Source: Squalus acanthias
Taxonomy: Eukaryota
NCBI GenBank assembly: GCA_030390025.1
Contig: CM059432.1
Coordinates: forward strand, 34,288,001-34,352,000
Length of the DNA: 64,000 nucleotides
Direction of reading: 5' to 3'
In this document: piece after piece, positions 1 to 64,000 of the stretch
Numbering within the stretch: the stretch's first letter is position 1
How the letters are laid out: every line of letters begins with the position of its first letter
The notes under the pieces: model-generated
Databases searched by the model: none
What the model was told of the DNA's origin: nothing
Seen by the model: only the letters and a program-made list of their open reading frames with translations
Translations under genes and position numbers: made by a program

Positions 1-221
1 CTCCTTTGATGTGGTTGACTCTAAACCATGTGCTACACTAACGTCAGTGACTGGGTGCAACATGAGTGTATTAGGTTTGATGAAAGACAAAGAGACCTGA
101 TGAATACTGTAGCTCAGTGAGGCTGTAATTCTTTACCGGATTGCCAGGAAATACACGACGACGAACCATAAAATCTGGACTATCGGTCGCAAAGGTGTAT
201 TAGTCACACATTTGAACCAAT

Positions 222-572
222 GAGTCAGAGCATGTGAGTTCAAATCCCATTGTGGCAGTTTGAGAATTTGATTTCAGATTTTAAAAGTCTGAAAATGAAA
301 TAAAAGTGACCATGAAGCTGTCGGATTGTCGTAAAAACCTTTCACTAATGTCCTTTAGGGAAGGACACCTGACTTCCTTACCCAGTCTGGCCGATATGTG
401 ACTCCAGTCCCACATCAAAGTGGTTGACTCTTAAATGCCCCCTGATGTTGGCCTAGCAAGCCACTCAGTTGTAAGAAGGAGGCCCACCGCCATCTTCTGA
501 GGGCAACTAGGGATGGGCAATAAATGCCAGCCTTTCCAGTGAGGCCCTCATCCCAAGAATGAATTAAAAAAA
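222..572 (+). mobile_element. Short SINE-like derivative of family A (B-box, central body, family A LINE 3' tail)
   Basis: GAGTTCAAATCC B-box; body 'ttcactaatgtcctttagggaagga...ggcctagcaagccactcagttgta' matches the family A 5' UTR and joins directly to the tail 'agggcaactagggatgggcaataaatgcc...gaattaaaaaaa'. Confidence 0.8.
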
Positions 573-632
573 TTGGGTTCCATATTAACCCCCTCACGAC
601 AGGTGGGAGATGGGTGGTGGGAGGGTTCAGAG

Positions 633-860
633 AATCATCGAATGGTTACAGCACAGAAGAAGGCTATTCGGCCCGTCGAGCCCATGCCAACTCTCAGCTA
701 GTCCCACTCCCCTGCCCTTTCTCCGTAGCCCTGCAAATTTTTTTCCTTCAGATACTTATCCAACTCCCTTTTGAAAGATAAGATTGAGTCTGCCTCCATC
801 ACCCTTTCAGGAAGTGCATTCCAGATCTTAAACACTCGCTGTGTAAAAAAGTTTTTTCTT
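633..860 (-). mobile_element. CR1 LINE 3' fragment
   Basis: C-terminal ORF2 peptide FFTQRVFKIWNALP...FKRELDKYL plus CR1 3' UTR. Confidence 0.85.
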
Positions 861-1057
861 ACGAGTGAAACATGCAAACGCTTCAACAGTAGTTTGCACT
901 TTCATCTCCCCCATCACCATCCGTCGCTCTCCTGGGCAATCGGCACATCACCCCTGTCTCTCTGCGGGAGAGCAACTTGGAGCAGATCAGTGATGTCTTG
1001 TTAGCCCATGGCTAAACTATCTGTCAAAGGGATGATGGTGGAAGGCAAAAAGGGGTG

Positions 1058-4000
1058 TTTTTTTTATTCGTTCATGGGATGTGGGCGTCGCTGGCAAGGC
1101 CAGCATTTTATTGCCAATCCCTAGTTGCTCTTGAGAAGGTGGTGGTGAGCGGCCTTCTTGAACCGCTGCAGTCCGTGTGGTGAAGGTACTCCCACAGTGC
1201 TGTTAGGGAGGCAGTTCCAGGATTTTGACCCAGCGACGATGAAGGAACGGCGATATATTTCCAAGTCAGAATGGTGTGTGACTTGGAGGGGAACTTGCAG
1301 GTGGTGGTGTTCCCATGCGCCTGCTGCCCTTGTCCTTCTAGGTGGTAGAGGTCACGGGTTTGGGAGGTACTGCCGAAGAAGCCTTGGTGAGTTGCTGCAG
1401 CGCATCTTATAGATGGTACACACTGCAGCCACGGTAAGCCGGTAGTGGAGGTTTAAGGTGGGGGATGGGATGCCAATCAAATGAGCTGCTTTGTCCAGGA
1501 TGGTATCAAGCTTCTTGAGTGTTGTTGGAGCTGCACTCATCCAGGTAAGTGGAGAGTATTCCATCACACTCCTGACTTGTGCCTTGTAGATGGTGGAAAG
1601 GCTTTGGGGAGTCAGGATGTGAGACACTCGCCACAGAATACCCATCCACTGACCTGCTCTTGTTGCCACAGTATTTATGTGGCTGGTCCAGTTAAGTTTC
1701 TGGTCAACAGTGACCCCCAGGATATTGATGGTGGGGGATTCGGTGATGGTAATGCCGTTGAATGTCAAGGGGTGGTGGTTAGATGCTCGCTTGTTGGAGA
1801 TAGTCATTGCCTGGGACTTGTGTGGCGTGAATGTTACCAGCCACTTATCAGCCCAAGTCTGAATGTTGTCAAGGTCTTGCTGCATGTGGGCATGGACTGC
1901 TTCATTATTTGAGGAGTTGCGAATGGAACTGAACATGGTGCAGTCATCAGCGAACATCCCCACTTCTGACTTTATGATGGAGGGAAGGTCATTGATGAAG
2001 CAGCTGAAGATGGTTGGGCCTAGGACACTGCCCTGAGGAACAGCTGCAGCGATGTCCTGGGGCTGTGATGATTGACCTCCAGCCACCACAACCATCTTCC
2101 TTTGTGCTAGGTATGACTCCAGCCAGTGGAGAGTTTTCCCTCTGATTCACATTGACTTCAGTTTTATTAGGGCTCCTTGATGTCATATTCGGTCAAATGC
2201 TGCCTTGATGTCAAGGGCAGTCACTCTCATCTCACCTCTGGAATTCAGCTCCTTTGTCCATGTTTGGACCAAGGCTGTAATGAGGTCTGGAGCCGAGTGG
2301 TCCTGGTGGAACCCAAACTGGGCATCAGTGAGCAGGTTATTGGTGAGTAAGTGCTGCTTGATAGCACTGTCGATGACACCTTCCATCACTTTGCTGATGA
2401 TTGAGAGCAGACTGATGGGATGCTGGTTGGTCGGATCGGATTTGTCCTGCTTTTTGTGGAAAGGACATACCTGGGCAGTTTTCCACATTGTCGGATAGAT
2501 GCCAGTGTTATTGTTGTACTGGAACAGCTTGGCTAGAGGCACAGCTAGTTCTGGAGCACAAATCTTCAGCATGACAGCCGGGATGTTGTCGGGGCCCATA
2601 GTCTTTGCTGTATCCAGTGCGCTCAGCCGTTTCTTGATATCACGTGGAGTGAATCGAATTGGCTGAAGACTGGCTTCTGTAGTGGTGGGTACCTGAGGAG
2701 GAGGCCGATATGGATCATCCACTCGGCACTTCTGGCTGAAGATGGTTGCAAACGCTTCAGCTTTGTCTTTTGCACTCACATGCTGGGCTCCACCATTATT
2801 GAGGATGGGGATATTCATGGAGCCTCCTCCTCCCGTTAGTAGTTTAATGGTCCACCACCATTCACGACTGGATGTAGCAGGACTGCAGAGCTTTGATCTG
2901 ATCCGTTGATTGTGGTATCACTTATAAACTCTTTCTATAGCATGCTGCTTCCACTTTTTAGCATGCATGTAGTTCTGTGTTGCAACTTCCCCAGGTTGGC
3001 ACCGCATTTTTAGGTACGCCTGGTGCTGCTCCTGGCATGCTCATCTACACTCCTCATTGAACCAGGGTTGGTCACCTGGCTTGATGGTAATGGTAGAGTG
3101 AGGGATATGCCGGGCCATGAGGTTACAGATTGTGGTGGAATACAATTCTGCTGCTGCTGATGGCCCACAGCGCCTCATGGATGCCCAGTTTTGAGTTGCT
3201 AGATCTGTTCTGAATCTATCCCATTTAGCACGGTGGTAGTGCCACACAACACGATGGAGGGTGTCCTCAGTGTGAAGACGAGATTTCGTCTTCACAATGA
3301 TTGTGCAGTGGTCACTGCTACCAATGCTGTCATGGATAGATAGATTGGTGAGGACAAGGTCAAGTAGGTTGTTCCCTCGTGTTGGTTCTCTCACCACCTG
3401 TCGCACCAGACTGGCAGCTATGTGCTCCAGGACTCGGCCAGTAGTGGTGCTACCGAGCCACTCTTGGTAATGGACATTGAAGTTGCCCACCCAGAGTACA
3501 TTCTGTGCCCTTGCTACTCTCAGTGCTTCTTCCAAATGGTATTCAACATGGAGGAGTACTGATTCATCAGCTGAGGGAGGGCAGTAGGTGGTAATCAGCA
3601 GGAGGTTTACTTGCCCATGCTTGATATGAGACTTCATGGGATCCGGAGTCAATGTTGAGCACTCCCAGGGCCACTCCTTCCCAACTGTCTACCACTGTGC
3701 CGCCACCCCTGACAGGACAGACCCAGGGATGGTGATGGAGGAGTTTGGGACATTGGCTGAAAGGTATGATTCTGTGAGTATGACTATGTCAGGCTGTTGC
3801 TTGACTAGTCTGTGGGATGGTTCTCCCAATTTTGGCAGAAGTCCCCAGATGTTGGTGAGGATGACTTTGCAGGGTTGACTGGGCTAGGTGTGCCATTGTC
3901 ATGTCTTTAGCCGGTGCCGATGCCGAGGTCAATGCCGGGTGGTCCGTCCGGTTTATTCTTATTGCTTTTCGTAGCTTTTTTTACAACTGAGCTTGCTAGG

Positions 4001-4281
4001 CCATTTCAGAGGGCAGTTAAGAGTCAACCACATTGCTGTGGGTCTGGAGCCACATATAGGCCAAACCAGGTAAAGATGACAGATTTCCTTCCCTAAAGGA
4101 CATTAGTGAACCAGATGGGTTTTTACAACAATCCGATAGTTACCATATTCCAGATTTATTTTATTAACTGAATTTAAATTCCCCAGCTGCCGTGGTGGGA
4201 TTTGAACTCATGTCTACTGGATCATTAGTCCAGGCCTTTGGATTACTAGTCCAGTAACATAACCACTATGCTACTGTTTCC
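1058..4281 (-). mobile_element. Family A LINE, full-length decayed copy 1 (tRNA-like head + APE endonuclease + RT, no ORF1; CR1-group)
   Basis: EN motifs TNIWGL, GNFNVH, LLDLVLTN, SDH; RT motifs ALDIKAAFD, PQGSVLGP, FADD; A8 tail at 1058-1065; splits a Penelope-derived fragment (1021-1057 / 4282-4480). Confidence 0.93.
4198..4273 (-). promoter_or_regulatory. Pol III type-2 internal promoter of family A copy 1
   Basis: A-box TAGCATAGTGG (4273-4263) fits TRGCNNARYGG; B-box GAGTTCAAATCC (4209-4198). Confidence 0.85.
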
Positions 4282-4765
4282 ATCATGGTAATGGGTGAAT
4301 AAAGAAAAAAAAGATGGGTCCAGAGGAGCTGTAAATGGCAATAGTAGAATCATTACCAGCGCCTGCTCTCCGAAAAAATTGGAGCAGTGGTTATGAACTG
4401 AAGTTGTTGAACTCACTGTTGAGGCCGGAAGGTTGTAAAGTGTCTAATTGAGCTTGCATTGAGCTTCATTGGAACAGTGTTTTCAGCCTCCTACACTGTT
4501 CCACTGTTTCTTTATTGTCCCATTATCACCCCCTTTTGCCTTGCACCATCATCCCTTTTGTCATTTAATCACGCCTGCCCTCCACCCTATCACAGACCTT
4601 CCTCTTGTTCTTTCCTCCCCCCACCACACCTTTTTTCCTTGGCTCTTTATTTGCTTATAAACTGTTAAATCTCTAACTTCTTCCAGTTCTGATGAAAGGT
4701 CATCTGTTTCTCTCTTCACAGATGCTGCCTGACCTGCTGAGTGTTTCCAGCATTTTCAGTTTTCA
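4282..4765. mobile_element. Penelope-like element remnant: inverted 3' ORF end (4282-4480, minus) and pseudo-LTR tail (4481-4765, plus)
   Basis: Minus strand encodes ...TLQPSGLNSEFNNF (end of a PLE ORF); plus part ends with 'ctgatgaaaggtca...agatgctgcctgacctgctgagt', also seen at 8560-8660. Confidence 0.65.
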
Positions 4766-5028
4766 TTCACCATTGCATCCGTGAAGTGGGCGCTTAAATA
4801 ATCAAGATGAAATTGCATCATGGGGGTCCGCATCATGCCCACTCACGCGCAGTGGAGACGCGAAACCCAGAAGTAAACTGAAAATGAGACATCCCTGTTG
4901 AAATCAGACATTCCCATGCACCCACGATCTTGCGTGTTTGTCGCCCGCTATTCCCCCGCCCCCCACTCCTGCAAATCCCTCCCCCCCACCCCCGCTCAGG
5001 TCCCGTCTCTACGTTACTATTGAGTCCA

Positions 5029-5322
5029 TTGGAGACACCAGCGGTGGCGGAGCATGAAACAGCGGCGACCTGATTGGAGACACCAGCGGCGGCGGAGCAT
5101 GAAACAGCGGCGACCTGATTGGAGACACCAGCGGCGGCGGAACATGAAACAGCGGCGACCTGATTGGAGACACCAGCGGCGGCGGAGCATGAAACAGCGC
5201 CGACCTGATTGGAGACACCAGCGGCGGTGGAGCATGAAACAGCGCCGACCTGATTGGAGACACCAGCGGCGGTGGAGCATGAAACAGCGGCGACCTGATT
5301 GGAGACACCAGCGGCGGTGGAA
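5029..5322 (+). repeat. 45-bp tandem repeat (about 6.5 copies) at the 5' end of a CR1 element
   Basis: Unit ttggagacaccagcggcggcggagcatgaaacagcggcgacctga, starts at 5029, 5074 etc. Confidence 0.95.
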
Positions 5323-5554
5323 CCCAAAAAATTAAGAGTGACATCACAGGACAGCAGGTAGGTGATTGGTTGGTGTGTATTAAGGTTTTTTTTTCTCTCT
5401 AACCTAGGACAGTGATTTAAACTAGGACCAGGAAACTATGACGTACTGTATTAAATTTATAGCTTAACTAGTTAACCTATTTAATATAACTATAAATAAT
5501 CATTGAATAAAGACTTTAACTAACTAAATAAATAAAATAAGGCGAGACTAAGAT

Positions 5555-6443
5555 ATGGCAGGGCAGATTGTGTGTCTGGACTGCAGTATGTGGGAGTTTG
5601 TGGACGGTGAGACTGTCCCGAGCAAACATGTCTGCAGGAGATGTCTCCATCTCGAATCGCTCCGGCTCAGAGTCATTGAGCTGGAGTGCGAGTTGGAGAC
5701 ACTCCAACACTTAAGGGAGGGGGAGGAATTTCTGGACAGTTTTATCCAGAATACAATCACACCCCAGAGGAAAGCACAGGTTCAGGAATGGGAGGGTGTG
5801 ACTGTTCGGGAGCCGGGTAGCGGGGATTTACGAGAGGTTGAGAAGGAGATCCCGCAGACACTGGTCCTGTCCAACAGGTACGATGTACTCGCTACCTGTG
5901 AGGACAAAGAGAAAGACTGCAGGGAGGACAGCCACAATGCAGACCAAGGCACCATGGCTCGGAAGGCTGTCCAAGGGGGAAGAGCAGAATAGAAATGTGG
6001 TAGTAATAGGAGACTCTATAATTAGGGGGATCGATAGCGTCCTCTGCAGCCAGGAACAAGAATCCCGCAGGGTGTGTTGCCTACCCGGTGCCAGGGTAAG
6101 GAATATCTCACGGCAGCTGGAGAGGAACTTGGAAAGGGAGGGGATAAATCCAGTTGTCGTGGTCCATGTTGGAACAAACAACATAAGTAGGACCTCAAAG
6201 GTAATAACGTCTGGATTATTGCCCGAGCCACGTGCAAATTGGCATAGAAGCAGACAGATCAGGAGAATTAACACATGGCTAAAGGGCTGGTGTGGGAAAG
6301 AGGGGTTCCTTTTCATGGGACACTCGCAACAGTTCTGGGACAGGAAAGAGCTGTCCCGATGGGACGGGCTCCACCTGAACCAGGATGTGACCTGTGTCCT
6401 AGTGAAAAGGGTAAATAGGGAGGTGGCAAAGGCTTTAAACTAG
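5555..6443 (+). pseudogene. CR1 ORF1 remnant: Cys zinc finger/coiled coil + SGNH esterase
   Basis: CLDC..CRRC followed by a leucine-rich helix; GDSI, GARV, GTNN, DGLHLN blocks; frameshift near 5980. Confidence 0.88.
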
Positions 6444-6626
6444 TAAGAAGCGGGGAGGGATCTACAAGAAATGTAAGCAGTCTAAATATAAACAAAACAG
6501 GAAAAGTGAGCATAGGAAAGAATAAAGTAAGGGAGGACATTGACATCAAGGGAGCAAATACAGTTATAGAACAGGAGTCTAAAAAGATGGTTGAACATAA
6601 AGTGAGAGGAAATCCTATTAAAGATG

Positions 6627-9369
6627 AGTTAAACTGTCTGTACAGCAATGCACACAGTGTCCGTAATAAAACAGGGGAGATGGAGGCAATCATGCGTTGG
6701 GAGGAACCAGACATAGTAAGGATTACTAAGATATGGCTACAGAAAAATTAGGACTGGGAATTAAACACTGCAGAGTATAACATATTTAGAAAAGATAGAG
6801 AGGGAAAAAGGGGGAGGTGGAGTAGCTGTACTTATTAGGGATAACATAATGGCAGTAGAAAAAAGGGACGTAGATATCAGCAAGACAAAAATAGAATCCA
6901 TATGGATGGAGATAAAAGATAATAAAGGATCAATCACACTAATAGGGGTAGTCTACAGACCACCTAATAGTGGAAGGGAGGTGGAGGAAGAAATATGCAG
7001 ACAAATTAGAGAAATTAGTAAAAAACATAGAATAATAATCATGGGGGATTTCAACTACACCGATATTAATTGGACAGAAGAGTTGGTAAAGGGGATAAGG
7101 GAATGGAGTTCCTACAATGTCTACAGGACTCCTTTCTAACCCAATATGTAAAAAGCCCAACAAGGGAGGATTCACTATTGGATCTAGTAATGGGGAATGA
7201 GCCAGAGCAGATAAGAGAAGTAAATTTAGGGGAGCATATAGGCAATAGTGACTGTAATATAATACGCTTTAAGATGATAATAGAGAAGGACATAAGTATG
7301 ACAAAAAACAGGTTAATAGATTGGAGAAAAGCTGATTTTGAGGGGCTGAGAATAGAACTTGGGAAGATAAAATGAGCAACAATATTGGCAAACAACGATG
7401 TAGAATGACAATGGGAAAAATTTAAAACGGTGTTCAACAGAGTGCAGAAAAAATATATTCCGCTAAAAGGAAAGAACAAACTAAACACTAATGAGACTCC
7501 ATGGATGAACAAAGACATAATTGAGGGTAAGGAAAGGGGCATACATTAAGTACATAGACAGCAGAGGAGTGCATGAAAAAGAAAAAATACGAAGGGATTA
7601 GGAGAGAAGTCAAAAAAACAATTAGGAAGGCAAAGAGGAACTATGAAATTAAATTATCAAGGAATAAAACAAAATAGTAAAATATTTTACAGGCACATCA
7701 ATAAAAAAAGGACGGTTGTGATGGGAATAGGGCTATTAAGGGATAGACAGGACAATACCACAGGTAACGATCGGGAGATGGCAGAAATATTAAATCATAA
7801 TTTTGCTTCTGTATTTACCAGGGAGATGACATTGATGATGAGATGAGATGAGTAATGTGATAATTGCATTTAAAGTTTTAAAAAGTGGATATATTAAATA
7901 AACTAATCAAACTCAGAGGATAAAAACCCCTAGTCCAGATAGATTGTATCCACGCATTTTAAAAGAATCTAGGGAAGGAATAGCAGAGGCATTACTACAC
8001 ATATTTAATAATTCATTAGAAAAAGGTGTAGTGCCAGAGGACTGGTGGATAGCTAATGTAATACCGATATTTAAGAAGGGGGATAGAACATGTCCAGGGA
8101 ATTATAGACCAGTCAGCTTAACATCGGTGGTAGGAAAATAATGGAATCCCTACTAAAGGAGAAAATAGAAGAACATCTAGAAACAAAAAGTATAATAATG
8201 AATAGTCAGCATGGATTTCAAAAGGGAAAATCTTGCTTGACCAACCTTATTGAATTTTTTGAAGCGGTAACAGAGAGAGTAGACAATGGTAATGCAGTAG
8301 ATGTAATTTATCTAGATTTTCAAAAGACCTTCGATAAGGTACCCCAAAATAGACTAATGAATAAGGTCAGAGAATGCAGAGTCAGGGGACAAGTAGCAGA
8401 ATGGATTGCTAGCTGGCTTCAAGACAGAAAGCAGAGAGTGGGAGTAAAGGTAAGCTATTCATAGTGGCAGAAGGTGGGTAGTGGTGTTCCACAAGGATCA
8501 GTGCTGGGACCACTGCTGTTCACAATTTACATGAACAATTTAGACAACTGGAAACTCTTTCCAGTTCTGACGAAAGGTCATCGACCTGAAACGTTAACTC
8601 TGTTTCTCTCTTCACAGATGCTGCCTGACCTGCTGAGTATCTCCAGCATTTTCTGTTTTTAAATGTGAAGTATTACAGTTTGGTAGGAAGAATAGGGAGG
8701 TCACTTATCACTTGGAGGGTGCGAGTCTAGGTGGGGCAGAGGAACAAAGGGATCTCGGAGTATAAATACACAAAACACTAAAAGTTGTGTCACAGGTTAG
8801 CAAGGCCATAAAAAAAGCAAACGAAGCACTAGGGTTTATTTCTAGAGGGATAGAATTGAAAAGTAGGGAAGTTATGCTAAACCTGTATTGAACCTTGGTT
8901 AGACCACACTTAAGAGTACTGCATACAGTTCTGGTCGCGGTATTATAAAAAGGATATAGAGGCACTGGAGAGGTTGCAGAGAAGATTTACAAGGACGATA
9001 CCAGGAATGCGAGGGTATACATATCAGGAAAAGATGAACAGGCTGGGTCTCTTTTCTATTGAAAAAAGAATGCTGAGGGGTGACCTAATAGAGGTCTTTA
9101 AAATTATGAGAGGTTTTGATAGAGTGGATACAGAGAGAATGTTTCCACTTGTGGGGAAGAGCATAACTAGAGGCCATCAATATAAGATAGTCACCAAGAA
9201 ATCCAATAGGGAATTCAGAAGAAACTTCTTTACCCAAAGAGTGGTGAGAATTTGGAACTCATTACCACAGGGAGAGGTTGAAGCAAATAGTATAGATGCA
9301 TTTAAGGGGAGGTTAGACAAGCATATGAGGGAGAAGGGATTAGAGGGTTACACTGATAGATTTAGATGA
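6627..9369 (+). pseudogene. CR1 ORF2 remnant (APE + RT), multiple stops and frameshifts
   Basis: CLYSNAHS, GDFNY, LLDLVMGN, NYRPVSLTS, QHGF, DFQKTFDKV, PQGSVLGP; FADD region lost at the 8546-8660 insertion. Confidence 0.9.
8546..8660 (+). mobile_element. Penelope-derived short insertion with a minimal hammerhead-like motif
   Basis: AGTT-CTGACGA-A-AGGTC-atc-GACCT-GAAACGTT-AACT at 8563-8599; 9-bp foldback AACTGGAAA/TTTCCAGTT at the 5' end. Confidence 0.7.
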
Positions 9370-9624
9370 GGAAAGACGGGAGGAGGCTCGAGTGGAGCAT
9401 AAATGCCGGCATGGACTGGTTGGGCCGAATGGCCTGTTTCTGTGCCGTATATCCTATGTAATCCATTGTTTTGCATTCAGGAGGTGATTTTCCTCCTCAC
9501 CACCTGAGCAGTGACCTGGCGTAACAGACTGCTCACCGTTGTAGAACCCATCCAATGTCCATTCGAATGGGATAATAATCGGGTAATCCACTCAGCCAGA
9601 TTCCCTTGCAGGCGGTGATGGTGA

Positions 9625-9845
9625 AAGTTTAGCAAATATATATTCACTTCCATTTTTAAAGTTACTATTGAATCTGCTTCTCGCACCCTTTCAGGTAATG
9701 CTTTCCAGATCATAGCAACTTGTTGTGTAAAAAAATTCTCCTCATCTGCCCTCTGGTACATTTGCCAATTATCTGTGTCCTCTGGTTACCAACCCACCCG
9801 CCAGTGAAAACAGTTTCTCCTTGTTTACACGATCAAAACCCCCCA
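9625..9845 (-). mobile_element. Old CR1 3' fragment
   Basis: NFFTQQVAMIWKALPERV peptide. Confidence 0.75.
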
Positions 9846-9920
9846 TATTCTGTATTCGGCCATGTTATAGCTGGCGTGGGCAAGCTATTGGGTGTCAGAA
9901 GTCTTTCATTTCCCAATATA

Positions 9921-12900
9921 GGGAACGGTAGCATAGTGGTTATGTTATTGGACGAGTAATACCAGAAGCCTGAATAATCCGGTAGATGTGAGTTCAAATC
10001 CCACCACGGCAGCTATGGTATTTTAAATTAGTTAATTAAATAAATCTTGACTTGGATTGTTGTAAAAACCCACCTTTTGGTTTCACTAACGTCCTTTAGG
10101 GTAGGAAATCTGCTGTCTTTACCTGGTCTGGCCTATATGTGACAGCAATGTGGTTGATTCTTAACTGCCCTCTAAAATGGCCTAGCAAGCCACTGAGTTG
10201 TACACAACCACTACGAAAAACAATAATAAGAATAAAACCGGACATACCTCGGCACCGGCTTCGGATATGACAACGGCAGACCCAGGCCAGTCGACCCTGC
10301 AAAGTCCTCCACACCAACATCTGGGGACTTGTGCCAAAATTGGGAGAGCTGACTCACAGACTAGTCAAGCAACAGCCTGACATAGTCATACTCACAGAAT
10401 CTAACCTTCAGCCAATGTCCCAAACTCCTCCATCACCATCCCTGGGTATGTCCTGTCCCACCGGCAGGACCGACCAACCAGAGGTGGTGGCACAATGGTA
10501 TACAGTCGGAAAGGAGTGGCCCTGAGAGTCCTTAACATTGACTCTGGACCCCATGAAGTCTCATGGGTTCAGGTCAAGCATGGGCAAGGAAACCTCCTAC
10601 TGATTACCACCTACCGCCCTCCCTCAGCTGATGAATCAGTACTCCTCCATGTTGAACACCACTTGGAAAAAGCACCGAGGGAAGCAAGGGCACAGAATTT
10701 ACTCTGGGTGGGGGACTTCAATGTCCATCACCAAGAGTGGCTCGGTAGCACCACTACTGACCGAGCTGGCCGAGTCCTGAAGGATATAGCTGCCAGACTG
10801 GGCCTGTGGCAGGTGGTGAGAGAACCAGCACGAGGGGAAAAACCTACTTGACCTCGTCCTCACCAATCTACCTGTCACAGATGCATCTGTCCCTGACAGC
10901 ATTGGTAGCAGTGACCACCGCACAATCCTTGTGGAGATGAAATCCCGCCTTCAGACTGAGGACACCCTCCATCGTGTTGTGTGGCACTACCACCGTGCTA
11001 AATGGGATAGATTCAGAACAGATCTAGGCACTGTGGGCCATCAGCAGCAGCAGAATTATATTCCACCACAATCTGTGACCTCATGGCCCGGCATATTCCT
11101 CACTCTACCATTACCATCAAGCCAGGGGACCAACCCTGGTTCAATGAGGAGTGCAGAAGAGCATACCAGGAGCAGCATCAGGCATATCTACAAATGAGGT
11201 GCCAACCTGGGGAAGCTGCAACACAGGACTACATGCATGCTAAACAGCGGAAGCAGCATGCTATAGACAGAGCTAAGCAAGCCCACAATCAACGGATCAG
11301 ATCAAAGCTCTGCAGTCCTGCCACATCCAGTCGTGAATGGTGGTGGACAATTAAACAACTAATGGGAGAAGGAGGCTCCATGAATATCCCCATCCTGAAT
11401 GATGACAGAGCCCAGCATGTGAGTGCAAAAGACAAGGCTGAAGTGTTTGCAACCATCTTCAGCCAGAAGTGCCGAGTGGATGATCCATATCGACCTCCTC
11501 CTGAGGTCCTCACCATCACAGAAGCCAGTGTTCAGCCAATTCGATTCACTCCACGTGATATCAAGAAACGGCTGAGCGCACTGGATACAGCAAAGGCTAC
11601 GGGCCCCGACAACATCCCGGCTATCGTGCTGAAGGCTTATGCTCCAGAACTAGCTGTGCCTCTAGCCAAGCTGTTCCAGTACAGCTACAACACTGGCATC
11701 TACCTGACATAACTGCCCAGGTATGTCCTGTCCAAAAAAAGCTGGACAAATCCGATCTAGCCAATTACCGCCCCATCAGTCTACTCTCAATCATCAGTAA
11801 AGTGATGGAAGGTGTCATTGACAGTGCTATCAAGCGACACTTACTCACCAATAACCTGCTCACCGATGCCCTGTTTGGGTTCCGCCAGGACCACTCGGCT
11901 CCAGACCTCATTACAGCCGTGGTCCAAACATGGACAAAAGAGTTGAATTCCAGAGGTGAGGTGAGAGTGACTGCCCTTGACATCAAGGCAGCATTTGACC
12001 GAGTGTGGCATCAAGGAGCCCTAGTAAAACTGAAGTCAATGGGAATCGGGGGGAAAGTCTCCACTGGCTGCAGTCATACCGAGCACAAAGGAAGATGGTT
12101 GCAGTTGTTGGAGGTCAATCATCACAGCCCCAGGACATTGCTGCAGGAGTTCATCAGGGCAGTGTCCTAGGCCCAACCATCTTCAGCTGCTTCATCAATG
12201 ACCTTCCCTCCATCATAAGGTCAGAAGTGGGGATGTTCGCTGATGATTGCACAGTGTTCAGTTCCATTCGCAACTCCTCAGATAATGAAGCAGTCCATGC
12301 CCGAATGCAGCAAGACCTGGATGACATTCAGGCTTGGGCTGATAACTGGCAGGTAACATTCATGCCACAAAAGTGCCAGGCAATGACTATCTCCAACAAG
12401 TAAGAGTCTAACCACCACCCCTTGACATTCAACGGCATTACCATCGCTGAGTCCCCCACCATCAACATCCTTGGGGTCACCATTGACCAAAAACTTAACT
12501 GGACCAGCCACATAAATACTGTGTCGACAAGAGCAGGTCAGAGGCTGGGTATTCTGCGGCGAGTGTCTCACCTCCTGATTCCACAAAGCCTTTCCACCAT
12601 CTACAAGGTACAAGTAAGGAGTGTGATGGAATACTCTCCACTTGCCTGGATGAGTGCAGCTCCAACAACACTCAAGAAGCTCAACACCATCCAGGACAAA
12701 GCAGCCCGCTTGATTGGCACCCCATTCACCACCTTAAACATTCACTCCCTGCACCACCAGGGTACCGTGGCTGCAGTGTGTACCATCTACAAGATGCACT
12801 GCAGCAACTTGCCAAGGCTTCTTCGGCAGCACCTCCCAAGCCCGCGACCTCAACCACCTAGAAGGACAAGGGCAGCAGGCGCACGGGAAGACCATCACCT

Positions 12901-13137
12901 GCAAGTTCCCCTCCAAGTTACACACCATCCTGACATGGAAATATATCACCGTTCCTTCATCGCCGCTGGGTCAAAATCCTGGAACTCCCTCCCTAACAGC
13001 ACTGTGGGAGTACCTTCACTACAAGGACTGCAGCGGTTTAAGAAGGCAGCTCACCACCACCTTCTCAAGGGCAATTAGGGATGGGCAATAAATGCTGGCC
13101 TTACCAGCAACGCCCACATCCCAGGAACAAGTAAAAA
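9921..13137 (+). mobile_element. Family A LINE, full-length decayed copy 2
   Basis: Same head, body, EN (GDFNVH, SDH), RT (QGSVLGP, FADD) and tail as copy 1; same length, about 3.2 kb. Confidence 0.93.
9929..10001 (+). promoter_or_regulatory. Pol III A-box/B-box of family A copy 2
   Basis: TAGCATAGTGG 9929-9939; GAGTTCAAATCC 9990-10001. Confidence 0.85.
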
Positions 13138-13907
13138 TATCAACATCCCAAAAACAAAGGAAAATTACAACACACCCTCAGTGATGCGGGTTGTGCATTG
13201 GTTTCCTACTCTCAGTGTCAGCCACTCCTCAAAGAATGCCTGGCCTTTCCAGCATACAAAGGTTTTTGATTTATTGTCTTCCATTGCACATTTTATTAAC
13301 AGCGCATTTTTAACGATTATCCTGTCAACAGGGATTCCTGACAGAGGAATCTCGACCGTCTCTCTGTCGAGCATCACTTTATTTAGCAGCGTTGAATGCA
13401 GGGAGCCCGTTCGGACCTGATCCATCCATCAACAATCCAGTTTCTCGGGATTAAGCTTTAATGAGATGCCAATACCAAAGAAAGACTATACAATTAAACT
13501 AGGTATTTGACATTTTTCTGAAGTGATACACGATTGCAAGCTTCCATCACAAGGATATTAAATGCAAATTAGATACGTAATGTGCATTGCAACACCTTGT
13601 GAGATGTACTAAAATCTGCATTGATACAGTTGTAGGTTAGATATTTGGGGGGGATGGTGAGAGGCGTCATTTGAAGGTTCTAGGCTTTGTGTATCCTTTT
13701 AAGAGATGAGAGCTTTGCGTACACCAGCCTCATGATCATAAGTGGATAATTGGACTGTTTGAAATGCTACGCAGATCAGCCGATTGTCACTGAGGCACTC
13801 AGCCCTTGGGGGATAACAAAACTTAACTAAACAGATCAAAGCCTATTTGATCAGTCATAGCTTCGGCTGCAGCTCCTACTTGAGAGCCTTAACCCCACAC
13901 CTACCAA

Positions 13908-14170
13908 GTATACACACACACACATATCTGCATGCACTCTCCTACACACACCTGCGTGCACTCACCTACGTACAGATGCATGCAAGTACATACATTCAGG
14001 TGCCCTCACGCATATATACACATGTACATGCACCTGGCGTGCACACAGTCAAATATACACTCGCGCATGCACTGTAAGACGTGCACGCACATACAGCCAT
14101 GCGTGCATGCACCTGCATGGATACAAGTGTGCGCACACATGATTGCATGTGCACGCGCACACGCCTTCAC
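13908..14170. repeat. Degenerate (CA/TG)n alternating purine-pyrimidine tract
   Basis: Runs of cacacaca/tgcatgca/gcgcac. Confidence 0.85.
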
Positions 14171-14276
14171 TACATTACAATAGTGACTGCACTTCAAAAG
14201 TACCTCATTGGTTGTATTTTGGGACGTCCTGAGGTTGTGAAAAGCGCTATATCAATGCGAGTCCTTTCTTTCTTTC
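14170..14276 (+). mobile_element. DeuSINE 3' tail fragment
   Basis: tacattacaatagtgactgcacttcaaaagtac...gcgctatat, matching the end of the 18869 copy. Confidence 0.75.
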
Positions 14277-15066
14277 ATGCAGGTTTATATGAATCACCTT
14301 GTATGGATCTCCACAGAGAGAGAATGTGGCAGTAAATGCTAAAGGGAATCCCAAATCAAACCTTGACCATAAAGATAACCTAAACCTTCACCCTCAATCT
14401 AATTCTTATACTTAGGGGCCGAAATGGAAACGAATATTGTGCGTGGTGTAAAACTACTGATTTGCTGTGAGCCCATTTCGCACTACTGGTGAAGACCAAT
14501 TTCACTCCCTAAATCTAGCCGTTTTCTTTACCTTAGCCCTAACCCCGACTCCAAACCTGGCTCGGACCTTAAATCTACACCTAGCCCTAAACTTTATCCT
14601 AAGCTTAACCCAAATCTTAAACTTAAGTCTTGCTTACTGATTGTTCAGGCTCCCTCAATGGATCAGCAAGTTTATTCATTGAGTAGCTGAGCCGTAAAGG
14701 ACCCTCCCCGTGTTTGATCCCTTATGTTTGCCGAGTTACTTGATCTGAACTGGGATGGTGATAGGTGTGTTCCAAATGGCCTTAGTCACTAGACGTTCGA
14801 GAGGGAAAAATCAGTCAAAGTTTCAGCTTCTATTACCATCCAGTGAGCTCTGCTGAAAGCCTATCTTTGTGCATACTGGGTGAGTTATGATGCTCTCCAT
14901 GGTTGAATAGACTGTCACTCCTATTGTCTTAGCTTACAGTTTCAGAGCAGCCCACAATACTGTACATGCGTAGCCATCTTGTGGCCTTTCTGAGTTAGAA
15001 TGTAAGCTTATAGCCAATTAGTATCAAAGTGCAGACAGTTTTGTGTTCTGGGCCCAGTCTATTTAG

Positions 15067-16572
15067 AACCTCTCTGGGTACGTCGAGGGCATCCTGAAAC
15101 CCATCGTACAGGGAACCCCCAGCTTCTGTCGCAACACTACAGACTCCTTGCAGAAACTCAGCACCCATGGACCAGTTGAACCAGGAACACTCCTCGCCAC
15201 GATGGACGTATCGGCACTCTACACCAATATCCCCCACGATGACGGCATCGCTGCGACAGCCTCAGTACTCAACACCAACAACAGACAATCTCCAGACGCC
15301 ATCCTACAACTCATCCGCTTCATCCTTGACCACAATGTCTTCACCTTCGACAACCAGTTTTTTACCCAAACACACGGAACAGCCATGGGGACCAAATTCG
15401 CACCCCAATACGCCAACATCTTCATGCACAAGTTCAAGCAAGACTTCTTCGCTGCACAGGACCTCCAACCAACGCTGTACACCAGATACATCGACGACAT
15501 CTTCTTCCTTTGGACCCACGGTGAAGGATCACTGAAAGGACTACACGATAACATCAACAGGTTCCATCCCACCATCAAACTCACCATGGACTACTCTTCA
15601 GAATCGGTTTCATTCCTGGACACACGAATCTCCATCAAAGACGGACACCTCAGCACTTCACTCTACCGCAAGCCCACGGACAACCGCACGATGCTCCACT
15701 TCTCCAGCTTCCACCCTAACCACGTTAAAGAAGCCATCCCCTATGGACAAGCCCTGCGAATACACAGGATCTGCTCAGACGAGGAGGAACGCGATGGACA
15801 CCTACGGATGCTGAAAGATGCCCTCGTAAGAACGGGATATGACGCTCGACTCATTGATCGACAGTTCCGACGGGCCACAGCGAAAAACCACATAGACCTC
15901 CTCAGAAGGCGAACACGGGACACAACCAACAGAGTACCCTACGTCGTCCAGTACTTCCCCGGAGTGGAGAAACTACGCCATGTTCTTCGCAGCCTTCAAT
16001 ATGTCATCGATGACGACGAACACCTTGCTAAGGCCATCCCCACGCCTCCACTACTCGCCTTCAAGCAGCCGCCTAACCTCAAAAGTACCATCGTTCGCAG
16101 CAAATTACCCAGCTGTCAGGAGAACAGCGACCACGACACCACACAACCCTGCCACGGCAACCTCTGCAAGACATGCCGGATCATCAACACAGATACCATC
16201 ATCACACGTGAGGACACTACCCACCAGGTACATGGTACATACTCATGTGACTCGGCCAACGTTGTCTACCTCATACGTTGCAGGAAAGGATGCCCCGGAG
16301 CATGGTACATCGGCGAGACAATGCAGACACTGAGACAACATATGAACGGACACCGCGCAACAATCGCCAGGCAGGATTGTTACCTCCCAGTCGGGGAACA
16401 CTTCAGCAGTCAAGGACATTCAGCCTCGGATCTGCGGGTAAGCGTTCTCCAAGGCGGCCTTCGAGACACATGACAACGCAAAATCATCGAGCAGAAACTG
16501 ATAGCCAAGTTCCGCACCCATGAGGACGGCCTCAATAGGGATCTCGGGTTCATGTCACGCAACAGAACGTGA
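15067..16572 (+). pseudogene. Penelope RT-endonuclease ORF, 5'-truncated, one premature TGA at 16471-16473
   Basis: Frame is open from 15067 and continues QRKIIEQKLIAKFRTHEDGLNRD after the stop. Confidence 0.88.
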
Positions 16573-16892
16573 CTCGACATCGTTGTCTGTCTTTCCAGTT
16601 TAAAAAAAAAACACACAAAAAAAAGTTAAAAGCTCAACTGCAGACAGCAACATTTGACACGTTGGACCCACTGTGACCCACCTCATTGTCTTAGCTGTAC
16701 TCTGATGTGTCTTTGATGTAATGCCTTCCTAACAGATTGTATCGCTGCAGACAAATTGCTCTCTGTGTATATATACTGCAGATTTGTATTCCCTCACTGT
16801 ACTTGTACCTGAAGAAGGAGCAGCGCTCCGAAAGCTCGTAATATTAAATAAAACTGTTGGACTATAACCTGGTGTTCTGCGACTTCTCATTT
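15067..16892 (+). mobile_element. 5'-truncated Penelope-like element (RT + GIY-YIG, Neptune-like Cys linker) with pseudo-LTR tail
   Basis: DVSALYTNIP, GTAMG, YIDD; CHGNLCKTC; VVYLIRC..WYIGET..GHR..GLNRD; 12-bp TSD cagtctatttag (15055-15066, 16893-16904). Confidence 0.93.
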
Positions 16893-18204
16893 CAGTCTAT
16901 TTAGGCCCAAGGAGGGCAGCAGATTCTGGGCGTTAAGGTGGACCGGGGTAGATTTCGTGAATACGGGCAGCCAGCACAGGTCTGCCAAGCGTGGAAGCCA
17001 CCATAAAAGCTGGTAGCGAAATGGAGTCAGTGTCGTGAGGTTAAAGTTAGTCGCCCATGATCATCATCTGATGCGTACGAAGCTTTATTATAACAGACAC
17101 ACGTAATTATAATAAACAATACAGCAATGAAAAAGAACAAACAAACTAACCAGGTATGACAACAACAACAATTTACACTCACACCCCAGTGTGGAGTCCG
17201 GCCTGGTTCCATACCCACAATTTGGGGCTCTGGTGGTTACATCTCGGGCAGTCTTTGGATAGCGCAGTCTCTTCGACCGTTACAAGAGTTGCTTCTCCTC
17301 TGTGTCCTTGTAGACATCGTCAACTTTGGAGAATCTTCTCTAGGCCCCTGGTCCCTTGGAATGGCAGCGTCTTCCTATCCAGGTAACCCGAGTTGATAAA
17401 CCTCGGTTGGTAGCGTTCGAATCGTCAATGCCCTCGCCTAGTCGTAGTCTTGATTGGCAGAGTCTTGTTCTGTCAGCCCTGTAGGAGCGAGCCTGACATG
17501 AGCTTTTATACTGAGGCCTCTTCTCAGTTTGACCCTTGGAGGGTATCAAAAGCATGGTGTTTTTTAGGTTTTCAGTCCCCTCCTACGGGAAGGAGTGATC
17601 GCCGCCGATCATCTTTGAGTTACACTGCTAGTCAGTTTGGCTGCACCGAAGTGTCACTGGCAGGGCTGCGTAAGATATGACTCACTGTGGTTTAGAACTC
17701 AAAAGATTGCCACAGCTATAACGTAACACCGGCTCCCCGACATTAGGAAGAAACACTCACAGGCTTGAGGATTCTTGAAAGCCCTGTGGTAACTTCTTAA
17801 GCAGTTGAGGAGGTTTGGTTACCTTGCCTATTTGTGGCGTTACTCGGCCAGTCATTTAGCCAGCTGCCCAGTGGGACCGCGTGGAGGTACGACTCATTGT
17901 GACTTAGAACCCCAAAGATGGCCACAGCTACTTTGTAACCCTAGACTCCCCGAAGAGAGTCATAGTTACTCCCGCCATGCGTAGCCATCTTGTGGCCTTT
18001 CTGAGTTAGAATGTCAGTTTATAGCCAATTAGTATCAAAGTGCAGACACTTTTGTGTTCTGGGCCCAGTCTACTAATAACTGAGTTAAGGTTACTCCAAA
18101 CTTGATGTACATAGGATCCTTGCAGTCAGTAGTCTAGATCTGAATCCAACTCCCAGAATTGAAAAGACAGTGTTTTAATTTCCTGCAGCACCCACTCCTT
18201 AGAA

Positions 18205-18410
18205 GACCAATTATTCATCCAAAAGGCTGTGAATGCTAGGACAATTGAAGCTTTCAAAACTGAGGTCGATAGAGTTTTGTTAGTTAAGGGTATCAAGGGA
18301 TATGGTGCAAAGGCAGGAAAATGGAGTTGAGGTGTAGATCAGCCATGATTTAATTGAATGGCGAAGCAGGCTCGAGGGGCTGAGTGGCCCACTCATGTTC
18401 CTATGTTCAT
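18205..18410 (+). mobile_element. CR1 3' fragment
   Basis: agatcagccatgatttaattgaatggcgaagcaggctcgaggggc...cctatgtt tail. Confidence 0.75.
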
Positions 18411-18868
18411 ATCCAGCCCTGGAATGGATAATGAACTGATAGATCAATATGTTCTGCTTTTTCTATCTTATATACACCAGCCCTGGTGCAGGGAAGGTCG
18501 CTATGGCTCTGAACAAACACCACAACAGTAAGCTAGTACAAAAAGAAACAGGCCTGTTTGCCTGTTGGTGATGCTCATGGCAGGCTGGACATTGCGTCAC
18601 TGAGTCTGGCTGTGATCCACCCTCACAATGTAGAAGATGCAGTGTTCAGTATCCCAAGACCAACCTCAACAACTCACATCAACCAAAATGGTCCAACAAA
18701 CATTCCCAGGTCAAGCACAGCACAGGTTAGATGGGGGAGAAGGATCGAGAACTTAACTTTCATTCCAGATCTCTGGAAATTCAGATAGGCAGTTTATCAT
18801 CAGGACTTTCATGTGCTCTCTTCTATCAGAGACTCAACCACAGTAACTAAGCCTGCTGTCAGTTTCAG

Positions 18869-19318
18869 CTGTGGCTCATTTGGTAGCACACTCGCCTCTG
18901 AGTCAGAAGGTTGTGGGTTCATAGTCCTATTTCAGGGACTTGAGCACATAAAGCTAGGTTGACACTCCAGTGCAGTGCTGAGAGAGTGCTGCACTGTCGG
19001 TGGTGCCGTCTTTCGGATGAGACGTTAAACCGAGGCCCTGTCTGCTCTCTCAGGTGGACGTAAAAGATCCCATGGCACTATTTCGAAGAAGAGCAGGTAA
19101 GTCTTGGTCAATATTTATCCCTCAACCAACATAACAAAAACAGATTATCTGGTCATTATCACATTGCTGTTTGTGGGACCTTGCTGTGTGCAAATTGGCT
19201 GCCATGTTTCCCACATTACAACAGTGATTCCACTTCAAAAGTATTTAATTGGCTGTAAAGCACTTTGAGACGTCAGGGGGTTGTGAAAAGCGCCAAATAA
19301 ATGCAAGTTTTTCTTTCT
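18869..19318 (+). mobile_element. DeuSINE (SacSINE1-like): tRNA head, Deu domain, L2-like tail
   Basis: gtggctca..tggtagc head; ggtgccgtctttcggatgagacgttaaaccgagg Deu-type core; tail resembles the L2 3' end at 63195-63250. Confidence 0.85.
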
Positions 19319-19332
19319 GATGTCAGCACATG

Positions 19333-20224
19333 GGGGGAAAAATTCAGTTGGTTGCGCCTCCTGTTAGCGCCTTAAGAGGGCGCTAATGGGGCGCAAAGCA
19401 ACTAGCGCCCGGGCGCGACAATGTTTGCGCTGCTCGCGAAATTAACTAGACATTTTGCGGCAGCGCTAAACACTACCACCACGATCTCCTGCGCCGGCAG
19501 ATCGTGATGTCAGGCGAGTGTGCAACGCCCCGGTACCGCCCCAGTGCGGATATTGAATGGCGCCCCCTGCCTTACCGCCTGCCGCTAGCAACGACAGGTT
19601 GAGGGGAGCGTTTTGCAGTCAGGAAGGGACTGGGGGAGCGCTACTTAAAGGCGACTGCTTCCTGCCTTTTTTTGTTGGTGACATTTTTGAACCACGCATT
19701 CTGAGAGAGAAAGAGAGAGACTTCTAGAGAGATTCAACGCTGTGTGAAGGAGTTTTGGGTACTGAGCAGCACTTTGTAGGTTCATTTTGATTTGCCCTTC
19801 CTTGTATCGATTTAGAAGAGACTTTGGGGGCTGCACTCTGAGCTCTTTCCCTGGTTCTCTCCATTGTTCTTTCCAGCAGATTTGATGTGCAGGTCTCTCC
19901 AGGCCGAGATCCAAGGCTGCAATGAGAAGGATGTGGATGGAAAGCAAGATCAACCCTCCCCTTTAAGAACTGGCCGGCGCCATTGTGTGTGTGTTCCATT
20001 GCTGACTGACATCACATGAACTTCGCCAGCGCTCTGAGGTAGCGCCTCGCTCCTCGGCCTTTACGCCTTAAGACAGATGTGTAGCGCCTGATTTAGCGCT
20101 CCAATCACCTCCGGGGCGATAAAAGTCAAGTTTGCAGTTGGAGGCGATAATTAGCGCCAGGCGCTAATCTTTGCGCCCGGCCGATAATTGCGCCCCAAAT
20201 GGGGCGATACTGAATTTCTTCCCC
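19333..20224. mobile_element. Non-autonomous PIF/Harbinger-like DNA element
   Basis: TIR gggggaaaaattcag / ctgaatttcttcccc; 3-bp TSD ATG. Confidence 0.8.
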
Positions 20225-20269
20225 ATGCTCTATGAAGCGATCACAGGCCATGTGTAGACAAAAAATAGA

Positions 20270-20892
20270 AGGTAGAAATTGGCATGTGTTGCACCCATTT
20301 TCCGGGTGTAAAAGGGACGAAAGCATACCGATTTAGAAGTGGGATGGCCTGCACCCAATCTGCAGAGGCGTTGGTCCCACTGTTAAATTTGTGGGGCCCA
20401 TTTTTCAGGCAGCTGCCAAAACAGGCATTAGGCTCCTTGAATATGTTAATGAGGGGCCCAACTTCTGAAAAATGAATTACCGATGAGCAAGCAGAAGCCG
20501 GGCCTGCCTCACACAGGAGTCTTCAGCGGGCCCCGCGGCAGCCAACTAAAGGTGAGTGTTGACATTTTTTCCTTTCTGTGAAGCCAGGAGGAGCAGGAGT
20601 GCTGCCCCGACTCCATAGTCTCAGCGATCCCGCCCCCACCCCCCACCCCCATTGCCCACTCCAACCCCCTCCTGAAATTTATCTGAAGGATGCTGCCCCG
20701 GAGGCAGGTGGCCTGAAATGGACTTCTCTCGTGGGACGACCAGCCTGTGGAGGCACCACCGGCATCAGCAGCTCGCCCCGAATATGTAGATAAGGCCCAA
20801 GGACCAATTCCTGACGATCCTCAGGCCTCTTGGTTCGGTCACACATTGTTCACACAGTGCCGAAAATGGGCCCAAACTAATTTCGACCCCCC
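20270..20892. mobile_element. Harbinger-like MITE, degenerate
   Basis: Ends ggtagaaatt / aatttcgacc; quasi-palindromic GC-rich interior. Confidence 0.55.
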
Positions 20893-21574
20893 AGTGTCTT
20901 GTAGGATGAAGATGATGCTTTCACCCATTTGATCCCATCTTTCCACAATACCAACCTCTCTGTCTTTCTATTCCAACATTTCACTGTTTTTAAATCATTC
21001 CTCATTTCAAACACTCTTCCTTTGTCCAACGGTACACTTCCTCATGTCGGTCCTAAACCTGCTCTTCACAACCCTGACCCTGTATCCTCCTATCCTGCTG
21101 CCCTGAGGTATCTGAAAATACTGTTCTGGGTTTTACTTTTTCCCATTAAGTACCTTAAGCAGAAAAAAGCTTGATGGGCTGAATGGCCTTTTGTAATTCT
21201 TCTTGGGGAAAAAAAATTAAGATAAATATATCTTTGTAAGCAGTGCATGATTGTACCCAGAGTCCTTGGAGAGTTGAGTTGAAGCTGAGCTCTATCTGAA
21301 TATCTGCTCCCCTCCCTTCCTGCTTTGATGATGGTACATTCCAGATTAGGACAGAGATCACTGAGTTAATAATGATTTCTAAACAGAGAACAGGCCCAAT
21401 GCCACAGTGGAAAGTTCACTCAGTTGGTAAATGATTCTGTGAAAGACCATTTATCTATTTGGGAATAAAAACCAGCAATTAGACCAGCAACTTCCAGAAA
21501 TTCTTTGTAGCAGCCTTGTCCACCTGGTGATGTCCCAATGTATGGAAAGATCACTAACGTACTACTCTAAACTG

Positions 21575-24500
21575 ACTCGTCAGGTCGAGAATACATCTGA
21601 GAATCAGGCTAAATATAGAAAGTTCAGAGGAGAAGTGAAAAAGAAAATAAAAGGGGCAAAGGGGGGGATATGAGAGTAGAATGGCAGCTAACATAAAAGG
21701 TAATCCAAAAGTCTTCTATAGGCATATAAATAGTAAACGGGTAATAAGAGGGGCGGTGGGGCCGATTAGGGACCAAAAAGGAGACCTATGCATGGAGGAA
21801 GAGGGTATGGCTGAGGTACTAAATGAGTACTTTGCATCTGCCTTCACCAAGGAAGAGGATGCAGCCATAGACATAGGAGGTAGAGGAGATACTGGATGGA
21901 ATAAGAATTGATAAAGACGAGGTACTAGAAGGACTGGCTGTACTTAAAGTAGGTAAGTCACCAGGACCGGATGGAATGCATCCTAGGATGCTGAGGAACT
22001 GAAGGAAGAAATAGCGGAGGTACTGGCCATAATCTTCCAATCCTCCTTAGAAACGGGAGTGGTGCCAGAGGACTGGAGAATTGCAAATGTTACACCCTTG
22101 TTCAAAAAAGGGTGCAAAAATTGTAATGGAATAAGCCATATTCCAAGAAATACATCATCCTATGAACAGATTTTGAAAATATTAATACATGACATACTGA
22201 GTTTAAAAGTCTGGAAAGCCTCGGCAACACAGGCTGCAAACACAATACAGGCTTCTGAGATAAGGTGAAGTGTTAACAAAAGCTGTAAAACACCACAAGC
22301 TTTGAAATGGGAGATGGTTGTAAACACAAAAACAATGCCCCTATTAAAGCAAACCATTGGTGCTTCCAGAATGTCTAGAGTTTGGAACAAAACAATAGCA
22401 ATGCCCAAGTAAAGTGTTAAAATCTAACACGTCGAACAGGTGCACAGAACATTAAAAAAAACAAGTGCCTTTGTAAAAGTGACATCAAGTAAAAGAAATA
22501 CCTGCCGTAAAATAGTTTTATGTTAAACTTAGAAACAGGAAACACGATTAAATATGCAACCAATTGAAATAGCTAAGTAATGCAAAAAACACCCTGGTTG
22601 AAGTGTTTTTGATTTACAAGTTGTAAAAGGTACAAATAGAGAGGCTTTGAAAATATAATATCAATAGATGACACCAAGCAATCACATTGTTTATGTGTTA
22701 AACTTGGAACACCACGGAGCCACGACGTCTGGCTTACAAGCAGTTAAATGATATTAAGAATTCAATAGAAAGACTTCCTAAGAATAGCATCAAAAGATAA
22801 ATCTGTAATAACCATTTTATGATAGTTTTTGAAACACCTAAAGGTAGAGACAGAATTCTAAAAGTTAGCAGCTGAAATGACAGTAAGAATAGAAAAGAAT
22901 TCAGTAGAGTATCACTAGAGATAATTAGCTTACATCAGCAGGAAACTTCAAAGAAAATACCACTAAAAAAAGGTATAAAAATAGAGCTTTTCAGATAGAG
23001 AGTCACAAGTCGCTGGAAGGGCAAGCATTTCTCAACTTCACAGGCACGCTCTGTAAGTTTTCAACTCTGAGTCTCGGGTAATCAAGGTATTTGATTTTGG
23101 TGGATATTCTGGATTAAGAAATAAGTAGAAGTGTGGAAATATAACGAAGTTAAGATTTGAGAATAAGGATCTCTGATAAGAAATGTAAGCTATTTGTATT
23201 TTGAATGGTTAAAGTTGCGATTGCCATACCAGCTGTTAACTAAATGTCGGTTCTTTAATAAATCTATATATTTTTAAAATTGTCTCAAAGAGTATTTCTG
23301 TATCAATCTCGTGAACTCAATTTCTGTACACTCTTCAGTGAGGAGTTGCAGAATTCTGGGGGGGTTTCCGGACCCTCATAATATCCAGAAGGTTACAGTC
23401 TAGTTAAACTTGTTAAAAGTGCTATCTGGAGGACGGTAACATCTTCAGGCCGTTCCTTTCCTTCAGGGAGAGATAGTCTGAACCATTAGACCCAATTAAG
23501 TGTCTCTAGGATTCGGCTACTGCTAACTTTAGTTGAAGGTGAACGTCTGGGGAATACGCCTGATCTGGGGTAGTCCGAAAGGGCTAGGACTTGTAATAAT
23601 CCCTTCAAAATAAACCCAACAACTATAGGCTGGTCAGTTTAACCTTGGTAGTGGGGAAGCTTTTAGAAACAATAATCAGGGACAAAATTAACAGTCACTT
23701 GGACAAGTGTGGATTAATTAAGGAAAGCCAGCACGGATTTGTTAAAGGCAAATCATGTTTAACTAACTTGATCGAGTTTTTTGATTAGGTAACAGAGAGG
23801 GTTGATGAGGGCAATGCATTTGACGTGGTGTACATGGATTTCCCAAACGCGTTCGACAAAGTGCCACGTAATAGGCTTGCCAGCAAAGTTGAAGCCCATG
23901 GAATAAAAGGGACAATGGCAGCATGGATATGGAATTGGCTAAGTGACAGGAAACAGAGAGTAGTGGTGAACGTTTGTTTTTTGGATTGGAGGAAGGTATA
24001 CAGTGGTGTTCTCCAGGGGTCGGTACTAGGACCACTGCTTTTCTTGATATATATTAATGACTTGGATGTGGGTGTACAGGGCACAATTTCAAAATTTGCA
24101 GATGAAACAAAACTTGGAAGTATAGTGAACAGTGAGGAGGATAGTGATAGACTTCAAGAGGACATAGACAGGCTGGTGGAATGGGTGGACACGTGGCAGA
24201 TGAAATTTAATGTAGAAAAGTGTGAAGTGATGCATTTTGGTAGAAAGAATGAGGAGAGGAAATATAAACTAAAGGGTACAATCCTAAAGGGGATGCATGA
24301 ACAGAGAGACCTGGGGGTATATGTGCACAAATCATTGAAGGTGGCAGGGCAGGTTGAGAAAGCAGTTAAAAAGGCTTACAGGATCCTGGGCTTCAAGAAT
24401 AGAGGCATAGCGTACAAAAGCATGGAAATTATGATGAACCTGTATAAAACACTGGTTCGGCCTCAACTGGAGTACAGTGTCCAATTCTGGGCACCGCACT

Positions 24501-25022
24501 TTAGGAAGGATGTGAAGGCCTTAGAGAGGGTGCAGAAAAGATTTACAAGAATGATTCCATGGATGACTGACTTCAGTTATGTGGATAGACTAGAAAAGCT
24601 GGGATTATTCTCCTTAGAGCAGAGAAGATTGAGAGGAGATTTGATATAGGTGTTCAAAATCATGAGGGGTCTGGACAGAGTAGATAGAGAGAAACTGTTC
24701 CCATTGGCAGAAGGGTTGAGAACCAGAGGACACAGATTTAAGGTGATTGGCAAAAGAACCAAAGGCGACATAACAAAAAACTTTTTAACGCAGCGAGTGG
24801 CTAGGATCTGGAATGCACTGCCTGAAAGGGTGGTGGAGGCAGACTCATACACGGCTTTCAAAAGTGAGTTGAATAAGTACCTGAAAGAAAAATATTTGCA
24901 GGGTAATGGGGAAAGGGCAGGGGAGGAGGACTAGCTGAGGTGCTCTTGCAGAGAGCCAGCACGGGCTCGACGGGCTGAATGGCCTGCTTCCTGTGCTGTA
25001 ACCATTCAATGAATCTATGATC
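21575..25022 (+). mobile_element. 5'-truncated CR1 LINE interrupted by a solo LTR
   Basis: SPGPDGMHPRML, HGF, QGSVLGP, FADE, YSVQFWAP; tail attcaatgaatctatga. Confidence 0.92.
22122..23607 (+). mobile_element. 1,486-bp solo LTR
   Basis: TGTAA...TTCA termini; 4-bp TSD AAAT (22118-22121, 23608-23611); TATAAAA 22974, AATAAA 23257; CR1 sequence rejoins across it. Confidence 0.82.
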
Positions 25023-25064
25023 TGAGTTCACAATGTCTCCCATGGTCCTACACATACACATTAG

Positions 25065-25770
25065 TCCATGTCCACACAAATCCCTGAAGGTAGCAGGACA
25101 GGTAGTTAAGGTGGTTAAGAAGGCATACGGGATACTTTCCTTTATTAGCCAAGGCATAAAATATAAGAGCAGGGAGGTTATGCTAGAACTCAATAAAACA
25201 CTAGTTAGGCCACAGCTAGAGTGCTGCATACAGTTCTGGCCACTACATTACAGGAAAGATGTGATTGCACAAGAGAGGGTACAGATGAGATTTACAAGGA
25301 TGTTGCCAGGACTGGGGAATTTTAGTTATGAGGAAATATTGGATAGGCTGGGGTTGTTTTCTTTGGAACAGATAAGGCTGAGGGGAGACTTGATTGAGGT
25401 GTATAAAATTATGAGGGGCCTAGATAGAGTAGCTAGGTGGAACCTATTTCCCTTAGCAGAGAGGTCAATAAGCAGGGGGCATAGATTTAAAGTAATTTGT
25501 AGAAGGATTAGAGGGGAGTTGAGGAGAAATCTTTTCACCCAGAGGGTGGTGTGAGTCTGGAACTCACTGCCTGAAAGGGTGATAGAGGCAGAAACCCTCA
25601 TCACATTTAAAAAGTACTTGGATATACACTTGAAGTGCCATAACCTACAAGGCTACGGACCAAGAGCTGGAAAGTGGGATTAAGCTGGATAGTTCTTTTT
25701 CGGCCAGCATAGACATGATGGGCCGAATGGCTTCCTTCTGTGCCATAAATTCCTATGATTCTATTATTCT
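25065..25770 (+). mobile_element. CR1 3' fragment
   Basis: HKSLKVAGQV...RGHRFKV...FTQRVV; ctatgattctat tail. Confidence 0.88.
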
Positions 25771-26864
25771 ACATACTGGCTGCTCCCAATCTATGATCAG
25801 GACAGATTCTGGCCCAGTTCTACCGAATCTGGAGATAATTGGTGTGTGGTCCAGGTGCATTTTGGTGTATCTATTAATCCTTCTTTCTATCCAAACTATG
25901 GAACCCCTTAATTCCTTCGGTCTTTCCTCTCTCCTACAATCTACAGGCTGCTTGTTATTTCCCAAGGAGCTGTTATTTTTATTTTGCTGATAAGGATTCC
26001 AATTTGGACAACTTTTGACCCTTTCTACAATGTCCAGTTGGAATAAAATCTAGAGTCATCAAAAACCCAAGCTTAACCCTCACCTATTCATGTTTTTCCT
26101 CACCTTCTCACCACCTCTTTCCTTGATTTGTGGTGTTCTGTGGTATGGGCCCGTACATCTAGGTTTCTCACTGAAAAAATCCCTTGACCTAATTGAACCT
26201 GTTTTGGTTTTCTGATATAGATCTAATGCTAATCTTTTGATTCTGGTCCAGCTCCACCCAACTGACTTCTCCTTGAATTTCAGATCTGGATTCGTCCCTG
26301 GCCCATAATTTAGTTCACATTCTTTTTTCTCTCTCAGCCACTGTCCTTTTCTGTAGCTATCTGGTAAATGTTGCTGATAAGGGACTATAATTTTTTTTGA
26401 CAAACAGGTTCTACATTTCCACAGTGACAACAGTGTCACTTGCATTTCATTTCAGTAAGTGAGCTGGTGTCTATTTCCGAGTTTACTTTTGGCTGGAGCC
26501 TCTCCCAGTCTTGCATTCATTTGCCCAATTAACTCGGCACACAAGGTTGCTCTCCCTCTCTGCTTCTCTTGCTTCTTCCCTCAAAGCCTGCCAGATGGAA
26601 GCTGATAAAGGAAAATAACACTTAGCTAACCTTTGCTAATTGTTTCAAGTGCTGAGAAGGGTAGCAATCTTATCTCCTGAGCTAACATTGCCAAACTGGC
26701 CTGGAAGCAGATTTCAGTGTTTTAACTGAATGGGTCACCTGGAGTGAATTGTTCCGACAGACCTTACTTAACTCTGTTTTTTCCAACATTATGTGCGTTT
26801 CCTCCCTTTCCCCCCTTCCCCACTCCAATTTCCTTCCCTCTTATTCTGAAGCTGCTGACTCAGA

Positions 26865-27097
26865 AAGAAAGGACTTGCATTATATAGCACCTTTCACAAC
26901 TTCAGGACATCCCAAAGCGCTTCACAGCCAATGATGTACTGTTGTAATGTAGGAAGCGTGGCAGCCAGTTTGCGCAGAGCAAGGTCCCACAAATAGCAAT
27001 GAGATAAATGCCCAGATAATCTGTTTTTAGCGATGGTAGTCGAGGGACACTGGGAGAATTCCCCTGCGTTTTCTCATAGTCCCATGGGATCTTGTAC
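26865..27097 (-). mobile_element. DeuSINE partial copy
   Basis: Reverse complement of the tail/core of the 18869 copy. Confidence 0.75.
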
Positions 27098-27512
27098 ATA
27101 GTGTTGTGGTTATGTTACTGGACTAGTAATTCAGAGGATGTGAGTTCAAATACCACCATGACAGATTGATCATTTCAATTCAGTTTTTAAAAATCTAGAA
27201 CTAAAAAGCTGACATCAGTAAAAGTGACCATGAAACTGCCGGTCACTTTAGTCATAAAAACCCAACTGGTTTACGAATGTACTTTAAGAAAGGAAACCTG
27301 CTGTCCTTACCCAGTCTGGCCTATATGTGACTCCAATCCACACTAACATAGTTGACTCTTAACTGCCCTGTGAAATGGCCTAGCAAGCCACACAGTTGTA
27401 TCAAAACTGCTACTATACTGGAACTTCATACCAAGCAGCACTGTGGGAGCACCTTCACCATATGGATTGCAGCGGTTAGAAGGTCCACTACCATGTTCTC
27501 AAGGCAACTAGG
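27098..27512 (+). mobile_element. SINE-like derivative of family A with a longer 3' segment
   Basis: gtggttatgttactggactagtaa head, B-box, body, then cagcactgtgggagcaccttcacc...aaggcaactaggga from the LINE 3' end. Confidence 0.8.
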
Positions 27513-27844
27513 GAGAATCCTACTTATAAGCCTACTTAAACTAACAATATTATGGACATACAAACTAGGAGCCTAAAAGGTTCACTGGGCCCAAAATGTC
27601 CATCACTTTTAAATAGATCAGACACACCCAGGTCAGGTAACAACAGAGGGCAGACTGGCCCTATCAGGAGATTTCCTGAGTGCCCCCGTAAATGGTTTCA
27701 TAGCACTGTATTATTGTCCCCCTCCCTTTTTCCAAGAGAATCCCCCATTATACAATTACTTTTCTGTTGTTTGATTTTTTTTTAACCCAAGGTAGGGGAT
27801 GTCGATGCTGGCTTGTGGAATTTTTCTACCTTCTGCACCCAGTG

Positions 27845-28185
27845 TCAAACACTCCTGGGTGAGGTACAGCATGGGTTAGATACCGAGTATAGCTTCCTCT
27901 ACAACGTCCCATCAAACACTCCCATGCCAGATACATCACGGGTAAGATACAGAGTAAAGATCCATCTACAGTCCCATTAAACACTCCAAGGGCAGATACA
28001 GTACTGGATACATATAGAGTAAAGCTCCCTCTACACTGTCCCATCAAACACTCACAGGGCAGGTACAGCACGGGTTAGATATAGAGTAAAGCTCCCTCTA
28101 CACTGTCCCATCAAACACTCCCAGGGCAGGTACAACACGGGTTAGATACAGAGTAAAGCTCCCTCTACACTGCCACATCAGACAC
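27845..28185 (+). repeat. 67-bp minisatellite (about 5 copies)
   Basis: Unit tcccatcaaacactcccagggcaggtacagcacgggttagatacagagtaaagctccctctacactg; period 28039 to 28106. Confidence 0.9.
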
Positions 28186-29249
28186 TCGCAGTAAGACTTG
28201 CTTGCTGGCAGTGCATTTTGGGAAATTGCAGGCACACTCCCTAAACACTCATACAGCCCGGGACTGGCTTTTTCAAAACTGTGAATGGGCTGCACAGCCC
28301 CTTAAAGGGGCTTTACACCCAAAAAAAATTAGGGGGAACATTAATCACAAGTAGGGCAATAGGTTGCGAGACACTGGAGCAGAATTGAATGAGTTAACGT
28401 GTCCCAGTTGGCAGTCTCCCTGGCCAAGTTTCATCTGCTCAGGCAAACCTCTTGTGTTCAACTTTTTTGGCATCTTCTGCCAGTTTCACCCGAGCATTTT
28501 TTTTTCTGCTGTAAAATGATACTGAATCTTTCAAACCTCCTTTATCTGAATCTATTTCTCATTTACACTGGGATCACTCAATAGCTAGCGGCCCTGACAG
28601 CTAACCGCAAACAATCTTGTTACCTGATATTTTCATTGTGATGGATGACACGTCGAGTTCTCAGTGAAGAGGTGGTGCGGGTTGTTCAGTATCAGCTGTT
28701 ATGAGGCACAGAGTGCCAATGCATTCCTTTATTAAGAAGAGTTTGAACTGGTGTCAAATGCAGTTAGGAGTGCCAACTTGGCTGAGTTGGTAGCTCTCTG
28801 GTCTCTGAGTCAAATGGTTGTGAGTTCAGCCCCCACTCCAAAGGGCTGATTTTTTGAATGAGAACTCAGTGCAATCACAGGAATGATCCACATGATTTGG
28901 AATAACAAAAAATATTCCAAATGTGCACAATCTAAGTTTGGAAAGCCAAGCTAGTAAGGCTGCTCTGGTGGTTCAGGTAGATGTTTAAGATCTCTTGGCA
29001 CTATTAGAAGAGCTGGGTGTCCTGGCCAACATTCCTCCCTCAACCAACACTACCAAAAAAAATAGACTATCATAACAGTCATTGGGGTAGAAATTGGATC
29101 TTGTCACGCCTGTTCTATGGGACCAACAATAAGGACCAATTCCGGGGACCAACGTCCATTTTCGCAAGGAAGCCTGAAAGACATCTAACCCAATACTGGG
29201 TTGGACCATTTTTCAGGGATCTGGGATGGCAGTCTAAAGTACGCATTAA

Positions 29250-29716
29250 AGAAAGAAAGACTTACATTTAAAAAAGCGCCTTTCACAACCTCAGGACGTC
29301 CCAAAGTGCTTTACAGCCAATGAAGTACTTTTGAGGTGTAGTCACTGTTGTAATGTAGGGAATACGGCAGTCAATTTGCGTACAGCAAGCTCCCACAAAC
29401 AGCAATGTGAAAATGCCCAGATAATCTGTTTTTGTTATGTTGAGGGATAAATATTAGCCAAGACACCGGAGATAACTCCCCTGCTCTTCTTCAAAATAGT
29501 GCCATGGGACCTTTTACGTCCACCTGAGAGAGCAAACAGGGCCTAGGTTTTACATCTTATCCAAAAGATGGCACCTCCGACAGGGCAGCACTCCCTCAGT
29601 ACTAGCACTGAAGTGTCAGCCTAGCTTTATGTACTGCAAGTCCCTGGAGTGGGACTTGAACCCCTAACTTTCTGACCTCAGAGGCAAGTGTGCTACCCAC
29701 TGAGCCACAGCTGACA
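29250..29716 (-). mobile_element. DeuSINE full copy
   Basis: Reverse complement match to 18869-19318. Confidence 0.88.
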
Positions 29717-29823
29717 CTCCAACATGGACAAAATTCAGTGCTGCCAGGACAGGAGATCAGGAGGGAAAAACCACTGAAGGAAAAAATATTTTGCAGAAAT
29801 ATGAACATCTGCAATCTTCAAAG

Positions 29824-29990
29824 ATGGATTAACATCAATAGAGATACAGTCAGTAACACATGGTGCTGGCTGGGAGGGGTTACTGAGTGACAGTATGAGG
29901 AAACTGGATTAACATCAGTAGAGATACAGTCAGTAACAAAGGCTACTGGGGGGAGTGACTGGGCCTGAGAGTGTGAGGGACCTGGGTTAA
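29824..29990 (+). repeat. About 80-bp tandem duplication
   Basis: tggattaacatca.tagagatacagtcagtaaca present twice. Confidence 0.75.
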
Positions 29991-30574
29991 GTACTCAGTA
30001 AGAGACTTGTATCTTTGATCATTCATCTCTCTCACACTTGTTAATCAATTAAATATCAGTGTCGATAGAGCTTTACACCTAACCTGTGCTCATCTAATTC
30101 GGGTGTTTTTTCCATTTGTTCTTGGAAAGTGGTCAACACAGGCAAGGCTGCATTTATTTGCCATCCCCAGTTGTCCTGTTTGTATCTGGCCTAGGAATAT
30201 TTGACACGGCAGTGTAGAAGGAGCTTTACTCTCTATCTAACCCATGATGTACTTGACCCGGGAGTGTTTGACACTGACACTCGGTGAAGAAGGTCGAAAA
30301 ATTCCACATGCCAGCATCGACATTCCTTAACTTGGGTTAAACAAAATCCAACAATAGAAACATTATTACATAAAGTGCATAATTTCATATATTAATACAA
30401 TAATTAACAAATTTATAAAGCTAAAATACATTGAAAACCAGCAAAAATATTGCTGAAATAAAAGCAATTTGAAAACACAAAAATAATTGAAAAGGTAATT
30501 AATACTCTCAGAATCTGCTTTAAATCACTTTCAGCTCCAGCCTGGTGGGACCCATACACCTCTTGTTTCAACCA

Positions 30575-31075
30575 AGAACATAAGCATTAGGAGCAGGAGT
30601 GGGACATTCAGCCCCTCGAACCTGCTCCGCCATTCAATAAGATCATGGCTGATCTTCGACCTCAACACTTTTCCGCACAATCCCCATATCTCTTGATTCC
30701 CCTGGAGTCCAAAATCTATCTATCTCAGCCTTGAATATACTCAACGACTCAGCACCCACAGCCCTCTGGGGCAGAGAATTCCAAAGATTCACAACCCTCT
30801 GAGTGAAGAAATTCCTCCTCATCTCAGTCTTAAATGGTCGACCCCTTATCCTGAGACTATGCCCCCTAGTTCTAGACTCTCCAGCCAGGGGAAACAACCT
30901 CTCAGCATCTACCCTGTATCTTATATGCTTCAATGAGATCACCAATGCCAGAGTATAGGCCCAATCTACTCAATCTCTCCTCATAGGAAAACCCTCTCAT
31001 CCCAGGGATCAATCTAGTGAACTATCGTTGCACTGCCTCTAAGGCAAATATGTCCTTCCTCAGATAAGGAGACCA
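30575..31075 (-). mobile_element. CR1 (HER1-type) 3' fragment
   Basis: SRTRGHSLRIRGRPFKTEMRRNFFTQRVV. Confidence 0.88.
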
Positions 31076-31137
31076 AGGAGTATTGTCGGATAGCAGATCC
31101 ACAACAGAGAATGAAAGCCTTTAGGGTTAGAATCATA

Positions 31138-31798
31138 GGGGGCAAAATTCGGTTGCTTTGCACCTCCCATTAGCGCCCTAAGGGGGTGCTAACGGGGCAC
31201 AAAGCATCTAGCGCCCAGGCGTGGCGTCGCTAACACCTCCCACAAAATTCAGCGGGAGGTTAGCGGTGGCGGTAGCCGATAGCGCCCTGTGGCACTGCTC
31301 CTCCGGCGATGACGTCATCGCCGTGCGCAGCGCCCCGCTCGGGCCCCATCCACAAACTTGGGTCGCGCCCCCTGACGTACCGCCAGCCGGGGCGGTGATA
31401 TTTAAAGGGGAGGTGCCAGGCGGCCTTTTTTTTGCTGGCCGCCTGCCAGCACCTGCCAGCACCTGCCCCCTCTGTCCTTCTCCCGCGGGGTGCCGGCCAC
31501 GATCGGTCAGCCCGGCACTCCTCTTGAGTGCCGGGCTCTTTTCTCGGCACCCCGCTCCCTGGTGGCCCAGCTGGGCCCCGGGTTCGTGCTGCGCAAGGCC
31601 CCTTCCCTTTAATAGCACGACGATATTGAGCTGGAGCTCCCCAAGAGGGAGGGGAGCGCTTCCAGTAGTGCCCCGCCTCCTGCTTGGGGCGCTACCATCC
31701 AATTTCAGCTGTGTGTGCGTTAACTTTTTCGGGGCGCTAAAAGGAGCGTCCCTGGCGAAGTTAGCGCCCCAAGGGGGGCGCGACCCAATTTTTCCCCC
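31138..31798. mobile_element. Harbinger-like MITE related to 19333-20224, inserted in a CR1 tail
   Basis: gggggcaaaatt / aatttttccccc termini; TSD ATA. Confidence 0.82.
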
Positions 31799-31801
31799 AT
31801 A

Positions 31802-32108
31802 GATTCTTACAGCACAGCACTCAGCTCATCGTGCCTGTGCCGGCTCTTTGAAAGAGCTATCCAATTAGTCCCACTCCCCCGCTCTTTCCCCATAGCCCTG
31901 CAAAATTCTCCTTTTGAAGTATTTATCCAATTCCCTTTTGAAAATGATTATTGAACCTGCTTCCACCACCCTTTCAGGCAGTGCATTCCAGATCATAACA
32001 ACTTGCTGCGTTAAAAAGATTTCTCCTCATCTCCCCTCTGGTTCTTTTGCCAATTATCTTAAATCTGAGTCCTCTGGTTACTGACCCTGCTGCCAGTGGA
32101 AACAGTTT
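31802..32108 (-). mobile_element. CR1 3' fragment
   Basis: Matches other CR1 3' ends in the window. Confidence 0.85.
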
Positions 32109-32899
32109 GTGTGTTTTTTTTAATTTATTTGCTTTGCAGCCCAAGTCTAATGGAGAGTAATTTGTGAGGGACCATGACTCAAAGCAAATTTCTGATTGTC
32201 AGAATCTGGAATCCCAGGCCACTTGCTTACGAGTAAACAGCGCCTTATCAGATGAGTTTGTTCTCTCGAGAGCAGCGACATTACTTTGCGACGACTTTCC
32301 CACAGGCTGGTTACTGAAACACTCCCCTCTGAGCTGCGTGCAAGTCGTGGTTTTGGAGAAGAAACAAAAAAAACCCTGTGACTCTAATTACTTCTGGGAC
32401 TCCATCGAGACAGTACCATCTTCCGTGTATAAATCTGTGCCAACAGTGCCCCAGAATGCGAGCTATCAAAGGCACAGTGACATGTCAGCGAGTCCATGGA
32501 GAGTATTAATCTCTGAAAGGTTAGACAGATAAGTATTCTTTCGTGGAACAACCCTGAAGATGAGGAGATGCAAAGCCAATTGGAAAACCTACTTGCATCG
32601 CAAGATAAGCCAGCCCAGACGTGCTGCTTCCTCCTGGTTTTCTCCCATCGTCTCCTAAAGGTGCTGCCCTTGGTGGAGAGCCAGCTCGCTGCGAGGGATA
32701 CCACCAAGTTTGACTAAAGAAGACACCAAGCTTAGGTTTTAAAAACCTGTAACTGGATGTGGAAACAAAAATGGAGGGTGGCCCTCAGTGCAGCACAGCC
32801 CCAAGATTGAAAATGGATAGGAGGAAGCGGAGAACATTTAAGGAGGTTAGGAGAAAGAATGAGTCAGAGAGTTGATTTCAACACGGTGAGAGGACATAA

Positions 32900-33120
32900 A
32901 GAGCAAAACCTGCAGATTCTGGAAATCTGAAAGAAACAACAGAATGTCACTGGAATCACATCGTAGGTCAGCCAGCATCTGGGGCGAGGGCGGACAAAGT
33001 CAATGTTTTGCGTGCGAAGCGTTTTGAAGACGGGTCTGCATGCGAATGTTTAGCTTGTCTGTCCTCTCCACAGATGCTGATTGGCCTGCTCTGCGTTAGC
33101 AGCATTTGCTGTATTTGTTA
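32900..33120. mobile_element. Degenerate inverted pair of Penelope-derived tails
   Basis: cagcatctg...cacagatgctg foldback similar to the 8600-8660 sequence. Confidence 0.5.
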
Positions 33121-33535
33121 GCGAGAGCATGTAGGATGACACATTGTGGCTGAAGAAGAACAAGGGCAGCTCTTTTCCAGAGTGACGAAGGTCAGCCACC
33201 CTCCATGAAGTTGCCACTCTTCATGTGTGAGCCCCGATAGTGTGTGCAAGCTATTTGACCATGGGGAGTCTGTTATAGTACCGCTAGCTGAGATCAGCTA
33301 ACTCAGCACTGCCCAGTGATAGCAGTTCAGTCCTTCCTGATCTGAATGATCAGTTCAGAAAGGATTGCAGCAACACAAGGTTGATAAGTAAGAATCCAGG
33401 TCTCAGCAGTGGCCTACTGGTAAAGCATAGGGCAGGATAACAGGGTAGAGCACTGGGCCAGTGTACAACCTCAAATAGTTGTGAAAGTCAAGGAAAATTT
33501 GAGTTTGAGTTGGACGATAACTGTAAATGTGAGAA

Positions 33536-35220
33536 TTTTTTTTTAATTCGTTCCTGGGATGTGGGTATCGCTGGCAAGGCCAGCATTTATTGCCCATTCC
33601 TAGTTGCCCTTGAGAAGGTGGTGGTGAAATGCCTTCTTAAACTGTTGCAGTCCGTGTGGTGAAGGTACTCCCACAGTACTAATAGGGAGGAAGTTCCAGG
33701 ATTTTGACCCAGTGACGATGAAGGAACGGCAATATACTTCCAAGTTAGGATGGTGTGTAACTTGGAAGAGAATTTGGAGGTGGTGGTGCTCCCATGCGCC
33801 TGCTGCCCTTGTCCTTCTAGGTGGTAGAAGTCATGGGTGTGGGAGGTGCTCCCGGAGAAGCCTTGGCAAGTTGCTGCAGTGCATCTTGAAGATGGTACAC
33901 ACTGCAGCCACGGTACGCTGATGGTGGAGGGAGTGAATGTTTAAGGTGGTGGATGGGGTGCCAATCAAGCGGGCTGCTTTGTCCTGGATGGTGTTGAGCT
34001 TCTTGAGTGTTGTTGGAGCTGCACTCATCCAGGCAAATGGAGAGTATTCCATCACACTCCTGACCCACTGGAATTCAGCTCTTTCGTCCATGTTTGGACC
34101 AAGGCTGTAATGAGGTCTGGAGCCGAGTGGTCCTGGCGGAACCCAAATTGGGCATCAGTGAGCATGTTATTAGTGAGTAAGTGCTGCTTGATAGCACTGT
34201 CGATGACACCTTCCATCACTTTGCTGATGATTGAGTGTAGACTGATGGTGCGGTAATTTTCCGGATTGGATTTGTCCTGCTTTTTGTGGACAAGACATAC
34301 CTAGGCAGTTTTCCACATTGTTGGGTATGCCAGTGTTGTAGCTGTACTGGAACAGCTTGGCTAGAGGCACAGCTAGTTCTGGAGCACAAGTCTTCAGCAC
34401 GATATCCGGGATGTTGTCGGGGTCCACAGCCTTTGCTGTATCCAGTGCGCTCAGCCATTTCTTGATATCACGTGGAGTGAATCGAATTGGCTGAAAACTG
34501 GCTTCTGTGAAGGTGGGGACCTCAGAAGGAGGCCGATATGGAAAATCTACTCGGCACTTTTGGCTGAAGATGGTTGCAAACGCTTCAGCCTTGTCTTTTG
34601 CACTCACGTGCTGGGCTCCACCATCATTGAGGATGGGGATATTCATGGAGCCTCCTCCTCCCGTTAGTTGTTTAATTGTCCACCACCATTCATGACTGGT
34701 TGTGGCAGGACTGCAGAGCTTTGATCTGATCTATTGATTGTGGGATCGCTTATCCCTGTCTATAGCATGCTGCTTCCGCTTTTTAGCATGCATGTAGTCC
34801 TGTGTTGCAGCTTCCCCAGGTTGGCACCGCATTTTTAGATATGCCTGGTGCTGCTCCTGGCATGCTCTTCTACACTCCTTATTGAACCAGGGTTGGTCCT
34901 CTGGCTTGGTGGTAATGGTAGAGTGAGAGATATGCCAGGCCATGAGGTTACAGATTGTGGTGAATACAATTCTGCTGCTGCTGTTGGCCCACAGCGCCTC
35001 ATGGATGCCCAATTTTGAGCTGCTAGATCTGTTCTGAATCTATCCCAATTTGCACGGTGGTAGTGCCACACAACACAATGGAGGGTGTCCTCAGTGTGAA
35101 GACGGGACTTCGTCTTCACAATGACTGTGCGGTGGTCACTGCTACCAATGCTGTCATGGACAGATGCATTTGCAACAGGTAAATTGGTGTGAAAGAGGTC
35201 AAGTAGGTTTTTCCCTCGTG
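33536..35220 (-). mobile_element. Family A LINE, 5'-truncated with an internal deletion of the RT core
   Basis: SDH to 3' tail; junction near 34065 skips from ELNS to VRSVMEY. Confidence 0.9.
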
Positions 35221-35235
35221 TTTTTCCCTCGTGTT

Positions 35236-36022
35236 GGCTACAGTACACTCGGTCCCTTCATCCAAGTCATTAATATAGATGGTAAATAGTTGAGGCCCCA
35301 GCACTAATCCCTGTGGCACCCCACTAGTTACTGATTGCCAACGGGAAAATGACCCATTTATCCCGACTCGCTCTATTCTGTTTGTTAGCTAATCCCCTAT
35401 CCATGCCAATATATTACCCCCAACCCCATAGAAACATAGAAACTAGGAGCAGGAGTAGGCCATTCGGCCCGTCGAGCCTGCTCCACCATTCAATACGATC
35501 ATGGCTGATCATCCAAATCCAGTACCCTGTCCCTGCTTTCCCACACAGAATCCCCATCGAACCTGCACCGACACATATCCCACCCTATCCCCGTAACCCC
35601 ACATATTTAATTCCCCCTAACATATCCCATCCTATCCCCGTAACCCCACATATTTAATCCCCCCCTAACACTAAGGGTCAATTTATCATAGCCAAATCAA
35701 CCTAACCCGCACATTTTTGGACTGTGGGAGGAAACCGGAGCACCCGGAGGAAACCCACGCAGACACGGGGCAGAATGTGCAAACTCCACACAGACAGTCA
35801 CCCGAGGCCGGATTCGAACCCGGGTCCCTGGCGCTGTGAGGCACCAGTGCTAACCACTATGCCACCGTGTTGCCCTTGTCTTGTGCAGTAACCTTTTATG
35901 TGGCACCTTATCGAATGCCTTCTGGAAATCCACTACATCTACTTTATCCACCCTGTTTGTTAAATCCTCAAAGAACTCTAGCAAATTTGTCAAAAATGAT
36001 TTCCCTTTCATAAAACCATGTT
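35236..36022 (-). mobile_element. CR1 RT fragment interrupted by an HE1-type SINE
   Basis: QHGFMKGKS..DFQKAFDKVPH and PQGLVLGPQLFTIYINDLD. Confidence 0.85.
35428..35872 (-). mobile_element. HE1-type V-SINE, full length
   Basis: tRNA head (TGGCATAGTGG, GGTTCGAATCC); V-domain gggtttcctccgggtgctccggtttcctcccac; CR1-type tail with atgtttct repeats. Confidence 0.9.
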
Positions 36023-38158
36023 GAGTGACTGCCCTTGACACCAAGGCAGCATTTGACCGAGTGTGGCATCAAGGAGCCCTAATAATATTGAAGTCAATGG
36101 GAATCAGGGGGAAAAGTCTCCACTGGCTGGAGTCATACCTAGCACAAAGGAAGATGGTTGTGGTTGTTAGAGGTCAATCATCTCAGCCCCAGGACATTGC
36201 TGCAGGTGTCCCTCAGGGCAGTGTCCTGGGCCCAACCATCTTCTGCTGCTTCATCAATGACCTACCCTCCAACTTTGAGGTGCCTGCTGTACATGGTCCA
36301 TGTCTCTTAGGCATACAGCAGGGCGGGTATCACTGCTGCTCTGTAGACCATGAGATTAGTGCTGGGTTTGAGGTACTGGTCTTCAAACACTCTCTTCCTC
36401 AGGCGACCGAAGGTTGCACTGGCACACTGAAGGCAGTGTTGGACTTCGTCGTCGACGTTTGCCCTTGTTGACAGTAGGCTCCCGAGGTATGGAAAGTGGT
36501 CCACGTTGTCCAAGGCCTTGTCGTGGATTTGATAATCGGGGGGCAGTACTGTGTGGCAGGGGCAGGTTGGTAGAGGACCTTTGTCTTACGGATGTTTAGT
36601 GTAAGGCCCATGCTCTCAGAGACATGGACCATGTACAGCAGGCACCTCAAAGCACTGGAGAGGTACCACCAACGCTGCCTCCGCAAGATCCTGCAAATCC
36701 ATTGGCAGGATAGACGCACCAACGTCAGTGTTCTTGCTCAGGCCAACATCCCCAGCATCGAAGCTTTGACCACGCTCGATCAGCTCCGATGGATGGGTCA
36801 CATTGTCCGCATGCCTGATACGAGACTCCCAAAACAAGCACTCTACTCGGAGCTCCGGCATGGCAAGAGAGCCCCAGGTGGGCAGAGGAAATGCTTCAAG
36901 GACACCCTCAAAGCCTCCTTGAAAAAGTGTAACATCCCCACCGACACCTGGGAATCCCTGGCCCAAGACCGCACAAAGTGGAGGAGAAGCATCCGGGAAG
37001 GCGCCGAACACCTCGAGTCTCTTCGCCGGGAGCAAGCAGAAGCCAAGCGCAGGCAGCGCAAGGAGCGCACGTCAACCCAAGCACCCCACCCACCTGCTCC
37101 TTCAACCACCGTCTGCCCCACCTGTGACAGAGACTGTAGGTCCCGCATTGGACTCATCAGTCACCTGCAAACTCATTTTTAATGTGGAAGCAAGTCATCC
37201 TCGGTTCCGAGGGACTGTCTAAGAAGAAGAAGAAGACCCTCCATCATAAGGTCAGAAGTGGGGATGTTCGGTGATGATTGCACAGTGTTCAGTTCCATTC
37301 GCAAATCCTCAGATAATGAAGCAGTGCAGCAAGACCTGGACGACATTCAGGCTTGGGCTGATAAGTGGCAAGTACAATCTCGCCACACCAGTGCCAGGCA
37401 TTGACTATCTCCAACAAGCGAGAGTTTAACCACCACCCCTTGACATTCAATGGCATTACCATCGCCGAATCCCCCAACATCAACATCCTGGGGTCACCAT
37501 TGACCAGAAACTTAACTGGACCAGCCACATAAATACTGTGGCAACAAGAGCAGGTCAGAGGCTAGGTATTCTGCGGTGAGTGTCTCACCTCCTGACTCCC
37601 CAAAGCCTTTCTACCATCTACAAGGCACAAGTAAGGAGTGTGATGGAATACTCTCCAATTGCCTCAATGAGTGCAGCTCCAACAACACTCAAGAAGCTCG
37701 ATACCATACAGGGCAAAGCAGCCTGCTTGATTGGCACCCCATCCACCACCTTAAACATTCACTCCCTCCACCACCGGCGTACCGTGGCTGCAGTGTGTAC
37801 CATCTACAAGATGCACTGCAGCAACTCGCCAATGCTTCTTCGGCAGCACCTCCCAAACCCACGACCTCTTCCACCTAGAAGGACAAGGGCAGCAGGCGCA
37901 TGGGAACACAACCACCTGCAAATTCCCTTTCAAGTCACACACCATCCTGACTTGGAAATATATCACCGTTCCTTCATCGTCGCTGGGTCAAAATCCTGGA
38001 ACTCCCTCCCTAACAGCACTGTGGGAGTACCTTCACCACACGACTGCAGCGGTTCAAGGTGGCGGCTCACCACCACCTTCTCAAGGGCAATTAGGGATTG
38101 GCAATAAATGCTGGCCTTGTCAGCAACGCCCACACCCCCAGAACGAATAATAAAAAAA
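36023..38158 (+). mobile_element. Family A LINE, 5'-truncated, interrupted by an RTE element
   Basis: TALDTKAAFDRVWH, PQGSVLGP; resumes at 37236 and runs to the A-rich tail. Confidence 0.9.
36272..37235 (+). mobile_element. RTE-clade LINE fragment with an inverted 5' segment
   Basis: FPYLGS, QLRWMGHIVRMPDTRLPKQALYSEL, C-terminal CxxC..H; (AAG)n tail; 8-bp TSD accctcca (36264-36271, 37236-37243). Confidence 0.9.
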
Positions 38159-38599
38159 TTCAGCTTCAGGGAGCATCATAGCTGAGTCAGGTCCTGTTCC
38201 CACTACTGCTCACACATGTTCATTTCCAGTAGCATTCACTATGTCATGAGTCTCCCCTCCCTAACCCAGAGGGTGGGGGCACGGAAAATTGTGGCATCCT
38301 GGCTGCCAGCCTAGCTGGGATTAACTAACTCAGTACAGCCCAACAACAGAAACTGAGGCGGTTCCTGGTCTATGTTGCTCAGCTACTCACCACCTTAACC
38401 AGGTGAGTCAGTGAGAAAGGTTGAATAAAAATGCAGTCCTAAAAATGACTTTAATTAGCTCATTCTTCTTTATTATTCTGGGAATCTTTGGCTATTGTCT
38501 TCCTTCAATAAATAAGTATTGAGAAAATAGCCTAGAGGAAATTAATTGAACTTAGCTCTTCTTAAAGACTTCCCTCTCTCACATAAATCAAGTATTAGA

Positions 38600-38955
38600 T
38601 TAACTCAGTGGTAGTACCTTTGCCTCTCGAATCAGAATGATGTGGGTTCAATCCCCACTGCAAGAACTTGAGCTTGTAATCTAGCCGAATACTTCTGTGC
38701 CATCTTTCAGATGAGGTCCTATTTACCTGTTCAAAAAGGATGTCAAAAATCCCAGAGCACTATTTGACCAAGAGCATGGTAGTTCTCCCCGTGTCCTGGC
38801 CAACAGTTGTCCCATAATCATTGCCACCAAAGTCAGATTGGTCATTCATCACTTTATTGTGTAAAAATTGGCTGCAGAGTTTGTGTAGTACAAAGTAATT
38901 CATTGACTGTGAAGTGCTTTGGATGTGAAATGTGCTATGTTAATGCAAGTTCTTT
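38600..38955 (+). mobile_element. Degenerate DeuSINE
   Basis: Head ctcagtggtagtacc..gggttcaatccc and tail tgctatgttaatgcaagttc. Confidence 0.65.
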
Positions 38956-40007
38956 ATGGTGGTCTTTTCAGTTGAACGGTCAAAGTCCAGAAAGGGTTCT
39001 ATCTTAAGAAGCTTCCATGTTCTTCTATCTCCAAACATGCCTAATGCAAGCTCTCATCAAGCTCCTCTTGGGAAAGAGGAAAAGAAGGATAACTGGAAGG
39101 AGAATGTATAGGAGGCCAGCAAGAGTTCTTTCTCTTTAGGTTGCTATCCCCTGGGTAAATGTTGCCCAAAGAGGGATTCTGGCAACACCCTAATCATCTT
39201 CCCATCAGCCACTGGCATCCTTGTCTCCAGCTTCCTCGCATATGGCTCTGGCTGATGAAGACAATAGATGACAGTTTATCATTTGCAAGTTTTCAGCGGC
39301 AGTTAATGATGTCCCTCCTCATTTGGGTGGGGGCTCTGCACTCTTCAACGTGCCTGAAAGACCCCCATTGTATTGCTGTCCAATTATTTTAAACTAGCCG
39401 CTCTCTGAAATACTCCTCTCTCAGCTCATCTGAATTATTAGTGTATGAGGTCCTTGACCCCTATCATCTTGTCTTCTGTGAGATAAGATATTGGACATAC
39501 TTTATTAAATGCCAAGTCTTTTTTTCCAAAAGTGCATTAAAGGTATTTAGAGGTGAGTTGAATTCCCATTAAAGTTAAATTAAAGGCTTTCAAGAAATTG
39601 ATGAGAAACTTTCAGTAAAATATTGGTTAGTACATTCAGCTACAAAATGCTTATTGTATCTGATAAAGAGAGGGGACCCCACCTGTATGAAAGAGCACCT
39701 GCAGGAGGACACATTTCTTGTCTCTGTCAGTCCCCTTGTCAACACCATGCAAAACCCTGGAGATGGAGGGCACCTGCTTTTAGTGGCCCATCTGCCTATC
39801 AAGACCAGAGGCTCAACAGTGTCAGCATTCACAACTCGTCTTCTCTGTTACAATGAAATTCATCTCCTAGCACAGGTCATCAGTGCTCCCTCTTCAATGT
39901 TTATCTCCAGTGCCATCTCTTCCACACCAACGTGCACCCGATTCCAAACTGTCCGACCCGTTATTTCTCATTCATCTCTATTACAGAGGGAGTAACAGAC
40001 GCAGTGG

Positions 40008-40503
40008 AGGTCAATTTTAACCCTACCCAGCCAGTGGAATCCGGGCAGGCGGGCAGTTAACGTCGCCTTGGTCGCTAACCCGCACGGGAGCTGATGGGGG
40101 CTGTCCTGCTGCGATTTTCACCTGCTACCCTGAGCAGGCAGCAAGGACAGCCACCCACAGCGGGCGGGGTTATTTTTAACATATCCATGGTGGGTCCTGA
40201 TGATGTCATCAGAGCCTGACTGCAATTTCTAGCAGGCCAACCCAGCAAGGAAGCCGATCATGGGAACACCCTTAGGACGGCCGGGCAGCCGATCCAGTCA
40301 CTTACTTGGTCTTGGCGGATGGCTTCTGGGCCGTACAAATGTCCATCGCTTCCCGCTTGGAATGGGTGGGAAGTCCACCAGTGCCATTTAAATGAGGCCC
40401 AGGAGTTAAAATACCATGGGACTCTTTTTTTTTGCAGCGAGTGAGTTTTGAACTGAGACCATAAATCACCTGATGAAACTGGCCTACAGTTAAAATTGGA
40501 GCC
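40008..40503. mobile_element. Harbinger-like MITE, degenerate
   Basis: ggtcaattttaac / gttaaaattggagcc termini. Confidence 0.55.
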
Positions 40504-40772
40504 AGCGACTGAGTTACAGGCTGGAGTCTAACCCAGGAATTTGGCTAGTTTATGGGTAGGATGTTGGTTGCATTCTGGTGGTGCAACAAATCAGGATCTG
40601 TTGTCTGCTGGTTATCCTGGCTTATCTTCTTCCATGAGGTGCAGTCAACGCATGAATGAATGTAATTGGGGTGTTTCTGAGCGACCATCCAACATTATAG
40701 TTAGTCAAGTATTCACATCCCAGGTACAGTAGTGTAGTGGTTATGTTACTGGACTAGTATACCAGAGACTGT

Positions 40773-42310
40773 GGCTGCGATTTTCCCGACCTCGGCGGGT
40801 CCGTGGCGGGTGACGTCGCTGGCAGTCGCGGCCCCGCTGCTGGCTCCACCCCGGCCTCCGACATGACCTTCCCCTGATTGGGCTTGTTAAGCCCGCCCAG
40901 CGAGTTTCCCATCCAATTGAAGGAAGCGGGTCTGATGACATCATTTATGACACGTCAGCAGCCGGTTTCCTTAAAGGGACCATGCACAAATTTACTTTGA
41001 CATTTGTGCTGTCAGTGTTCTACAGCATTGAGGTGCTGCAAACACTGACAATCACTTCACAGAGGTGCACGGCTGCACCCAGCCTCTCCCATGACTCCCT
41101 CCAAATGCTTATGGAAGGAGTCACAGCACACAGGGAGGTTCTCTTCCCTTCCAATGGGCAGAAGAGACTTCCCCAGGACACCAACGCAGCCTGGTTGCAC
41201 ATTGCATAGGAGGACACAAGCAGGGATGTCGTCAGGGGTCCCTGGCTGCAGTGGTGCAAACCTTTCAATGATCTCAGTAGATCACGAAACGTTACTGCAA
41301 AGCCATATTCAACCTCATCCTGCTGTGCCACTCATCACATCCGCATCACTCTGCCTTCCCTACCCTACTCCTGCACATCCTTACTCACACCAACTTACCT
41401 TGCACCTCCACCCATCCCTCTCTATTTACATTATTACTTCCCCATCTCACAATCCACCCCTCACACTCATCCTAGTCCAATCATACCAAGTAACAACACA
41501 CAACTTGTGTGTTTTAGCCAATGTTCATGTGAAGTTTCTGTTAATGTGCTGTCAAACATTGAAACATTTATTTTCAACACTTTGCATTCTTGGACAGATT
41601 TGTGTGTACCTTTGGAAGTGGCTCAGTGAGTTGCAATGAATGGTGAGACATAACGGTACCCCTTGCAATGCTGATGAGTGTGAAAGGAATGGCTTGGGCA
41701 TGCTTTATGGTGTTGGTGTGGGTGGTGCCAACCTGGCGCATCATATGACAGACAGGGTGTGCAGAGTCAAGTGAAGGAAATGTGGCCATGGTGAGGCCAT
41801 CCCTAGTGTTCCGGGCAGCAATGTGGTTGGGTGCTGACGCCCTCTGTCCTGTGCAGCATCAGGTGATTGCGGAGAAGGCTGGTGTGGTTGTTGGTGCTGC
41901 TGGTGTGCCTGGTGCTGCTGGTGTTGGGGCTGATCGTGGTCAGATTCTGAGGTCCAAGACGAGAGAGTATAAAGTGCACCCATGCTGATGGAATAGATGG
42001 CAGGTGAAGTAGAGATGACAGAAGCGATCTGTCAATGGTGGGAGAGGTAATGAGGTCAGACTGCATGGAGACTTGTGTAAATACTTGCAGCTTCCTGAAT
42101 CTGTAGTGGAAATGTAGTTTAGAGATGCTAGTGCTTAAGGGAAGATATCTGAATCAGTTGGGAGCTTTGACTTGACATTTGAAGCTGTCAATACTTCAGC
42201 TGATTCAATGGCCACTGACCTCCCGCCTCAGCTTCACTGACGAGGTCTAGGCACAGCGGGAAACCCGTGGGAGACCTGTGGAAGTTAAAAAGCTGGGGAA
42301 AAAAGCATCC
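40773..42310. mobile_element. Harbinger-derived element carrying a Myb/SANT-like ORF remnant, inserted after a family A tRNA head (40727-40772)
   Basis: TIR ggctgcgattttccc / gggaaaaaagcatcc; TSD TGT; about 41066-41280 reads APSLSHDSLQMLMEGVTAHREVLFP..AAWLHIA*..QWCKPFNDL. Confidence 0.75.
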
Positions 42311-42351
42311 TGTCAGTCTGGGTTGGATTTGTACCCATGTCCCAGAACTTA

Positions 42352-42800
42352 GAAACAAAGAACTTGTATTTATATAGCACTTTTCATGACCTCATGATGT
42401 CCCAAAGCAGTTCACAGCCAATGAATTACTTTTCATGTGTAGTCACTGTTGTAATGTAGGGAAATGCAACATGCAAGATCCCATAAACAGCAATGAGATA
42501 AATGAGCCGCTGATCTGTTTTAGTGATGTTGGTTGAGGTATAAATATTGGTGAGGCCACCATGAGAACTCCCCTGATCTTTGAATAGTGCCATGAGATCT
42601 TTTAGACCCACTTGAGAGAGCAGACAGGGCCTCGGTTTAATGTCTCATCTGAAAAATGGCACCACCGACAGTGGAGCACTCCCTCAGTATTGCATTGCAG
42701 TGTCAGCCTACATTATGTACTCCAGTCTCTAAAGTGGGGCTTGAAACCATGACCTTCTGATTCAGAGGAAAGAGTGCCACCAACTGAACCAAGGCTGGAA
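42352..42800 (-). mobile_element. DeuSINE full copy
   Basis: Reverse complement match to the 18869 copy. Confidence 0.85.
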
Positions 42801-44046
42801 CCTAAAGTGTAAAGACCAGTGTGTTTTTTCTCTCTCTCTTCCCTATCTTCCCTTTCCCTCCCTCCCTCTCTATTCCTGTCTCCATTAGGTCATCCTATGT
42901 TGTATCCTCATACTTGAGAGGACAGTCTTGAGAGATTCTGTTTTAGATATTGCTAAAGACAAGAAAGACTAAATGAAGAAGTGTGGCCTGGAAACTTAGA
43001 ATGCAAAAGAGTTCACTAATACGTGCCCTCCGCGCTGGGCTTCTGCACTTTTCATCAGCCTTTATCCACCTTTAGGCACTTTCTGTTTACCTGTTCTGCA
43101 ACTAGGGTGGTACACAGCATCACTTAAAGCTGCTATATATCAAAATTATGCCACAATCCCCTTCAATACATGAAAAACTAAATAGCAGACTTGCCAAGTT
43201 TCATTCACTAATGAAAAACAATCACTCACTTTATTGACAAATGTGATGCGTCACTGTTAAAAATAAACACAGCACCTGCATGCTCAGCTGGATTTGTGAT
43301 CTTTGCCGTTCCTGCCGATCAGCGAAGTCCCACAAACAGCAATGAGAGAATGACCAGATAATCTGTTTTTTAATGATGTTGGTTGAGGGGGTTAACTATA
43401 GGCCAGAACACTGGGGAGATCTCCCCTGCTCTTCTCCAAATAGTGCCATAGGACCTATAGGGCTCGATTTCCCAAGCCCCGAGGAGGCGGGATTGGAGGC
43501 GTGTGAGGTGGTAAAATCAGAGAAATTGGGGCGGGTGGCACTCCCGCCTCCGTGCCCTTTTGCCAGGAGGCGGGAGGATGTGCAGCTTCGGGTCCCGTCT
43601 CCTGGAGGCGGGAAAGGCTTTTAATCCTTTTAACTGCCTGTTAACAGGTAGTTAACAGGCAGAAAAAAGGATTAGTGCCATTTTACCTTCATAGGTGAAG
43701 GCTTCCCGACCTCGGAGAACCCCGTCGGGTTGGAGGAGACAGTGGAGGAGGTCTGCGGTGGTCGGAGGCACCTGGAAGTAAGGGGTAGAGGTGAGTGATG
43801 GGTGCAAGTGTGGAGTGGTAAGTATGTAAGGTGAGTGATAAGTTTAAAAAAGTGTTCACTTACCTTTTTTTACTTCTGTAGCCTATAGCCGTGCTGGATC
43901 GACCGTGTCAATTTCAGGTAATGGCTGATGGACCCTCCGATCCATCAGACATCTGAAATTTACTATTTCACAATGTTTTTTCAGTCCTCACCACAAAAAC
44001 GAATCAAACTCAAGAGAATGTCAGTGTTTGACAGCTTAACAGCATA

Positions 44047-46832
44047 GAAGCATAGAAGATAGGAGCAGGAGTAGGCCATTCGGCCCCTCGAGCCTGCTCC
44101 ACCATTTAATGAGATCATGGCTGATCTTCCAAATTCAGTACCCTGTCCCTGCTTTCTCCCCATATCCCTTGATCCTTTTAGCCTTAAGAAATATATCTAA
44201 CTCCTTCTTGAATATATTTAATGAATTGGCCTCAACTGCCTTCTGTGGTAGAGAATTCCACAGGTTCACCACTCTCTGGGTGAGAATTCCTCCTCATCTC
44301 AGTCCTAATGGCTTACCCCTTATCCTTAGACTGTGACCCCTGGTTCTGGACTCCCCTGCCATCGGGAACATCCTTCCTGCATCTAGACTGTCTAGTCCTG
44401 TCAGAATTTTATAAGTTTCAATGAGATCCCCTCTCATTCTTCTAAACTCAAGCGAATATAAGCCTAATCGACCCAATCTCTCTTCATACGTCATTCCTGC
44501 CATCCCAGATATCAGTCTGGTGAATCTTCGCTGCACTCGCTCCATGGCAAGAACATCCTTCCTCAGATAAGGCGACCAAAACTGCACACAATATTCAAGG
44601 TGTGGTCTCACCAAGGCCTTGTACAACTGCAGCAAGACATCCTTGCTCCTGTACTCGAATCCTCTCGCTATGAAGGCCAACATACCATTTTAAAACATAG
44701 AAACATAGAATCTAGGAGCAGGAGTAGGCCATTCGGCCCGTCGAGCCTGCTCCACCATTCAATACGATCATGGCTGATCATCCAAATCCAGTACCCTGTC
44801 CCTGCTTTAATCCCCACAGGACACATATCCCACACCTACACCCCGTAACCCCACATATTTAATTCCTCCTAACATATCCCATCCTATCCCCATAACCCCA
44901 CATATTTAATACCCCCCTAACACAAGGGTCAATTTATCATAGCCAAATCAACCTCAGCGACTGGTGCACAAGGACTCCCAGATCTCGTTGCACTTCCCCT
45001 TTTCCCAATCTATTGCCGTTCAGATAATAATCTGTCTTCCTGTTTTTGCCACCAAAGTGGATAACCTCGCATTTATCCACATTATACTGCATCTGCCATG
45101 CATCTGCCCAATCACCCAACCTATCCAAATCATTCTGGAGTTTCTCTGCATCCTCCTCACAGCACACACGCCCACCCAGCTTTGTGTCATCTGCATACTT
45201 AGAGATATTACATCTAGTTCCCTCGTCTAGATCATTAATATATATTGTGAATAGCTGGGGTCCTAGCACCGATCCCTGCGATACCCCACTCGTCACTGCC
45301 TGCCACTCGGAAAAAGACCCGTTTATTCCAACTCTTTGCTTCCTGTCTGCCAACCAGTTCTCTATCCAAATCAGTACCTTACCCCCAATCCCATGTGTTT
45401 TAAATTTGCACGCTAATCTCTTATGCGGGACCTTATCGAAAGCCTTCTGAAAGTCCAAATACACCACATCCACTGGTTCTCCCTTATCTATTCTACCAGT
45501 TACATCCTCAAAAAATTCCAGTAGATTAGTCAGGCATGATTTACCTTTTGTAAATCCATGTTGACTTTGTCCGATCCTGTCACTGTTTTCCAAGTGCTCT
45601 GCTATTACATCTTTTATAATGGACTCTAGCATTTTGCCCACTACCGATGTCAGGCTTACCGGTCTATAATTTCCCGTTTTCTCTCTACCACCTTTTTTAA
45701 ATAGTGGGGTTACATTAGCTACCCTTCAATCCATGGGAACTGTTCCAGAGTCTATAGAATTTTGAAAGATGACCAGCAATGCATCTACTATTTCTAGGGC
45801 CACTTCCTTAAGTACCCTAGGATGTAGATTATCAGGTCCTGGGGATTTATTGGCCTTCAATCCCGTCAATTTCCCTAACACCATTTCCCTACAAATACTG
45901 ATTTCATTCAATTCCTCCCTCTCATTAGACCCTATGTTCCCCGACATCTCTGGGAGGTTATTTGTGTCCTCCTTTGTGAAGACAGAACCAAAGTATGTAT
46001 TTAATTGGTCTGCCATTTCTTTGTTCCCCATTATAAATTCCCCTGATTCTGACTGCAAGGGACCTACGCTTGACTTCACCAATCTTTTTCTCTTCACATA
46101 TCTATAGAATCTTTTACCGTCAGTTTTTATGTTCCCTGAAAGCTTACTCTCATATTCTATTTTCCCCTTCTTAATTAATCCCTTTGTCCTCCTTTGCTGA
46201 ATCCTAAACTGCTCCCATCCCTCAGTTTGCTGCTTTTTCTGGCCAATTTATATGTCCTCTCCTTGGATCTTATGCTATCCCTAATTTCCCTTGTTAGCCA
46301 CGGTTGAGTCACCTTTTTTGTTTTATTTTTATGCCAAACAGGGATGAACAAATTCTGTAGTTCATCCATGCGATCTTTAAATGTTTGCCATTGCCTATCC
46401 ACCGTCAACCCTTTAAGTATCACTCCCCAATCCATCCTAGCCAACTCGCACCTCATACCATCGTAGTTTCCTTTATTTAAATTATGGACCCTAGTCTCTG
46501 AGTCAACTACTTCACTCTCCATCTTAATGAAGAATTCTATCATATTATGATCGCTCCTCCCCAAGGGGCCTCGCACAACAAGATTGCTAATTAATCCTTT
46601 CTCATTACATAATACCCAGTCTAAGATGGCCTGATCTCTAGTTGGTTCCTCGACATATTGGTCCAGGAAACCATCCCGTATACACTCTAGGAATTCCTCC
46701 TCCACAGTATTGTTACTAATTTGGTTAGCCCAATCTATATGTAGATTAAAGTCACCCATGATAACTGCTGTGCCCTTATTGCATGCGTCTCTAATTTCCC
46801 GTTTAATGCCGTCCCCAACCTCAGCATTACTC
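44047..46832 (-). mobile_element. HER1-type CR1 LINE, 5'-truncated
   Basis: GDFNLH, SDHN, QHGF, QGSVLGP, YADD, YCVQFWSP; cagcata flanks both ends (probable TSD). Confidence 0.92.
44690..44953 (-). mobile_element. HE1-type SINE 3' portion inside the CR1
   Basis: Near-identical to about 35428-35703. Confidence 0.85.
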
Positions 46833-47954
46833 AGCATACAGAGCTGTCAAACGCTGTCATTTCTTCTTTCAAGAAGTCTTGACAGATAGCACGTCTGACG
46901 TTGACGTGATCTGTCAGTGACTTCTTCCCTAATTGGCTTGCTGAGCCCGCAGGGCGGGCTTAACAAGCTCAATCAGGGGAAAATCCCTCTGAATGGTCAG
47001 GCGAGGATGGAGGCGGGACATTGACACGACAAGCAGCAGTCCCGCCTCCAAGTCGCCTCCATTGACAAAATCTAGCCCATAATGTCCACCTGAGAGGGCA
47101 GATGGGCCTCAGTTTAATTTATCATCCGAAATACAACAATGCAGCATTCCCTCAGTACTCCACTATAGTGGCAGCAATAAATGCTGGCCTTGTCAGCGAT
47201 GCCCACATCCCATAAAAACAAATACATTTAAAAAATAATTTTGTGCTCAAGTCTCTGAAGTGGTACTTTAACCCACGACCTTCTGACTCAGAGGTGAGAG
47301 TGCTATCACTGAGCCATGGTTGCAAAGGATAAATTTGCAAGGCTACGGGGAAAGAGCGGAGGAGTGGGACTAATGGATAGCTCTTTCAAAGAGGTGGCAC
47401 AGACACGATGAGCTCTCCTTCTGCACTGTAAGTTTCTATGATTCTAGTAAATGGGACTCAAGTTGACTTTACTCAAAGAATGATGAGAGTGTGGAGTGGT
47501 TGAAGCAGATAGAATTTATTGCATTTAAGGGGAGGCTTGATGCATACATGAGGGAGAATGGAATAGAGGGAGAATGGAATAGAGGGATATGGGGATCAGA
47601 TAATGAGAGAGGGAGGAGCCTCTTGTTGAGTATAAACTGGGCCGATTGGCCTCCTTCTATGCTATAGGTTCTATGATTGTATGAATTAATCCAGGCAAAT
47701 CGTTCACTTTACCCTGAAAGGTTCAAAGACCCAGGAGACACAACTGAAAAAACAGGGATAATCATAGAAAGAGACTGTTTCCAGCGGTTGATGGGTGTAG
47801 AATGAGGGGATGTGATATCATAGAATCATAAAATGATACAGTGCAGCAGGAGGACATTTGGCCCATCATGCCCGTGCTGGCTCTTTGAAAGAGCTATCCA
47901 ATTAGTTCCATTCCCCTGCCCTTTCCCCATAGCCTGATTTACATTTTTTTTCAG

Positions 47955-48800
47955 ATTGAGAGGCTGGCCGGCTGTCGGGCGGGTAGGCCTGCGGCACCAG
48001 GCCGCAGCCAGGGAGCAGACAGGAGAAAGGGAGGGATCAGAGACCGGGGGATTGGGAGGGGGGTTCGAAGATCAGAAGGCTGGGGATGGAGGGGGGGCGG
48101 GGTCGGAGATCGGGGGCCAGAGACCAGAAGCCCGGGGGGGGGCGCGCGGAAGGCCAGAGGGAGAATCGGAAATCGGAGGCCTCGTGGTGGGGGGGGGGGG
48201 GGGCGGGGAGGAGGAGGTCGGGGGGGTGGGGGAGGAGGCCTTGGGGGTGAGGTCGGAGGCCAGCGGCGGTGGGTGGGAGATCGGAGGCCGGGGTGGAGGG
48301 GAGATCAGAGGCCGGGGGTGGGGGAGAGTGAAGATCAGAGGCTGGGGGAGTGAGGTCAGAGGTCAGAGGCCAGGGCGGGGGAGATTTGAGGCCGGGGGGG
48401 TGAGATTGGAGGTCTCGTGGGGAAGGTCGGAAGGGTCAGGAGGGGGATTGGAGAGGCAGGTATGCTGGATCCAGCAGGTACGTGGAGAGGCACTTACCTC
48501 CTGGATCCAGCAGTCCTCGCCTTCCTTTAGCTGCCGGTTTCCCTGAGGCCCGGGAAGCCCCGCTGCCCAGAGTTAAATTTAAAATGGTGCTTCAAAATGA
48601 GGCACGCAGCCTCATTATAATATTTAATGTGTCAACCCGCCTCCTGGGAGCGGGCTGGCCGTCCGCCCCACCCATCCCGCCTCCATTAAAACCAGAAGTG
48701 GGTGGGTTGGAGACGGGTTGGGATCGGGTTTCAGATTTCTAACACTTTAACCTCCCACCCAACCCAAACCCGACCATTTTTTGGGGTTAAAATTACCCCC
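47955..48800. mobile_element. Harbinger-like MITE remnant with a G-rich interior
   Basis: Terminal ggggttaaaattaccccc; G-runs at about 48030-48450. Confidence 0.55.
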
Positions 48801-48844
48801 AATACTTTAGCTGGGGTCTAACAATTGATTTCTAAAAGTTTAAC

Positions 48845-50590
48845 ATGACTTGTTTTTATATTCTATGCCGCTGTTTATAAAGCCAAGGATCCTGTATGCT
48901 TTTTTAACAGCCATCTCAACTTGTCCTGCCACCTTCAAAGATTTATGTGCGTACACCCCCCAGGTGTCTCTGTTCCTGCACCCCTTCAAAATTGTATCAT
49001 TTTGTTTATATTGCTTCCTGCCAAAATGTGCCAAATGGATTTCAATGTAGGCAAATGTGAGGTTTGGAACTAAAAAGGATAAAACAGGGTACTTTTTAAA
49101 TGGTGAAAAGTTAAAAACAGTGGAGGTCCAAAGGGACTTGGGGGTCCAGGTCCATAGATCATTAAAATGTCATGAACAGGTACAGAAAATAATCAAAAAG
49201 GCTAATGGAATGCTGGCCTTTATATTTAGAGGACTAGAATACAAGGGGGTAGAAGTTATGCTGCAGCTATACAAAGCCCTGGTTAGACCACACCTGGAGT
49301 ACTGTGAGCAGTTCTGGGCACCACACCTCAGGAAGGATATATTGGCCTTGGAGGGAGTGCAATGTAGATTTATCAGAATGATACCTGGACTCCAAGAGTT
49401 AAATTATGAGGAGAGATTGCACAAATTAGGGTTGTATTCCCTGGAATTTAGAAGGTTAAGGGGTGATTTGATCAAAGTTTTCAAGATATTAAAGGGAATT
49501 GATAGAGTAGATGGAGAGAAACTACTTCCGCTGGTTGGGGAGTCTAGGACTAGGGGGCATAGTCTAAAAATTAGAGCCAGGCCTTTCAGGAGTGAAATTA
49601 GGAAACACTTCTACACACAAAGGGTGATATAAGTTTGGAACTCTCTTCCATGTTTGAATCCCTCCAATCATGTTTCCGCCCTTGCCACAGTACCAAAACG
49701 GCTCTCATCAAAGTCACAAATTACATCCTTTGTGACTGTGACAAAGGTAAACTATCCCTCCTCGTACTTCTTGAGTTATCCGCAGCCTTTGACACGGTTG
49801 ACCACTCCATCCTTCTCCAACGCCTCTCCACCGTCGTCCAGCTGGGTGAGACTGCACTCGCCTGGTTCTATTCTTATCTATCTAATCGTAGCCAGAGAAT
49901 CATCAGCAATGGCTCCTCCTTTACCGTGACATTGGCAGCATCCTCTTCTTTAGTGAAGACAGATGTAAAGTACTCATTTAGTACCTCAGCTATGCCCTCT
50001 GCCTCCACAAAAAGATCTTCTTTTTGGTTCTAATCGGCCCCACCTTTCCTTTGACTACCCTTTTACTATTTATATGTTTATAAAAGACTTTTGGGCTCCC
50101 TCTACTCTATTAACCTTTGCACAGATTTTGGTGTCATCTGCAAACTTACTCCCCACACTACTGTCCAAGTCATTAATAAAGACAGTGAACAGTAGCAGGC
50201 CTGGGGGATACCACTAGTAACGTGCCTCCAGGCTGAATCACACCGTTAGCTACAACTTTTTGGCTGTGGGATTGGAGCCAATTCCTAATCCAGTGTTTCA
50301 AATTCCGACTGAAGCTACAAGATTCTATCTGGTGAAGTAGCCTAGTGTGAGGTACCTTATCAAAGGCTGTCTGAAAGTTCAGGTAGACAATGTCGACCGG
50401 ATTTCCCTCACCCACTACCTAGTGACTTCCTTAAAAAAACTCTATCAAATTTGTAAGGCACAAACTATTTTTCCAGAAGTTGTGCTGTGAATTTCTAATA
50501 GTCCTTTCCCTTTCCCAGTGATCAAAAATCTCTTATGATCCCTTCTAGCATCTTCCCAATAATGGATGTCAGGCTAATAGGCTTGTAGCT
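48845..50590. mobile_element. Mosaic of LINE fragments: CR1(-), CR1(+) 49030-49648, L2 RT(+) 49650-49910, CR1(-) pieces
   Basis: CR1 C-terminal peptides; L2-type FRPCHSTKTALIKV..LSAAFDTVDHSILL. Confidence 0.82.
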
Positions 50591-51439
50591 ATGTGTGTTA
50601 TTCGCAATTCATGGGGTATCTCTTCCTCGCCACAAGTTGCTGGCCAATTTATACATTAATAACGGCATGCATCGTTCACGTTGCGTAGGGACTTCCAGGA
50701 TTTTGACCCAGTGATGATGAAGTAATGGCAATATTTGTCCGAATCAGGATGGTGTGTTTCTTGGAAAGGAACTTGGAGGTGATGGTGTTCCCATGCACCT
50801 GCTGCTCTTGTCCTGGTCTAATAGACTTTTCCTGTTTCTAAAAAAAAATTCTTATGTGTAGGGCAGTGAAACAGTTAAACGTTTGAGGGAAAAAAACTGA
50901 TAATGTTCTCAGTTAATCTCAGAGAAGGGAAACTACAGCTGCAGCCTGGGCCTTTGAAAGCCTCCTTTGCTCGTCCCATTCATGTTTATCAATCAGGTTT
51001 AATTTTAGGCTTTGATTTCCAAGGTTAAACGTGGTATAATGTTACATGCGGCGTGTCGGGTGCAATGCACCAATTTGGTGCCTTTTGCCTGAGAGGCACG
51101 CAGAAAGAATGCAAGGGCAGTATATCGTGACAGAATTCCAGGGATGGTTCAGGTGGGTGGCAGCTCTTCCAACAGGGAGCAGGCTGCGGGAGTGGAGGGG
51201 TGGGGGAGGTGGGGGAGAGCACAAAGGTGCAAATAGCAGCTCTTATCAGGCACTCTGTGGTGACCCAGAGAACACGCAGGCCTTTATATAAACCGTACAC
51301 CTAGTGGTTTCTCACGTCTGCTCAGGTGTTCTCACATTACTTAATTGCTCATTTTCCTCAAGTGTATAAGATTTTAGAATAACTCCATTCAGGGACTTGG
51401 TGTTCAGCCGAGTTCCACCTCAACACTGCTCCCTGTTGC

Positions 51440-51862
51440 TGTTTGTCTAACTCCCTCTCTTGCTGTCTCCTTTGTTTCTGTGTCCGCATATGTCTCTCTC
51501 TCCTTCATTGTCTGTCTGCCTGTCAGTATGTGTCTATACCTCACTGTCTGTATACGTGTGTCTCTCTCTCTCTGCCCTCTTACTGTCTGTCTCTGTCACT
51601 CTCTGCCTTGCTGTCTGTATGTATCTCTTTCTCCCCTATGTGTGTGTGTCTCCCTCCCACTTGCTGTCTCTGTGTATGTCTCTCTCCCCTCACAGTCTGT
51701 ATATGTGTGTCTCCCTCTCTCACTGTGTGTCTCTCTGACCTCTCACTGTCTGTATATGAGTCTCTTTTTCTCGCTGTCTGTCTCTGTGTGTGCCGCTTTC
51801 CCCTCACTGTCTGTATATGTGTGTCTCTCTCCCTCGCTGTCTCTCTCTCTCTGTCTCTCATG
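51440..51862. repeat. CT/GT-rich low-complexity tract
   Basis: tctc/tgtg/ctcactgtctgtat degenerate units. Confidence 0.88.
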
Positions 51863-53257
51863 CATGCAAACGTGCGTAAACTTGGTTTCTGCCGAACTTC
51901 CGCCAGGTGATAATATTCCACTGATATTCTGGAGTCTTTCACCTCATTACCTTTGGAGTAGGCTGGTGAAATATCACAGCCCTTCAAAACAGTTGGATAA
52001 GTATCTGATTGGGAAAGGGATTAAAGGTCATGGGTTCAGTTAAAAACAGATCATCAGATATTCCCTGGGGCATGGTCTCTTCGCCATTAGCCTGCAGTGG
52101 GTTAGAATGACTTGGGTGGCAATAACCCATTCTGTGAAGATAGCTATGGGATATTAAGTGGTGAAGTAGGCCAAGCACTGACCTTTCACCCTTGAGACTT
52201 GGACTTCAATCCAACCCTGACTGATTGGTTGTAAGTTTCCTCTATGTACTGCTTGTTTGGGTCTCAAGTGATATGAGTTTGGACAGCTTCAATCCATTGA
52301 TGTGACCAAAGCACAAAGAATCACAGAATCATACAGCACGGAAGGAGGCCTTTCGGCCCATCGTGCCTCTGCCAGCTCTTTGAAAGAGCTTTCTAATTAG
52401 TCCCACTCACACACTCTTTCCCCATAGCCATGCAAGTATTTCTTTTTCAAGTATACATCTCATTTCCTTTTGAAAAATAAAGGGAAGCTGCCCCTAATTC
52501 TGCATCAAAGCAGCACACCCACTCAGAGTTACCAATACAGGAAGTGGAAAAAATGATACAGTGGTGACACAGAGCACTCTTCTGAGACTGGGGCTGAGTA
52601 GAGGGAGTTTTATAACATGTGCTTTATGTTAACAGTGGATGCCTCCAATGTGAATATGTCCCATTCCCCACCACTAGCATTACTCACCTTGGGTGAGAAG
52701 TTCACTAAGAAAAAACCTGCACTTCCAATATTGATTGGAAGTTAGTGTTTGGAATACTGGAAAGGAAAAAAATAGCTTAACTTTTTGAAGGGGTTTCCTT
52801 AGCATGAAAAAAACACCTTGCAAGCCTTTTATTAATCGAGAAGGATTACCCGATGTACAGACTTAAGTCATGTCGCATTACATCGTCACATCATCCTGGC
52901 CTGAACACGATAGCAAAAATGAGACATGGGGATCATTTTAGCCTCACCCGTAAAATCGGGAGGGGTGTAAAACGAACGGCCGATCCGATCCCGTCAGTTG
53001 CCCTCTGGTTGGGTTGGGTTAAATTTACCCCCCAAGCCCCCCACCCCACATGGTACTGACAAAATGTGCCTGTTAAACATTTTTGCTTCATGAAGCTGCC
53101 CTCCTCTTTCCCCGACGCTGCTCCTTCCTCACTCACTGCTGCTCTGTGTTGCTGCTCCTTCCCCACTCACTGCTGCTCTGTTCTGCTGCTTTCTGCCTCC
53201 GTCTCACTGCTGCCATTCCAGCCTGCATCAATAAGGAGGGCCAGTCCAGGAAACTTG

Positions 53258-54390
53258 CAAAGTTGAAGCCCATGGAATAAAAGGGACAGTGGCAGCATGG
53301 ATACGAAATTGGCTAAGTGACAGGTAACAGAGAGTAGTGGTGAACGGTTGATTTTCGGACTGGAGGAAGATATACACTGGTGTTCCCCAGGGGTCAGTAC
53401 TAGGACCACTGCTTTTCTTGATATATATTAATGACTTGGACGTGGGAGTACAGGGCACAATTTCAAAATTTGCGGATGACACAAAACTTGGAAGTATAGT
53501 GAACAGTGAGGAGGATAGGGATAGACTTCAGGAAGACATAGACAGGCTGGTGAAATGGGCGGACACATGGCAGATGAAATTTAATGCAGAAAAATGCGAA
53601 GTGATACATTTTGGTAGGAAGAACGAGGAGAGGCAATGTAAACTAAAGGGTACAATCCTAAAGGGGGTGCATGAACAGAGAGACCTGGGAGTATATGTAC
53701 ACAAATCGTTGAAGGTGGCAGGGCAGGTTGAAAAAGTGATTTAAAAAGTGTACGGGATCCTGGACTTCATAAATAGAGGCATAGAGTGCAAAAGCAAGGA
53801 AGTTATGATGAACCTTTATAAAACACTGGTTTGGCCTCAATTGGAGTATTGTGTCCAATTCTGGGCACCGCACTTTAGGAAGGACGTGAAGGCCTTAGAG
53901 AAGTTGCAGAAAAGATTTACGAGAATGATTCCAGGGATGAGGGTCTTCAGTTATGTGGATAGACGAGAGAAGCTGGGGTTGTTCTCCTTAGAGCAAAGAA
54001 GTTTGAAAGGAGATTTGATAGAGGTGTTCAAAATCATGACGGGTCTAGACCGAGTAGATAGAGTGAAATTGTTCCCATTGACAGAAGGGTCGAGAACCAG
54101 AGGACACAGATTTAAGGTGATTGGCAGAAGAACCAAAGGCGACATGAGGAAAACTTTTTTACTCAGCGAGTGATTAGGATCTGGAATGCAATGCCTGAAA
54201 GGATGGTGGAGGGAGACTCAATCGTGGCTATCAAAGGGAATTGGATAAGTACCTGAAGGAAAAAAATTTGCAGGGCTACGGGGAAAGGGCGGTAGAGTGG
54301 GACTAGCTGAAGTGCTCTTGTAGAGAGCTGGCACGGGCTCGACGGGCCGAATGGCCTCCTTCTGTGCTGTAACCATTCTATGATTCTATG
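53258..54390 (+). mobile_element. 5'-truncated CR1, same subfamily as 21575-25022
   Basis: PQGSVLGP, FADD, YCVQFWAP; (attctatg)n tail. Confidence 0.92.
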
Positions 54391-54489
54391 AACTTAAGCA
54401 AGTCACCAGCAGACCTATGTGGACAGGTTAGATGTCCTGCCTCACCATTAATCATCCAATGGGAGAAGAATCTAGCCCAACCTGTTCTA

Positions 54490-54832
54490 CTGCCCATAAT
54501 AGTAAAATTGTTTCTCCTAACCCCTCCCAGAGTTATTCTGGTGATGATCTTAAAGTTATGAACTCTAGTTACTGAGTCACCAACCAGTGCAAATAGTTTT
54601 TCCCAATTTACCTCCATCAAAACCCTTCCTAATTCTGAACACTTCTATCAGATCTCCTCTTAACTTTCTCTATCCTAGTGAAAAGAGCTCCAGTTTTTCT
54701 AGTCTCTCCTCATAACTAAATCCTCTCAACCCTGGTATCGTAGCAACTCTCTTCTTGCACCCTCTCCATGGCCTTGACATATTTCCTAAAGTAGGGCATC
54801 CAAACTGGACACAATGCTCTAACTGTGGCCTA
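54490..54832 (-). mobile_element. Old CR1 fragment
   Basis: EKLFALVG.SVTRVHNFKI peptide. Confidence 0.7.
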
Positions 54833-55092
54833 TGAAGGACAGCAGTTCAAGGAGTCACAGCATGTTTAAATGTAACAGCCTAAGGGTTAAAAAGTTTATA
54901 ATAAAAGATAGTGAACTTCCTGTAAACTCCCAACACTAACTTGTCTCATAATTTGATTTTACAAATCTCACTGTTGTATTAAAACTATTGCGAGACACAT
55001 TCGCAGGTTGATAGTACCCTGCCCCTCTCCCATGTAAGATAGCCAGTCAAACTTTTGTCTTAAAGGCGCAGTACCATACCAAAGTAGACATC

Positions 55093-55437
55093 TTTTATTT
55101 ATTCATTCTTGGGATGTGGTCGTCACTGGCATTACTGATCATCCTTAGAACTGAGTGGCTTACGAGGCTGATTCAGAGTCAACCACATCTGTGTGGGACT
55201 GATGTCACATATCGACCAGACCGGGTAAGGACAGCAGGTTTCTTTCGCTAAAGGACATTAGTGAAACAGATGGGTTTTTACGACAATCTGTCATCTTCAT
55301 GGTCACTTTTACTGATACCAGCTTTTTATTTCGAGATTTAAAAAAAACCTGAATTCTAATTCTCAAACTGCCATGGTGGAATTGTGAACTCAGTTTCTCT
55401 GGATTACTGGTCCAGTAACATAACTACTTGACTACTG
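55093..55437 (-). mobile_element. SINE-like derivative of family A with a very short tail
   Basis: Head gttatgttactggacc, body, then cacatcccaagaatgaataaataaaa. Confidence 0.78.
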
Positions 55438-56112
55438 TGACCATTTTATTTATGATTGACAAGTCGGTAATTGCTTGCCGAAAGCCCGTTCGGTTCCTGA
55501 TAGATTTGCATTAAGCAGGCATGAGAATGATTGAGGAACATAAATCAATAGGTTTTTTTTGCATTCTTAATTTTTTTCTTCCAATTTTCTCCTCTCCTGA
55601 AGGTGCTAAGTCATTGTGGGGTACCTCAACCCGATGCCTGTTCTTTGGCCTAGAACTTCTTTGCCATTTTCAGCCTAACTACAGCATAAGAGCCGATTTT
55701 TAGGCGAGGGAAGTCGAACGTTACTAATTTACCCCAAACCCTCTCATTTGTATAGGCTTACCCCATGCAAAAAAATGTAGCTCACGTGAGTTTCCTGCGT
55801 TTAGGCCAATAATGTGCTAGCCTGGATTTACGCCTGTATATTTAGGTGCAGTATGGCCCAAAGGCACCTGATATCTGATTTTTTTTCCATGTTTAAAAAA
55901 AAATTCTTACTGTGGTCTGCACTGTACTTACTCCATCTCAGTGCACCCAAAACTTTTTGGATACCCGCCCCACACATTCAGAAGGACCAAGCAGCTGGAG
56001 TGGCCTTCCCAATGGGTATTCCCAATGAGCTTTCCCGATGGGCCTTTCCAATGGTTATACCCCTGTTCTGCATAATGACGGAAGAGGAGCAGCAGAAGCA
56101 AGTGGCAAGAGA

Positions 56113-56446
56113 GTTTTTTTTATTCATTCATGGGATGTGGGGGTCGCTGGCAAGGCCACCATTTATTGCCCATCCCTAGTTGCCCTTGAGAAGGTGGTGG
56201 TGAGCTGCCTTCTTGAACCGCTGCAGTCCGTGTGGTGAAGGTGCTCCCATAGTGCTGTTAGGGAGGGAGTTCCAGGATTTTGACCCAGCGACGATGAAGG
56301 ATCAGCGATATATTTCCAAGTCAGGATGGTGTGTGACTTGGAGGGGAACTTGCAGGTGGTGGCGTTCCCATGTGCCTGCTGCCCTTGCCTTTCTAGGTGG
56401 TAGAGGTCGCGGGTTTGGCGGGTGCTGTTGAAGAAATTTGGCAAGT
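56113..56446 (-). mobile_element. Family A LINE 3' fragment inside a probable MITE (about 55690-56650)
   Basis: Matches about 1058-1390. Confidence 0.88.
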
Positions 56447-57107
56447 GAGGCACAATGGCAGATGGCAGCAGCCCACTTGCTGTCACCCGTATTGGTGGCG
56501 CTGCGTTTGCACTTGGTTTACTCTGGTTTAAAGGTCCGGCATAGGCAGATGAGCACCACAGGAAACTTAGGCACAAGTTCCCTTTGGTAAAATCAGTGTA
56601 AAAACCGGCGTAAATGTTGGCGTAAATGGGATAGAGGAAATTCTTGGCCTTCACGTATGACCCCAGGCATCAGTGTGTCATCAGCAGGTTAATTAACTGT
56701 TGAAGGCCTGAGGAAACCCTGCGCTAACTGACACTGACAAAAAAATTCGCTACTTTATTTTGTGCAGTTTTAAAACCGCTAGTGTTTAAATGGAAGCTTT
56801 CTTTCCATACAAGTTAAAAATAAGGGTGAGGCGAGAAAGGGGCTGTACATCCTCTTTGAATCCAGGCAACGTTCAGTTCTGAGGGACTGTGCTGAGGAAG
56901 TGGCGGGGGAGGGGGGGGCTGCGGACCGGATATTTCAAGTCTCCACCCCTTTAATGCTACCCCAGGATTCTCTGGCATACCCAAATTCACGTCTCTAGGC
57001 CAACAGATGGGGTGGGTGAGGGCGTTCTCGATTTTATCCCTTTGTTTCCTCTTCATTGGGCACCCAAAGAAACCCAGTGGTGGCAATTGTGCTAGGACCA
57101 TGTTTCG

Positions 57108-58199
57108 CAGGTCTCTGGAGGAGGTCCCAGCAGCAACTTAATGATTCATGGACCCTCCTTGACAGGTCTCTGGAGGAGGTCCCAGCAGCAGTTCAATGAT
57201 TCATGGACCATCCTTGGCAGGTCTCTGGAGGAGGTCCCAGCAGCAACTCAATGATTCATGGACCCTCCTTGGCAGGTCTCTGGAGGAGGTCCCAGCAGCA
57301 ACTCAATGATTCATGGACCCTCCTTGGCAGGTCTCTGGAGGAGGTCCCAGCAGCAACTCAATGATTCATGGACCTCCTTGGCAGGTCTCTGGAGGAGGTC
57401 CCAGCAGCAGTTCAACGATTCATGGACCTTCCTTGGCAGGTCTCTGGAGGAGGTCCCAGCAGCAGTTCAATGATTCATGGACCATCCTTGGCAGGTCTCT
57501 GGAGGAGGTCCCAGCAGCAGTTCAATGATTCATGGACCCTCCTTGGCAGGTCTCTGTGGGAGGTCCCAGCAGCAGTTCAATGATTTGTGGACTTCCTTGG
57601 CAGGTCTCTGGAGGAGGTCCCAGCAGCAGTTCAATGATTCATGGACCATTCATGGCAGGTCTCTGGAGGAGGTCCCAGCAGCAACTCAACGATTCATGGA
57701 CCATTCATGGCAGGTCTCTGGAGGAGGGCCCAGCAGCAACTCAATGATTCATGAACCCTCCTTGGCAGGTCTCTGGGGGAGGTCCCAGCAGCAACTCAAT
57801 GATTCATGGACCTTCCTTGGCAGGTCTCTGGGGGAGGTCCCAGCAGCAACTCAATGATTCATGGACCTTCCTTGGCAGGTCTCTGGAGGAGGTCCCAGCA
57901 GCAGTTCAATGATTCATGGACCCTCCTTGACAGGTCTCTGGAGGAGGTCCCAACAGCAGTTCAATGATTCATGGACCTTCCTTGGCAGGTCTCTGGAGGA
58001 GGTCCCAGCAGCAACTCAATGATTCATGGACCCTCCTTGCCAGGTCTCTGGAGGAGGTCCCAGCAGCAACTCAATGATTCATGGACCTTCCTTGGCAGGT
58101 CTCTGGAGGAGGTCCCAGCAGCAGTTCAATGATTCATGGACCCTCCTTGGCAGGTCTCTGGAGGAGGTCCCAGCAGTAGTTCAATGATTCATGGACCCT
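57108..58199 (+). repeat. 55-bp minisatellite, about 20 copies
   Basis: Unit gcaggtctctggaggaggtcccagcagcaactcaatgattcatggaccctccttg. Confidence 0.97.
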
Positions 58200-59428
58200 T
58201 CAGTTGCCCAAAGGTCTAAGTGCCGGCAGGGGGATTGGAGCAGCAATTCACGAGGGGGGCTAATCGCAAGGACTGTGAATTCGGAGGAGCACTCCTGCTG
58301 CTCCTGACTCCACAGGAACGCTTTTTTAATATTTTTCTGCTGGCGGCTGATCCTTAGTCCGCCGCAGCAATTGAAGAATCCTGAGCGGGTCTAGACCAGC
58401 TGGGGCTCCACTCATCAGAACCCCAATTCCCAGAGGGATCCTTAAACATGTGATAGGTCCCTCATTAACATATGCAAGGGGCCTAATGCCAGTTATAGGC
58501 AGTAATCCAGGACACCTAAAAAATGAACCTGGTAAATTTAGCAGTGGCTCGAATGCATGCACAGATTGGTCCCATTACTAACGTCATAGTTGCACCAATT
58601 TTAGGCCCAAAAACCAATTTGAATCCACCATGTGAAATATCTAATTCATCCATTCACCTTCCCTCTTCTCTAAGCTTCATCCCATGCCTATTACTGTTTT
58701 TGTGAGCACAATAAACTGTTTCGCAAGATTCAACCTGTTGATGACGTTAAGGATCTTGAATTGGTCCCGTGAGAGGAAATATTGTTATGGGAGAAAACTT
58801 GAACTGTAACACTGACATCCTGCGCTTAAAATGATCAGTAGCAGTAACCCTGGCTGAGTTTTTTTTCCTGCCCCAGAGATGCTGAAGTCAATTGTTGTGC
58901 CTAAGCTGAGATCAGCTAACTCCGCACAGGTATCAAACCTGGGATCATCCAATAATGTGTGGCTTAGATGGTGCATTTACCCACTGAACCATTTGGGCAT
59001 CCAGTTTTAGCAGCTTGCTTATGAGAAATGGGAATAAATGGAAATATAGACATGGCATTTAAATTTCTGCCAATGTTCAGGTAGCCTAGTGCACCATGGC
59101 AGAGAAACACATGTTAAGACCCCAATCTTGACTGAGTGCTGTTAGGGGGAGTGTTGAGACAGGGACTCTGAAGGCAGGTAACTAGCTTAAACATCCATTC
59201 CCTCCACCATTGGCGTACCATGACTGTAGTGTGCACTATCTACAGGAATTCGCCAAAAGCTTCTTCGGCAGCACCCCCCAGACCCACGACCTCCAAGACC
59301 TGGACAGACAAGCGCAACAGGTGCATTTGGGGGTTAGAATACAATTGATTTCTTTCATCTGGTTAGCTCTCCTCACCCCATGAACCATACCTTGTCAAGG
59401 AGGCTGCCAATAATTGTCCTCAAGTCAA

Positions 59429-60019
59429 ATGGAGAATAGATTGTTTCTGCATGGTAGATCTTCTCCAGGTGGTGTACATGGTAGATCTTCTGCAAGTGAT
59501 GCACCTTCTCCATGTGGTAGATCTTCTCCAAATGACAGACCTTCTCCGTGTGGTAGATCTTGTCCAAGTAACAGATATTCTCCAGGCAGCAGATCTTCTG
59601 CAAGTGCTGTACCTTCTCCAGGTGGTAGATCTTCTCCAAGTGACAGACTTTCTCCGTGTGGTACATCTTCTCAAGATGGTAGGTCTCCAAGTGAGGATCC
59701 GCCTCCAGTTGGTACATCTTTTCCAGGTGGAGGATCTTTTCCAAGTGACGAAACTTCTCCAGTTGGTACATCTTCTCCAAGTGATGGATCGTCTCCAGAT
59801 GGTACATATTCTCCAGGTGGTAGATCTTCTCCAAGTGACAGACCTTCCCCAGTTAGTAGATCTTCTCCAGGTAGATCTTCTCCAAGTGACAGACCATCTT
59901 CAGGTGCTAAATCGTCCCCAGTTGGTACATCTTCTCTAGGGGGTAGATCTTCTCCAAGTGGCAGATCTTTTCCAAGTGATAGATCATCTGCAAGGGTATA
60001 TCTTGGATCACCTGAGTGA
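59429..60019 (+). CDS. Candidate Ser/Pro/Gly/Arg-rich repetitive ORF or exon (unverified)
   Basis: ATG 59429 to TGA 60019 is open across the whole array; unit-length variants are whole codons. Confidence 0.3.
   Translation: MENRLFLHGRSSPGGVHGRSSASDAPSPCGRSSPNDRPSPCGRSCPSNRYSPGSRSSASAVPSPGGRSSPSDRLSPCGTSSQDGRSPSEDPPPVGTSFPGGGSFPSDETSPVGTSSPSDGSSPDGTYSPGGRSSPSDRPSPVSRSSPGRSSPSDRPSSGAKSSPVGTSSLGGRSSPSGRSFPSDRSSARVYLGSPE
59450..60000. repeat. Degenerate 18-bp tandem repeat (ggtagatcttctcca[a/g]gt)
   Basis: About 30 diverged units; reads GRSSPS, VVDLLQ or (minus) HLEKIY. Confidence 0.9.
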
Positions 60020-61044
60020 TATCACTGCCACCTCTCATAGACACGCCTAATTCCTACAAGGATTCCAAGTATCCTGCAGTGGCTGCCAGCTTCTCTTTTG
60101 CTTTATCTCCTTTCCTCTAACTAGCCTCTCTGACTCATTCTTATAATTATTCCATTGAACTTTATCTTGTCTTCCCTCCTCCCACCCTCCTCCTGCCACC
60201 CTTTCAGTTCCTTACCACTTAATTCTTATTTCTTTTCTGAGTTTGTTTCTCTCCTACTCTTCTTAACTATGGTGGTGCCCTGGGCTGTGGGCCTTGACCG
60301 TTCACCCAGGAATCTCAATTTTAACAAAACATCAGGAGCACCAGAGTCTTAGAACCTGTCACTTCCAACCTTACTCTGTCATAGTTCATGACAAATGACC
60401 AGCTGCCTGAGATACTAGATGGCAGCTGGGCCGCCTGCAGTAGTGCTGCAGCATATGTCTGCACCTTCAGGAGAGGAGCAGTGCAATTTGAAGGGGGAAA
60501 GATGGTGCAAAATGCTTGGAAAAACCTAATAAGGTGAGAAGAAAAAAGAAAGCTTTAAAGCGTTCATAAAATATTTTGTATGGTGAAAAAGGCAGTCCTT
60601 TTCGATATAATTATTCTTGTTATGATTATTCCTGGTGAAGTGAGACAGGAGTTGACAAATTAATGCTTCACCTTTTAAAAGAAAAATCAAAGCATTACAT
60701 CAAGGAGTTCTGCTTACTTCAGAATCAAACATTCACTCATTGCTTTGATAGATGAAGAAGACAGAAGCTGTTTTGACAAAGTTCGATATTTTATGGCTGA
60801 GGACTATACCTTACAGGGAAACTCCAGATTGCTTTTGATGTGCAATGCTGACCACGGCCTAGTTTTCTGCCTGACACACCATTTTTTTGATGTGTATAAT
60901 AGTTTGCTGTTGGTCTGTCACATTGATCAATGGCAGATTAGCAGCTATATCCACCCATTCCCAATTTCCTGATTCAAGCACCGACACTTGATCTCCACCA
61001 TAGATATGGGTCACAGGATGACAACCAGGAGTAGGAAGCTGAGT

Positions 61045-61212
61045 CAAAATTTGGGAACTCCCTACCTAACAGCATTGTAGAAGTATCTTCACCAAATGGA
61101 CTTCAGTGGTGCAAGATGAAGGCTCACCACCACCTTCTCAAGGGTAACTAGGGATGGGCAATAAATGGTGGCCTTGCCAGTGATGCCAATATCATGAGAA
61201 TGAATATAAAAA
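61045..61212 (+). mobile_element. Family A 3' tail fragment
   Basis: caccaccaccttctcaagggtaactagggatgggcaataaa. Confidence 0.8.
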
Positions 61213-61777
61213 TGCTGGGTTGATTTTTTTTTGCCCTCACTAGCCTAGCAACATTGATGTAGTGCTACTGGTTGGTCCCCACCTGGGAACCATTCCACTC
61301 CATTCTCCAAATAGCAATCCTGGGAGATTCCAGACAACGTCTCTCCAGATTTTTTGAGACACAGAAATTCATTCAACATCCCAGTGATCGTCCCTGTTCA
61401 TTTGAACTCAGTAGGGTTCAGTTGCCAGGGAACTTTCATCTAAGGAGGGTGATAGCCGGTATAATTGGCAGTCGTGCTGGTGAACCCCCAGCCAGGGAAG
61501 GAGTCAAAGTGCCAACTTCCTATCCAGCTGGGGAATTAAAAGAACAGAGAGAAACATATGGACCAGGAATTTGCTCGAAGCTGCTCCTGCTCTTCCACCA
61601 TTACATCACCAGACGTGCATTTACGCACATCAGCACGGTTTTCTCTGCGCTTCCGGTGAAGTTACGGCAGCAGAGCGTGAACAGCTCGGAGGAAATTACC
61701 AGCCATGGTCTGGGTCAGTTCGTTAAGGAGTGGAAAGGGAGCCCCACCTAGCGAGAGGAAATACACTCTTCTTCACT

Positions 61778-62162
61778 CTGGGGTTGTTCTCCTTAGAGCA
61801 GAGAAGGTTGAGAGGAGATTTGATAGAGGTGTTCAAAATCATGAGGGGTCTGGACAGAGTAGAGAGGGAGAAACTGTTCCCATTGGCGGAAGGGTCGAGA
61901 ACCAGGGGACACAGATTTAAGGTGATTGGCAGAAGAACCAAAGGCGACATGAGGAAAAACATTTTGACTCAGCGAATGGTTAGGATCTGGAATGCACTGC
62001 CTGAAAGAGTGGTGGAGGCAGACTCAATCACGGCTTTCAAAAGGGAGTTGGATAAGTACCGGAAGGAAAAAAATTTGCAGGGCTACAAGGAAAGGGAGGG
62101 AGAGTGGGACTAGCTGAAGTGCTCTCCTTCTGTGCTGTAACCATTCTATGATTCTATGATTC
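61778..62162 (+). mobile_element. CR1 3' fragment
   Basis: GLFSLEQRRLRGDLIEVFK; (attctatg)n tail. Confidence 0.9.
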
Positions 62163-62989
62163 AGCTCAGAGCTGGTCAGATTCAGAGAAGCGTCTGAACA
62201 GGAAATATAAATGTTCAGCCCGCTATCGGGGACATTGTGGTGTCTTTTGTTATTCTCTATACTACAAGGAGGCTTAGTGTGGGGAGATTTACTTTAATAA
62301 AAGCAGAAAATGCTGGGAATAATCTGTGGTTCAAAGACTTGCATTTATATAGTGCCTTATCCCATCTCTCAGAAATCTCTCTAAGTGCTTCACATATAGG
62401 TTAATTTGAAGGGCACTGACTGTGCCCAGAACCAGTGACAGTCAATTTGTCCACAACACTGAGATAAAAGACCAATGAATCTGTTTCAGGTGGTGTTGGT
62501 TGAGGTCGGAATGTTGGCCAGGAGACTGAGAAAACACCCTGGTCTTCTTCAAATGCTGACATGAGATCATTAAGGCTGAATTTTCCTCTGTTTTGGGACA
62601 GATTTGGGATGTTAAACAGAGTAACGTGGATTGTTAAAGACTACTGCCTCAAATCTAACATTAAAAAAGCTGCTCCTGAATTATCCTCAAAAAGATCACC
62701 AGTGGCCTTTAAGGCTTAAGTGGTGATTATAGCTGCAGGAAGGCATCCCTGAGGCAGATACCACATTGAGGTGGCCATTTTGTGTCCTGTGACTGAAGGT
62801 TGGTGTTACTTTGCCTATATATCGCTCTCCTTAGTGCTTTAGATGTTCAGTCAGGATTTTTGCTGCTAGGTTGACTCAGCTCTACTCAAAGTCCTGCTTT
62901 TAATTGGGGACATCTATTCTTATGTTGTGAACAGAGGATGATGAGGGCATGGAAGAGGCTAGATTGGATGCTCTTAGAGTGTGGCATCA

Positions 62990-63168
62990 CTGGAGGTGTC
63001 TCTTCGCTATGTACTTATACCCACTCACTAGGGTCTACAGACCAAGAAGGCCTTGCTTAGACTTTTCTGCCCATTGGTGCCTCAGAAGGCCACTGGAGGC
63101 GATTGGGGAAACATGTCACCTGCTGGATGGAGACGTGCAGCCCATTTCCACCAGGAGAACAGCACTGT
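62990..63168 (+). pseudogene. Degenerate N-terminal fragment of a Harbinger/HARBI1-like transposase
   Basis: YPLTRVYRPRRPCLDFSAHWCLRR..CHLLDGDVQPISTRRTAL resembles the region upstream of the DDE domain. Confidence 0.55.
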
Positions 63169-63174
63169 ACCAAT

Positions 63175-64000
63175 CAACAACAACAACAACAACAACTTGT
63201 ATTTATATAGCGCCTTTAACGTAGTAAAACATCCCAAGGCGCTTCACAGGAGTATTATAAGACAAAAATTTGGGACCGAGCCATATAAGAAGAAATTAGG
63301 GCAGATGTCCAAAAGCTTGGTCAAAGAAGTAGGTTTTAAGGAGCGTCTTAAAGGAGGAAAGAGAGGTAGAGAGGTGGAGAGGTTTAGGGAAGGAGTTCCA
63401 GAGCTTAGGGCCTAAGCAGCTGAGGCACGGCCACCGATGGTTGAACGATTATAGTCAGGAATGCTCAAGTGGGCAGAATTTAAGGAGCGCAGATATCTCG
63501 GGGGTTGTGGGGCTGAAGGAGATTACAGAGATAGGGAAGGGCGAGGCCATGGAGGGATTTTAAAACAAGGATGAGAATTTTGAAATCGAGGCATTGCTTA
63601 ACTGGGAGCCAATGGAGTTGGATAGGTACCTGAAGGAAAAAAATTCACAGGGGTGATGGGTGAACGGGACTTGGTGCAAGTTAGGACATGGGCAGCCGAG
63701 TTTTGGATGACCTGAAGTTTATGTAGGGTAGAATGTGGGAGGCCGGCCAGGAGTGCATTGGAATAGTCAAGTCTAGAGGTAACAAAGGCTTGGATGAGGG
63801 TTTCAGCAGCAGATAAGCTGAGGCAGGGGCAGAGACGGGCAATGTTACAGAGGTGGAAATAGGCGGTCTTAGTTATGCCGCGGATATGTGATCGGAAGCT
63901 CATTTCAGGGTCAAATATGACACCAAGGTTGTGATCAGTTTGGTTCAGCCTCAGACAGATGCTAGGGAGAGGGATGGAGTCGGTGGCTAGGGAATGGAGT
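63175..64000 (-). mobile_element. L2-clade LINE 3' part (continues beyond the window)
   Basis: AETLIQAFVTSRLDYSNALLAGLP..LQVIQNSAA; (TTG)n tail; 3' end shared with the DeuSINE tail. Confidence 0.9.

Follow-up and report, generated by a model that had tools for sequence, protein, structure and literature searches.

The origin of the SINE body is presented as an open question in the sections of PMC5786205 that deal with it, and several short elements carrying both ends of a LINE have been described. In Lepidoptera, the Persaeus SIDE arose at least four times from the CR1-group LINE Zenon, at microhomologies, by joining the LINE 5' part to the ORF end and the 3' UTR with variable breakpoints; the part of PMC6740152 dealing with this pair describes Persaeus as devoid of tRNA homology and of a Pol III promoter. 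Joined 5' and 3' LINE parts, with a SINE body derived from the LINE 5' UTR, are also reported for Bov-A/Bov-tA (from Bov-B), RIME, Vingi and the R2 SIDEs in the relevant passages of PMC5786205 and PMC3414825. In the bipartite model, as outlined in PMC5786205, a small-RNA head is added after the LINE deletion, and the clades listed there with such derivatives are RTE, Ingi, Vingi and R2. A stretch of tRNA-like or small-RNA sequence inside a coding non-LTR element or at its 5' end, with a template jump as the route, is mentioned for RTE-1_DAn and related elements (PMC5786205) and for R2, which gained tRNA or U12 5' extensions in this way (PMC3414825). Finally, the SINEs of the shark pairs SacSINE1/L2 (Deu) and HE1/HER1 (V), from cartilaginous fishes, bear a tRNA head and a tail derived from a LINE, and the descriptions in PMC5499810 and PMC3747384 concern sharing of the tail only.

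The window analysed here, a 64-kb stretch of DNA from Squalus acanthias, contains family A, an old, abundant shark LINE of 3.2 kb with a single endonuclease-RT frame and without ORF1, of which two copies (A1 and A2) bear the 5' end. This fixed 5' end is a tRNA-derived promoter head followed by a body of about 250 nt, and three short repeats (S1-S3) are non-autonomous relatives of the LINE in which this module meets the LINE 3' end at various places. The arrangement resembles Persaeus/Zenon, but the 5' part of the shark LINE is itself a head of tRNA type that carries A and B boxes, which makes its deletion product a SINE, and the short copies of family A depart from a SIDE characterised by the lack of tRNA homology and of a Pol III promoter. 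In contrast with the bipartite model, the full-length shark LINE is already headed, and its protein relatives are single-ORF APE-RT elements. The R2 extensions are junctions of rare occurrence that involve neither a SINE body nor a SINE family; the likeness to RTE-1_DAn stems from a one-sentence description in PMC5786205 in which the place and role of its small-RNA sequence are not stated. As pairs described to have only the tail in common, SacSINE1/L2 and HE1/HER1 would also differ from family A. The premise of the first-pass annotation that usual SINE/LINE pairs share only the 3' tail was overstated, since LINE derivatives with both 5' and 3' parts are among the systems covered in PMC5786205 and PMC6740152. 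We found no published work on the family A LINE or its SINEs in a search that stopped short of subscription journals, Repbase and Dfam, and repeat libraries may already contain the family.

Architecture of the family A LINE and its short relatives

Table 1. Family A elements in the 64-kb window (positions count from the first letter of the window).
Feature	Position	Strand	Description
S1, SINE-like	about 226..572	+	head B-box part, body to about 472, LINE tail 473-572
S2, SINE-like	27094..27514	+	full tRNA-like head, body to about 27414, LINE tail 27415-27514
S3, SINE-like	55093..55443	-	head and body 55443-55149, tail 55148-55093 from the LINE stop codon
H4, bare tRNA-like head	40724..40773	+	A box to anticodon arm; E 4e-8; truncated by unrelated sequence
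LINE A1, full length, decayed	1057..4281	-	head, body, single APE-endonuclease/RT frame, A-rich end
A1 head	4185..4281	-	A box 4273-4263, B box 4207-4199, 21-nt anticodon-arm duplication
A1 body	3970..4184	-	common to S1-S3 by sequence comparison
A1 stop codon and 3' UTR (about 65 nt)	1057..1123	-	predicted stem-loop; span retained in all junctions seen
LINE A2, full length, head-bearing	9921..13140	+	site unrelated to A1; 86.6% identity to A1
LINE copy c33, 5'-truncated	33537..35222	-	658 nt cleanly deleted from the interior, with short and imperfect microhomology at the edges
LINE copy, 5'-truncated	36023..38158	+	another element inserted at about 36272-37236
LINE tail c56, 5'-truncated	56113..56446	-	similarity search
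More LINE tail pieces	61038-61213, 50685-50814, 59243-59328, 47174-47216		similarity search

The family A frame contains the PF14529 and PF00078 domains, confirming an APE-type LINE, and its protein shares 35% identity with P0005 over 961 aa. In a quick RT tree, in which one out-of-frame outgroup row was ignored, family A falls in a 32-row group (SH-aLRT 97) and not in the 21-row group (98) of a second element of the window, which we take to be CR1-like. Family A would lie outside the CR1 clade proper, and the tree gives no assignment to a named clade such as L2, Daphne, Crack or Kiri. Scans at the protein level of contigs from viruses and prokaryotes returned no relative, a search of the ESM Atlas returned RT clusters only, and a 24-letter body pattern had no match in metagenome contigs. 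The head was not found near any of 80 distant relatives, among them L001, the one member of the family A group whose locus supplies DNA, and thus it is an acquisition.

By the box consensus, both A1 and A2 retain an intact pair of A and B boxes; the boxes of S1-S3 are decayed. The Rfam tRNA model gives 16.6 bits to the S2 head and 18 bits to the A1 head, both below the gathering score of 29; the family has the tRNA-like head bearing A and B boxes that characterises a SINE2, and S1-S3 also carry the 3' tail of the partner LINE. ARAGORN predicted no tRNA gene, and an Rfam scan of positions 1-13300 detected no ribozyme and nothing else over threshold. Head folds were no better than those of shuffled sequences, and none of the 26 pairs proposed by RNAalifold for the body has a compensatory change, so that no conserved body structure is shown.

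The three short copies and the bare head of the first-pass annotation were recovered by alignment at the positions given there. S1, S2 and S3 align with A1 and A2 at the 5' end and the 3' end only, without any match in the middle. The part beyond the tRNA that they have in common with A1 and A2 spans about 250 nt at 80-87% identity, and the local scores of the S1-S3 bodies against the LINE (172, 157 and 132) are far above the best of 500 shuffles each (24-30); a CR1-like copy read on the wrong strand was left out of this comparison. Thus, the likeness is neither due to chance nor to generic tRNA similarity, one of the objections that the first-pass annotation had raised against its own reading.

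The description of these copies as head-plus-tail versions of the LINE holds for this alignment pattern and not letter for letter. The 21-nt duplication of the LINE head is missing in S2 and S3; the clear likeness of S1 begins only at about 226, in the B-box region, its A-box region being decayed or absent; and S1-S3 have a block that is wholly or largely lost from A1 and A2, and that is present in 214 and 422 other contigs aligned to A1. This block aside, the short copies are built solely from the LINE's 5' part and 3' part. The 5' UTR portion of S2 is about 15 nt longer than in S1 and S3; the final 60 nt of the S2 tail are missing, its 3' end being lost, and S2 adjoins a broken Deu-type SINE. 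The S3 tail retains 56 nt, with a 10-nt gap within the tail hairpin. None of the five elements examined has a convincing target-site duplication.

The first-pass annotation tentatively likened the body to AmnSINE2-like ancient SINEs and called for a comparison with the Meta and Deu domains. By eye, the body has neither the Deu domain (against the Fig. S4 text of PMC7245038) nor the Meta domain (against the consensus printed there), and four body words had no match in one MetaSINE supplement file. The second SINE family of the window has a Deu domain and gives no match to the family A short copies, and the UCON3 domain has a single 10-letter word in common with the body, too little to assign it.

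Junctions between the body and the LINE tail

In the window, the body joins the tail at about -102 (S1), -166 (S2) and -67 (S3) from the LINE 3' end, in agreement with the three different junctions noticed at first. Most short forms have their 5' breakpoint at the end of the A1 body, at about 3970-4011, and the 3' UTR span is present in every junction seen. In the public runs, a joint at about -74 occurs in 15, 16 and 2 contigs of X5, X7 and X15, respectively, one at -90 in 4 and 3 contigs and also in X15, and one at -126 in 3 raw reads; joints at -114, -159 and -285 have one contig or one row each. The -74 and -90 classes are therefore multi-copy, and the number of contigs with the -74 joint indicates that accidents at single loci do not explain all junctions of this kind. 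The other refuting possibility, that each junction belongs to one locus, fails on these recurrent body-to-tail joints, none of which is exactly one of the window's three: among the 15 listed of 6,062 joints there is no exact match to the S1, S2 or S3 junction. The joint 500-3991 was considered as the S1 junction and rejected; by analogy with 501-1130, it would link the body end, with almost nothing between, to the tail at about -74. Contigs with other junctions reach about 15-22x the depth of unique flank, depth being a rough guide only; summed contig depth was not taken as copy number, and runs X20-X23, with small shares, were left out.

The short copies might be full-length LINE insertions whose middle was lost later by genomic deletion, as the missing target-site duplications, the local losses in S2 and S3 and the 658-nt deletion in c33 could indicate. 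We consider this very improbable. Three independent random deletions would have their 5' ends within a common 20-nt window with p 2.4e-4 under a uniform model, and with p 5e-7 if their 3' ends also fall within the last 175 nt; the recurrence of junctions largely refutes later loss, and the short copies have characters in common that set them apart from either LINE head.

A chimera formed at insertion, in which the RT, having copied the LINE 3' end over a variable length, moves on to a SINE RNA that is abundant, much as L1 does with U6, with the junction differing from event to event, would account for a SINE-type head with variable tail lengths. Recurrent L1-to-U6 jumps are mentioned in PMC3414825, and there is a short imperfect homology between the body end and the tail at about -102 to -120. 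Against this, one junction in 15-16 contigs per run and others at about 15-22x flank depth point to amplified families, and the 5' partner ends at the body end instead of comprising a whole RNA, which makes such chimeras an improbable source of the short forms.

Descent of the 5' module and origin of the short repeats

An unrooted tree of the 5' modules of the five copies separates S1-S3 from A1/A2 with a bootstrap of 100. This split has 9 informative columns, compared with 3 for the next best one, and two indels agree with it, so that S1-S3, lying apart from both LINE heads, are not deletions of the A1/A2 subfamily. On the LINE side, this tree covers the heads of A1 and A2, and neither of these two head-bearing LINEs of the window has a SINE-type head. 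Terminal branches measure 0.09-0.13 in S1-S3, 0.04 in A1 and 0.10 in A2.

The several junction points suggest that the LINE gave rise to short repeats more than once. The best explanation, to which we give about an even chance, is that an older subfamily with a tRNA head underwent internal deletion repeatedly, yielding ready-made SINEs. The LINE lineage would once have acquired the module, probably by an RT jump onto a SINE or tRNA transcript. Later, an RT jump from the tail region to the body end, or a deletion guided by microhomology, would drop the coding region in one step and leave an RNA with the polymerase III A and B boxes and a 3' stem-loop for the LINE protein. Such losses would have recurred in a subfamily that predates A1/A2, and a part of the products would have spread as families in trans. 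The breakpoints may be clustered because only products with the whole body and the 3' stem-loop would spread well. Stem-loop recognition, transcription and mobility of the short forms would be steps of this process.

Repeated deletion is supported by the module starting both full-length LINEs at unrelated sites and by the defined LINE 5' end, 533 contigs of X5 departing at 4274 into unlike flanks (agreement 0.42). It is also supported by the multiple junction points in the public runs, by the clustered breakpoints with the 3' UTR span always retained, and by internal deletions elsewhere in the family, in c33 and in deep skips inside the LINE (1240-1952, 2114-2372 and 2251-2723, public runs). 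In the -285 form, the body is broken off earlier than in S2 and more of the tail is retained, so that it cannot derive from the cutting of an S2-like SINE. The repeated origin of Persaeus from Zenon and the 5' extensions of R2 serve as precedents. Opposed to repeated deletion, all the other short forms are nested in the S2 interval and could be secondary deletions of a longer SINE, S1 and S3 carry a common tail letter missing from A1, A2, c33 and c56, and a LINE with a SINE-type head is missing from the window. Besides, the window junctions are unmatched among the listed joints, those at -114, -159 and -285 are single-contig or single-row joints, the S3 tail hairpin is incomplete, the hairpin z-scores span -2.6 to -0.1, and target-site duplications are lacking.

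The grouping of S1-S3 is equally expected from a single SINE ancestor, and this is the main rival: one ancient SINE with head, body and long LINE tail came first, an RT jump onto its RNA produced the headed LINE, and its descendants shortened or swapped their tails, giving the several junctions. We regard it as a tentative alternative, rather unlikely on the present evidence. It fits the plain tRNA-like head of S2 and S3 against the derived duplication of A1/A2, the terminal branches of S1-S3 compared with those of A1 and A2, and the acquired nature of the LINE head, and exchange of SINE tails and modules is documented in PMC7245038 and PMC5499810. However, the -285 junction requires a template that exceeds in length every short form seen, the short forms stop at staggered points of a sequence that continues into the LINE 5' UTR, the LINE produces amplified internal deletions by itself, and a greater age of the short copies would fit an older LINE subfamily equally well. 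Repeated deletion and SINE capture, the two routes proposed by the first-pass annotation, are not exclusive, since the LINE must have acquired its head sometime; the former is somewhat favoured, provided that it acted on a head lineage older than A1/A2.

Polymerase III and the meaning of a headed LINE

Transcription of the family A LINE by polymerase III is compatible with the sequence. After the body, the sense strands of A1 and A2 have no run of four T, an absence with p of 0.013 and 0.027, respectively, in mononucleotide shuffles, 0.19 and 0.14 in dinucleotide shuffles, and 0.10 and 0.14 in synonymous shuffles. None of 37 long frames of distant relatives is free of such runs (6-49 each), these frames being richer in T. 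We rejected the absence of T runs as proof of polymerase III because its significance is lost under dinucleotide and synonymous shuffles; moreover, the CR1-like frames also have few of them (p 0.013), and the two copies A1 and A2 do not count as independent cases. In X15, an RNA run by guess, the summed depth of head and body is 5-20x that of the next ORF bins, in contigs that reveal neither the start nor the polymerase. It is a speculative and somewhat doubtful proposal that family A was an autonomous coding LINE transcribed by polymerase III from its tRNA head, translated uncapped, perhaps without an in-frame AUG, and a SINE factory by single deletion several times in sharks. If the LINE itself is a polymerase III transcript, the rule stated in PMC10886601, by which polymerase II serves LINEs and polymerase III serves SINEs, would be broken, and how an uncapped RNA of 3.2 kb is translated would become a question.

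Here a coding LINE has the head and body of a SINE as its 5' end, and many classes of junction persist in genomes; a tree of the copies can therefore be used to test which came first, that is, whether the SINE arose from the LINE or the LINE took its head from a SINE. If deletion from a headed LINE is true, it would be a one-step route to new SINE families.

Structure and 5' head of the LINE family

The window DNA is eukaryotic and rich in repeats, and its two head-bearing LINE copies, A1 and A2, are 86.6% identical and sit in flanks unrelated to each other. Both begin with a tRNA-like head, continue through a body and a single, broken endonuclease-RT frame (PF14529 and PF00078; 35% identity over 961 aa with P0005, a relative's protein) and end in a 3' UTR that measures about 65 nt. 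Neither has space for an ORF1, which is not new, since single-ORF L2 subclades are reported in PMC7140322. Of 40 hits to pieces of the LINE protein, 7 are gene models bearing the names Heptranchias perlo, Heterodontus francisci and Cetorhinus maximus, with identities of 69-83%; the LINE is therefore an old family found across sharks.

An A box and a B box, recognized by consensus, lie 66 nt apart in the A1 head and 63 nt apart in that of A2, and both heads score low against the Rfam tRNA model (18 bits, under the gathering score of 29). In X5, a public sequencing run, 533 contigs depart from the stretch at 4274 into dissimilar flanks, and thus the head forms a defined 5' terminus in many copies, among which contigs cannot separate LINE from SINE; departures of this kind at 1058 number 1987, 2630 and 114 contigs in three runs (both positions come from the 22 listed of 12,754 loose-end rows). 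None of 80 distant-relative loci (about 25-40% identity, many without a 5' end, and only L001 belonging to the LINE's own 32-row group) had a tRNA, a profile hit or, up to 700 nt from the frame, an A and B box pair, so the head was probably acquired.

After the body, runs of four T are absent from the 2.9 kb of both A1 and A2, and a third LINE copy has two, both private changes. This absence gives p 0.013-0.027 against base shuffles, which rises to 0.10-0.19 once the shuffling is dinucleotide-based or synonymous; each of the 37 relatives' frames of at least 700 aa contains 6-49 T runs, but they are richer in T. Polymerase III read-through of the LINE would be compatible with its sequence; that the LINE is a polymerase III transcript spawning SINEs repeatedly seems doubtful. 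Two low-T relatives from one assembly (L055 and L015) have no run of four T in the longest frame of each; they group with CR1-like rows and not with the LINE family, and their 5' ends are missing.

In A1 and A2 no in-frame AUG precedes the endonuclease domain, and the AUG closest to it, shifted by one base from the frame, lies 49 nt upstream of the conserved Asn. The relatives start mostly 9-31 residues ahead of this Asn (among 40 listed of 65 matched). The oddity may be a frameshift, a non-AUG start or a shared defect.

Features of the window discussed in the text
Feature	Position	Strand	Remark
LINE A1	1057-4281	-	full-length copy
LINE A2	9921-13140	+	full-length copy
LINE copy	33537-35222	-	clean internal deletion of 658 nt, with short and imperfect microhomology at the breakpoints
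Out-of-frame AUG overlapping in-frame TGA	3902-3853; 10267-10316	-; +	both head-bearing LINE copies
S1	226-572	+	short copy
S2	27094-27514	+	short copy
S3	55093-55443	-	short copy
H4	40724-40773	+	bare head
Deu-type SINE, separate family	18861-19330; 29250-29718; 42351-42801; 26853-27093; 47084-47316		domain fits printed Deu alignment by eye
6.3-kb stretch	40774-47080		inverted ends 40869-40902 / 46948-46981, 94%
Decayed LINE-family tail (- strand)	30105-30177		behind 67-nt unit
67-nt unit, tandem array	27845-28191		within 27748-28191
67-nt unit, inverted copy	30181-30373		
55-nt tandem array (about 20 units); degenerate array of short period containing long open frames	57095-58217 and 59445-60004		
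Penelope-like RT frame	15067-16473	+	468 aa, stop-free, few T runs

Short copies and their junctions

The first-pass annotation had described short copies joining LINE head and body to the LINE 3' end at three different junctions, and both points hold: S1, S2 and S3 match the LINE 5' module and 3' end with nothing between, and the distance from junction to LINE terminus is about 102 nt in S1, 166 nt in S2 and 67 nt in S3. The 5' likeness is not generic tRNA similarity, because the body beyond the tRNA part shares 80-87% identity with A1/A2 and scores 132-172 in local alignment, where shuffles (500 each) reach no more than 30. S2 reaches deeper into the LINE 5' UTR, by about 15 nt, and its last 60 nt were lost together with the remainder of the interrupted Deu-type SINE; S1 has no clear A box. 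H4 is a head only, of 50 nt, and the remainder of its SINE was not found. None of the five elements has a convincing target-site duplication.

Both S2 and a 43-nt LINE tail piece are located inside Deu-type SINE copies. The stretch of about 6.3 kb directly after the bare head is possibly a DNA transposon and includes CR1-like pieces; CR1-like, Penelope-like and RTE-like are what we take other repeats of the window to be.

Four public runs were aligned to window positions 1-4400 at 80% likeness. Among the joints listed (15 of 6,062, with 12 of 468 inserted-letter rows), body-to-tail joints fall at about -74, -90, -114, -159 and -285 from the LINE 3' terminus, and three raw reads from a third organism have a joint at -126. 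The -74 joint occurs in 15, 16 and 2 contigs, the runs covering two organisms and three studies (its orientation is presumed, and its inserted letters are not among the rows listed), and the -90 joint in 4 and 3, so that junctions are not each private to one locus. Depth per -74 contig, about 22 in X5 and 10 in X7, is close to the 26 and 12 measured in unique flank, suggesting that these contigs are probably separate loci. The S3 junction is 7 nt off the -74 class and that of S2 7 nt off the -159 joint, neither being exact; S1 could not appear as a joint because it lies within the aligned stretch. Under a random-deletion model, three deletions cluster like those of the window with p 5e-7. This clustering and the recurrent joints lead us to reject later genomic deletion of full LINE insertions as the general cause of the short forms, leaving it a very slight probability.

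Head lineages and origin of the short forms

Nine informative columns, against three for the second-best split, set A1 and A2 apart from S1-S3, and the five-copy tree gives this split a support of 100, which excludes the short forms as deletions of the A1/A2 subfamily. A 21-nt anticodon-arm duplication is present in A1 and A2 and absent from S2 and S3; it is the derived state, since a tRNA has one arm. S1-S3 also carry an extra block largely lost in A1/A2, which is found, in two variants, in 214 and 422 X7 contigs aligned to A1. Thus, the short forms stem from an older head lineage, which could be that of a SINE or of a LINE subfamily older than A1/A2.

The earlier proposal that SINEs arose by repeated internal deletion of a LINE therefore stands in part: the source was not the A1/A2 subfamily, and repeated deletion is the origin we favour, at about an even chance. 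It is supported by staggered 5' breakpoints along sequence running on into the LINE UTR, by the family's internal deletions with microhomology and the deep skips inside the LINE frame that public runs show, and by a 3' UTR span kept at all junctions, with a predicted stem-loop (z -2.6 to -0.1 across copies). A single SINE ancestor of the short forms, which would have donated the head to the LINE, is a less probable, tentative alternative: S1-S3 group together, S1 and S3 have one tail letter in common, neither LINE copy has the short-form head, and every other junction is nested inside the S2 interval, but the -285 form is not, which instead favours repeated deletion. Chimeras formed at insertion are an improbable source.

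In Lepidoptera, the SIDE (short internally deleted element) Persaeus had at least four origins from its partner LINE Zenon, with microhomologies, and has no tRNA head according to PMC6740152, in contrast to the tRNA-like head of the window short forms. SIDEs, and tRNA and U12 at R2 5' ends, are described in PMC3414825, and PMC7245038 prints Deu, Meta and UCON3 sequences and reports module exchange. A literature search, with Ogiwara 1999, Repbase and Dfam outside it, found no description of this LINE/SINE family. It is a real SINE/LINE system that behaves like a SIDE with a built-in candidate polymerase III head, and the window adds to it by cataloguing its junction classes and by setting short-form heads apart from LINE heads.

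Follow-up and report, generated by a model that had tools for sequence, protein, structure and literature searches.

The window analyzed here, a 64,000-nt stretch of the Squalus acanthias genome, holds two copies of a retroelement of about 3.2 kb, one at 1058-4281 on the minus strand (copy 1) and one at 9921-13137 on the plus strand (copy 2). The original prediction had placed two copies of a single architecture at these positions, and BLAST of 9921-13137 against the window indeed returns 4281-1061 on the minus strand, with 86.6% identity over 3300 columns. Both are dead insertions of one 3.2-3.3 kb LINE with a single ORF for an endonuclease and a reverse transcriptase (RT). The predicted order of parts is found in each of them, namely an A box (TAGCATAGTGG; 9929-9939 in copy 2, 4273-4263 in copy 1), a B box (GAGTTCAAATCC; 9990-10001 and 4209-4198, respectively), a body of ~200-230 nt between head and ORF, the endonuclease, the RT and an A-rich end. 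The Pfam domains of the LINE ORF are Exo_endo_phos_2, Exo_endo_phos and RVT_1, and the endonuclease motif LTNIWGL precedes the RT.

In copy 2, the first base of the element is 9921 and the tRNA-derived head, delimited by Rfam and by the sequence, occupies 9921-10012 on the plus strand with two anticodon-arm-like units. It is followed by a conserved body (10013-10212, plus) that lacks ~50 nt near 10054 found in most copies, and head and body together make up the entire 5' UTR. ORF pieces and Pfam matches place the decayed single ORF (endonuclease, RT and C-terminal region) at 10213-13078 (plus), with frameshifts and stops, an ACG at the start position of its relatives and a stop codon at 13076-13078. 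The 3' UTR (13079-13137, plus) contains AATAAA, a GCTGGCC…GCCAGC hairpin and a short A-rich end. Copy 1 is built in the same way on the minus strand, with a tRNA-derived head at 4187-4281 (first base 4281), a body forming the rest of the 5' UTR at 3973-4186, a decayed ORF at 1121-3972 (ACG at 3972-3970, TAG stop at 1123-1121, several deletions and stops) and a 3' UTR with A tail at 1058-1120. This copy had been predicted to split another repeat, and its flanks (…ttctttattcacccattac | cacccctttttgccttccaccatcatccc…) do run uninterrupted in an inverted paralogue at about 4519-4600, which was read from the sequence and serves as a stand-in for the empty site. Six non-element bases, CATGAT, precede the copy 1 head, and there is no target-site duplication there. 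BLAST finds the same LINE at two further places in the window, as a 5'-truncated, internally deleted copy at 33540-35220 on the minus strand (query 909-2036 and 2694-3217) and as interrupted fragments at 36023-38153 on the plus strand (query 2045-2292 and 2286-3217). A separate CR1-like LINE lies at 5552-9366, between the two copies, and shows a weak GDSL-lipase match ahead of its APE and RT.

The head of the LINE is tRNA-derived, and its A/B-box module sits exactly at the 5' terminus of the element. Against the Rfam tRNA model the copy 2 head scores 17.6 bits (E = 0.54), and the heads of two sister copies, L023 and L015, reach 33.9 and 32.7 bits at a gathering score of 29, with the D, anticodon and T arms matched in their alignments. 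ARAGORN over the whole window yields no tRNA and an Rfam scan of the whole window at gathering score yields no match, because decay has gone too far in the heads of copies 1 and 2, and the assignment required sister copies. The 5' end of the LINE falls at tRNA position +1 or -1, 8 nt ahead of the A box, and 21 of 29 head-reaching copies open with GG(G/A)NA(C/T). A 5' tRNA head with A and B boxes is a feature of SINE2 elements that this LINE shares. With 3.2 kb and an APE-RT ORF it is neither short nor non-coding, as SINE2 elements are, whereas its derivatives of ~400 nt are both.

The 5' UTR of ~300 nt passes directly into the ORF. An A-rich linker had been proposed between the two, but this stretch is in frame with the endonuclease and aligns to the basic N-terminal extension of related proteins, and is therefore coding; at 10216-10239 of copy 2 it encodes the initial ORF residues (K N N N K N K T), and the N-terminus of sister copy L066 aligns to proteins P0004 and P0002 from residue 9-12 onward. 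The prediction of an element without ORF1 holds, with the 5' UTR leading straight into the ORF, but this trait is not special to the locus, as it defines the Zenon and Rex1 lineages of the CR1 group in the account given by PMC13343379. The 150 best matches include no intact ORF; their longest true open frame has 815 aa where ~960 are expected. An open frame of 974 aa at C22 proved spurious as an intact copy, since the LINE match in L061 stops well before the frame ends. Because no intact copy was found, autonomy of the headed LINE is inferred from its family. At the homologous ORF start ACG is the majority codon and an AUG is not conserved, and the 5' UTR ahead of it contains four AUGs, which bears on the mode of translation of the headed form, if it is translated at all. 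At the 3' end, an A tail is accompanied by two conserved AATAAA signals. Most of 12 copies terminate in a run of ~4-11 A after …GAAT or …AAAT, and the others in mixed A/T (L036 and L067) or an interrupted A run (copy 2 and L059).

Genome-wide, the head and the ORF behave as one unit. A genome-wide search gives 524 exact matches for the A box followed after 395-425 nt by CAACATCTGGGG and 391 for the body motif followed after 265-295 nt by the endonuclease motif CAACATCTGGGG, with no match for the reversed control of the former or the control of the latter, which places the architecture well outside what chance could produce. The LINE has >116,000 candidate ORF matches in the Squalus acanthias genome. 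In 29 loci fetched by the head-ORF junction, similarity to copy 2 begins ≤9 nt from head base 1 in 20 cases and nothing upstream is held in common; the 345-nt upstream flanks of the 29 head-reaching copies contain only six sporadic repeat matches among them. An unbiased sample was drawn by a central ORF segment, and after two of its 29 loci, cut by contig ends, were set aside, 27 copies remained, 13 with head sequence and 14 5'-truncated at scattered points. Longer copies with an upstream 5' UTR or an ORF1 would have contradicted the original prediction, and none of the 27 has other shared 5' sequence or an ORF1 upstream of the head. The expectation that head and ORF inserted together is thus confirmed by sharp 5' ends, unrelated flanks, a junction that is fixed across the genome and the insertion of copy 1 into a repeat that it splits. 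The original prediction was to be checked by full-length copies starting at the tRNA head within target-site duplications; many copies do start at the head, and none of 12 full-length copies examined has a clear duplication. The element is copied through RNA and inserted as a single unit that spans head, ORF and tail. Two loci (L034, L043) with 5' ends at positions 321-328 were considered as carriers of an alternative 5' UTR, but their upstream flanks are mutually unrelated and they were set down as truncations.

Both copies very probably belong to the elasmobranch Zenon LINEs, a CR1-group family with one ORF, no ORF1, a short poly-A tail and a SINE-like 5' UTR with a tRNA head. Membership was judged by the classification of PMC13343379 (Genome Biol Evol 2026), as far as its accessible parts extend, and by likeness to its consensus sequences. 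Supplementary Table 2 of that paper includes SquAca_Zenon-1, SquAca_Zenon-2 and SquAca_Zenon-3 as well as the Zenon-1 consensus sequences CarCar_, RhiTyp_, ScyCan_ and HypSab_Zenon-1, of 2886-3314 nt, and the first ~400 nt of the published elasmobranch sequences contain the same head type and the same body in each (PMC13343379). Within these ~400 nt the A box reads T(A/G)GCNNAGTGG and the B box GGTTCGAATCC or GAGTTCAAATCC, and across the five headed species, four sharks and one ray, the boxes are kept while the adjoining loop sequences vary. By eye, the first ~400 nt of SquAca_Zenon-1 match the majority 5' UTR of the genome almost base for base, and in size (3.2-3.3 kb), single APE and RT ORF, absence of ORF1 and poly-A tail the element shows no sequence difference from the elasmobranch Zenon of the accessible parts of PMC13343379. 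The hagfish and coelacanth Zenons presented there are without a tRNA head (PMC13343379). Zenon elements are defined in the accessible text as lacking ORF1 and as poly-A tailed, the tail being said to be unique among CR1-group elements (PMC13343379). The LINE of the window agrees with this in its single APE-RT ORF (Pfam; other upstream coding sequence in 0/27 unbiased copies) and in the poly-A tail of most of 12 copies, and it shows neither of the canonical CR1 features, an esterase-type ORF1 upstream of ORF2 and a 3' end without poly-A. Its best outside protein matches have ~33-40% identity and include crustacean, butterfly and amphioxus proteins. Membership in the RTE clade, suggested by the size of 3.2 kb and the single ORF, was dropped after the match to the published Zenon consensus. 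The unusual feature is a family-wide, not a locus-specific one, a SINE-like 5' UTR of a head of ~95 nt and a strongly conserved body of ~230 nt. Judging from the consensus sequences of five species, the head may have been kept in the LINE lineage since before the shark/ray split, or may have spread among these animals.

The consensus of the family is thus already published, and the conserved tRNA head and the link to SINE-like derivatives seem unremarked there. The word "tRNA" does not occur in the main text of PMC13343379, nor do "tRNA", "promoter" or "Pol III" occur in its supplement; per the accessible part of the same paper, no elasmobranch Zenon is held in any repeat repository. The full-text literature searched yielded no account of an autonomous LINE headed by a tRNA-derived sequence. 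Sequence words of the element occur in no main text of the searched literature, and those of the body are absent from the supplements of PMC11481361.

The LINE is accompanied by short SINE-like elements, two of which, both of an older type, lie in the window on the plus strand. At 190-572 a decayed head with a B box and the body (copy-1 positions 72-304) abuts the final ~100 nt of the LINE (3123-3221). The element at 27098-27514 has a different junction, with head and body running as far as GCTAC, just ahead of the ORF start, and then LINE positions ~3059-3164, and it carries a T5 run after the B box. In such co-resident "SINEs" the head and 5' UTR lead into the final 60-180 nt of the LINE. 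All 12 short copies examined match the LINE up to ~297-327 in their 5' part and from ~3054-3154 to the end in their 3' part, so that they contain only the 5' and 3' ends of the parent LINE, a feature of SIDEs. At least eight different junctions of 5' and 3' parts occur among these 12, and the first codons of the ORF are kept in two short copies, L069 and L072. The family is also present, with several SINE-type joints, in putative RNA contigs of four other organisms, which display neither starts, ends nor strand. The short elements have most likely arisen repeatedly from the headed LINE by internal deletion or template jumps, as SIDE-type derivatives. This direction, from LINE to short derivative, is more probable than acquisition of the head by the LINE from an independent SINE. 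The older short derivatives have a T5 run ~35 nt past the B box (≥T4 in seven of eight) that is gone from the LINE-type 5' UTR. An older LINE with a single-arm, T5-containing 5' UTR joined to the endonuclease start gave no pattern match in a search by exact 30-base matching, which is insensitive to old copies.

Two other origins of the head-ORF junction need to be weighed against an inherited head. The short distance between copies 1 and 2, just 5.6 kb, and their opposite orientation could suggest a local artefact in which a SINE was inserted or assembled beside a 5'-truncated LINE and then segmentally duplicated, and a fusion limited to a few duplicated loci would also have told against the original prediction. 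This possibility is practically nil and is refuted by the genome-wide junction matches and the unrelated flanks, as the same junction occurs at at least 524 loci across many chromosomes, the flanks of the two copies differ, and at 86.6% the copies are no closer to each other than random family members (82-88%). The junction could alternatively be made anew each time, with the RT reaching the LINE 5' UTR and jumping to the RNA of a SINE that shares the body, so that the head was never in the source LINE. A body of ~230 nt common to the LINE and the short elements would favor such template jumps, and the short elements, with their many junctions, show frequent recombination by this RT or its RNA. 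Recurrent chimeras of this kind should nevertheless leave a common class of full-length but headless copies starting at the body, and no recurrent 5' end at the body start was seen in the 27 unbiased and 29 junction-selected copies. The apparent clusters of 5' ends represent alignment breaks or scattered truncations, those at 45-52 arising in part where a 20-nt repeat of the head interrupts the BLAST alignment and those at 134-141 truncations inside the stretch missing from copy 2. Head subfamilies (GGTTATGTTACTGGAC and GGTAATGTCACTGGGC) travel together with the LINE, and the consensus sequences of the five species, as available from the published set, all begin at the head. Repeated chimerism is accordingly highly improbable as the source of the junction.

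What the inherited head does in the LINE is a separate question. The sequence permits Pol III to transcribe the 3.2 kb RNA, as originally predicted, but this is unproven. Both boxes conform to the A/B-box consensus and recur in the family consensus of all five species, as far as these are published in the accessible source, despite varying loops, and the 5' end of the LINE, lying where it does before the A box, is the start expected for a type-2 promoter. The majority-rule sense strand (3300 nt) contains no T4+ run, against 16 of A4+, 11 of C4+ and nine of G4+; a set of 15 full-length copies averages 2.07 T4+ runs, and the two copies of the window have 0 and 2 where base composition predicts ~5. 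The ORF1-bearing CR1-like LINE between the copies has 13 T4+ in 3.8 kb, although this comparison is one of single decayed copies. The absence of T4+ from the majority-rule strand is also not significant against dinucleotide shuffles (mean 1.54, P(0) = 0.19), and T3 runs are depleted too (7 vs. 45 for A), therefore the sense strand is simply T-poor, and T-run depletion was rejected as proof of Pol III. The loss from the LINE-type 5' UTR of the T5 run seen in older short derivatives would fit Pol III, but those derivatives multiplied despite this run so soon after the B box, and full-length Pol III transcription was thus evidently unneeded or impossible for them. Scanning-independent initiation would accord with the lack of a conserved AUG and with the four upstream AUGs. 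Two general points speak against a coding Pol III RNA of this length, the shortness of natural Pol III transcripts and the poor translation of RNAs without a cap. The two conserved AATAAA signals and the A tail fit cleavage and polyadenylation after Pol II transcription, and the accessible text of PMC13343379 describes Zenon as poly-A tailed.

Taken with this evidence, it is quite possible, although we hold it only tentatively, that the head is a functional internal-promoter module that recruits TFIIIC and the Pol III machinery, with Pol II transcribing the coding RNA. It is rather unlikely that the head is chiefly of use to the short derivatives or is carried along neutrally. That Pol III itself makes the full-length coding RNA, starting at head base 1, continuing as far as a T run in the flanking DNA and yielding an RNA translated without a cap, is doubtful. 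The fullest version, in which the LINE would have had its own type-2 Pol III promoter since before the shark/ray divergence, with a T4-free RNA of 3.2 kb, a cap-less start at ACG and internal deletions that gave rise to a tRNA-SINE family, would be more doubtful again. If the head is functional, the Pol III machinery is at work in a coding retrotransposon.

In the models of SINE origin reviewed in the accessible parts of Kojima (2018; PMC5786205), tRNA-type heads belong to SINEs, and the head joins the tail of a LINE or a deleted LINE. Zenon of sharks and rays departs from these models in that an element of the autonomous type is headed at its 5' terminus, in four sharks and one ray. Bov-tA/Bov-B, AfroSINE, WALLSI2 and others resemble it in having a tRNA head ahead of a LINE-derived 5' UTR, and the bipartite non-autonomous LINEs RIME/ingi and NARTc/L1Tc are grouped as comparable (Kojima 2018; PMC5786205). 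In the cases presented there, however, only the SINE has a head and the autonomous LINE is headless, and RTE and Vingi are the only clades found to contribute 5' parts, whereas the present case concerns Zenon of the CR1 group (PMC5786205). The "SINEs" that match it appear to derive from the LINE by deletion, and the origin of SINE heads and conserved SINE bodies thereby becomes addressable in a very abundant family; CR1-group elements account for 22-34% of such genomes according to the accessible text of PMC13343379. If the reading from LINE to SINE is true, SINEs can be born complete from a LINE, head included, and the 5' UTR of a LINE can constitute a conserved SINE body. Repeat annotation is also affected, as pipelines will split such elements into a "SINE/tRNA" and a 5'-truncated "LINE/CR1".

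A close parallel to the short derivatives is Persaeus, a SIDE of Lepidoptera in which the 5' UTR and ORF start are joined to the ORF end, 3' UTR and poly-A, and whose partner also belongs to the Zenon clade and has given rise to internally deleted Persaeus at least four times, by independent origins (PMC6740152, in its accessible parts). Persaeus and its Zenon differ in having no similarity to tRNA, 5S or 7SL and no Pol III promoter, as described in those parts of PMC6740152. The shark LINE and its derivatives both carry the tRNA head, and the derivatives would therefore pass as ordinary tRNA-SINEs. The HE1/HER1 pair and the dogfish DeuSINE SacSINE1 are likewise shark/ray tRNA-SINEs and have their 3' tail in common with a CR1-type LINE (PMC3747384, PMC4824008). 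They are set apart here by their description, not by sequence, since the accessible parts of these reports mention tail sharing alone (PMC3747384, PMC4824008). U6-L1 template-switch chimeras (PMC4476161) also have the sequence of a small Pol III RNA 5' of LINE sequence, but are one-off, dead-end pseudogenes with variable junctions, unlike shark Zenon, in which the junction is fixed, present in hundreds to thousands of copies and found across species.

The two copies in the window, copy 1 on the minus strand (4281-1058) and copy 2 on the plus strand (9921-13137), share the common architecture first read from them: the same parts stand in the same order in both, and they align end to end at 86.6% identity (BLAST). 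Each opens with GG(G/A)AAC(G/A)GTAGCATAGTGG, which contains the A box, followed ~50 nt further 3' by the B box GAGTTCAAATCC, a body of 200-230 nt, an A-rich stretch, the endonuclease motif LTNIWGL (Pfam Exo_endo_phos_2 and Exo_endo_phos), the RT (RVT_1) with its C-terminal region and stop, and a 60-nt 3' UTR with AATAAA and a hairpin before the A-rich end. Several frameshifts and stops disrupt the ORF in both copies. The genome searched comprises 3.7 Gb in 3882 contigs, and the longest natural open frame among the best 150 of 116,047 matches is 815 aa (protein P0001, from locus L064). Its relatives are single-ORF APE-RT proteins of 950-1050 aa with 33-40% identity, and the few that are named include amphioxus, crab, and butterfly proteins.

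Judged by its sequence, the element belongs to a known, published family, the elasmobranch Zenon LINEs. The text of a 2026 survey of the CR1 group describes Zenon as a lineage without ORF1 and with a poly-A tail, found among vertebrates only in elasmobranchs, coelacanth, and hagfish, and states that elasmobranch Zenon is absent from repeat repositories (PMC13343379). Supplementary Table 2 of the survey gives consensus sequences of 2886-3314 nt (SquAca_Zenon-1/2/3, CarCar_Zenon-1, RhiTyp_Zenon-1, ScyCan_Zenon-1, and HypSab_Zenon-1), of which our comparison covers the first ~400 nt each; over this stretch SquAca_Zenon-1 is, by eye, nearly identical to the majority 5' UTR of the copies in this genome. 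Because of this match and the definition of Zenon, the lack of ORF1 in the original prediction is true of the element but not special to it, being a family-wide trait (PMC13343379).

The claimed tRNA derivation of the head was borne out by sister copies. Neither ARAGORN nor Rfam at gathering score detected a tRNA in the 64-kb window, and the copy 2 head reaches only 17.6 bits against the Rfam tRNA model; less decayed sister-copy heads score 33.9 and 32.7 bits (gathering score 29), and their alignment to the model takes in the D, anticodon, and T arms but leaves out the acceptor stem. Since these heads exceed the gathering score with three arms aligned, the head is truly tRNA-derived. Most copies have two tandem anticodon-arm-like stem-loops in the head and a few have one. 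The stem-loops lie at element positions ~28-70, with loops CUAGUAA and CUAAUGA, and at least two head subfamilies (…GGTTATGTTACTGGAC… and …GGTAATGTCACTGGGC…) are seen. A tRNA-like head also opens all seven elasmobranch Zenon consensus sequences within the first ~400 nt, with the A box TAGCGTAGTGG, TAGCATAGTGG, TGGCGTAGTGG, TGGCCTAGTGG or TGGCATAGTGG, the B box GGTTCGAATCC in three galeomorph sharks, GAGTTCAAATCC in dogfish and GAGTTGAATCC in the ray, and a common body 3' of the head in each, whereas the hagfish and coelacanth consensus sequences have 5' starts unrelated to this head (PMC13343379). The word tRNA is absent from the text of the survey, as are tRNA, promoter, and Pol III from its supplement (PMC13343379), and no autonomous LINE bearing a tRNA-derived head turned up in the full-text literature searched. 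The tRNA-derived 5' end of Zenon appears to have gone unremarked so far; what is new is that full-length Zenon has such a head, with conservation across sharks and a ray. Compared with the whole element, the body seems better conserved, because the stretch from …GTAAAAACCCATCTGGTTCAC… to …CCACTCAGTTGTA (copy 2 ~10060-10205) is by eye near-invariant across the four sharks and the ray, whose whole consensus sequences are >84% identical (PMC13343379). In this it behaves like the "highly conserved domain" of SINE superfamilies.

The head-bearing architecture is confirmed genome-wide. Queried with the head-ORF junction, the whole genome yielded 7595 candidates; the 40 that were scored are spread over many chromosomes, with 20 spanning positions 1-9 to ~500. 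When copy 2 with 1.5 kb of upstream flank was aligned to 29 other junction-selected loci, similarity began ≤9 nt from head base 1 in 20 and within the head or body in the remaining nine, and none showed similarity to the flank upstream of the head. An unbiased sample was drawn with a central ORF segment (116,047 candidates, best 150 scored, 86-91% amino-acid identity); two of its 29 best loci were cut by contig ends, leaving 27. Seven of these begin at positions 1-12, four at 21-76 (one being full-length with a one-arm head), two retain the head but are internally rearranged, and 14 have lost their 5' part at points scattered from 160 to 972; an alternative common 5' sequence or ORF1 was found in none of the 27. 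The 5' ends are sharp, with a GG(G/A)NA(C/T) start in 21/29 head-reaching copies, and when their upstream flanks were compared all against all, only six sporadic repeat matches appeared, differing in position and strand. Exact patterns matched 524 times in the genome for the A box, 395-425 nt, and CAACATCTGGGG, and 391 times for a body motif, 265-295 nt, and the endonuclease words of CAACATCTGGGG, with no match for either reversed control. These matches and the sharp ends uphold the proposal that head and ORF form one unit; of the outcomes named as refuting the original claim, neither longer copies nor an ORF1 nor confinement to a few duplicated loci was found in the junction, unbiased-sample, 5'-end, and pattern results. 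Copy 1 itself also fits insertion as a unit: the inverted paralogue (~4519-4600) of the repeat it interrupts runs unbroken over the insertion point. Six extra bases precede its head, and it has no TSD. TSDs enclosing head and ORF, the check originally suggested, were not clear in any of 12 full-length copies.

What had been called an A-rich linker proved to be coding. In a 42-copy alignment of the head-ORF boundary it shares the reading frame of the endonuclease (…T K N N N K N K T G R T T R H R P R H R L R T R Q R H T Q P S R P C K V L L T N I W G L), and the natural 368-aa open frame of sister locus L066 aligns to proteins P0004 and P0002 from residue 9-12, beginning 3-12 residues from their initiator Met. 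Because the stretch is in frame and L066 aligns near the relatives' Met, head and body are the whole 5' UTR, with the ORF beginning directly behind; that the entire Zenon 5' UTR resembles a SINE head and body is also new. The 42 copies have no conserved AUG at the ORF start. At the position of the relatives' start (copy 2, 10213-10215, plus strand; copy 1, 3972-3970, minus strand) ACG predominates alongside minorities with ATG and ACA, the pattern expected if an ancestral ACG underwent CpG decay. The 5' UTR contains four AUGs further upstream, the final one (AUG-GCC-UAG) in the ORF frame, and in one subfamily an out-of-frame AUG (…AAGAATGAAACC…) eight codons later opens a 52-codon overlapping frame. 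The top ORF2 lengths in Supplementary Table 3 of the survey are 324-747 aa for all headed Zenons (PMC13343379), and these values, well under the ~960 aa expected, would fit AUG-requiring ORF callers. The same table gives 675852 as the "Proportion_of_intact_ORF2" of SquAca_Zenon-1, probably a mangled fraction (PMC13343379).

Two short elements in the window join head and body to the last ~100 nt (~190-572) and ~160 nt (27098-27514) of the LINE, and with ten fetched from the genome they form a set of 12. In each of them the 5' part breaks off at LINE positions ~297-327, which is where the ORF starts or barely within it, and the 3' part picks up anywhere from ~3054 to ~3154; at least eight different junction sequences occur in the set. 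Four are of a younger type, with the two-arm LINE head and tails 89-95% identical to the LINE, and two of these (L069 and L072) keep the first ORF codons. In the eight older ones the head has a single arm, and a T5 follows the B box at a distance of ~35 nt (T4 or longer in 7/8), at a site where the LINE-type 5' UTR has TTAATTAAAT; their majority sequence is ~92% identical to that 5' UTR in the body. Such a T4-T5 run, also seen at window 27170-27185, should stop Pol III. Contigs of four other organisms contain several different joints, from ~10164-10203 to ~13028-13076 in copy 2 positions. We infer that the headed LINE gave rise to the short elements repeatedly, by deletion or template jumping; the third new point is that matching SINEs look like Zenon deletion products. 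Capture of a SINE front by the LINE is a possible reverse direction; an insensitive pattern search of the genome found no old-type headed LINE. The varied-junction elements resemble Persaeus of Lepidoptera, described as an internally deleted Zenon derivative that arose at least four times (PMC6740152), and the bipartite non-autonomous LINEs covered in Kojima's review (PMC5786205), although none of the autonomous LINEs in those cases bears a tRNA head, unlike the headed Zenon (PMC6740152, PMC5786205).

A coding LINE driven by Pol III, as originally proposed, is a live but unproven hypothesis, and we consider it rather unlikely that Pol III transcribes the coding RNA. In its favor, the A and B boxes are conserved between species in the consensus sequences (PMC13343379), the element begins 8 nt upstream of the A box, and the T5 of the old short elements is missing from the LINE-type 5' UTR; those elements multiplied despite the internal T5, however. 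The 3300-nt majority-rule sense strand has no T4+ run (A4+ 16, C4+ 11, G4+ 9), fifteen full-length copies average 2.07, and the two window copies have 0 and 2, while 13 occur in the 3.8 kb of the CR1-like, esterase-ORF1 LINE that separates them and other LINE fragments are near expectation. However, dinucleotide-preserving shuffles expect only 1.54 such runs (P of zero = 0.19), and each comparison LINE is represented by one decayed copy. T3 runs are also depleted (7) in the majority-rule sense strand, so the strand is simply T-poor. The A tail and two conserved AATAAA signals fit Pol II.

In the LINE between the copies (5552-9366, plus strand), one frame gives a weak GDSL-lipase/esterase match (27.6 bits, under the cut-off of 32.9), and an endonuclease (6765-7136) and then an RT (8108-8461) come after it; the LINE resembles a canonical CR1/L2-type element whose ORF1 is an esterase. 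A weak "ORF29-like" Pfam match nearby (5012-5398, minus strand; 129-aa frame, 28 bits against a cut-off of 27) is probably noise. Two further Zenon fragments, 33540-35220 (minus strand, element positions 2037-2693 internally deleted) and 36023-38153 (plus strand), lie head to head ~800 nt apart. At sister locus L061 (C22:27810400-27815600), a 974-aa open frame starts in a Zenon fragment and extends ~1.5 kb past the LINE match.

Follow-up and report, generated by a model that had tools for sequence, protein, structure and literature searches.

Scarcity of T runs in the sense strand of a LINE with a putatively tRNA-derived head: base composition and possible Pol III read-through

LINEs are regarded as Pol II elements and SINEs as Pol III elements, Pol III transcription being the accepted mode for SINEs. 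According to the passages of PMC10886601 used here, the processivity of Pol III is thought to limit SINE length, its transcripts are uncapped, and the enzyme is deemed too poorly processive for autonomous elements. The same passages describe the TRIMp3 elements, which carry tRNA- or 5S-derived Pol III promoters and whose autonomous partners are argued to need Pol II, given that processivity. Our literature searches, which took in passages of PMC5786205, PMC5499810 and PMC10886601, yielded no account of a LINE with a tRNA head.

Here we analyze such an element, family A, in a 64-kb window (the whole stretch of DNA analyzed, 64,000 nucleotides of Squalus acanthias) and in genomic copies. When a high-copy LINE opens with a SINE head, exactly at tRNA position +1, the division between LINEs and SINEs is blurred, whichever polymerase transcribes the element. 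A sense strand free of runs of four or more T (T4+) is the cheapest sequence-level prediction of the idea that Pol III does so; the prediction holds across the family, and composition alone nearly predicts the same.

Anatomy, 5' head and copies of family A

[quoted passage not shown] We infer that it is a LINE of the L2/CR1 kind, the L2 label being taken from the description of such elements in PMC5499810 and not from a phylogeny. The copies in the window and their parts are as follows (q denotes family A coordinates):

1062..4281, minus strand: copy 1, full-length and decayed, with head, SINE-type body, ORF and tail (alignment to copy 2)
4195..4281, minus strand: tRNA-derived head of copy 1 (sequence inspection)
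3980..4135, minus strand: SINE-type body of copy 1 (LINE 5' ends aligned with 14 SINE copies)
1121..3902, minus strand: ORF remnant of copy 1 (APE and RT), interrupted by stops and frameshifts (Pfam, tblastn)
1076..1121, minus strand: 3' tail hairpin of copy 1 with AATAAA, then ...CATGAACGAATAAAA (fold -19.5 kcal/mol, z -2.1)
9921..13137, plus strand: copy 2, full-length and decayed (alignment with copy 1)
9921..10010, plus strand: tRNA-derived head of copy 2 (Rfam tRNA model)
10054..10214, plus strand: SINE-type body of copy 2 (same SINE alignment, window matches)
10267..13078, plus strand: ORF remnant of copy 2 (APE and RT), without T4+ (ORF pieces, tblastn, run count)
13078..13122, plus strand: 3' tail hairpin of copy 2, AATAAA at 13087 (fold -21.8 kcal/mol, z -2.15)
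33540..35220, minus strand: 5'-truncated fragment, q909-3217 (sequence match)
36023..38153, plus strand: fragments q2045-2292 and q2286-3217, separated by an insert (sequence match)
56117..56446, minus strand: 3' fragment, q2887-3217 (sequence match)

The two full-length copies align over their entire length at 86.6% identity. Pfam places the endonuclease domain upstream of the RT: in copy 1, Exo_endo_phos_2 matches the piece 3044-3688 (minus strand) with 31.0 bits against a cut-off of 27.4, and RVT_1 matches pieces of the same copy with 57.9 and 35.7 bits. The ORF pieces of a genomic copy, L002, cover positions 3898-1124 of copy 1 at 79.8% identity (tblastn). With an ORF remnant of ~970 codons in 3.2 kb, the element is hence neither short nor non-coding as SINEs are, whose usual length is about 100-700 bp. 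The AATAAA at 13087, which an initial annotation of this DNA had pointed out, is indeed present; two more lie in the 5' UTR of copy 2, at 10039 and 10231, and family A copies terminate in short A-runs.

The head of copy 1 contains an A-box-like TAGCATAGTGG from element position 9 and a B-box-like AGTTCAAATCC from position 73, assigned on what we take to be the A- and B-box consensus motifs, and the spacing between them is workable for Pol III. In copy 2 the Rfam tRNA model matches 9928-10005 (17.6 bits against a gathering score of 29, E 0.51) over model positions 7-64, so that what is still matched is the D-arm with the A box and the T-arm with the B box, while the acceptor stem is absent. Seven copies begin at the identical nucleotide, GG(G/A)AAC..., 8 nt ahead of the A-box-like motif, and two additional copies begin at q5; this uniform 5' end coincides with the tRNA +1 position. 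Head and body are present at the 5' terminus of every family A copy that extends that far. The body, which we take to be 'Deu-like', has a sub-threshold match to Rfam TCL6_2 at 10110-10237 (14.5 bits, E 3.7).

A uniform start at the tRNA +1 position would also be expected if the head were an RNA-processing signal, i.e., if RNase P cut a tRNA-like fold and thereby freed the LINE RNA, in which case T-runs would be irrelevant. The analogy is with R2 and RTE elements, whose 5' ribozymes free element RNA from read-through transcripts. The missing acceptor stem and the low score of the tRNA match make this very improbable, as does the failure of ARAGORN to report any tRNA in the 64-kb window. Moreover, we found no stable tRNA-like fold in the heads, which fold no better than shuffled sequences (z -1.1 for copy 1, +0.5 for the other head).

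The 5' region of family A is shared with a short element of the same genome: q134-294 matches the window at 323-473 and 27255-27413, within two SINE copies:

205..575, plus strand: SINE copy with decayed head, T4 run, body and LINE-type tail (alignment)
27085..27515, plus strand: SINE copy with head, T5 run, body and LINE-type tail (alignment)

Together with 12 fetched genomic copies these make up the set of 14 SINEs used for alignment, in which CAGTTTTTAAAAATCTGG of the SINE corresponds to CAGTTAATAAAATAAATCTGG of the LINE. Compared with the SINE, the family A head has a ~21-nt duplication between the boxes and is without the T4/T5 run and ~30 nt of the body. That run lies ~25 nt past the B box in 9 of the 14 SINE copies; the initial annotation had noted, as a caveat, that the short derivatives carry a T-run after the head. 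Since nine copies retain it, a T4 run is evidently tolerated in the related SINE. One short derivative, L069, bears the LINE-type head.

A first look at the genome gave 37,600 family A candidates, of which 40 were scored. All but one of these long matches (39/40) end at q3071-3217, and their starts spread from q1 to q1695, some of them being shifted further 5' by local BLAST on the fetched loci. Many copies are thus 5'-truncated with one common 3' end, and contig depth climbs toward the 3' end of family A in four runs (contigs of guessed kind). Four organisms contain the family. Family A accounts for each of the 30 best RVT_1 loci in the genome (142-145 bits, 89.5-92.9% identical to copy 2), and among these 30 we found no close headless relative for comparison. 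Identities of ~90% indicate that all family A copies derive from one burst; because they do, the T4-free state counts as a single independent observation.

Several loci that at first looked different proved to be ordinary copies or chimeras. Seven candidates for deeper subfamilies (L033, L036, L040, L045, L053, L054 and L057) were rejected, being ~90% identical in DNA; their protein identities of 72-82% are due to frameshifts. No independent family A lineages were found among the genomic loci examined. Three candidate headless relatives (L002, L016 and L027, starting at q203-222) are simply truncated at the 5' end, where unrelated flanking sequence follows. Of two candidate intact copies, L061 has an ORF of 971 aa and L062 one of 920 aa, but both consist of family A q5-2593 joined in frame to another element, inside satellite.

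T-runs and their expected numbers

The initial annotation had read the sense strand of copy 1 as free of TTTT, and that of copy 2 as free of it from 10079. Both observations stand: on the plus strand AAAA is absent from 1052 to 4304 (3253 nt) and TTTT from 10079 through to 13262 (3184 nt). Neither strand of the 64-kb window has longer intervals of this kind; after them come intervals of 2140 and 1791 nt, and the gaps between such runs have medians of 117 and 85 nt. The sense strand of copy 1 (3220 nt, T 0.213) has no T4+ run and 16 A4+ runs, that of copy 2 (3217 nt, T 0.209) two T4+ and 15 A4+, in keeping with the frequent A4+ runs recorded earlier on the same strand. Both T4 runs of copy 2 fall in the 5' UTR and are missing from copy 1, as had also been noted, and in the alignment they prove private to copy 2:

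10021..10024, plus strand: T4 run in one of ten covering copies, with TTT there in six of the ten (alignment)
10075..10078, plus strand: T4 run in one of ten covering copies, an insertion relative to copy 1 (alignment)

The neighbouring CR1 (5029 to 9463), previously described as rich in T4+, has 14 such runs on its sense strand.

The family-level count covered 61 genomic copies and 142,962 nt, of which 136,028 nt lie inside the ORF span q346-3155. This span holds 10 T4+ runs in total, with none at all in 51 of the 61 copies. No run repeats at one coordinate, i.e., the family has no shared T4+ site, as the initial annotation would predict. Two adjacent pairs (q1953/1954 and q2670/2671) sit on shared TTT sites, and so does a fifth run at q1525. 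If sites present in 50% or more of the copies that cover them are taken as ancestral, the 3.2 kb contain seven TTT and one weak non-canonical terminator, TTCTT (q2899).

How many runs should be expected depends on the null model. The sense strand is T-poor (T 0.19-0.21), as the initial annotation had cautioned for LINEs in general; in the ORF T is 0.193, with 0.137/0.242/0.202 at the three codon positions, Phe accounts for only 17 of 967 codons (1.8%; four TTT and 13 TTC), and rho(TT) is 0.71-0.83 compared with 0.93-0.98 for rho(AA). With independent bases 5.25 T4+ runs are expected (P ~0.005). Synonymous-codon shuffles give means of 2.22, 1.97 and 2.71 and P(0) of 0.063, 0.092 and 0.040, so that zero runs arise only 4-9% of the time; these shuffles used decayed copies, and C-to-T decay may move the expectation. 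For dinucleotide shuffles P(0) is 0.12-0.26 on ORF pieces and 0.041-0.165 on whole elements, and a second-order estimate based on the observed numbers of TT and TTT amounts to 0.68-1.81 runs. The absence of T4+ runs is real and family-wide, yet only marginally beyond composition.

Composition is, on balance, the probable main cause of the T4+-free sense strand, rather than Pol III. A sequence that is T-poor at every codon position, under-represents TT and encodes little Phe, mostly as TTC, would be expected to hold about 1-2.7 T4+ runs per 3 kb. Zero would then be an unremarkable outcome for the single master sequence of a burst, and all copies would have inherited it.

The depletion does exceed what the amino-acid sequence and codon usage impose. 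In L002, 73 T2+ runs compare with 82.3 in synonymous shuffles (P=0.002), and 8 T3+ runs compare with 13.7 (P=0.022); in copy 2 there are 6 T3+ runs against 13.7 (P=0.002). Because T2+ and T3+ are depleted too, what is avoided is T clustering in general, and nothing sets the length of four apart. This pattern, together with its strand specificity in rho(TT) and rho(AA), would suit a LINE transcribed by Pol II, with the SINE-type part serving as 5' UTR or promoter, that avoids U-runs for other reasons at the RNA level; the AATAAA in the conserved tail hairpin and the short terminal A-runs also fit. U-runs can be costly where they form AUUUA-type instability motifs, or where they create cryptic 3' splice sites or polypyrimidine tracts. 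Further costs may come from pauses of Pol II at weak rU:dA hybrids and from slippage of the reverse transcriptase that the element encodes. However, A4+, C4+ and G4+ runs in the family A ORF match the shuffle expectation, and there is therefore no general avoidance of homopolymer slippage. Nor is there a T4+ deficit in five of the six LINE ORF sets used as controls from the same genome, presumably transcribed by Pol II (observed/expected 9/6.5, 5/2.7, 9/8.4, 1/1.0 and 3/3.4). We regard such RNA-level avoidance as improbable. In the sixth control, a CR1 copy (44940-46846), T4+ runs are depleted more strongly than in family A (2 against 6.8, P=0.007). With at most 35% protein identity to family A, the CR1-like elements of the window are distant controls only.

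Proposed read-through by Pol III

The initial annotation had proposed that the coding sequence was selected for Pol III read-through. On this view the head would act as a type-2 promoter, Pol III would make the template RNA of full-length copies as a 3.2-kb transcript, and selection would have removed both canonical and weak T-runs from the master. The uniform start just ahead of the A-box-like motif speaks for this, and so does the tRNA match that retains both box regions, though without a tRNA-like fold. The T-runs point the same way to some extent: T2+, T3+ and T4+ each fall below the synonymous-shuffle expectation, the ancestral family A has only the few TTT sites and the one weak terminator motif listed above, and five of the six control ORF sets are undepleted. 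In addition, the LINE-type head lacks the T-run of the SINE, and it recurs in the short derivative L069.

Several observations argue against it. The P values are marginal and come from a single lineage. There is no step at T4, and TT is itself depleted although TT is no terminator; even an isolated T3 was nearly inactive as a terminator in vitro according to Orioli et al. (as excerpted from PMC3141230). The related SINE tolerates T4/T5, lengths at which human U6 cassettes show termination of 75% and 95%, respectively (figures from the portion of PMC5725217 drawn on here). One CR1 copy, which may or may not carry a head, has the stronger deficit, and the lack of a cap and the low processivity described for Pol III in PMC10886601 weigh against a 3.2-kb messenger. 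None of the runs recorded as RNA contained the sequence, a result that counts for neither side. We therefore consider selection for read-through possible but doubtful. As far as shared T4+ sites and codon shuffles go, the refuting conditions named in the initial annotation do not overturn the proposal. It is compatible with the data and mildly favoured by them, while its weight cannot be carried by marginal P values from one lineage.

The further suggestion that the T4-free strand independently supports the promoter does not hold up: about two runs are missing, they are missing from one burst, and no step occurs at four. The T4-free state permits Pol III read-through and is no signature of selection for it; as evidence for Pol III transcription it is weak.

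Should Pol III drive family A, LINEs would have a further, new mode of expression. This would also suggest that conserved-body SINEs arise when a headed LINE loses its interior by deletion, and the conserved SINE body would have its origin in a LINE 5' UTR. The full scenario, in which an abundant, autonomous L2-like LINE uses its SINE head as promoter and a 3.2-kb Pol III transcript as template, with a purged master and with Deu-type SINEs as its internal-deletion derivatives, is an unlikely one in our estimation.

Comparison with described elements

Family A resembles the L2-clade partners of Deu-type SINEs, as represented in the relevant part of PMC5499810 by L2-2_CM, the partner of SacSINE1-CM: it has APE and RT in a single ORF, shares its tail hairpin with a SINE of the same genome, and occurs mostly as 5'-truncated copies. 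It differs in that L2-2_CM and SacSINE1-CM have only the 3' tail in common there, whereas family A also has the head and body of the SINE.

DeuSINEs of the SacSINE1/LmeSINE1 type join a tRNA head and a Deu domain to an L2 tail, and the local short copies likewise have an A-/B-box-like head, a conserved body and the tail of a LINE. Unlike those SINEs, family A itself is 3.2 kb long and coding, and the Deu name of its body is one that we presume.

The T+ SINEs B2, Dip and Ves, as characterized in the pertinent portion of PMC8466645, likewise have a Pol III-type head and, close to the 3' end, an AATAAA. Their 3' end bears a T-run that serves as terminator; family A, in contrast, has no such run within the element and holds its AATAAA in the tail hairpin.

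Finally, like the TRIMp3 elements Cassandra, Helenus and Ajax, family A has a promoter-like sequence derived from a small RNA at the expected start. As presented in the TRIMp3 passages of PMC10886601, those elements are non-autonomous LTR elements of 311-1263 bp, whereas family A is a 3.2-kb non-LTR element of autonomous type.

Structure and 5' ends of family A

The 3.7-Gb genome contains family A, a non-LTR retrotransposon about 3.2 kb long. Two copies in the window can be aligned over their full length, with 86.6% identity:

1062-4281, minus strand: family A copy 1
9921-13137, plus strand: family A copy 2

Each copy is made of four parts: a tRNA-derived head of about 90 nt (GG[G/A]AAC.GTAGCATAGTGGTTATG...GAGTTCAAATCCCACC), a conserved body of about 160 nt which is common to a SINE family in the same genome and which we take to be Deu-like, a single ORF remnant of about 970 codons, and a 3' tail. 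The ORF matches the Pfam endonuclease domain Exo_endo_phos_2 (31 bits) and the reverse transcriptase domain RVT_1 (58 and 36 bits); in all copies examined, frameshifts and stop codons interrupt it. The tail forms a predicted hairpin containing AATAAA (-19.5 and -21.8 kcal/mol in the two window copies, z about -2.1) and terminates in ...CATGAACGAATAAAA, followed by a short A-run. The AATAAA already reported at 13087 is present, and two more lie in the copy 2 5' UTR (10039, 10231).

No tRNA was called in the window by ARAGORN or by Rfam at its gathering score. At a lax threshold the head reaches 17.6 bits against the Rfam tRNA model, whose gathering score is 29; the match takes in model positions 7-64, spanning the D-arm and T-arm, the sites of the A and B boxes, without the acceptor stem. 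An A-box-like motif begins at element position 9 and a B-box-like motif at position 73. Predicted folds of the heads are no more stable than those of shuffled sequence. Rfam TCL6_2, which models a conserved region of an lncRNA, also matches the body over its full length (10110-10237, plus), though below threshold at 14.5 bits and E 3.7; this may be chance, or the lncRNA region may descend from a related ancient SINE. A 151-aa antisense ORF is open in both window copies (1457-1909, plus; 12281-12733, minus), as are alternative-frame sense ORFs of 117-120 aa (in copy 2, 12499-12858 and 12738-13088, both plus), the 120-aa frame being open in many genomic copies as well; these probably stay open because the T-poor sense strand holds few stop codons.

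Seven copies (copies 1 and 2, L003, L025, L009, L026 and L033+L064, where L numbers denote loci fetched from the same genome) start at the identical nucleotide behind unrelated flanks, and L061 and L062 start at q5, q denoting positions along copy 2. The head is present in every family A copy extending beyond q65, with no alternative 5' end among them. The common start implies a template RNA whose start point is that of a tRNA-type Pol III unit or a SINE, which is the strongest point in favor of Pol III. The same uniform start would also result if a captured SINE 5' part were simply inherited and an internal Pol II start were used. L061 (G000:C3445:266500-272900) and L062 (G000:C53:449000-455500) share one truncated family A copy (q5-2593) that is joined to a second element with an RT, inside a satellite reading as a repeated peptide; the two loci appear to be instances of a single larger repeat unit.

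Contigs of four runs from four different organisms (X1, X2, X9, X10) span all 30 bins of 9921-13137 at a likeness of at least 85%, and their depth increases toward the 3' end, so family A is common to related species.

T runs in the window, the family and the related SINE

The initial annotation described the family A sense strand as free of runs of four or more T (T4+), and this is borne out: copy 1 has no T4+ run (the plus strand is free of AAAA between 1052 and 4304), and copy 2 has no TTTT from 10079 to 13262 on the plus strand, its two T4+ runs lying at 10021 and 10075. These are the window's two longest such intervals on either strand, the next being 2140 and 1791 nt. A4+ runs are indeed common in the same strand (16 in copy 1, 15 in copy 2), and the CR1-like neighbor is rich in T4+ as described (14 runs in its sense strand).

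A genome search with copy 2 (40 scored of 37,600 first-look candidates) gave mostly 5'-truncated family A matches among those scored. Searching with Pfam RVT_1 (150 scored of 418,424 candidates), the best 30 loci of the 150 were all family A, with 89.5-92.9% DNA identity to copy 2. All T4+ runs were mapped on an alignment of 61 copies, which comprised copies 1 and 2 with loci L002-L030 and L031-L060 (142,962 nt, 136,028 nt in the ORF span). The ORF span holds 10 across the 61 copies, none at a coordinate repeated between copies, and in five of them a shared TTT site is longer by one base (q1525; q1953/1954; q2670/2671); the span is free of T4+ in 51 copies. Counted as site sharing among copies rather than from a consensus, seven TTT and one TTCTT occur in at least half of the covering copies, and TVTTT, TTVTTT, TTTVTT and TTTVT in none to that extent; T4+ runs in the consensus had been named beforehand as telling against read-through, and shared T4+ sites number zero. 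By these counts the master sequence had no T4 run and very few of the weak T-rich terminators of Orioli et al. In the relevant part of that work, TCT3 gives about 50% termination in vitro, T2AT2 32% and T2CT2 15%, and an isolated T3 is almost inactive (PMC3141230).

The related SINE has the head and body of the LINE and a LINE-type tail:

205-575, plus strand: SINE copy
27085-27515, plus strand: SINE copy
L067-L078: fetched SINE loci

We examined 14 copies (two from the window, 12 fetched; 40 scored of 9,207 first-look candidates). About 25 nt downstream of the B box the SINE has CAGTTTTTAAAAATCTGG where the LINE has CAGTTAATAAAATAAATCTGG, and the T-run that had been noted behind the head of short derivatives is a T4 or T5 in 9 of the 14. 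SINEs are the element type accepted as Pol III-transcribed. In human U6 cassettes, termination ranges from 75% at T4 to 95% at T5, as given in part of PMC5725217. The run cuts both ways: the LINE is without it, yet the SINE thrives with a run of that strength, so one or two T4 runs in a LINE would not obviously be fatal.

The short copy L069 has a LINE-type head, a duplication of about 21 nt between the boxes, no T-run and a longer LINE tail, a sequence layout that fits an internal-deletion derivative of the LINE. The contigs of the four runs contain short forms of this kind, with joints from 10164-10203 to 13028-13083. Another tRNA-like SINE head lies at 47170-47360 (minus; GGCTCAGTGATAGCAC...GGTCGTGGGTTAAAG, then a T6 run), and adjacent sequence corresponds to the family A tail hairpin in reverse complement (plus strand match to q3165-3203 at 47174-47212).

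Expected T runs and control LINEs

Expected T4+ runs in family A, and the chance of zero, P(0)
Independent bases, copy 1: 5.25; P(0) about 0.005
Dinucleotide shuffles, whole elements: 1.64-2.94; 0.041-0.165
Dinucleotide shuffles, ORF pieces: 1.33-1.84; 0.12-0.26
Second-order (TTT squared over TT): 0.68-1.81
Synonymous-codon shuffles, L002 (967 codons): 2.22; 0.063
Synonymous-codon shuffles, copy 1 (723 codons): 1.97; 0.092
Synonymous-codon shuffles, copy 2 (887 codons): 2.71; 0.040

The low expectation arises because the ORF is T-poor (T fraction 0.193; 0.137/0.242/0.202 by codon position), Phe codons are few (17 of 967, 1.8%; 4 TTT, 13 TTC) and TT falls short of expectation (rho 0.71-0.83; for AA, 0.93-0.98). 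Frequent zeros among codon shuffles had been named as contrary to read-through; in 3000 shuffles of the open pieces, preserving protein and codon usage, P(0) is only 0.040-0.092, a figure for decayed copies of one lineage rather than for the master sequence. A4+, C4+ and G4+ runs match expectation in the same shuffles.

Shorter runs in the same shuffles, observed/expected (P)
L002: T2+ 73/82.3 (0.002); T3+ 8/13.7 (0.022)
Copy 1: T2+ 63/69.4 (0.025); T3+ 8/11.5 (0.11)
Copy 2: T2+ 78/82.0 (0.15); T3+ 6/13.7 (0.002)

T clustering is avoided, to a real but modest extent, at synonymous sites and across codon junctions. The deficit is graded, without a step at four; with the TT and TTT counts taken as given, the lack of T4 is no surprise. 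If a Pol III terminator filter alone were at work, a step would be expected at T4 and at particular weak motifs, and TT would not be in deficit. Some other selection against U-runs is improbable as the cause.

T4+ runs in control ORFs, observed/expected
L063 ORF2 (1306 aa, intact LINE, T 0.208): 9/6.5
L063 ORF1 (730 aa): 5/2.7
5802-9366, window CR1: 9/8.4
15067-16470: 1/1.0
23789-24646: 3/3.4
44940-46846, second CR1 copy, 5'-truncated: 2/6.8 (P=0.007)

Depletion is absent in five of these six sets, which are few and all distant (at most 35% protein identity to family A), and in the sixth it exceeds that of family A. In that copy T3+ runs match expectation, and the truncation has removed the 5' end, where a head would lie. 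No close headless relative of family A was found in the same genome; copies beginning at q203-222 were considered and rejected as plain truncations.

The second CR1-like copy extends over 44040-46880 (minus), with a 3' end of the (TTCTATGC) type. At the CR1-like LINE (5029-9463, plus; 4836-5435, minus) the upstream ORF resembles a GDSL lipase below threshold (27.6 bits against a cut-off of 32.9), and a tandem repeat on the 5' side of 5029-9463 gives a repeated peptide in minus-strand frames. L063 (G000:C379:49500-57500) is a GC-rich LINE with both ORFs intact; an open frame of exactly 1306 aa recurs in nine of the scored RVT_1 matches, with 1307 in one more, which suggests that its family is young and possibly active.

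Origin of the T4-free strand

The most likely reading, which we favor by a modest degree of confidence, is that the T4-free state is a by-product: a T-poor, TT-poor and Phe-poor coding sequence in one master element would leave a T4-free strand. The initial annotation took this strand as evidence of Pol III read-through; it is permissive for read-through without being evidence of it. That selection for read-through shaped the strand seems rather doubtful, and a processing role for the tRNA-derived head is highly improbable.

Literature searches and passages of PMC5786205, PMC5499810 and PMC10886601 yielded no account of a LINE with a tRNA head. According to a passage of PMC10886601, Pol II is the polymerase of non-LTR elements. 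The partner LINE of SacSINE1, as described in part of PMC5499810, shares only the tail with that SINE, whereas family A shares the head and body of its SINE too.

Follow-up and report, generated by a model that had tools for sequence, protein, structure and literature searches.

A probable CpG-decay scar and a leader that looks coding upstream of the endonuclease frame of a tRNA-headed LINE in Squalus acanthias

SINEs of the SacSINE1 type, which occur in sharks, chimaera and coelacanth, combine a tRNA head with a Deu domain and a tail like that of the LINE L2-2_CM (PMC5499810, PMC3747384 and PMC2746220, in their accessible parts). In the accessible text of two further papers, the function of the Deu domain is described as unknown (PMC4824008) and its origin likewise (PMC5786205). 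Bipartite derivatives of LINEs have been put forward as a source of SINE bodies, the examples being Bov-B with Bov-A and Bov-tA, and Vingi; as far as the available portion of that study goes, only the 5′ ends of RTE and Vingi elements had been found in SINE bodies, while no such source emerged for the Deu domain (PMC5786205).

Unconventional initiation of ORF2 is described for LINE-1 (Alisch 2006) and for SART1, which relies on UAAUG coupling (PMC5972666 and PMC3708506, in part). Further, 2A peptides are described in single-ORF APE LINEs of the Rex1, Crack, L2, L2A, CR1 and Ingi groups (PMC3708506, available portion). UUG and ACG are listed among the near-cognate start codons in the part of PMC3105428 available here.

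The locus considered here lies in a stretch of 64,000 nucleotides of Squalus acanthias (assembly GCA_030390025.1, contig CM059432.1, positions 34,288,001 to 34,352,000), hereafter the window. An earlier note on this DNA had drawn attention to an ATGA shortly upstream of an endonuclease frame and had proposed that translation requires non-AUG or cap-independent initiation, or a +1 frameshift. The analysis below suggests that the ATGA is damage, and that the question of the start codon belongs about 100 bases further upstream.

Layout of the LINE and of the SINEs in the window

Two 3.2-kb copies of the LINE are present, copy 2 at 9921-13137 on the plus strand and copy 1 at 4281-1061 on the minus strand, which are 87% alike by blastn and are the only copies within the window to reach the 5′ end. 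The two diverge from each other by 9.0% and from third copies by about 7-11%, so they do not form a closer pair. In copy 2 (all plus strand) the element opens with a tRNA-like head (9921-10015) containing an A box (9929-9939) and a B box (9992-10001), with the same boxes in copy 1; the head matches the Rfam tRNA model weakly, at 17.6 bits, under the 29-bit cut-off. It is followed by a SINE-type body (10055-10202) common to the short repeats at 323-473, 27255-27413 and 55200-55288. This body is a putative Deu domain, a label that fits the layout of the window SINEs. The decayed endonuclease–reverse transcriptase (EN-RT) frame occupies 10313-13078 in copy 2, and 3856 to about 1120 on the minus strand in copy 1; it matches Pfam PF14529, PF03372 and PF00078 and is broken in both copies. 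The 3′ tail (13079-13137) is common to the SINE copies by sequence sharing, and head, body and tail of the window SINEs are all present in the LINE copies. An APE endonuclease followed by a reverse transcriptase and an A-rich 3′ end is the arrangement of an APE-type LINE. Among named homologues the nearest belong to horn shark, whale shark and catshark, and the tail common to SacSINE1-like SINEs would assign the element to the L2 clade (PMC5499810, in part).

The A and B boxes expected of a Pol III unit are found in the head of both copies. Runs of four or more T on the sense strand number 0 in copy 1 (shuffle mean 2.1, P 0.11), two in copy 2 (P 0.45), confined to its head and body, and two in a third piece; with each copy taken by itself, the depletion against shuffles does not reach significance. 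A Pol III RNA without a cap would be compatible with the boxes and the few T-runs and is, on these features, possible.

Several other features of the window were recorded. In the SINE copy at 27255-27514 (+), the body continues as far as the opening letters of the A-rich tract of the LINE, from where the sequence skips to the LINE's last ~160 bases, so that the copy resembles an internal deletion of the LINE; the SINE copies at 323-573 and at about 55100-55400 have their body-tail junctions at other points. A third family copy is fragmented, with one part on the minus strand (33540-35220) and two on the plus strand (36023-36271 and 37237-38153); an RTE-like piece lies in between at 36574-37182, and the arrangement looks like a 5′ inversion plus a later insertion. 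An open frame of 468 codons at 15067-16473 (+) resembles by eye a Penelope-type reverse transcriptase with a GIY-YIG-like end and is less decayed than the surrounding LINEs, and a tandem repeat with a period of about 6 codons at 59367-60019 leaves several frames open on both strands.

Scans of viral, genome and metagenome contigs for further copies with flanks yielded none that was usable. Viral contigs gave one chance match (L001), and metagenome contigs gave one distant two-ORF LINE (L002) without a match to the head or body. L002 (480-1500) is an unrelated LINE with a Cys-rich ORF1, in which ORF2 has no obvious AUG before the endonuclease and starts right at the ORF1 stop.

The ATGA site and its variants

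The letters at the site are as the earlier note gave them. In copy 2, ATG 10267-10269 overlaps TGA 10268-10270; the TGA is in the EN frame, 15 codons ahead of the T of the endonuclease motif TNIWGL (10313), with no ATG in between, and the ATG opens a 37-codon frame that ends at 10380 (10267-10380, +). Copy 1 has ATGA at the same site (3902-3899 on the minus strand) with its own 37-codon frame ending at 3789 (3902-3789). In copy 2 an A-rich segment (10203-10237) and a GC-rich segment (10238-10312) do lie upstream. The 37-codon frame has no Pfam match, and a protein search with the 64 residues of copy 2 that lie above the ATG and span it returned no candidate. The further step, that the ATGA is a conserved signal, did not survive comparison with related sequences.

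Contigs of 4 of the 24 listed runs, from four different related organisms (38-46% of words), were mapped to copy 1 over 3700-4070; the runs are DNA or untyped contig runs, and contig depth in them does not equal copy number. RNA runs, in which just 0-15% of the words occurred, were left aside. Position 3901, the T of the copy 1 ATGA, reads C at 46, 66, 45 and 53% of depth in the four runs (68, 65, 77 and 83 contigs), so that the EN-frame stop of copy 1 reverts in 45-66% of depth and the family majority has CGA, for arginine, in place of the TGA. The C share is probably understated and a lower bound, since copy 1 departs from the majority at several nearby places and copies unlike the reference are lost; depth at 3901 amounts to 12-34% of the depth at 3886. 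In 2, 12, 16 and 14% of depth the codon is CGG (3899 = G), which likewise encodes arginine. The horn shark gene model P0004 and the whale shark model P0167 encode K-D across the site in the neighbouring frame; the EN-frame codon must then be AGA or GGA, so that neither an ATG nor a stop is present. As automatic gene models, they serve as supporting evidence only. The other two leader stops of copy 1 revert in the reads as well, 3931 at 64-95% and 3886 at 94-98% of depth.

CGA to TGA and ACG to ATG are standard products of CpG decay in vertebrate repeat copies, and the ATGA site shows no difference from that pattern. Since the family letter at 3901 is C and the site is a CpG, the overlapping ATG and TGA can be read as decay of ACG and CGA. 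A single C-to-T change at a CpG yields both, which removes the case for a device at 10267-10270 made of an out-of-frame AUG, an in-frame stop and a +1 frameshift. We therefore consider it very probable that the ATGA of both copies is a methyl-CpG decay scar, from ACGA to ATGA; the 37-codon ORF and the +1 frameshift are by-products of this decay. The scar would have arisen after insertion, separately in each copy, or within a defective lineage.

CpG decay is frequent in these copies. Among 49 sites with CG in a third window copy, TG is found at 7 in copy 1, at 9 in copy 2 and at 1 in both, a CG-to-TG rate of 14-18% per copy; with 11 CpGs in the leader, the chance of at least one shared TG is about 0.24. 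Further, the leader has four ACG triplets whose decay would create an ATG in the same wrong frame, and in copy 1 two such ATGs are present (3902, 3896). What speaks against the scar is that the non-C share at 3901, 34-55% of depth, exceeds the 14-18% rate per copy. Reference bias can account for the excess.

The same non-C share, and the presence of ATGA in both copies, speak for a kept start-stop device, in which EN-RT would arise through a +1 shift from the 37-codon frame or through a start immediately below the TGA; a precedent for overlapping stop and start codons exists in SART1 (PMC5972666 and PMC3708506, accessible parts). However, C is the largest or an equal allele in all four runs, the CGG and AGA/GGA variants keep a sense codon there, and the frame above the site is coding (see below). 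The four ACG triplets, with two decayed in copy 1, also tell against it. Moreover, the AUG of SART1 opens its downstream ORF, whereas the AUG here is out of frame. We regard such a device as highly improbable.

A defective origin deserves somewhat more weight. Descent of both copies from a non-autonomous master with a fixed ATGA, moved in trans by intact elements, would fit the high non-C share at 3901. A stop variant at 3796 of copy 1, within the EN domain, stands at 28% of depth in one run and at 1-3% in the others; a defective lineage may have been amplified in that organism, which leaves room for a lineage with a fixed ATGA. Against a common master, the distance between copies 1 and 2 is not smaller than their distance from third copies, and the two differ beside the site. 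LINE proteins prefer their own RNA (cis preference), which disfavours movement in trans. A defective master is, on balance, rather improbable, and it would still make the ATGA a loss-of-function change: under the scar reading or the defective-lineage reading, the ATGA is damage and not a device. Nor does an indel bring the ATGA AUG into the EN frame, which the earlier note had named as the finding that would overturn its claim; none of the 8 indel rows from the four runs on copy 1 falls between 3700 and 3964. The flagged ATGA is most probably ordinary decay for which a +1 frameshift is not required, and this reading removes a false recoding signal.

Coding character of the leader above TNIWGL

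The earlier note had pointed out the A-rich and GC-rich segments just upstream of the ATGA. They look like coding sequence and not like an untranslated, structured leader, forming an N-terminal leader of the EN-RT protein (10186-10312, +) that has 49 codons in the family majority and has lost 20 nt in copy 2. Each window copy preserves one part of it at family length. The A-rich tract (10203-10237, +) is 35 nt in copy 2, the family length according to read-derived strings, and 30 nt in copy 1; the GC-rich segment has its family length in copy 1 (3857-3951, minus strand), where it carries EN-frame stops at 3931, 3901 and 3886. A computed majority version combines the A-rich tract of copy 2 with the GC-rich segment of copy 1 and the letters that prevail in the reads. 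In this version the EN frame is open for 49 codons, from TAG 10183-10185 to TNIWGL. Depth over the A-rich tract is low (about 600-4000), and its length rests on copy 2, the read-derived strings and one gene model, P0004, which aligns gap-free and in the same phase from the SINE body through the A-rich tract.

The composition of the leader is Asn/Lys-rich in its A-rich part and Arg/His-rich in its GC-rich part. For comparison, among 166 proteins the first EN strand was located in 87 and the leader was comparable in 54. Arg and Lys make up 32% of the last 25 leader residues, against 16% in the leaders of 42 relatives and 10% in their EN bodies. The EN-frame leader scores highest with P0055/P0157 (53; reached in 0 and 2 of 500 shuffles) and P0010 (38; 2 of 500), which are among the closer non-shark EN relatives and have in common an Arg-rich H/P-R-L-R stretch before the first strand. 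The other two frames match P0167, whose model is read there, or have lower top scores of 37 and 34 (2 and 4 of 500 shuffles). Since other frames also score, the leader-match test alone is modest, and the matches, between low-complexity basic peptides, are marginal after 54 comparisons.

The pattern of variants points the same way. Among 13 listed leader variants, 9 are of CpG type, 1 is the letter of copy 1 itself and 3 belong to neither group; this classing omits rows of low depth at 3958 and above, together with the letters private to copy 1 at 3818-3821, 3838, 3862 and 3886. The three informative variants (3895, 3899 and 3908) are all synonymous in the EN frame and none is synonymous in either of the other frames. 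For the same class of variant in the EN body, the variants listed comprise 3 synonymous changes, 2 Ser-to-Thr changes and 1 stop. RNA structure gave no signal: folding of four real segments gave z of 0.33-0.90 and no IRES- or ribozyme-like structure, and three majority segments, with z of -0.09 to -0.37, did not go beyond shuffles. A 2A peptide in the leader was considered and rejected, the NPG[PG] motif being absent from all three frames. The leader would be translated in active elements, and we consider it likely that both parts of the account, the ATGA scar and a protein-coding, Arg-rich leader of the EN-RT frame, hold together.

Two observations concern the neighbouring frame. Over 10148-10350 (+), two frames are open side by side for about 50 codons in the majority version. 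In horn shark and whale shark, gene prediction has joined the non-EN frame by splicing to models of host genes (P0004, P0167 and P0022).

Candidate start sites and described counterparts

The claim that the frame lacks a normal AUG start holds in one respect and fails in another. No ATG is found in the 49 open codons above TNIWGL in the majority version; the ATGA site is not the reason for this. That a plain in-frame AUG is lacking is probably true, but the place concerned lies about 100 bases upstream of the ATGA, at an AUG-GCC-UAG in the SINE-type body. It follows that the start is either non-canonical or is the AUG at 10177, combined with readthrough or a CAG allele. Searches of the accessible literature found no paper on the start codon of this LINE family. 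Starts of relatives of at least 900 residues, as placed by gene callers, lie within 50 residues of the first EN strand in 21 of 23. A downstream start at ATG 10495 was rejected, as it is absent from copy 1 and would cut the first EN strands.

The nearest in-frame AUG belongs to the sequence ATG GCC TAG at 10177-10185 (+), in the 3′-terminal part of the SINE-type body, with counterparts at 4004-3996 in copy 1 and at 27375 in a SINE copy. It has a purine at -3 and G at +4, a strong context by the Kozak rule, and is followed by GCC TAG CAA. At family spacing, in the computed majority version, it lies 156 nt or 52 codons from the T codon; in the real window copies it is out of frame, at 136 and 148 nt. 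An in-frame AUG, a single stop and a long open frame, the layout of a readthrough gene, are thus present in the majority version only. UAG-CAR-YYA is a known readthrough context, and the UAG followed by CAA here fits only its first half. Further, the TAG (10183; copy 1, 3998) reads CAG at 24, 19, 22 and 18% of depth with SINE and LINE copies pooled, so that CAG might be an allele of the SINEs alone; TAG is the reading in the two LINE copies of the window and in one SINE copy. The TAG-to-CAG allele at 3998/10183 occurs in all four organisms, at a non-CpG site, as a subfamily marker. A ribosome starting at 10177 would produce the full protein through leaky UAG readthrough or from CAG masters. 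LINEs need very little EN-RT protein, for which reason a weak start would be tolerable. Judged from the sequence, this is the likeliest of three routes, and we favour it tentatively.

A less favoured possibility, on the same scarred leader, is a near-cognate start in the A-rich tract region, at UUG 10198 or ACG 10213. Ribosomes would get there by reinitiating once the two-codon AUG-GCC-UAG frame had been read, or by entering an uncapped RNA independently of a cap. These two codons (TTG 10198-10200 and ACG 10213-10215) are the sole in-frame near-cognates between the TAG and TNIWGL, the ACG and the TAG are found in both window copies, and the A-rich tract is unpaired in folds. Precedents are available in the accessible part of one paper for reinitiation after very short uORFs in strong context, as well as for unconventional ORF2 initiation in LINE-1 and SART1 (PMC5972666). 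However, the ACG start is weakened since many contigs read ACA: the loose-end majorities are ACA in all four runs, and the table has 13-31% A at low depth. In addition, the UUG has C at -3, and structure that might aid entry does not go beyond shuffles (z about 0).

The third route would use the ATG at 10148-10150 (+; copy 1, 4033), also in the SINE-type body, which opens the frame one base downstream of the EN frame; a -1 slip on an A-run would then lead into the EN frame and bypass the TAG. In the majority version the frame of this ATG meets no stop until after the EN domain has begun, it is likewise stop-free in P0004 and P0167, some read-derived strings have 6-8 consecutive A, and copy 1 has an A7 heptamer. 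Yet a slippery heptamer is absent from both the majority version and copy 2, no downstream stimulator was seen (folding z about 0), and the informative variants are non-synonymous in that frame in three of three cases. The gene models P0004 and P0167 are themselves biased evidence, because gene predictors pick open frames. A -1 frameshift is therefore unlikely.

With the ATGA set aside, the remaining question is how a tRNA-headed LINE with a single ORF begins translation. Should it do so at the AUG within the SINE-type body, the Deu domain would serve as leader to a coding RNA, and if the RNA is made by Pol III, the element would be a natural case of a translated uncapped Pol III transcript. 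At its fullest, this reading makes the Deu-type SINE body the translation leader of an autonomous, Pol III-transcribed LINE, in which the 3′ end of the body supplies the AUG and EN-RT is made from uncapped RNA by UAG readthrough at codon 3 or from CAG masters. We rate the full reading as unlikely; were it true, it would give both a function and an origin to a SINE domain of unknown role.

Similarly to LINE-1 and SART1, and to R2 elements, which are not known to have a conserved AUG, the LINE here has an EN-RT frame without a simple first-AUG start. Unlike LINE-1 and SART1, it has no ORF1, and its upstream frame consists of two codons in the same frame as the main ORF. In SART1-type coupling the overlap is kept in the family, the AUG opens the EN-RT ORF and the stop ends the upstream ORF, an arrangement that was not found at this locus: the ATGA is not a stop-start junction, and its AUG is one base off the EN frame.

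The 2A-bearing APE LINEs likewise have a single ORF with an N-terminal extension before the endonuclease. However, they carry GD(V/I)ExNPGP upstream of the endonuclease, whereas the leader here is without NPGP in its three frames. An NPGP-like motif lies upstream in 7 of the 87 relatives (P0039, P0056, P0090, P0119, P0129, P0130 and P0141). In those seven distant relatives, the 2A-like motif precedes a basic leader and the endonuclease.

As in the Bov and Vingi families, the SINE is built from 5′ and 3′ parts of a LINE; in those families, by the available portion of the study, the tRNA head was added to the SINE only (PMC5786205). The closest counterparts are the Deu-SINEs SacSINE1 and LmeSINE1 together with their tail donor L2-2_CM, which are like the window SINEs in head, body and L2-type tail (PMC5499810 and PMC3747384, in part). 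For SacSINE1 and LmeSINE1, homology between SINE and LINE is reported for the tail alone in the accessible text (PMC5499810), whereas the LINE described here adds the head and the body. It also differs from these SINEs and from L2-2_CM in that its nearest in-frame AUG lies inside the SINE-type body.
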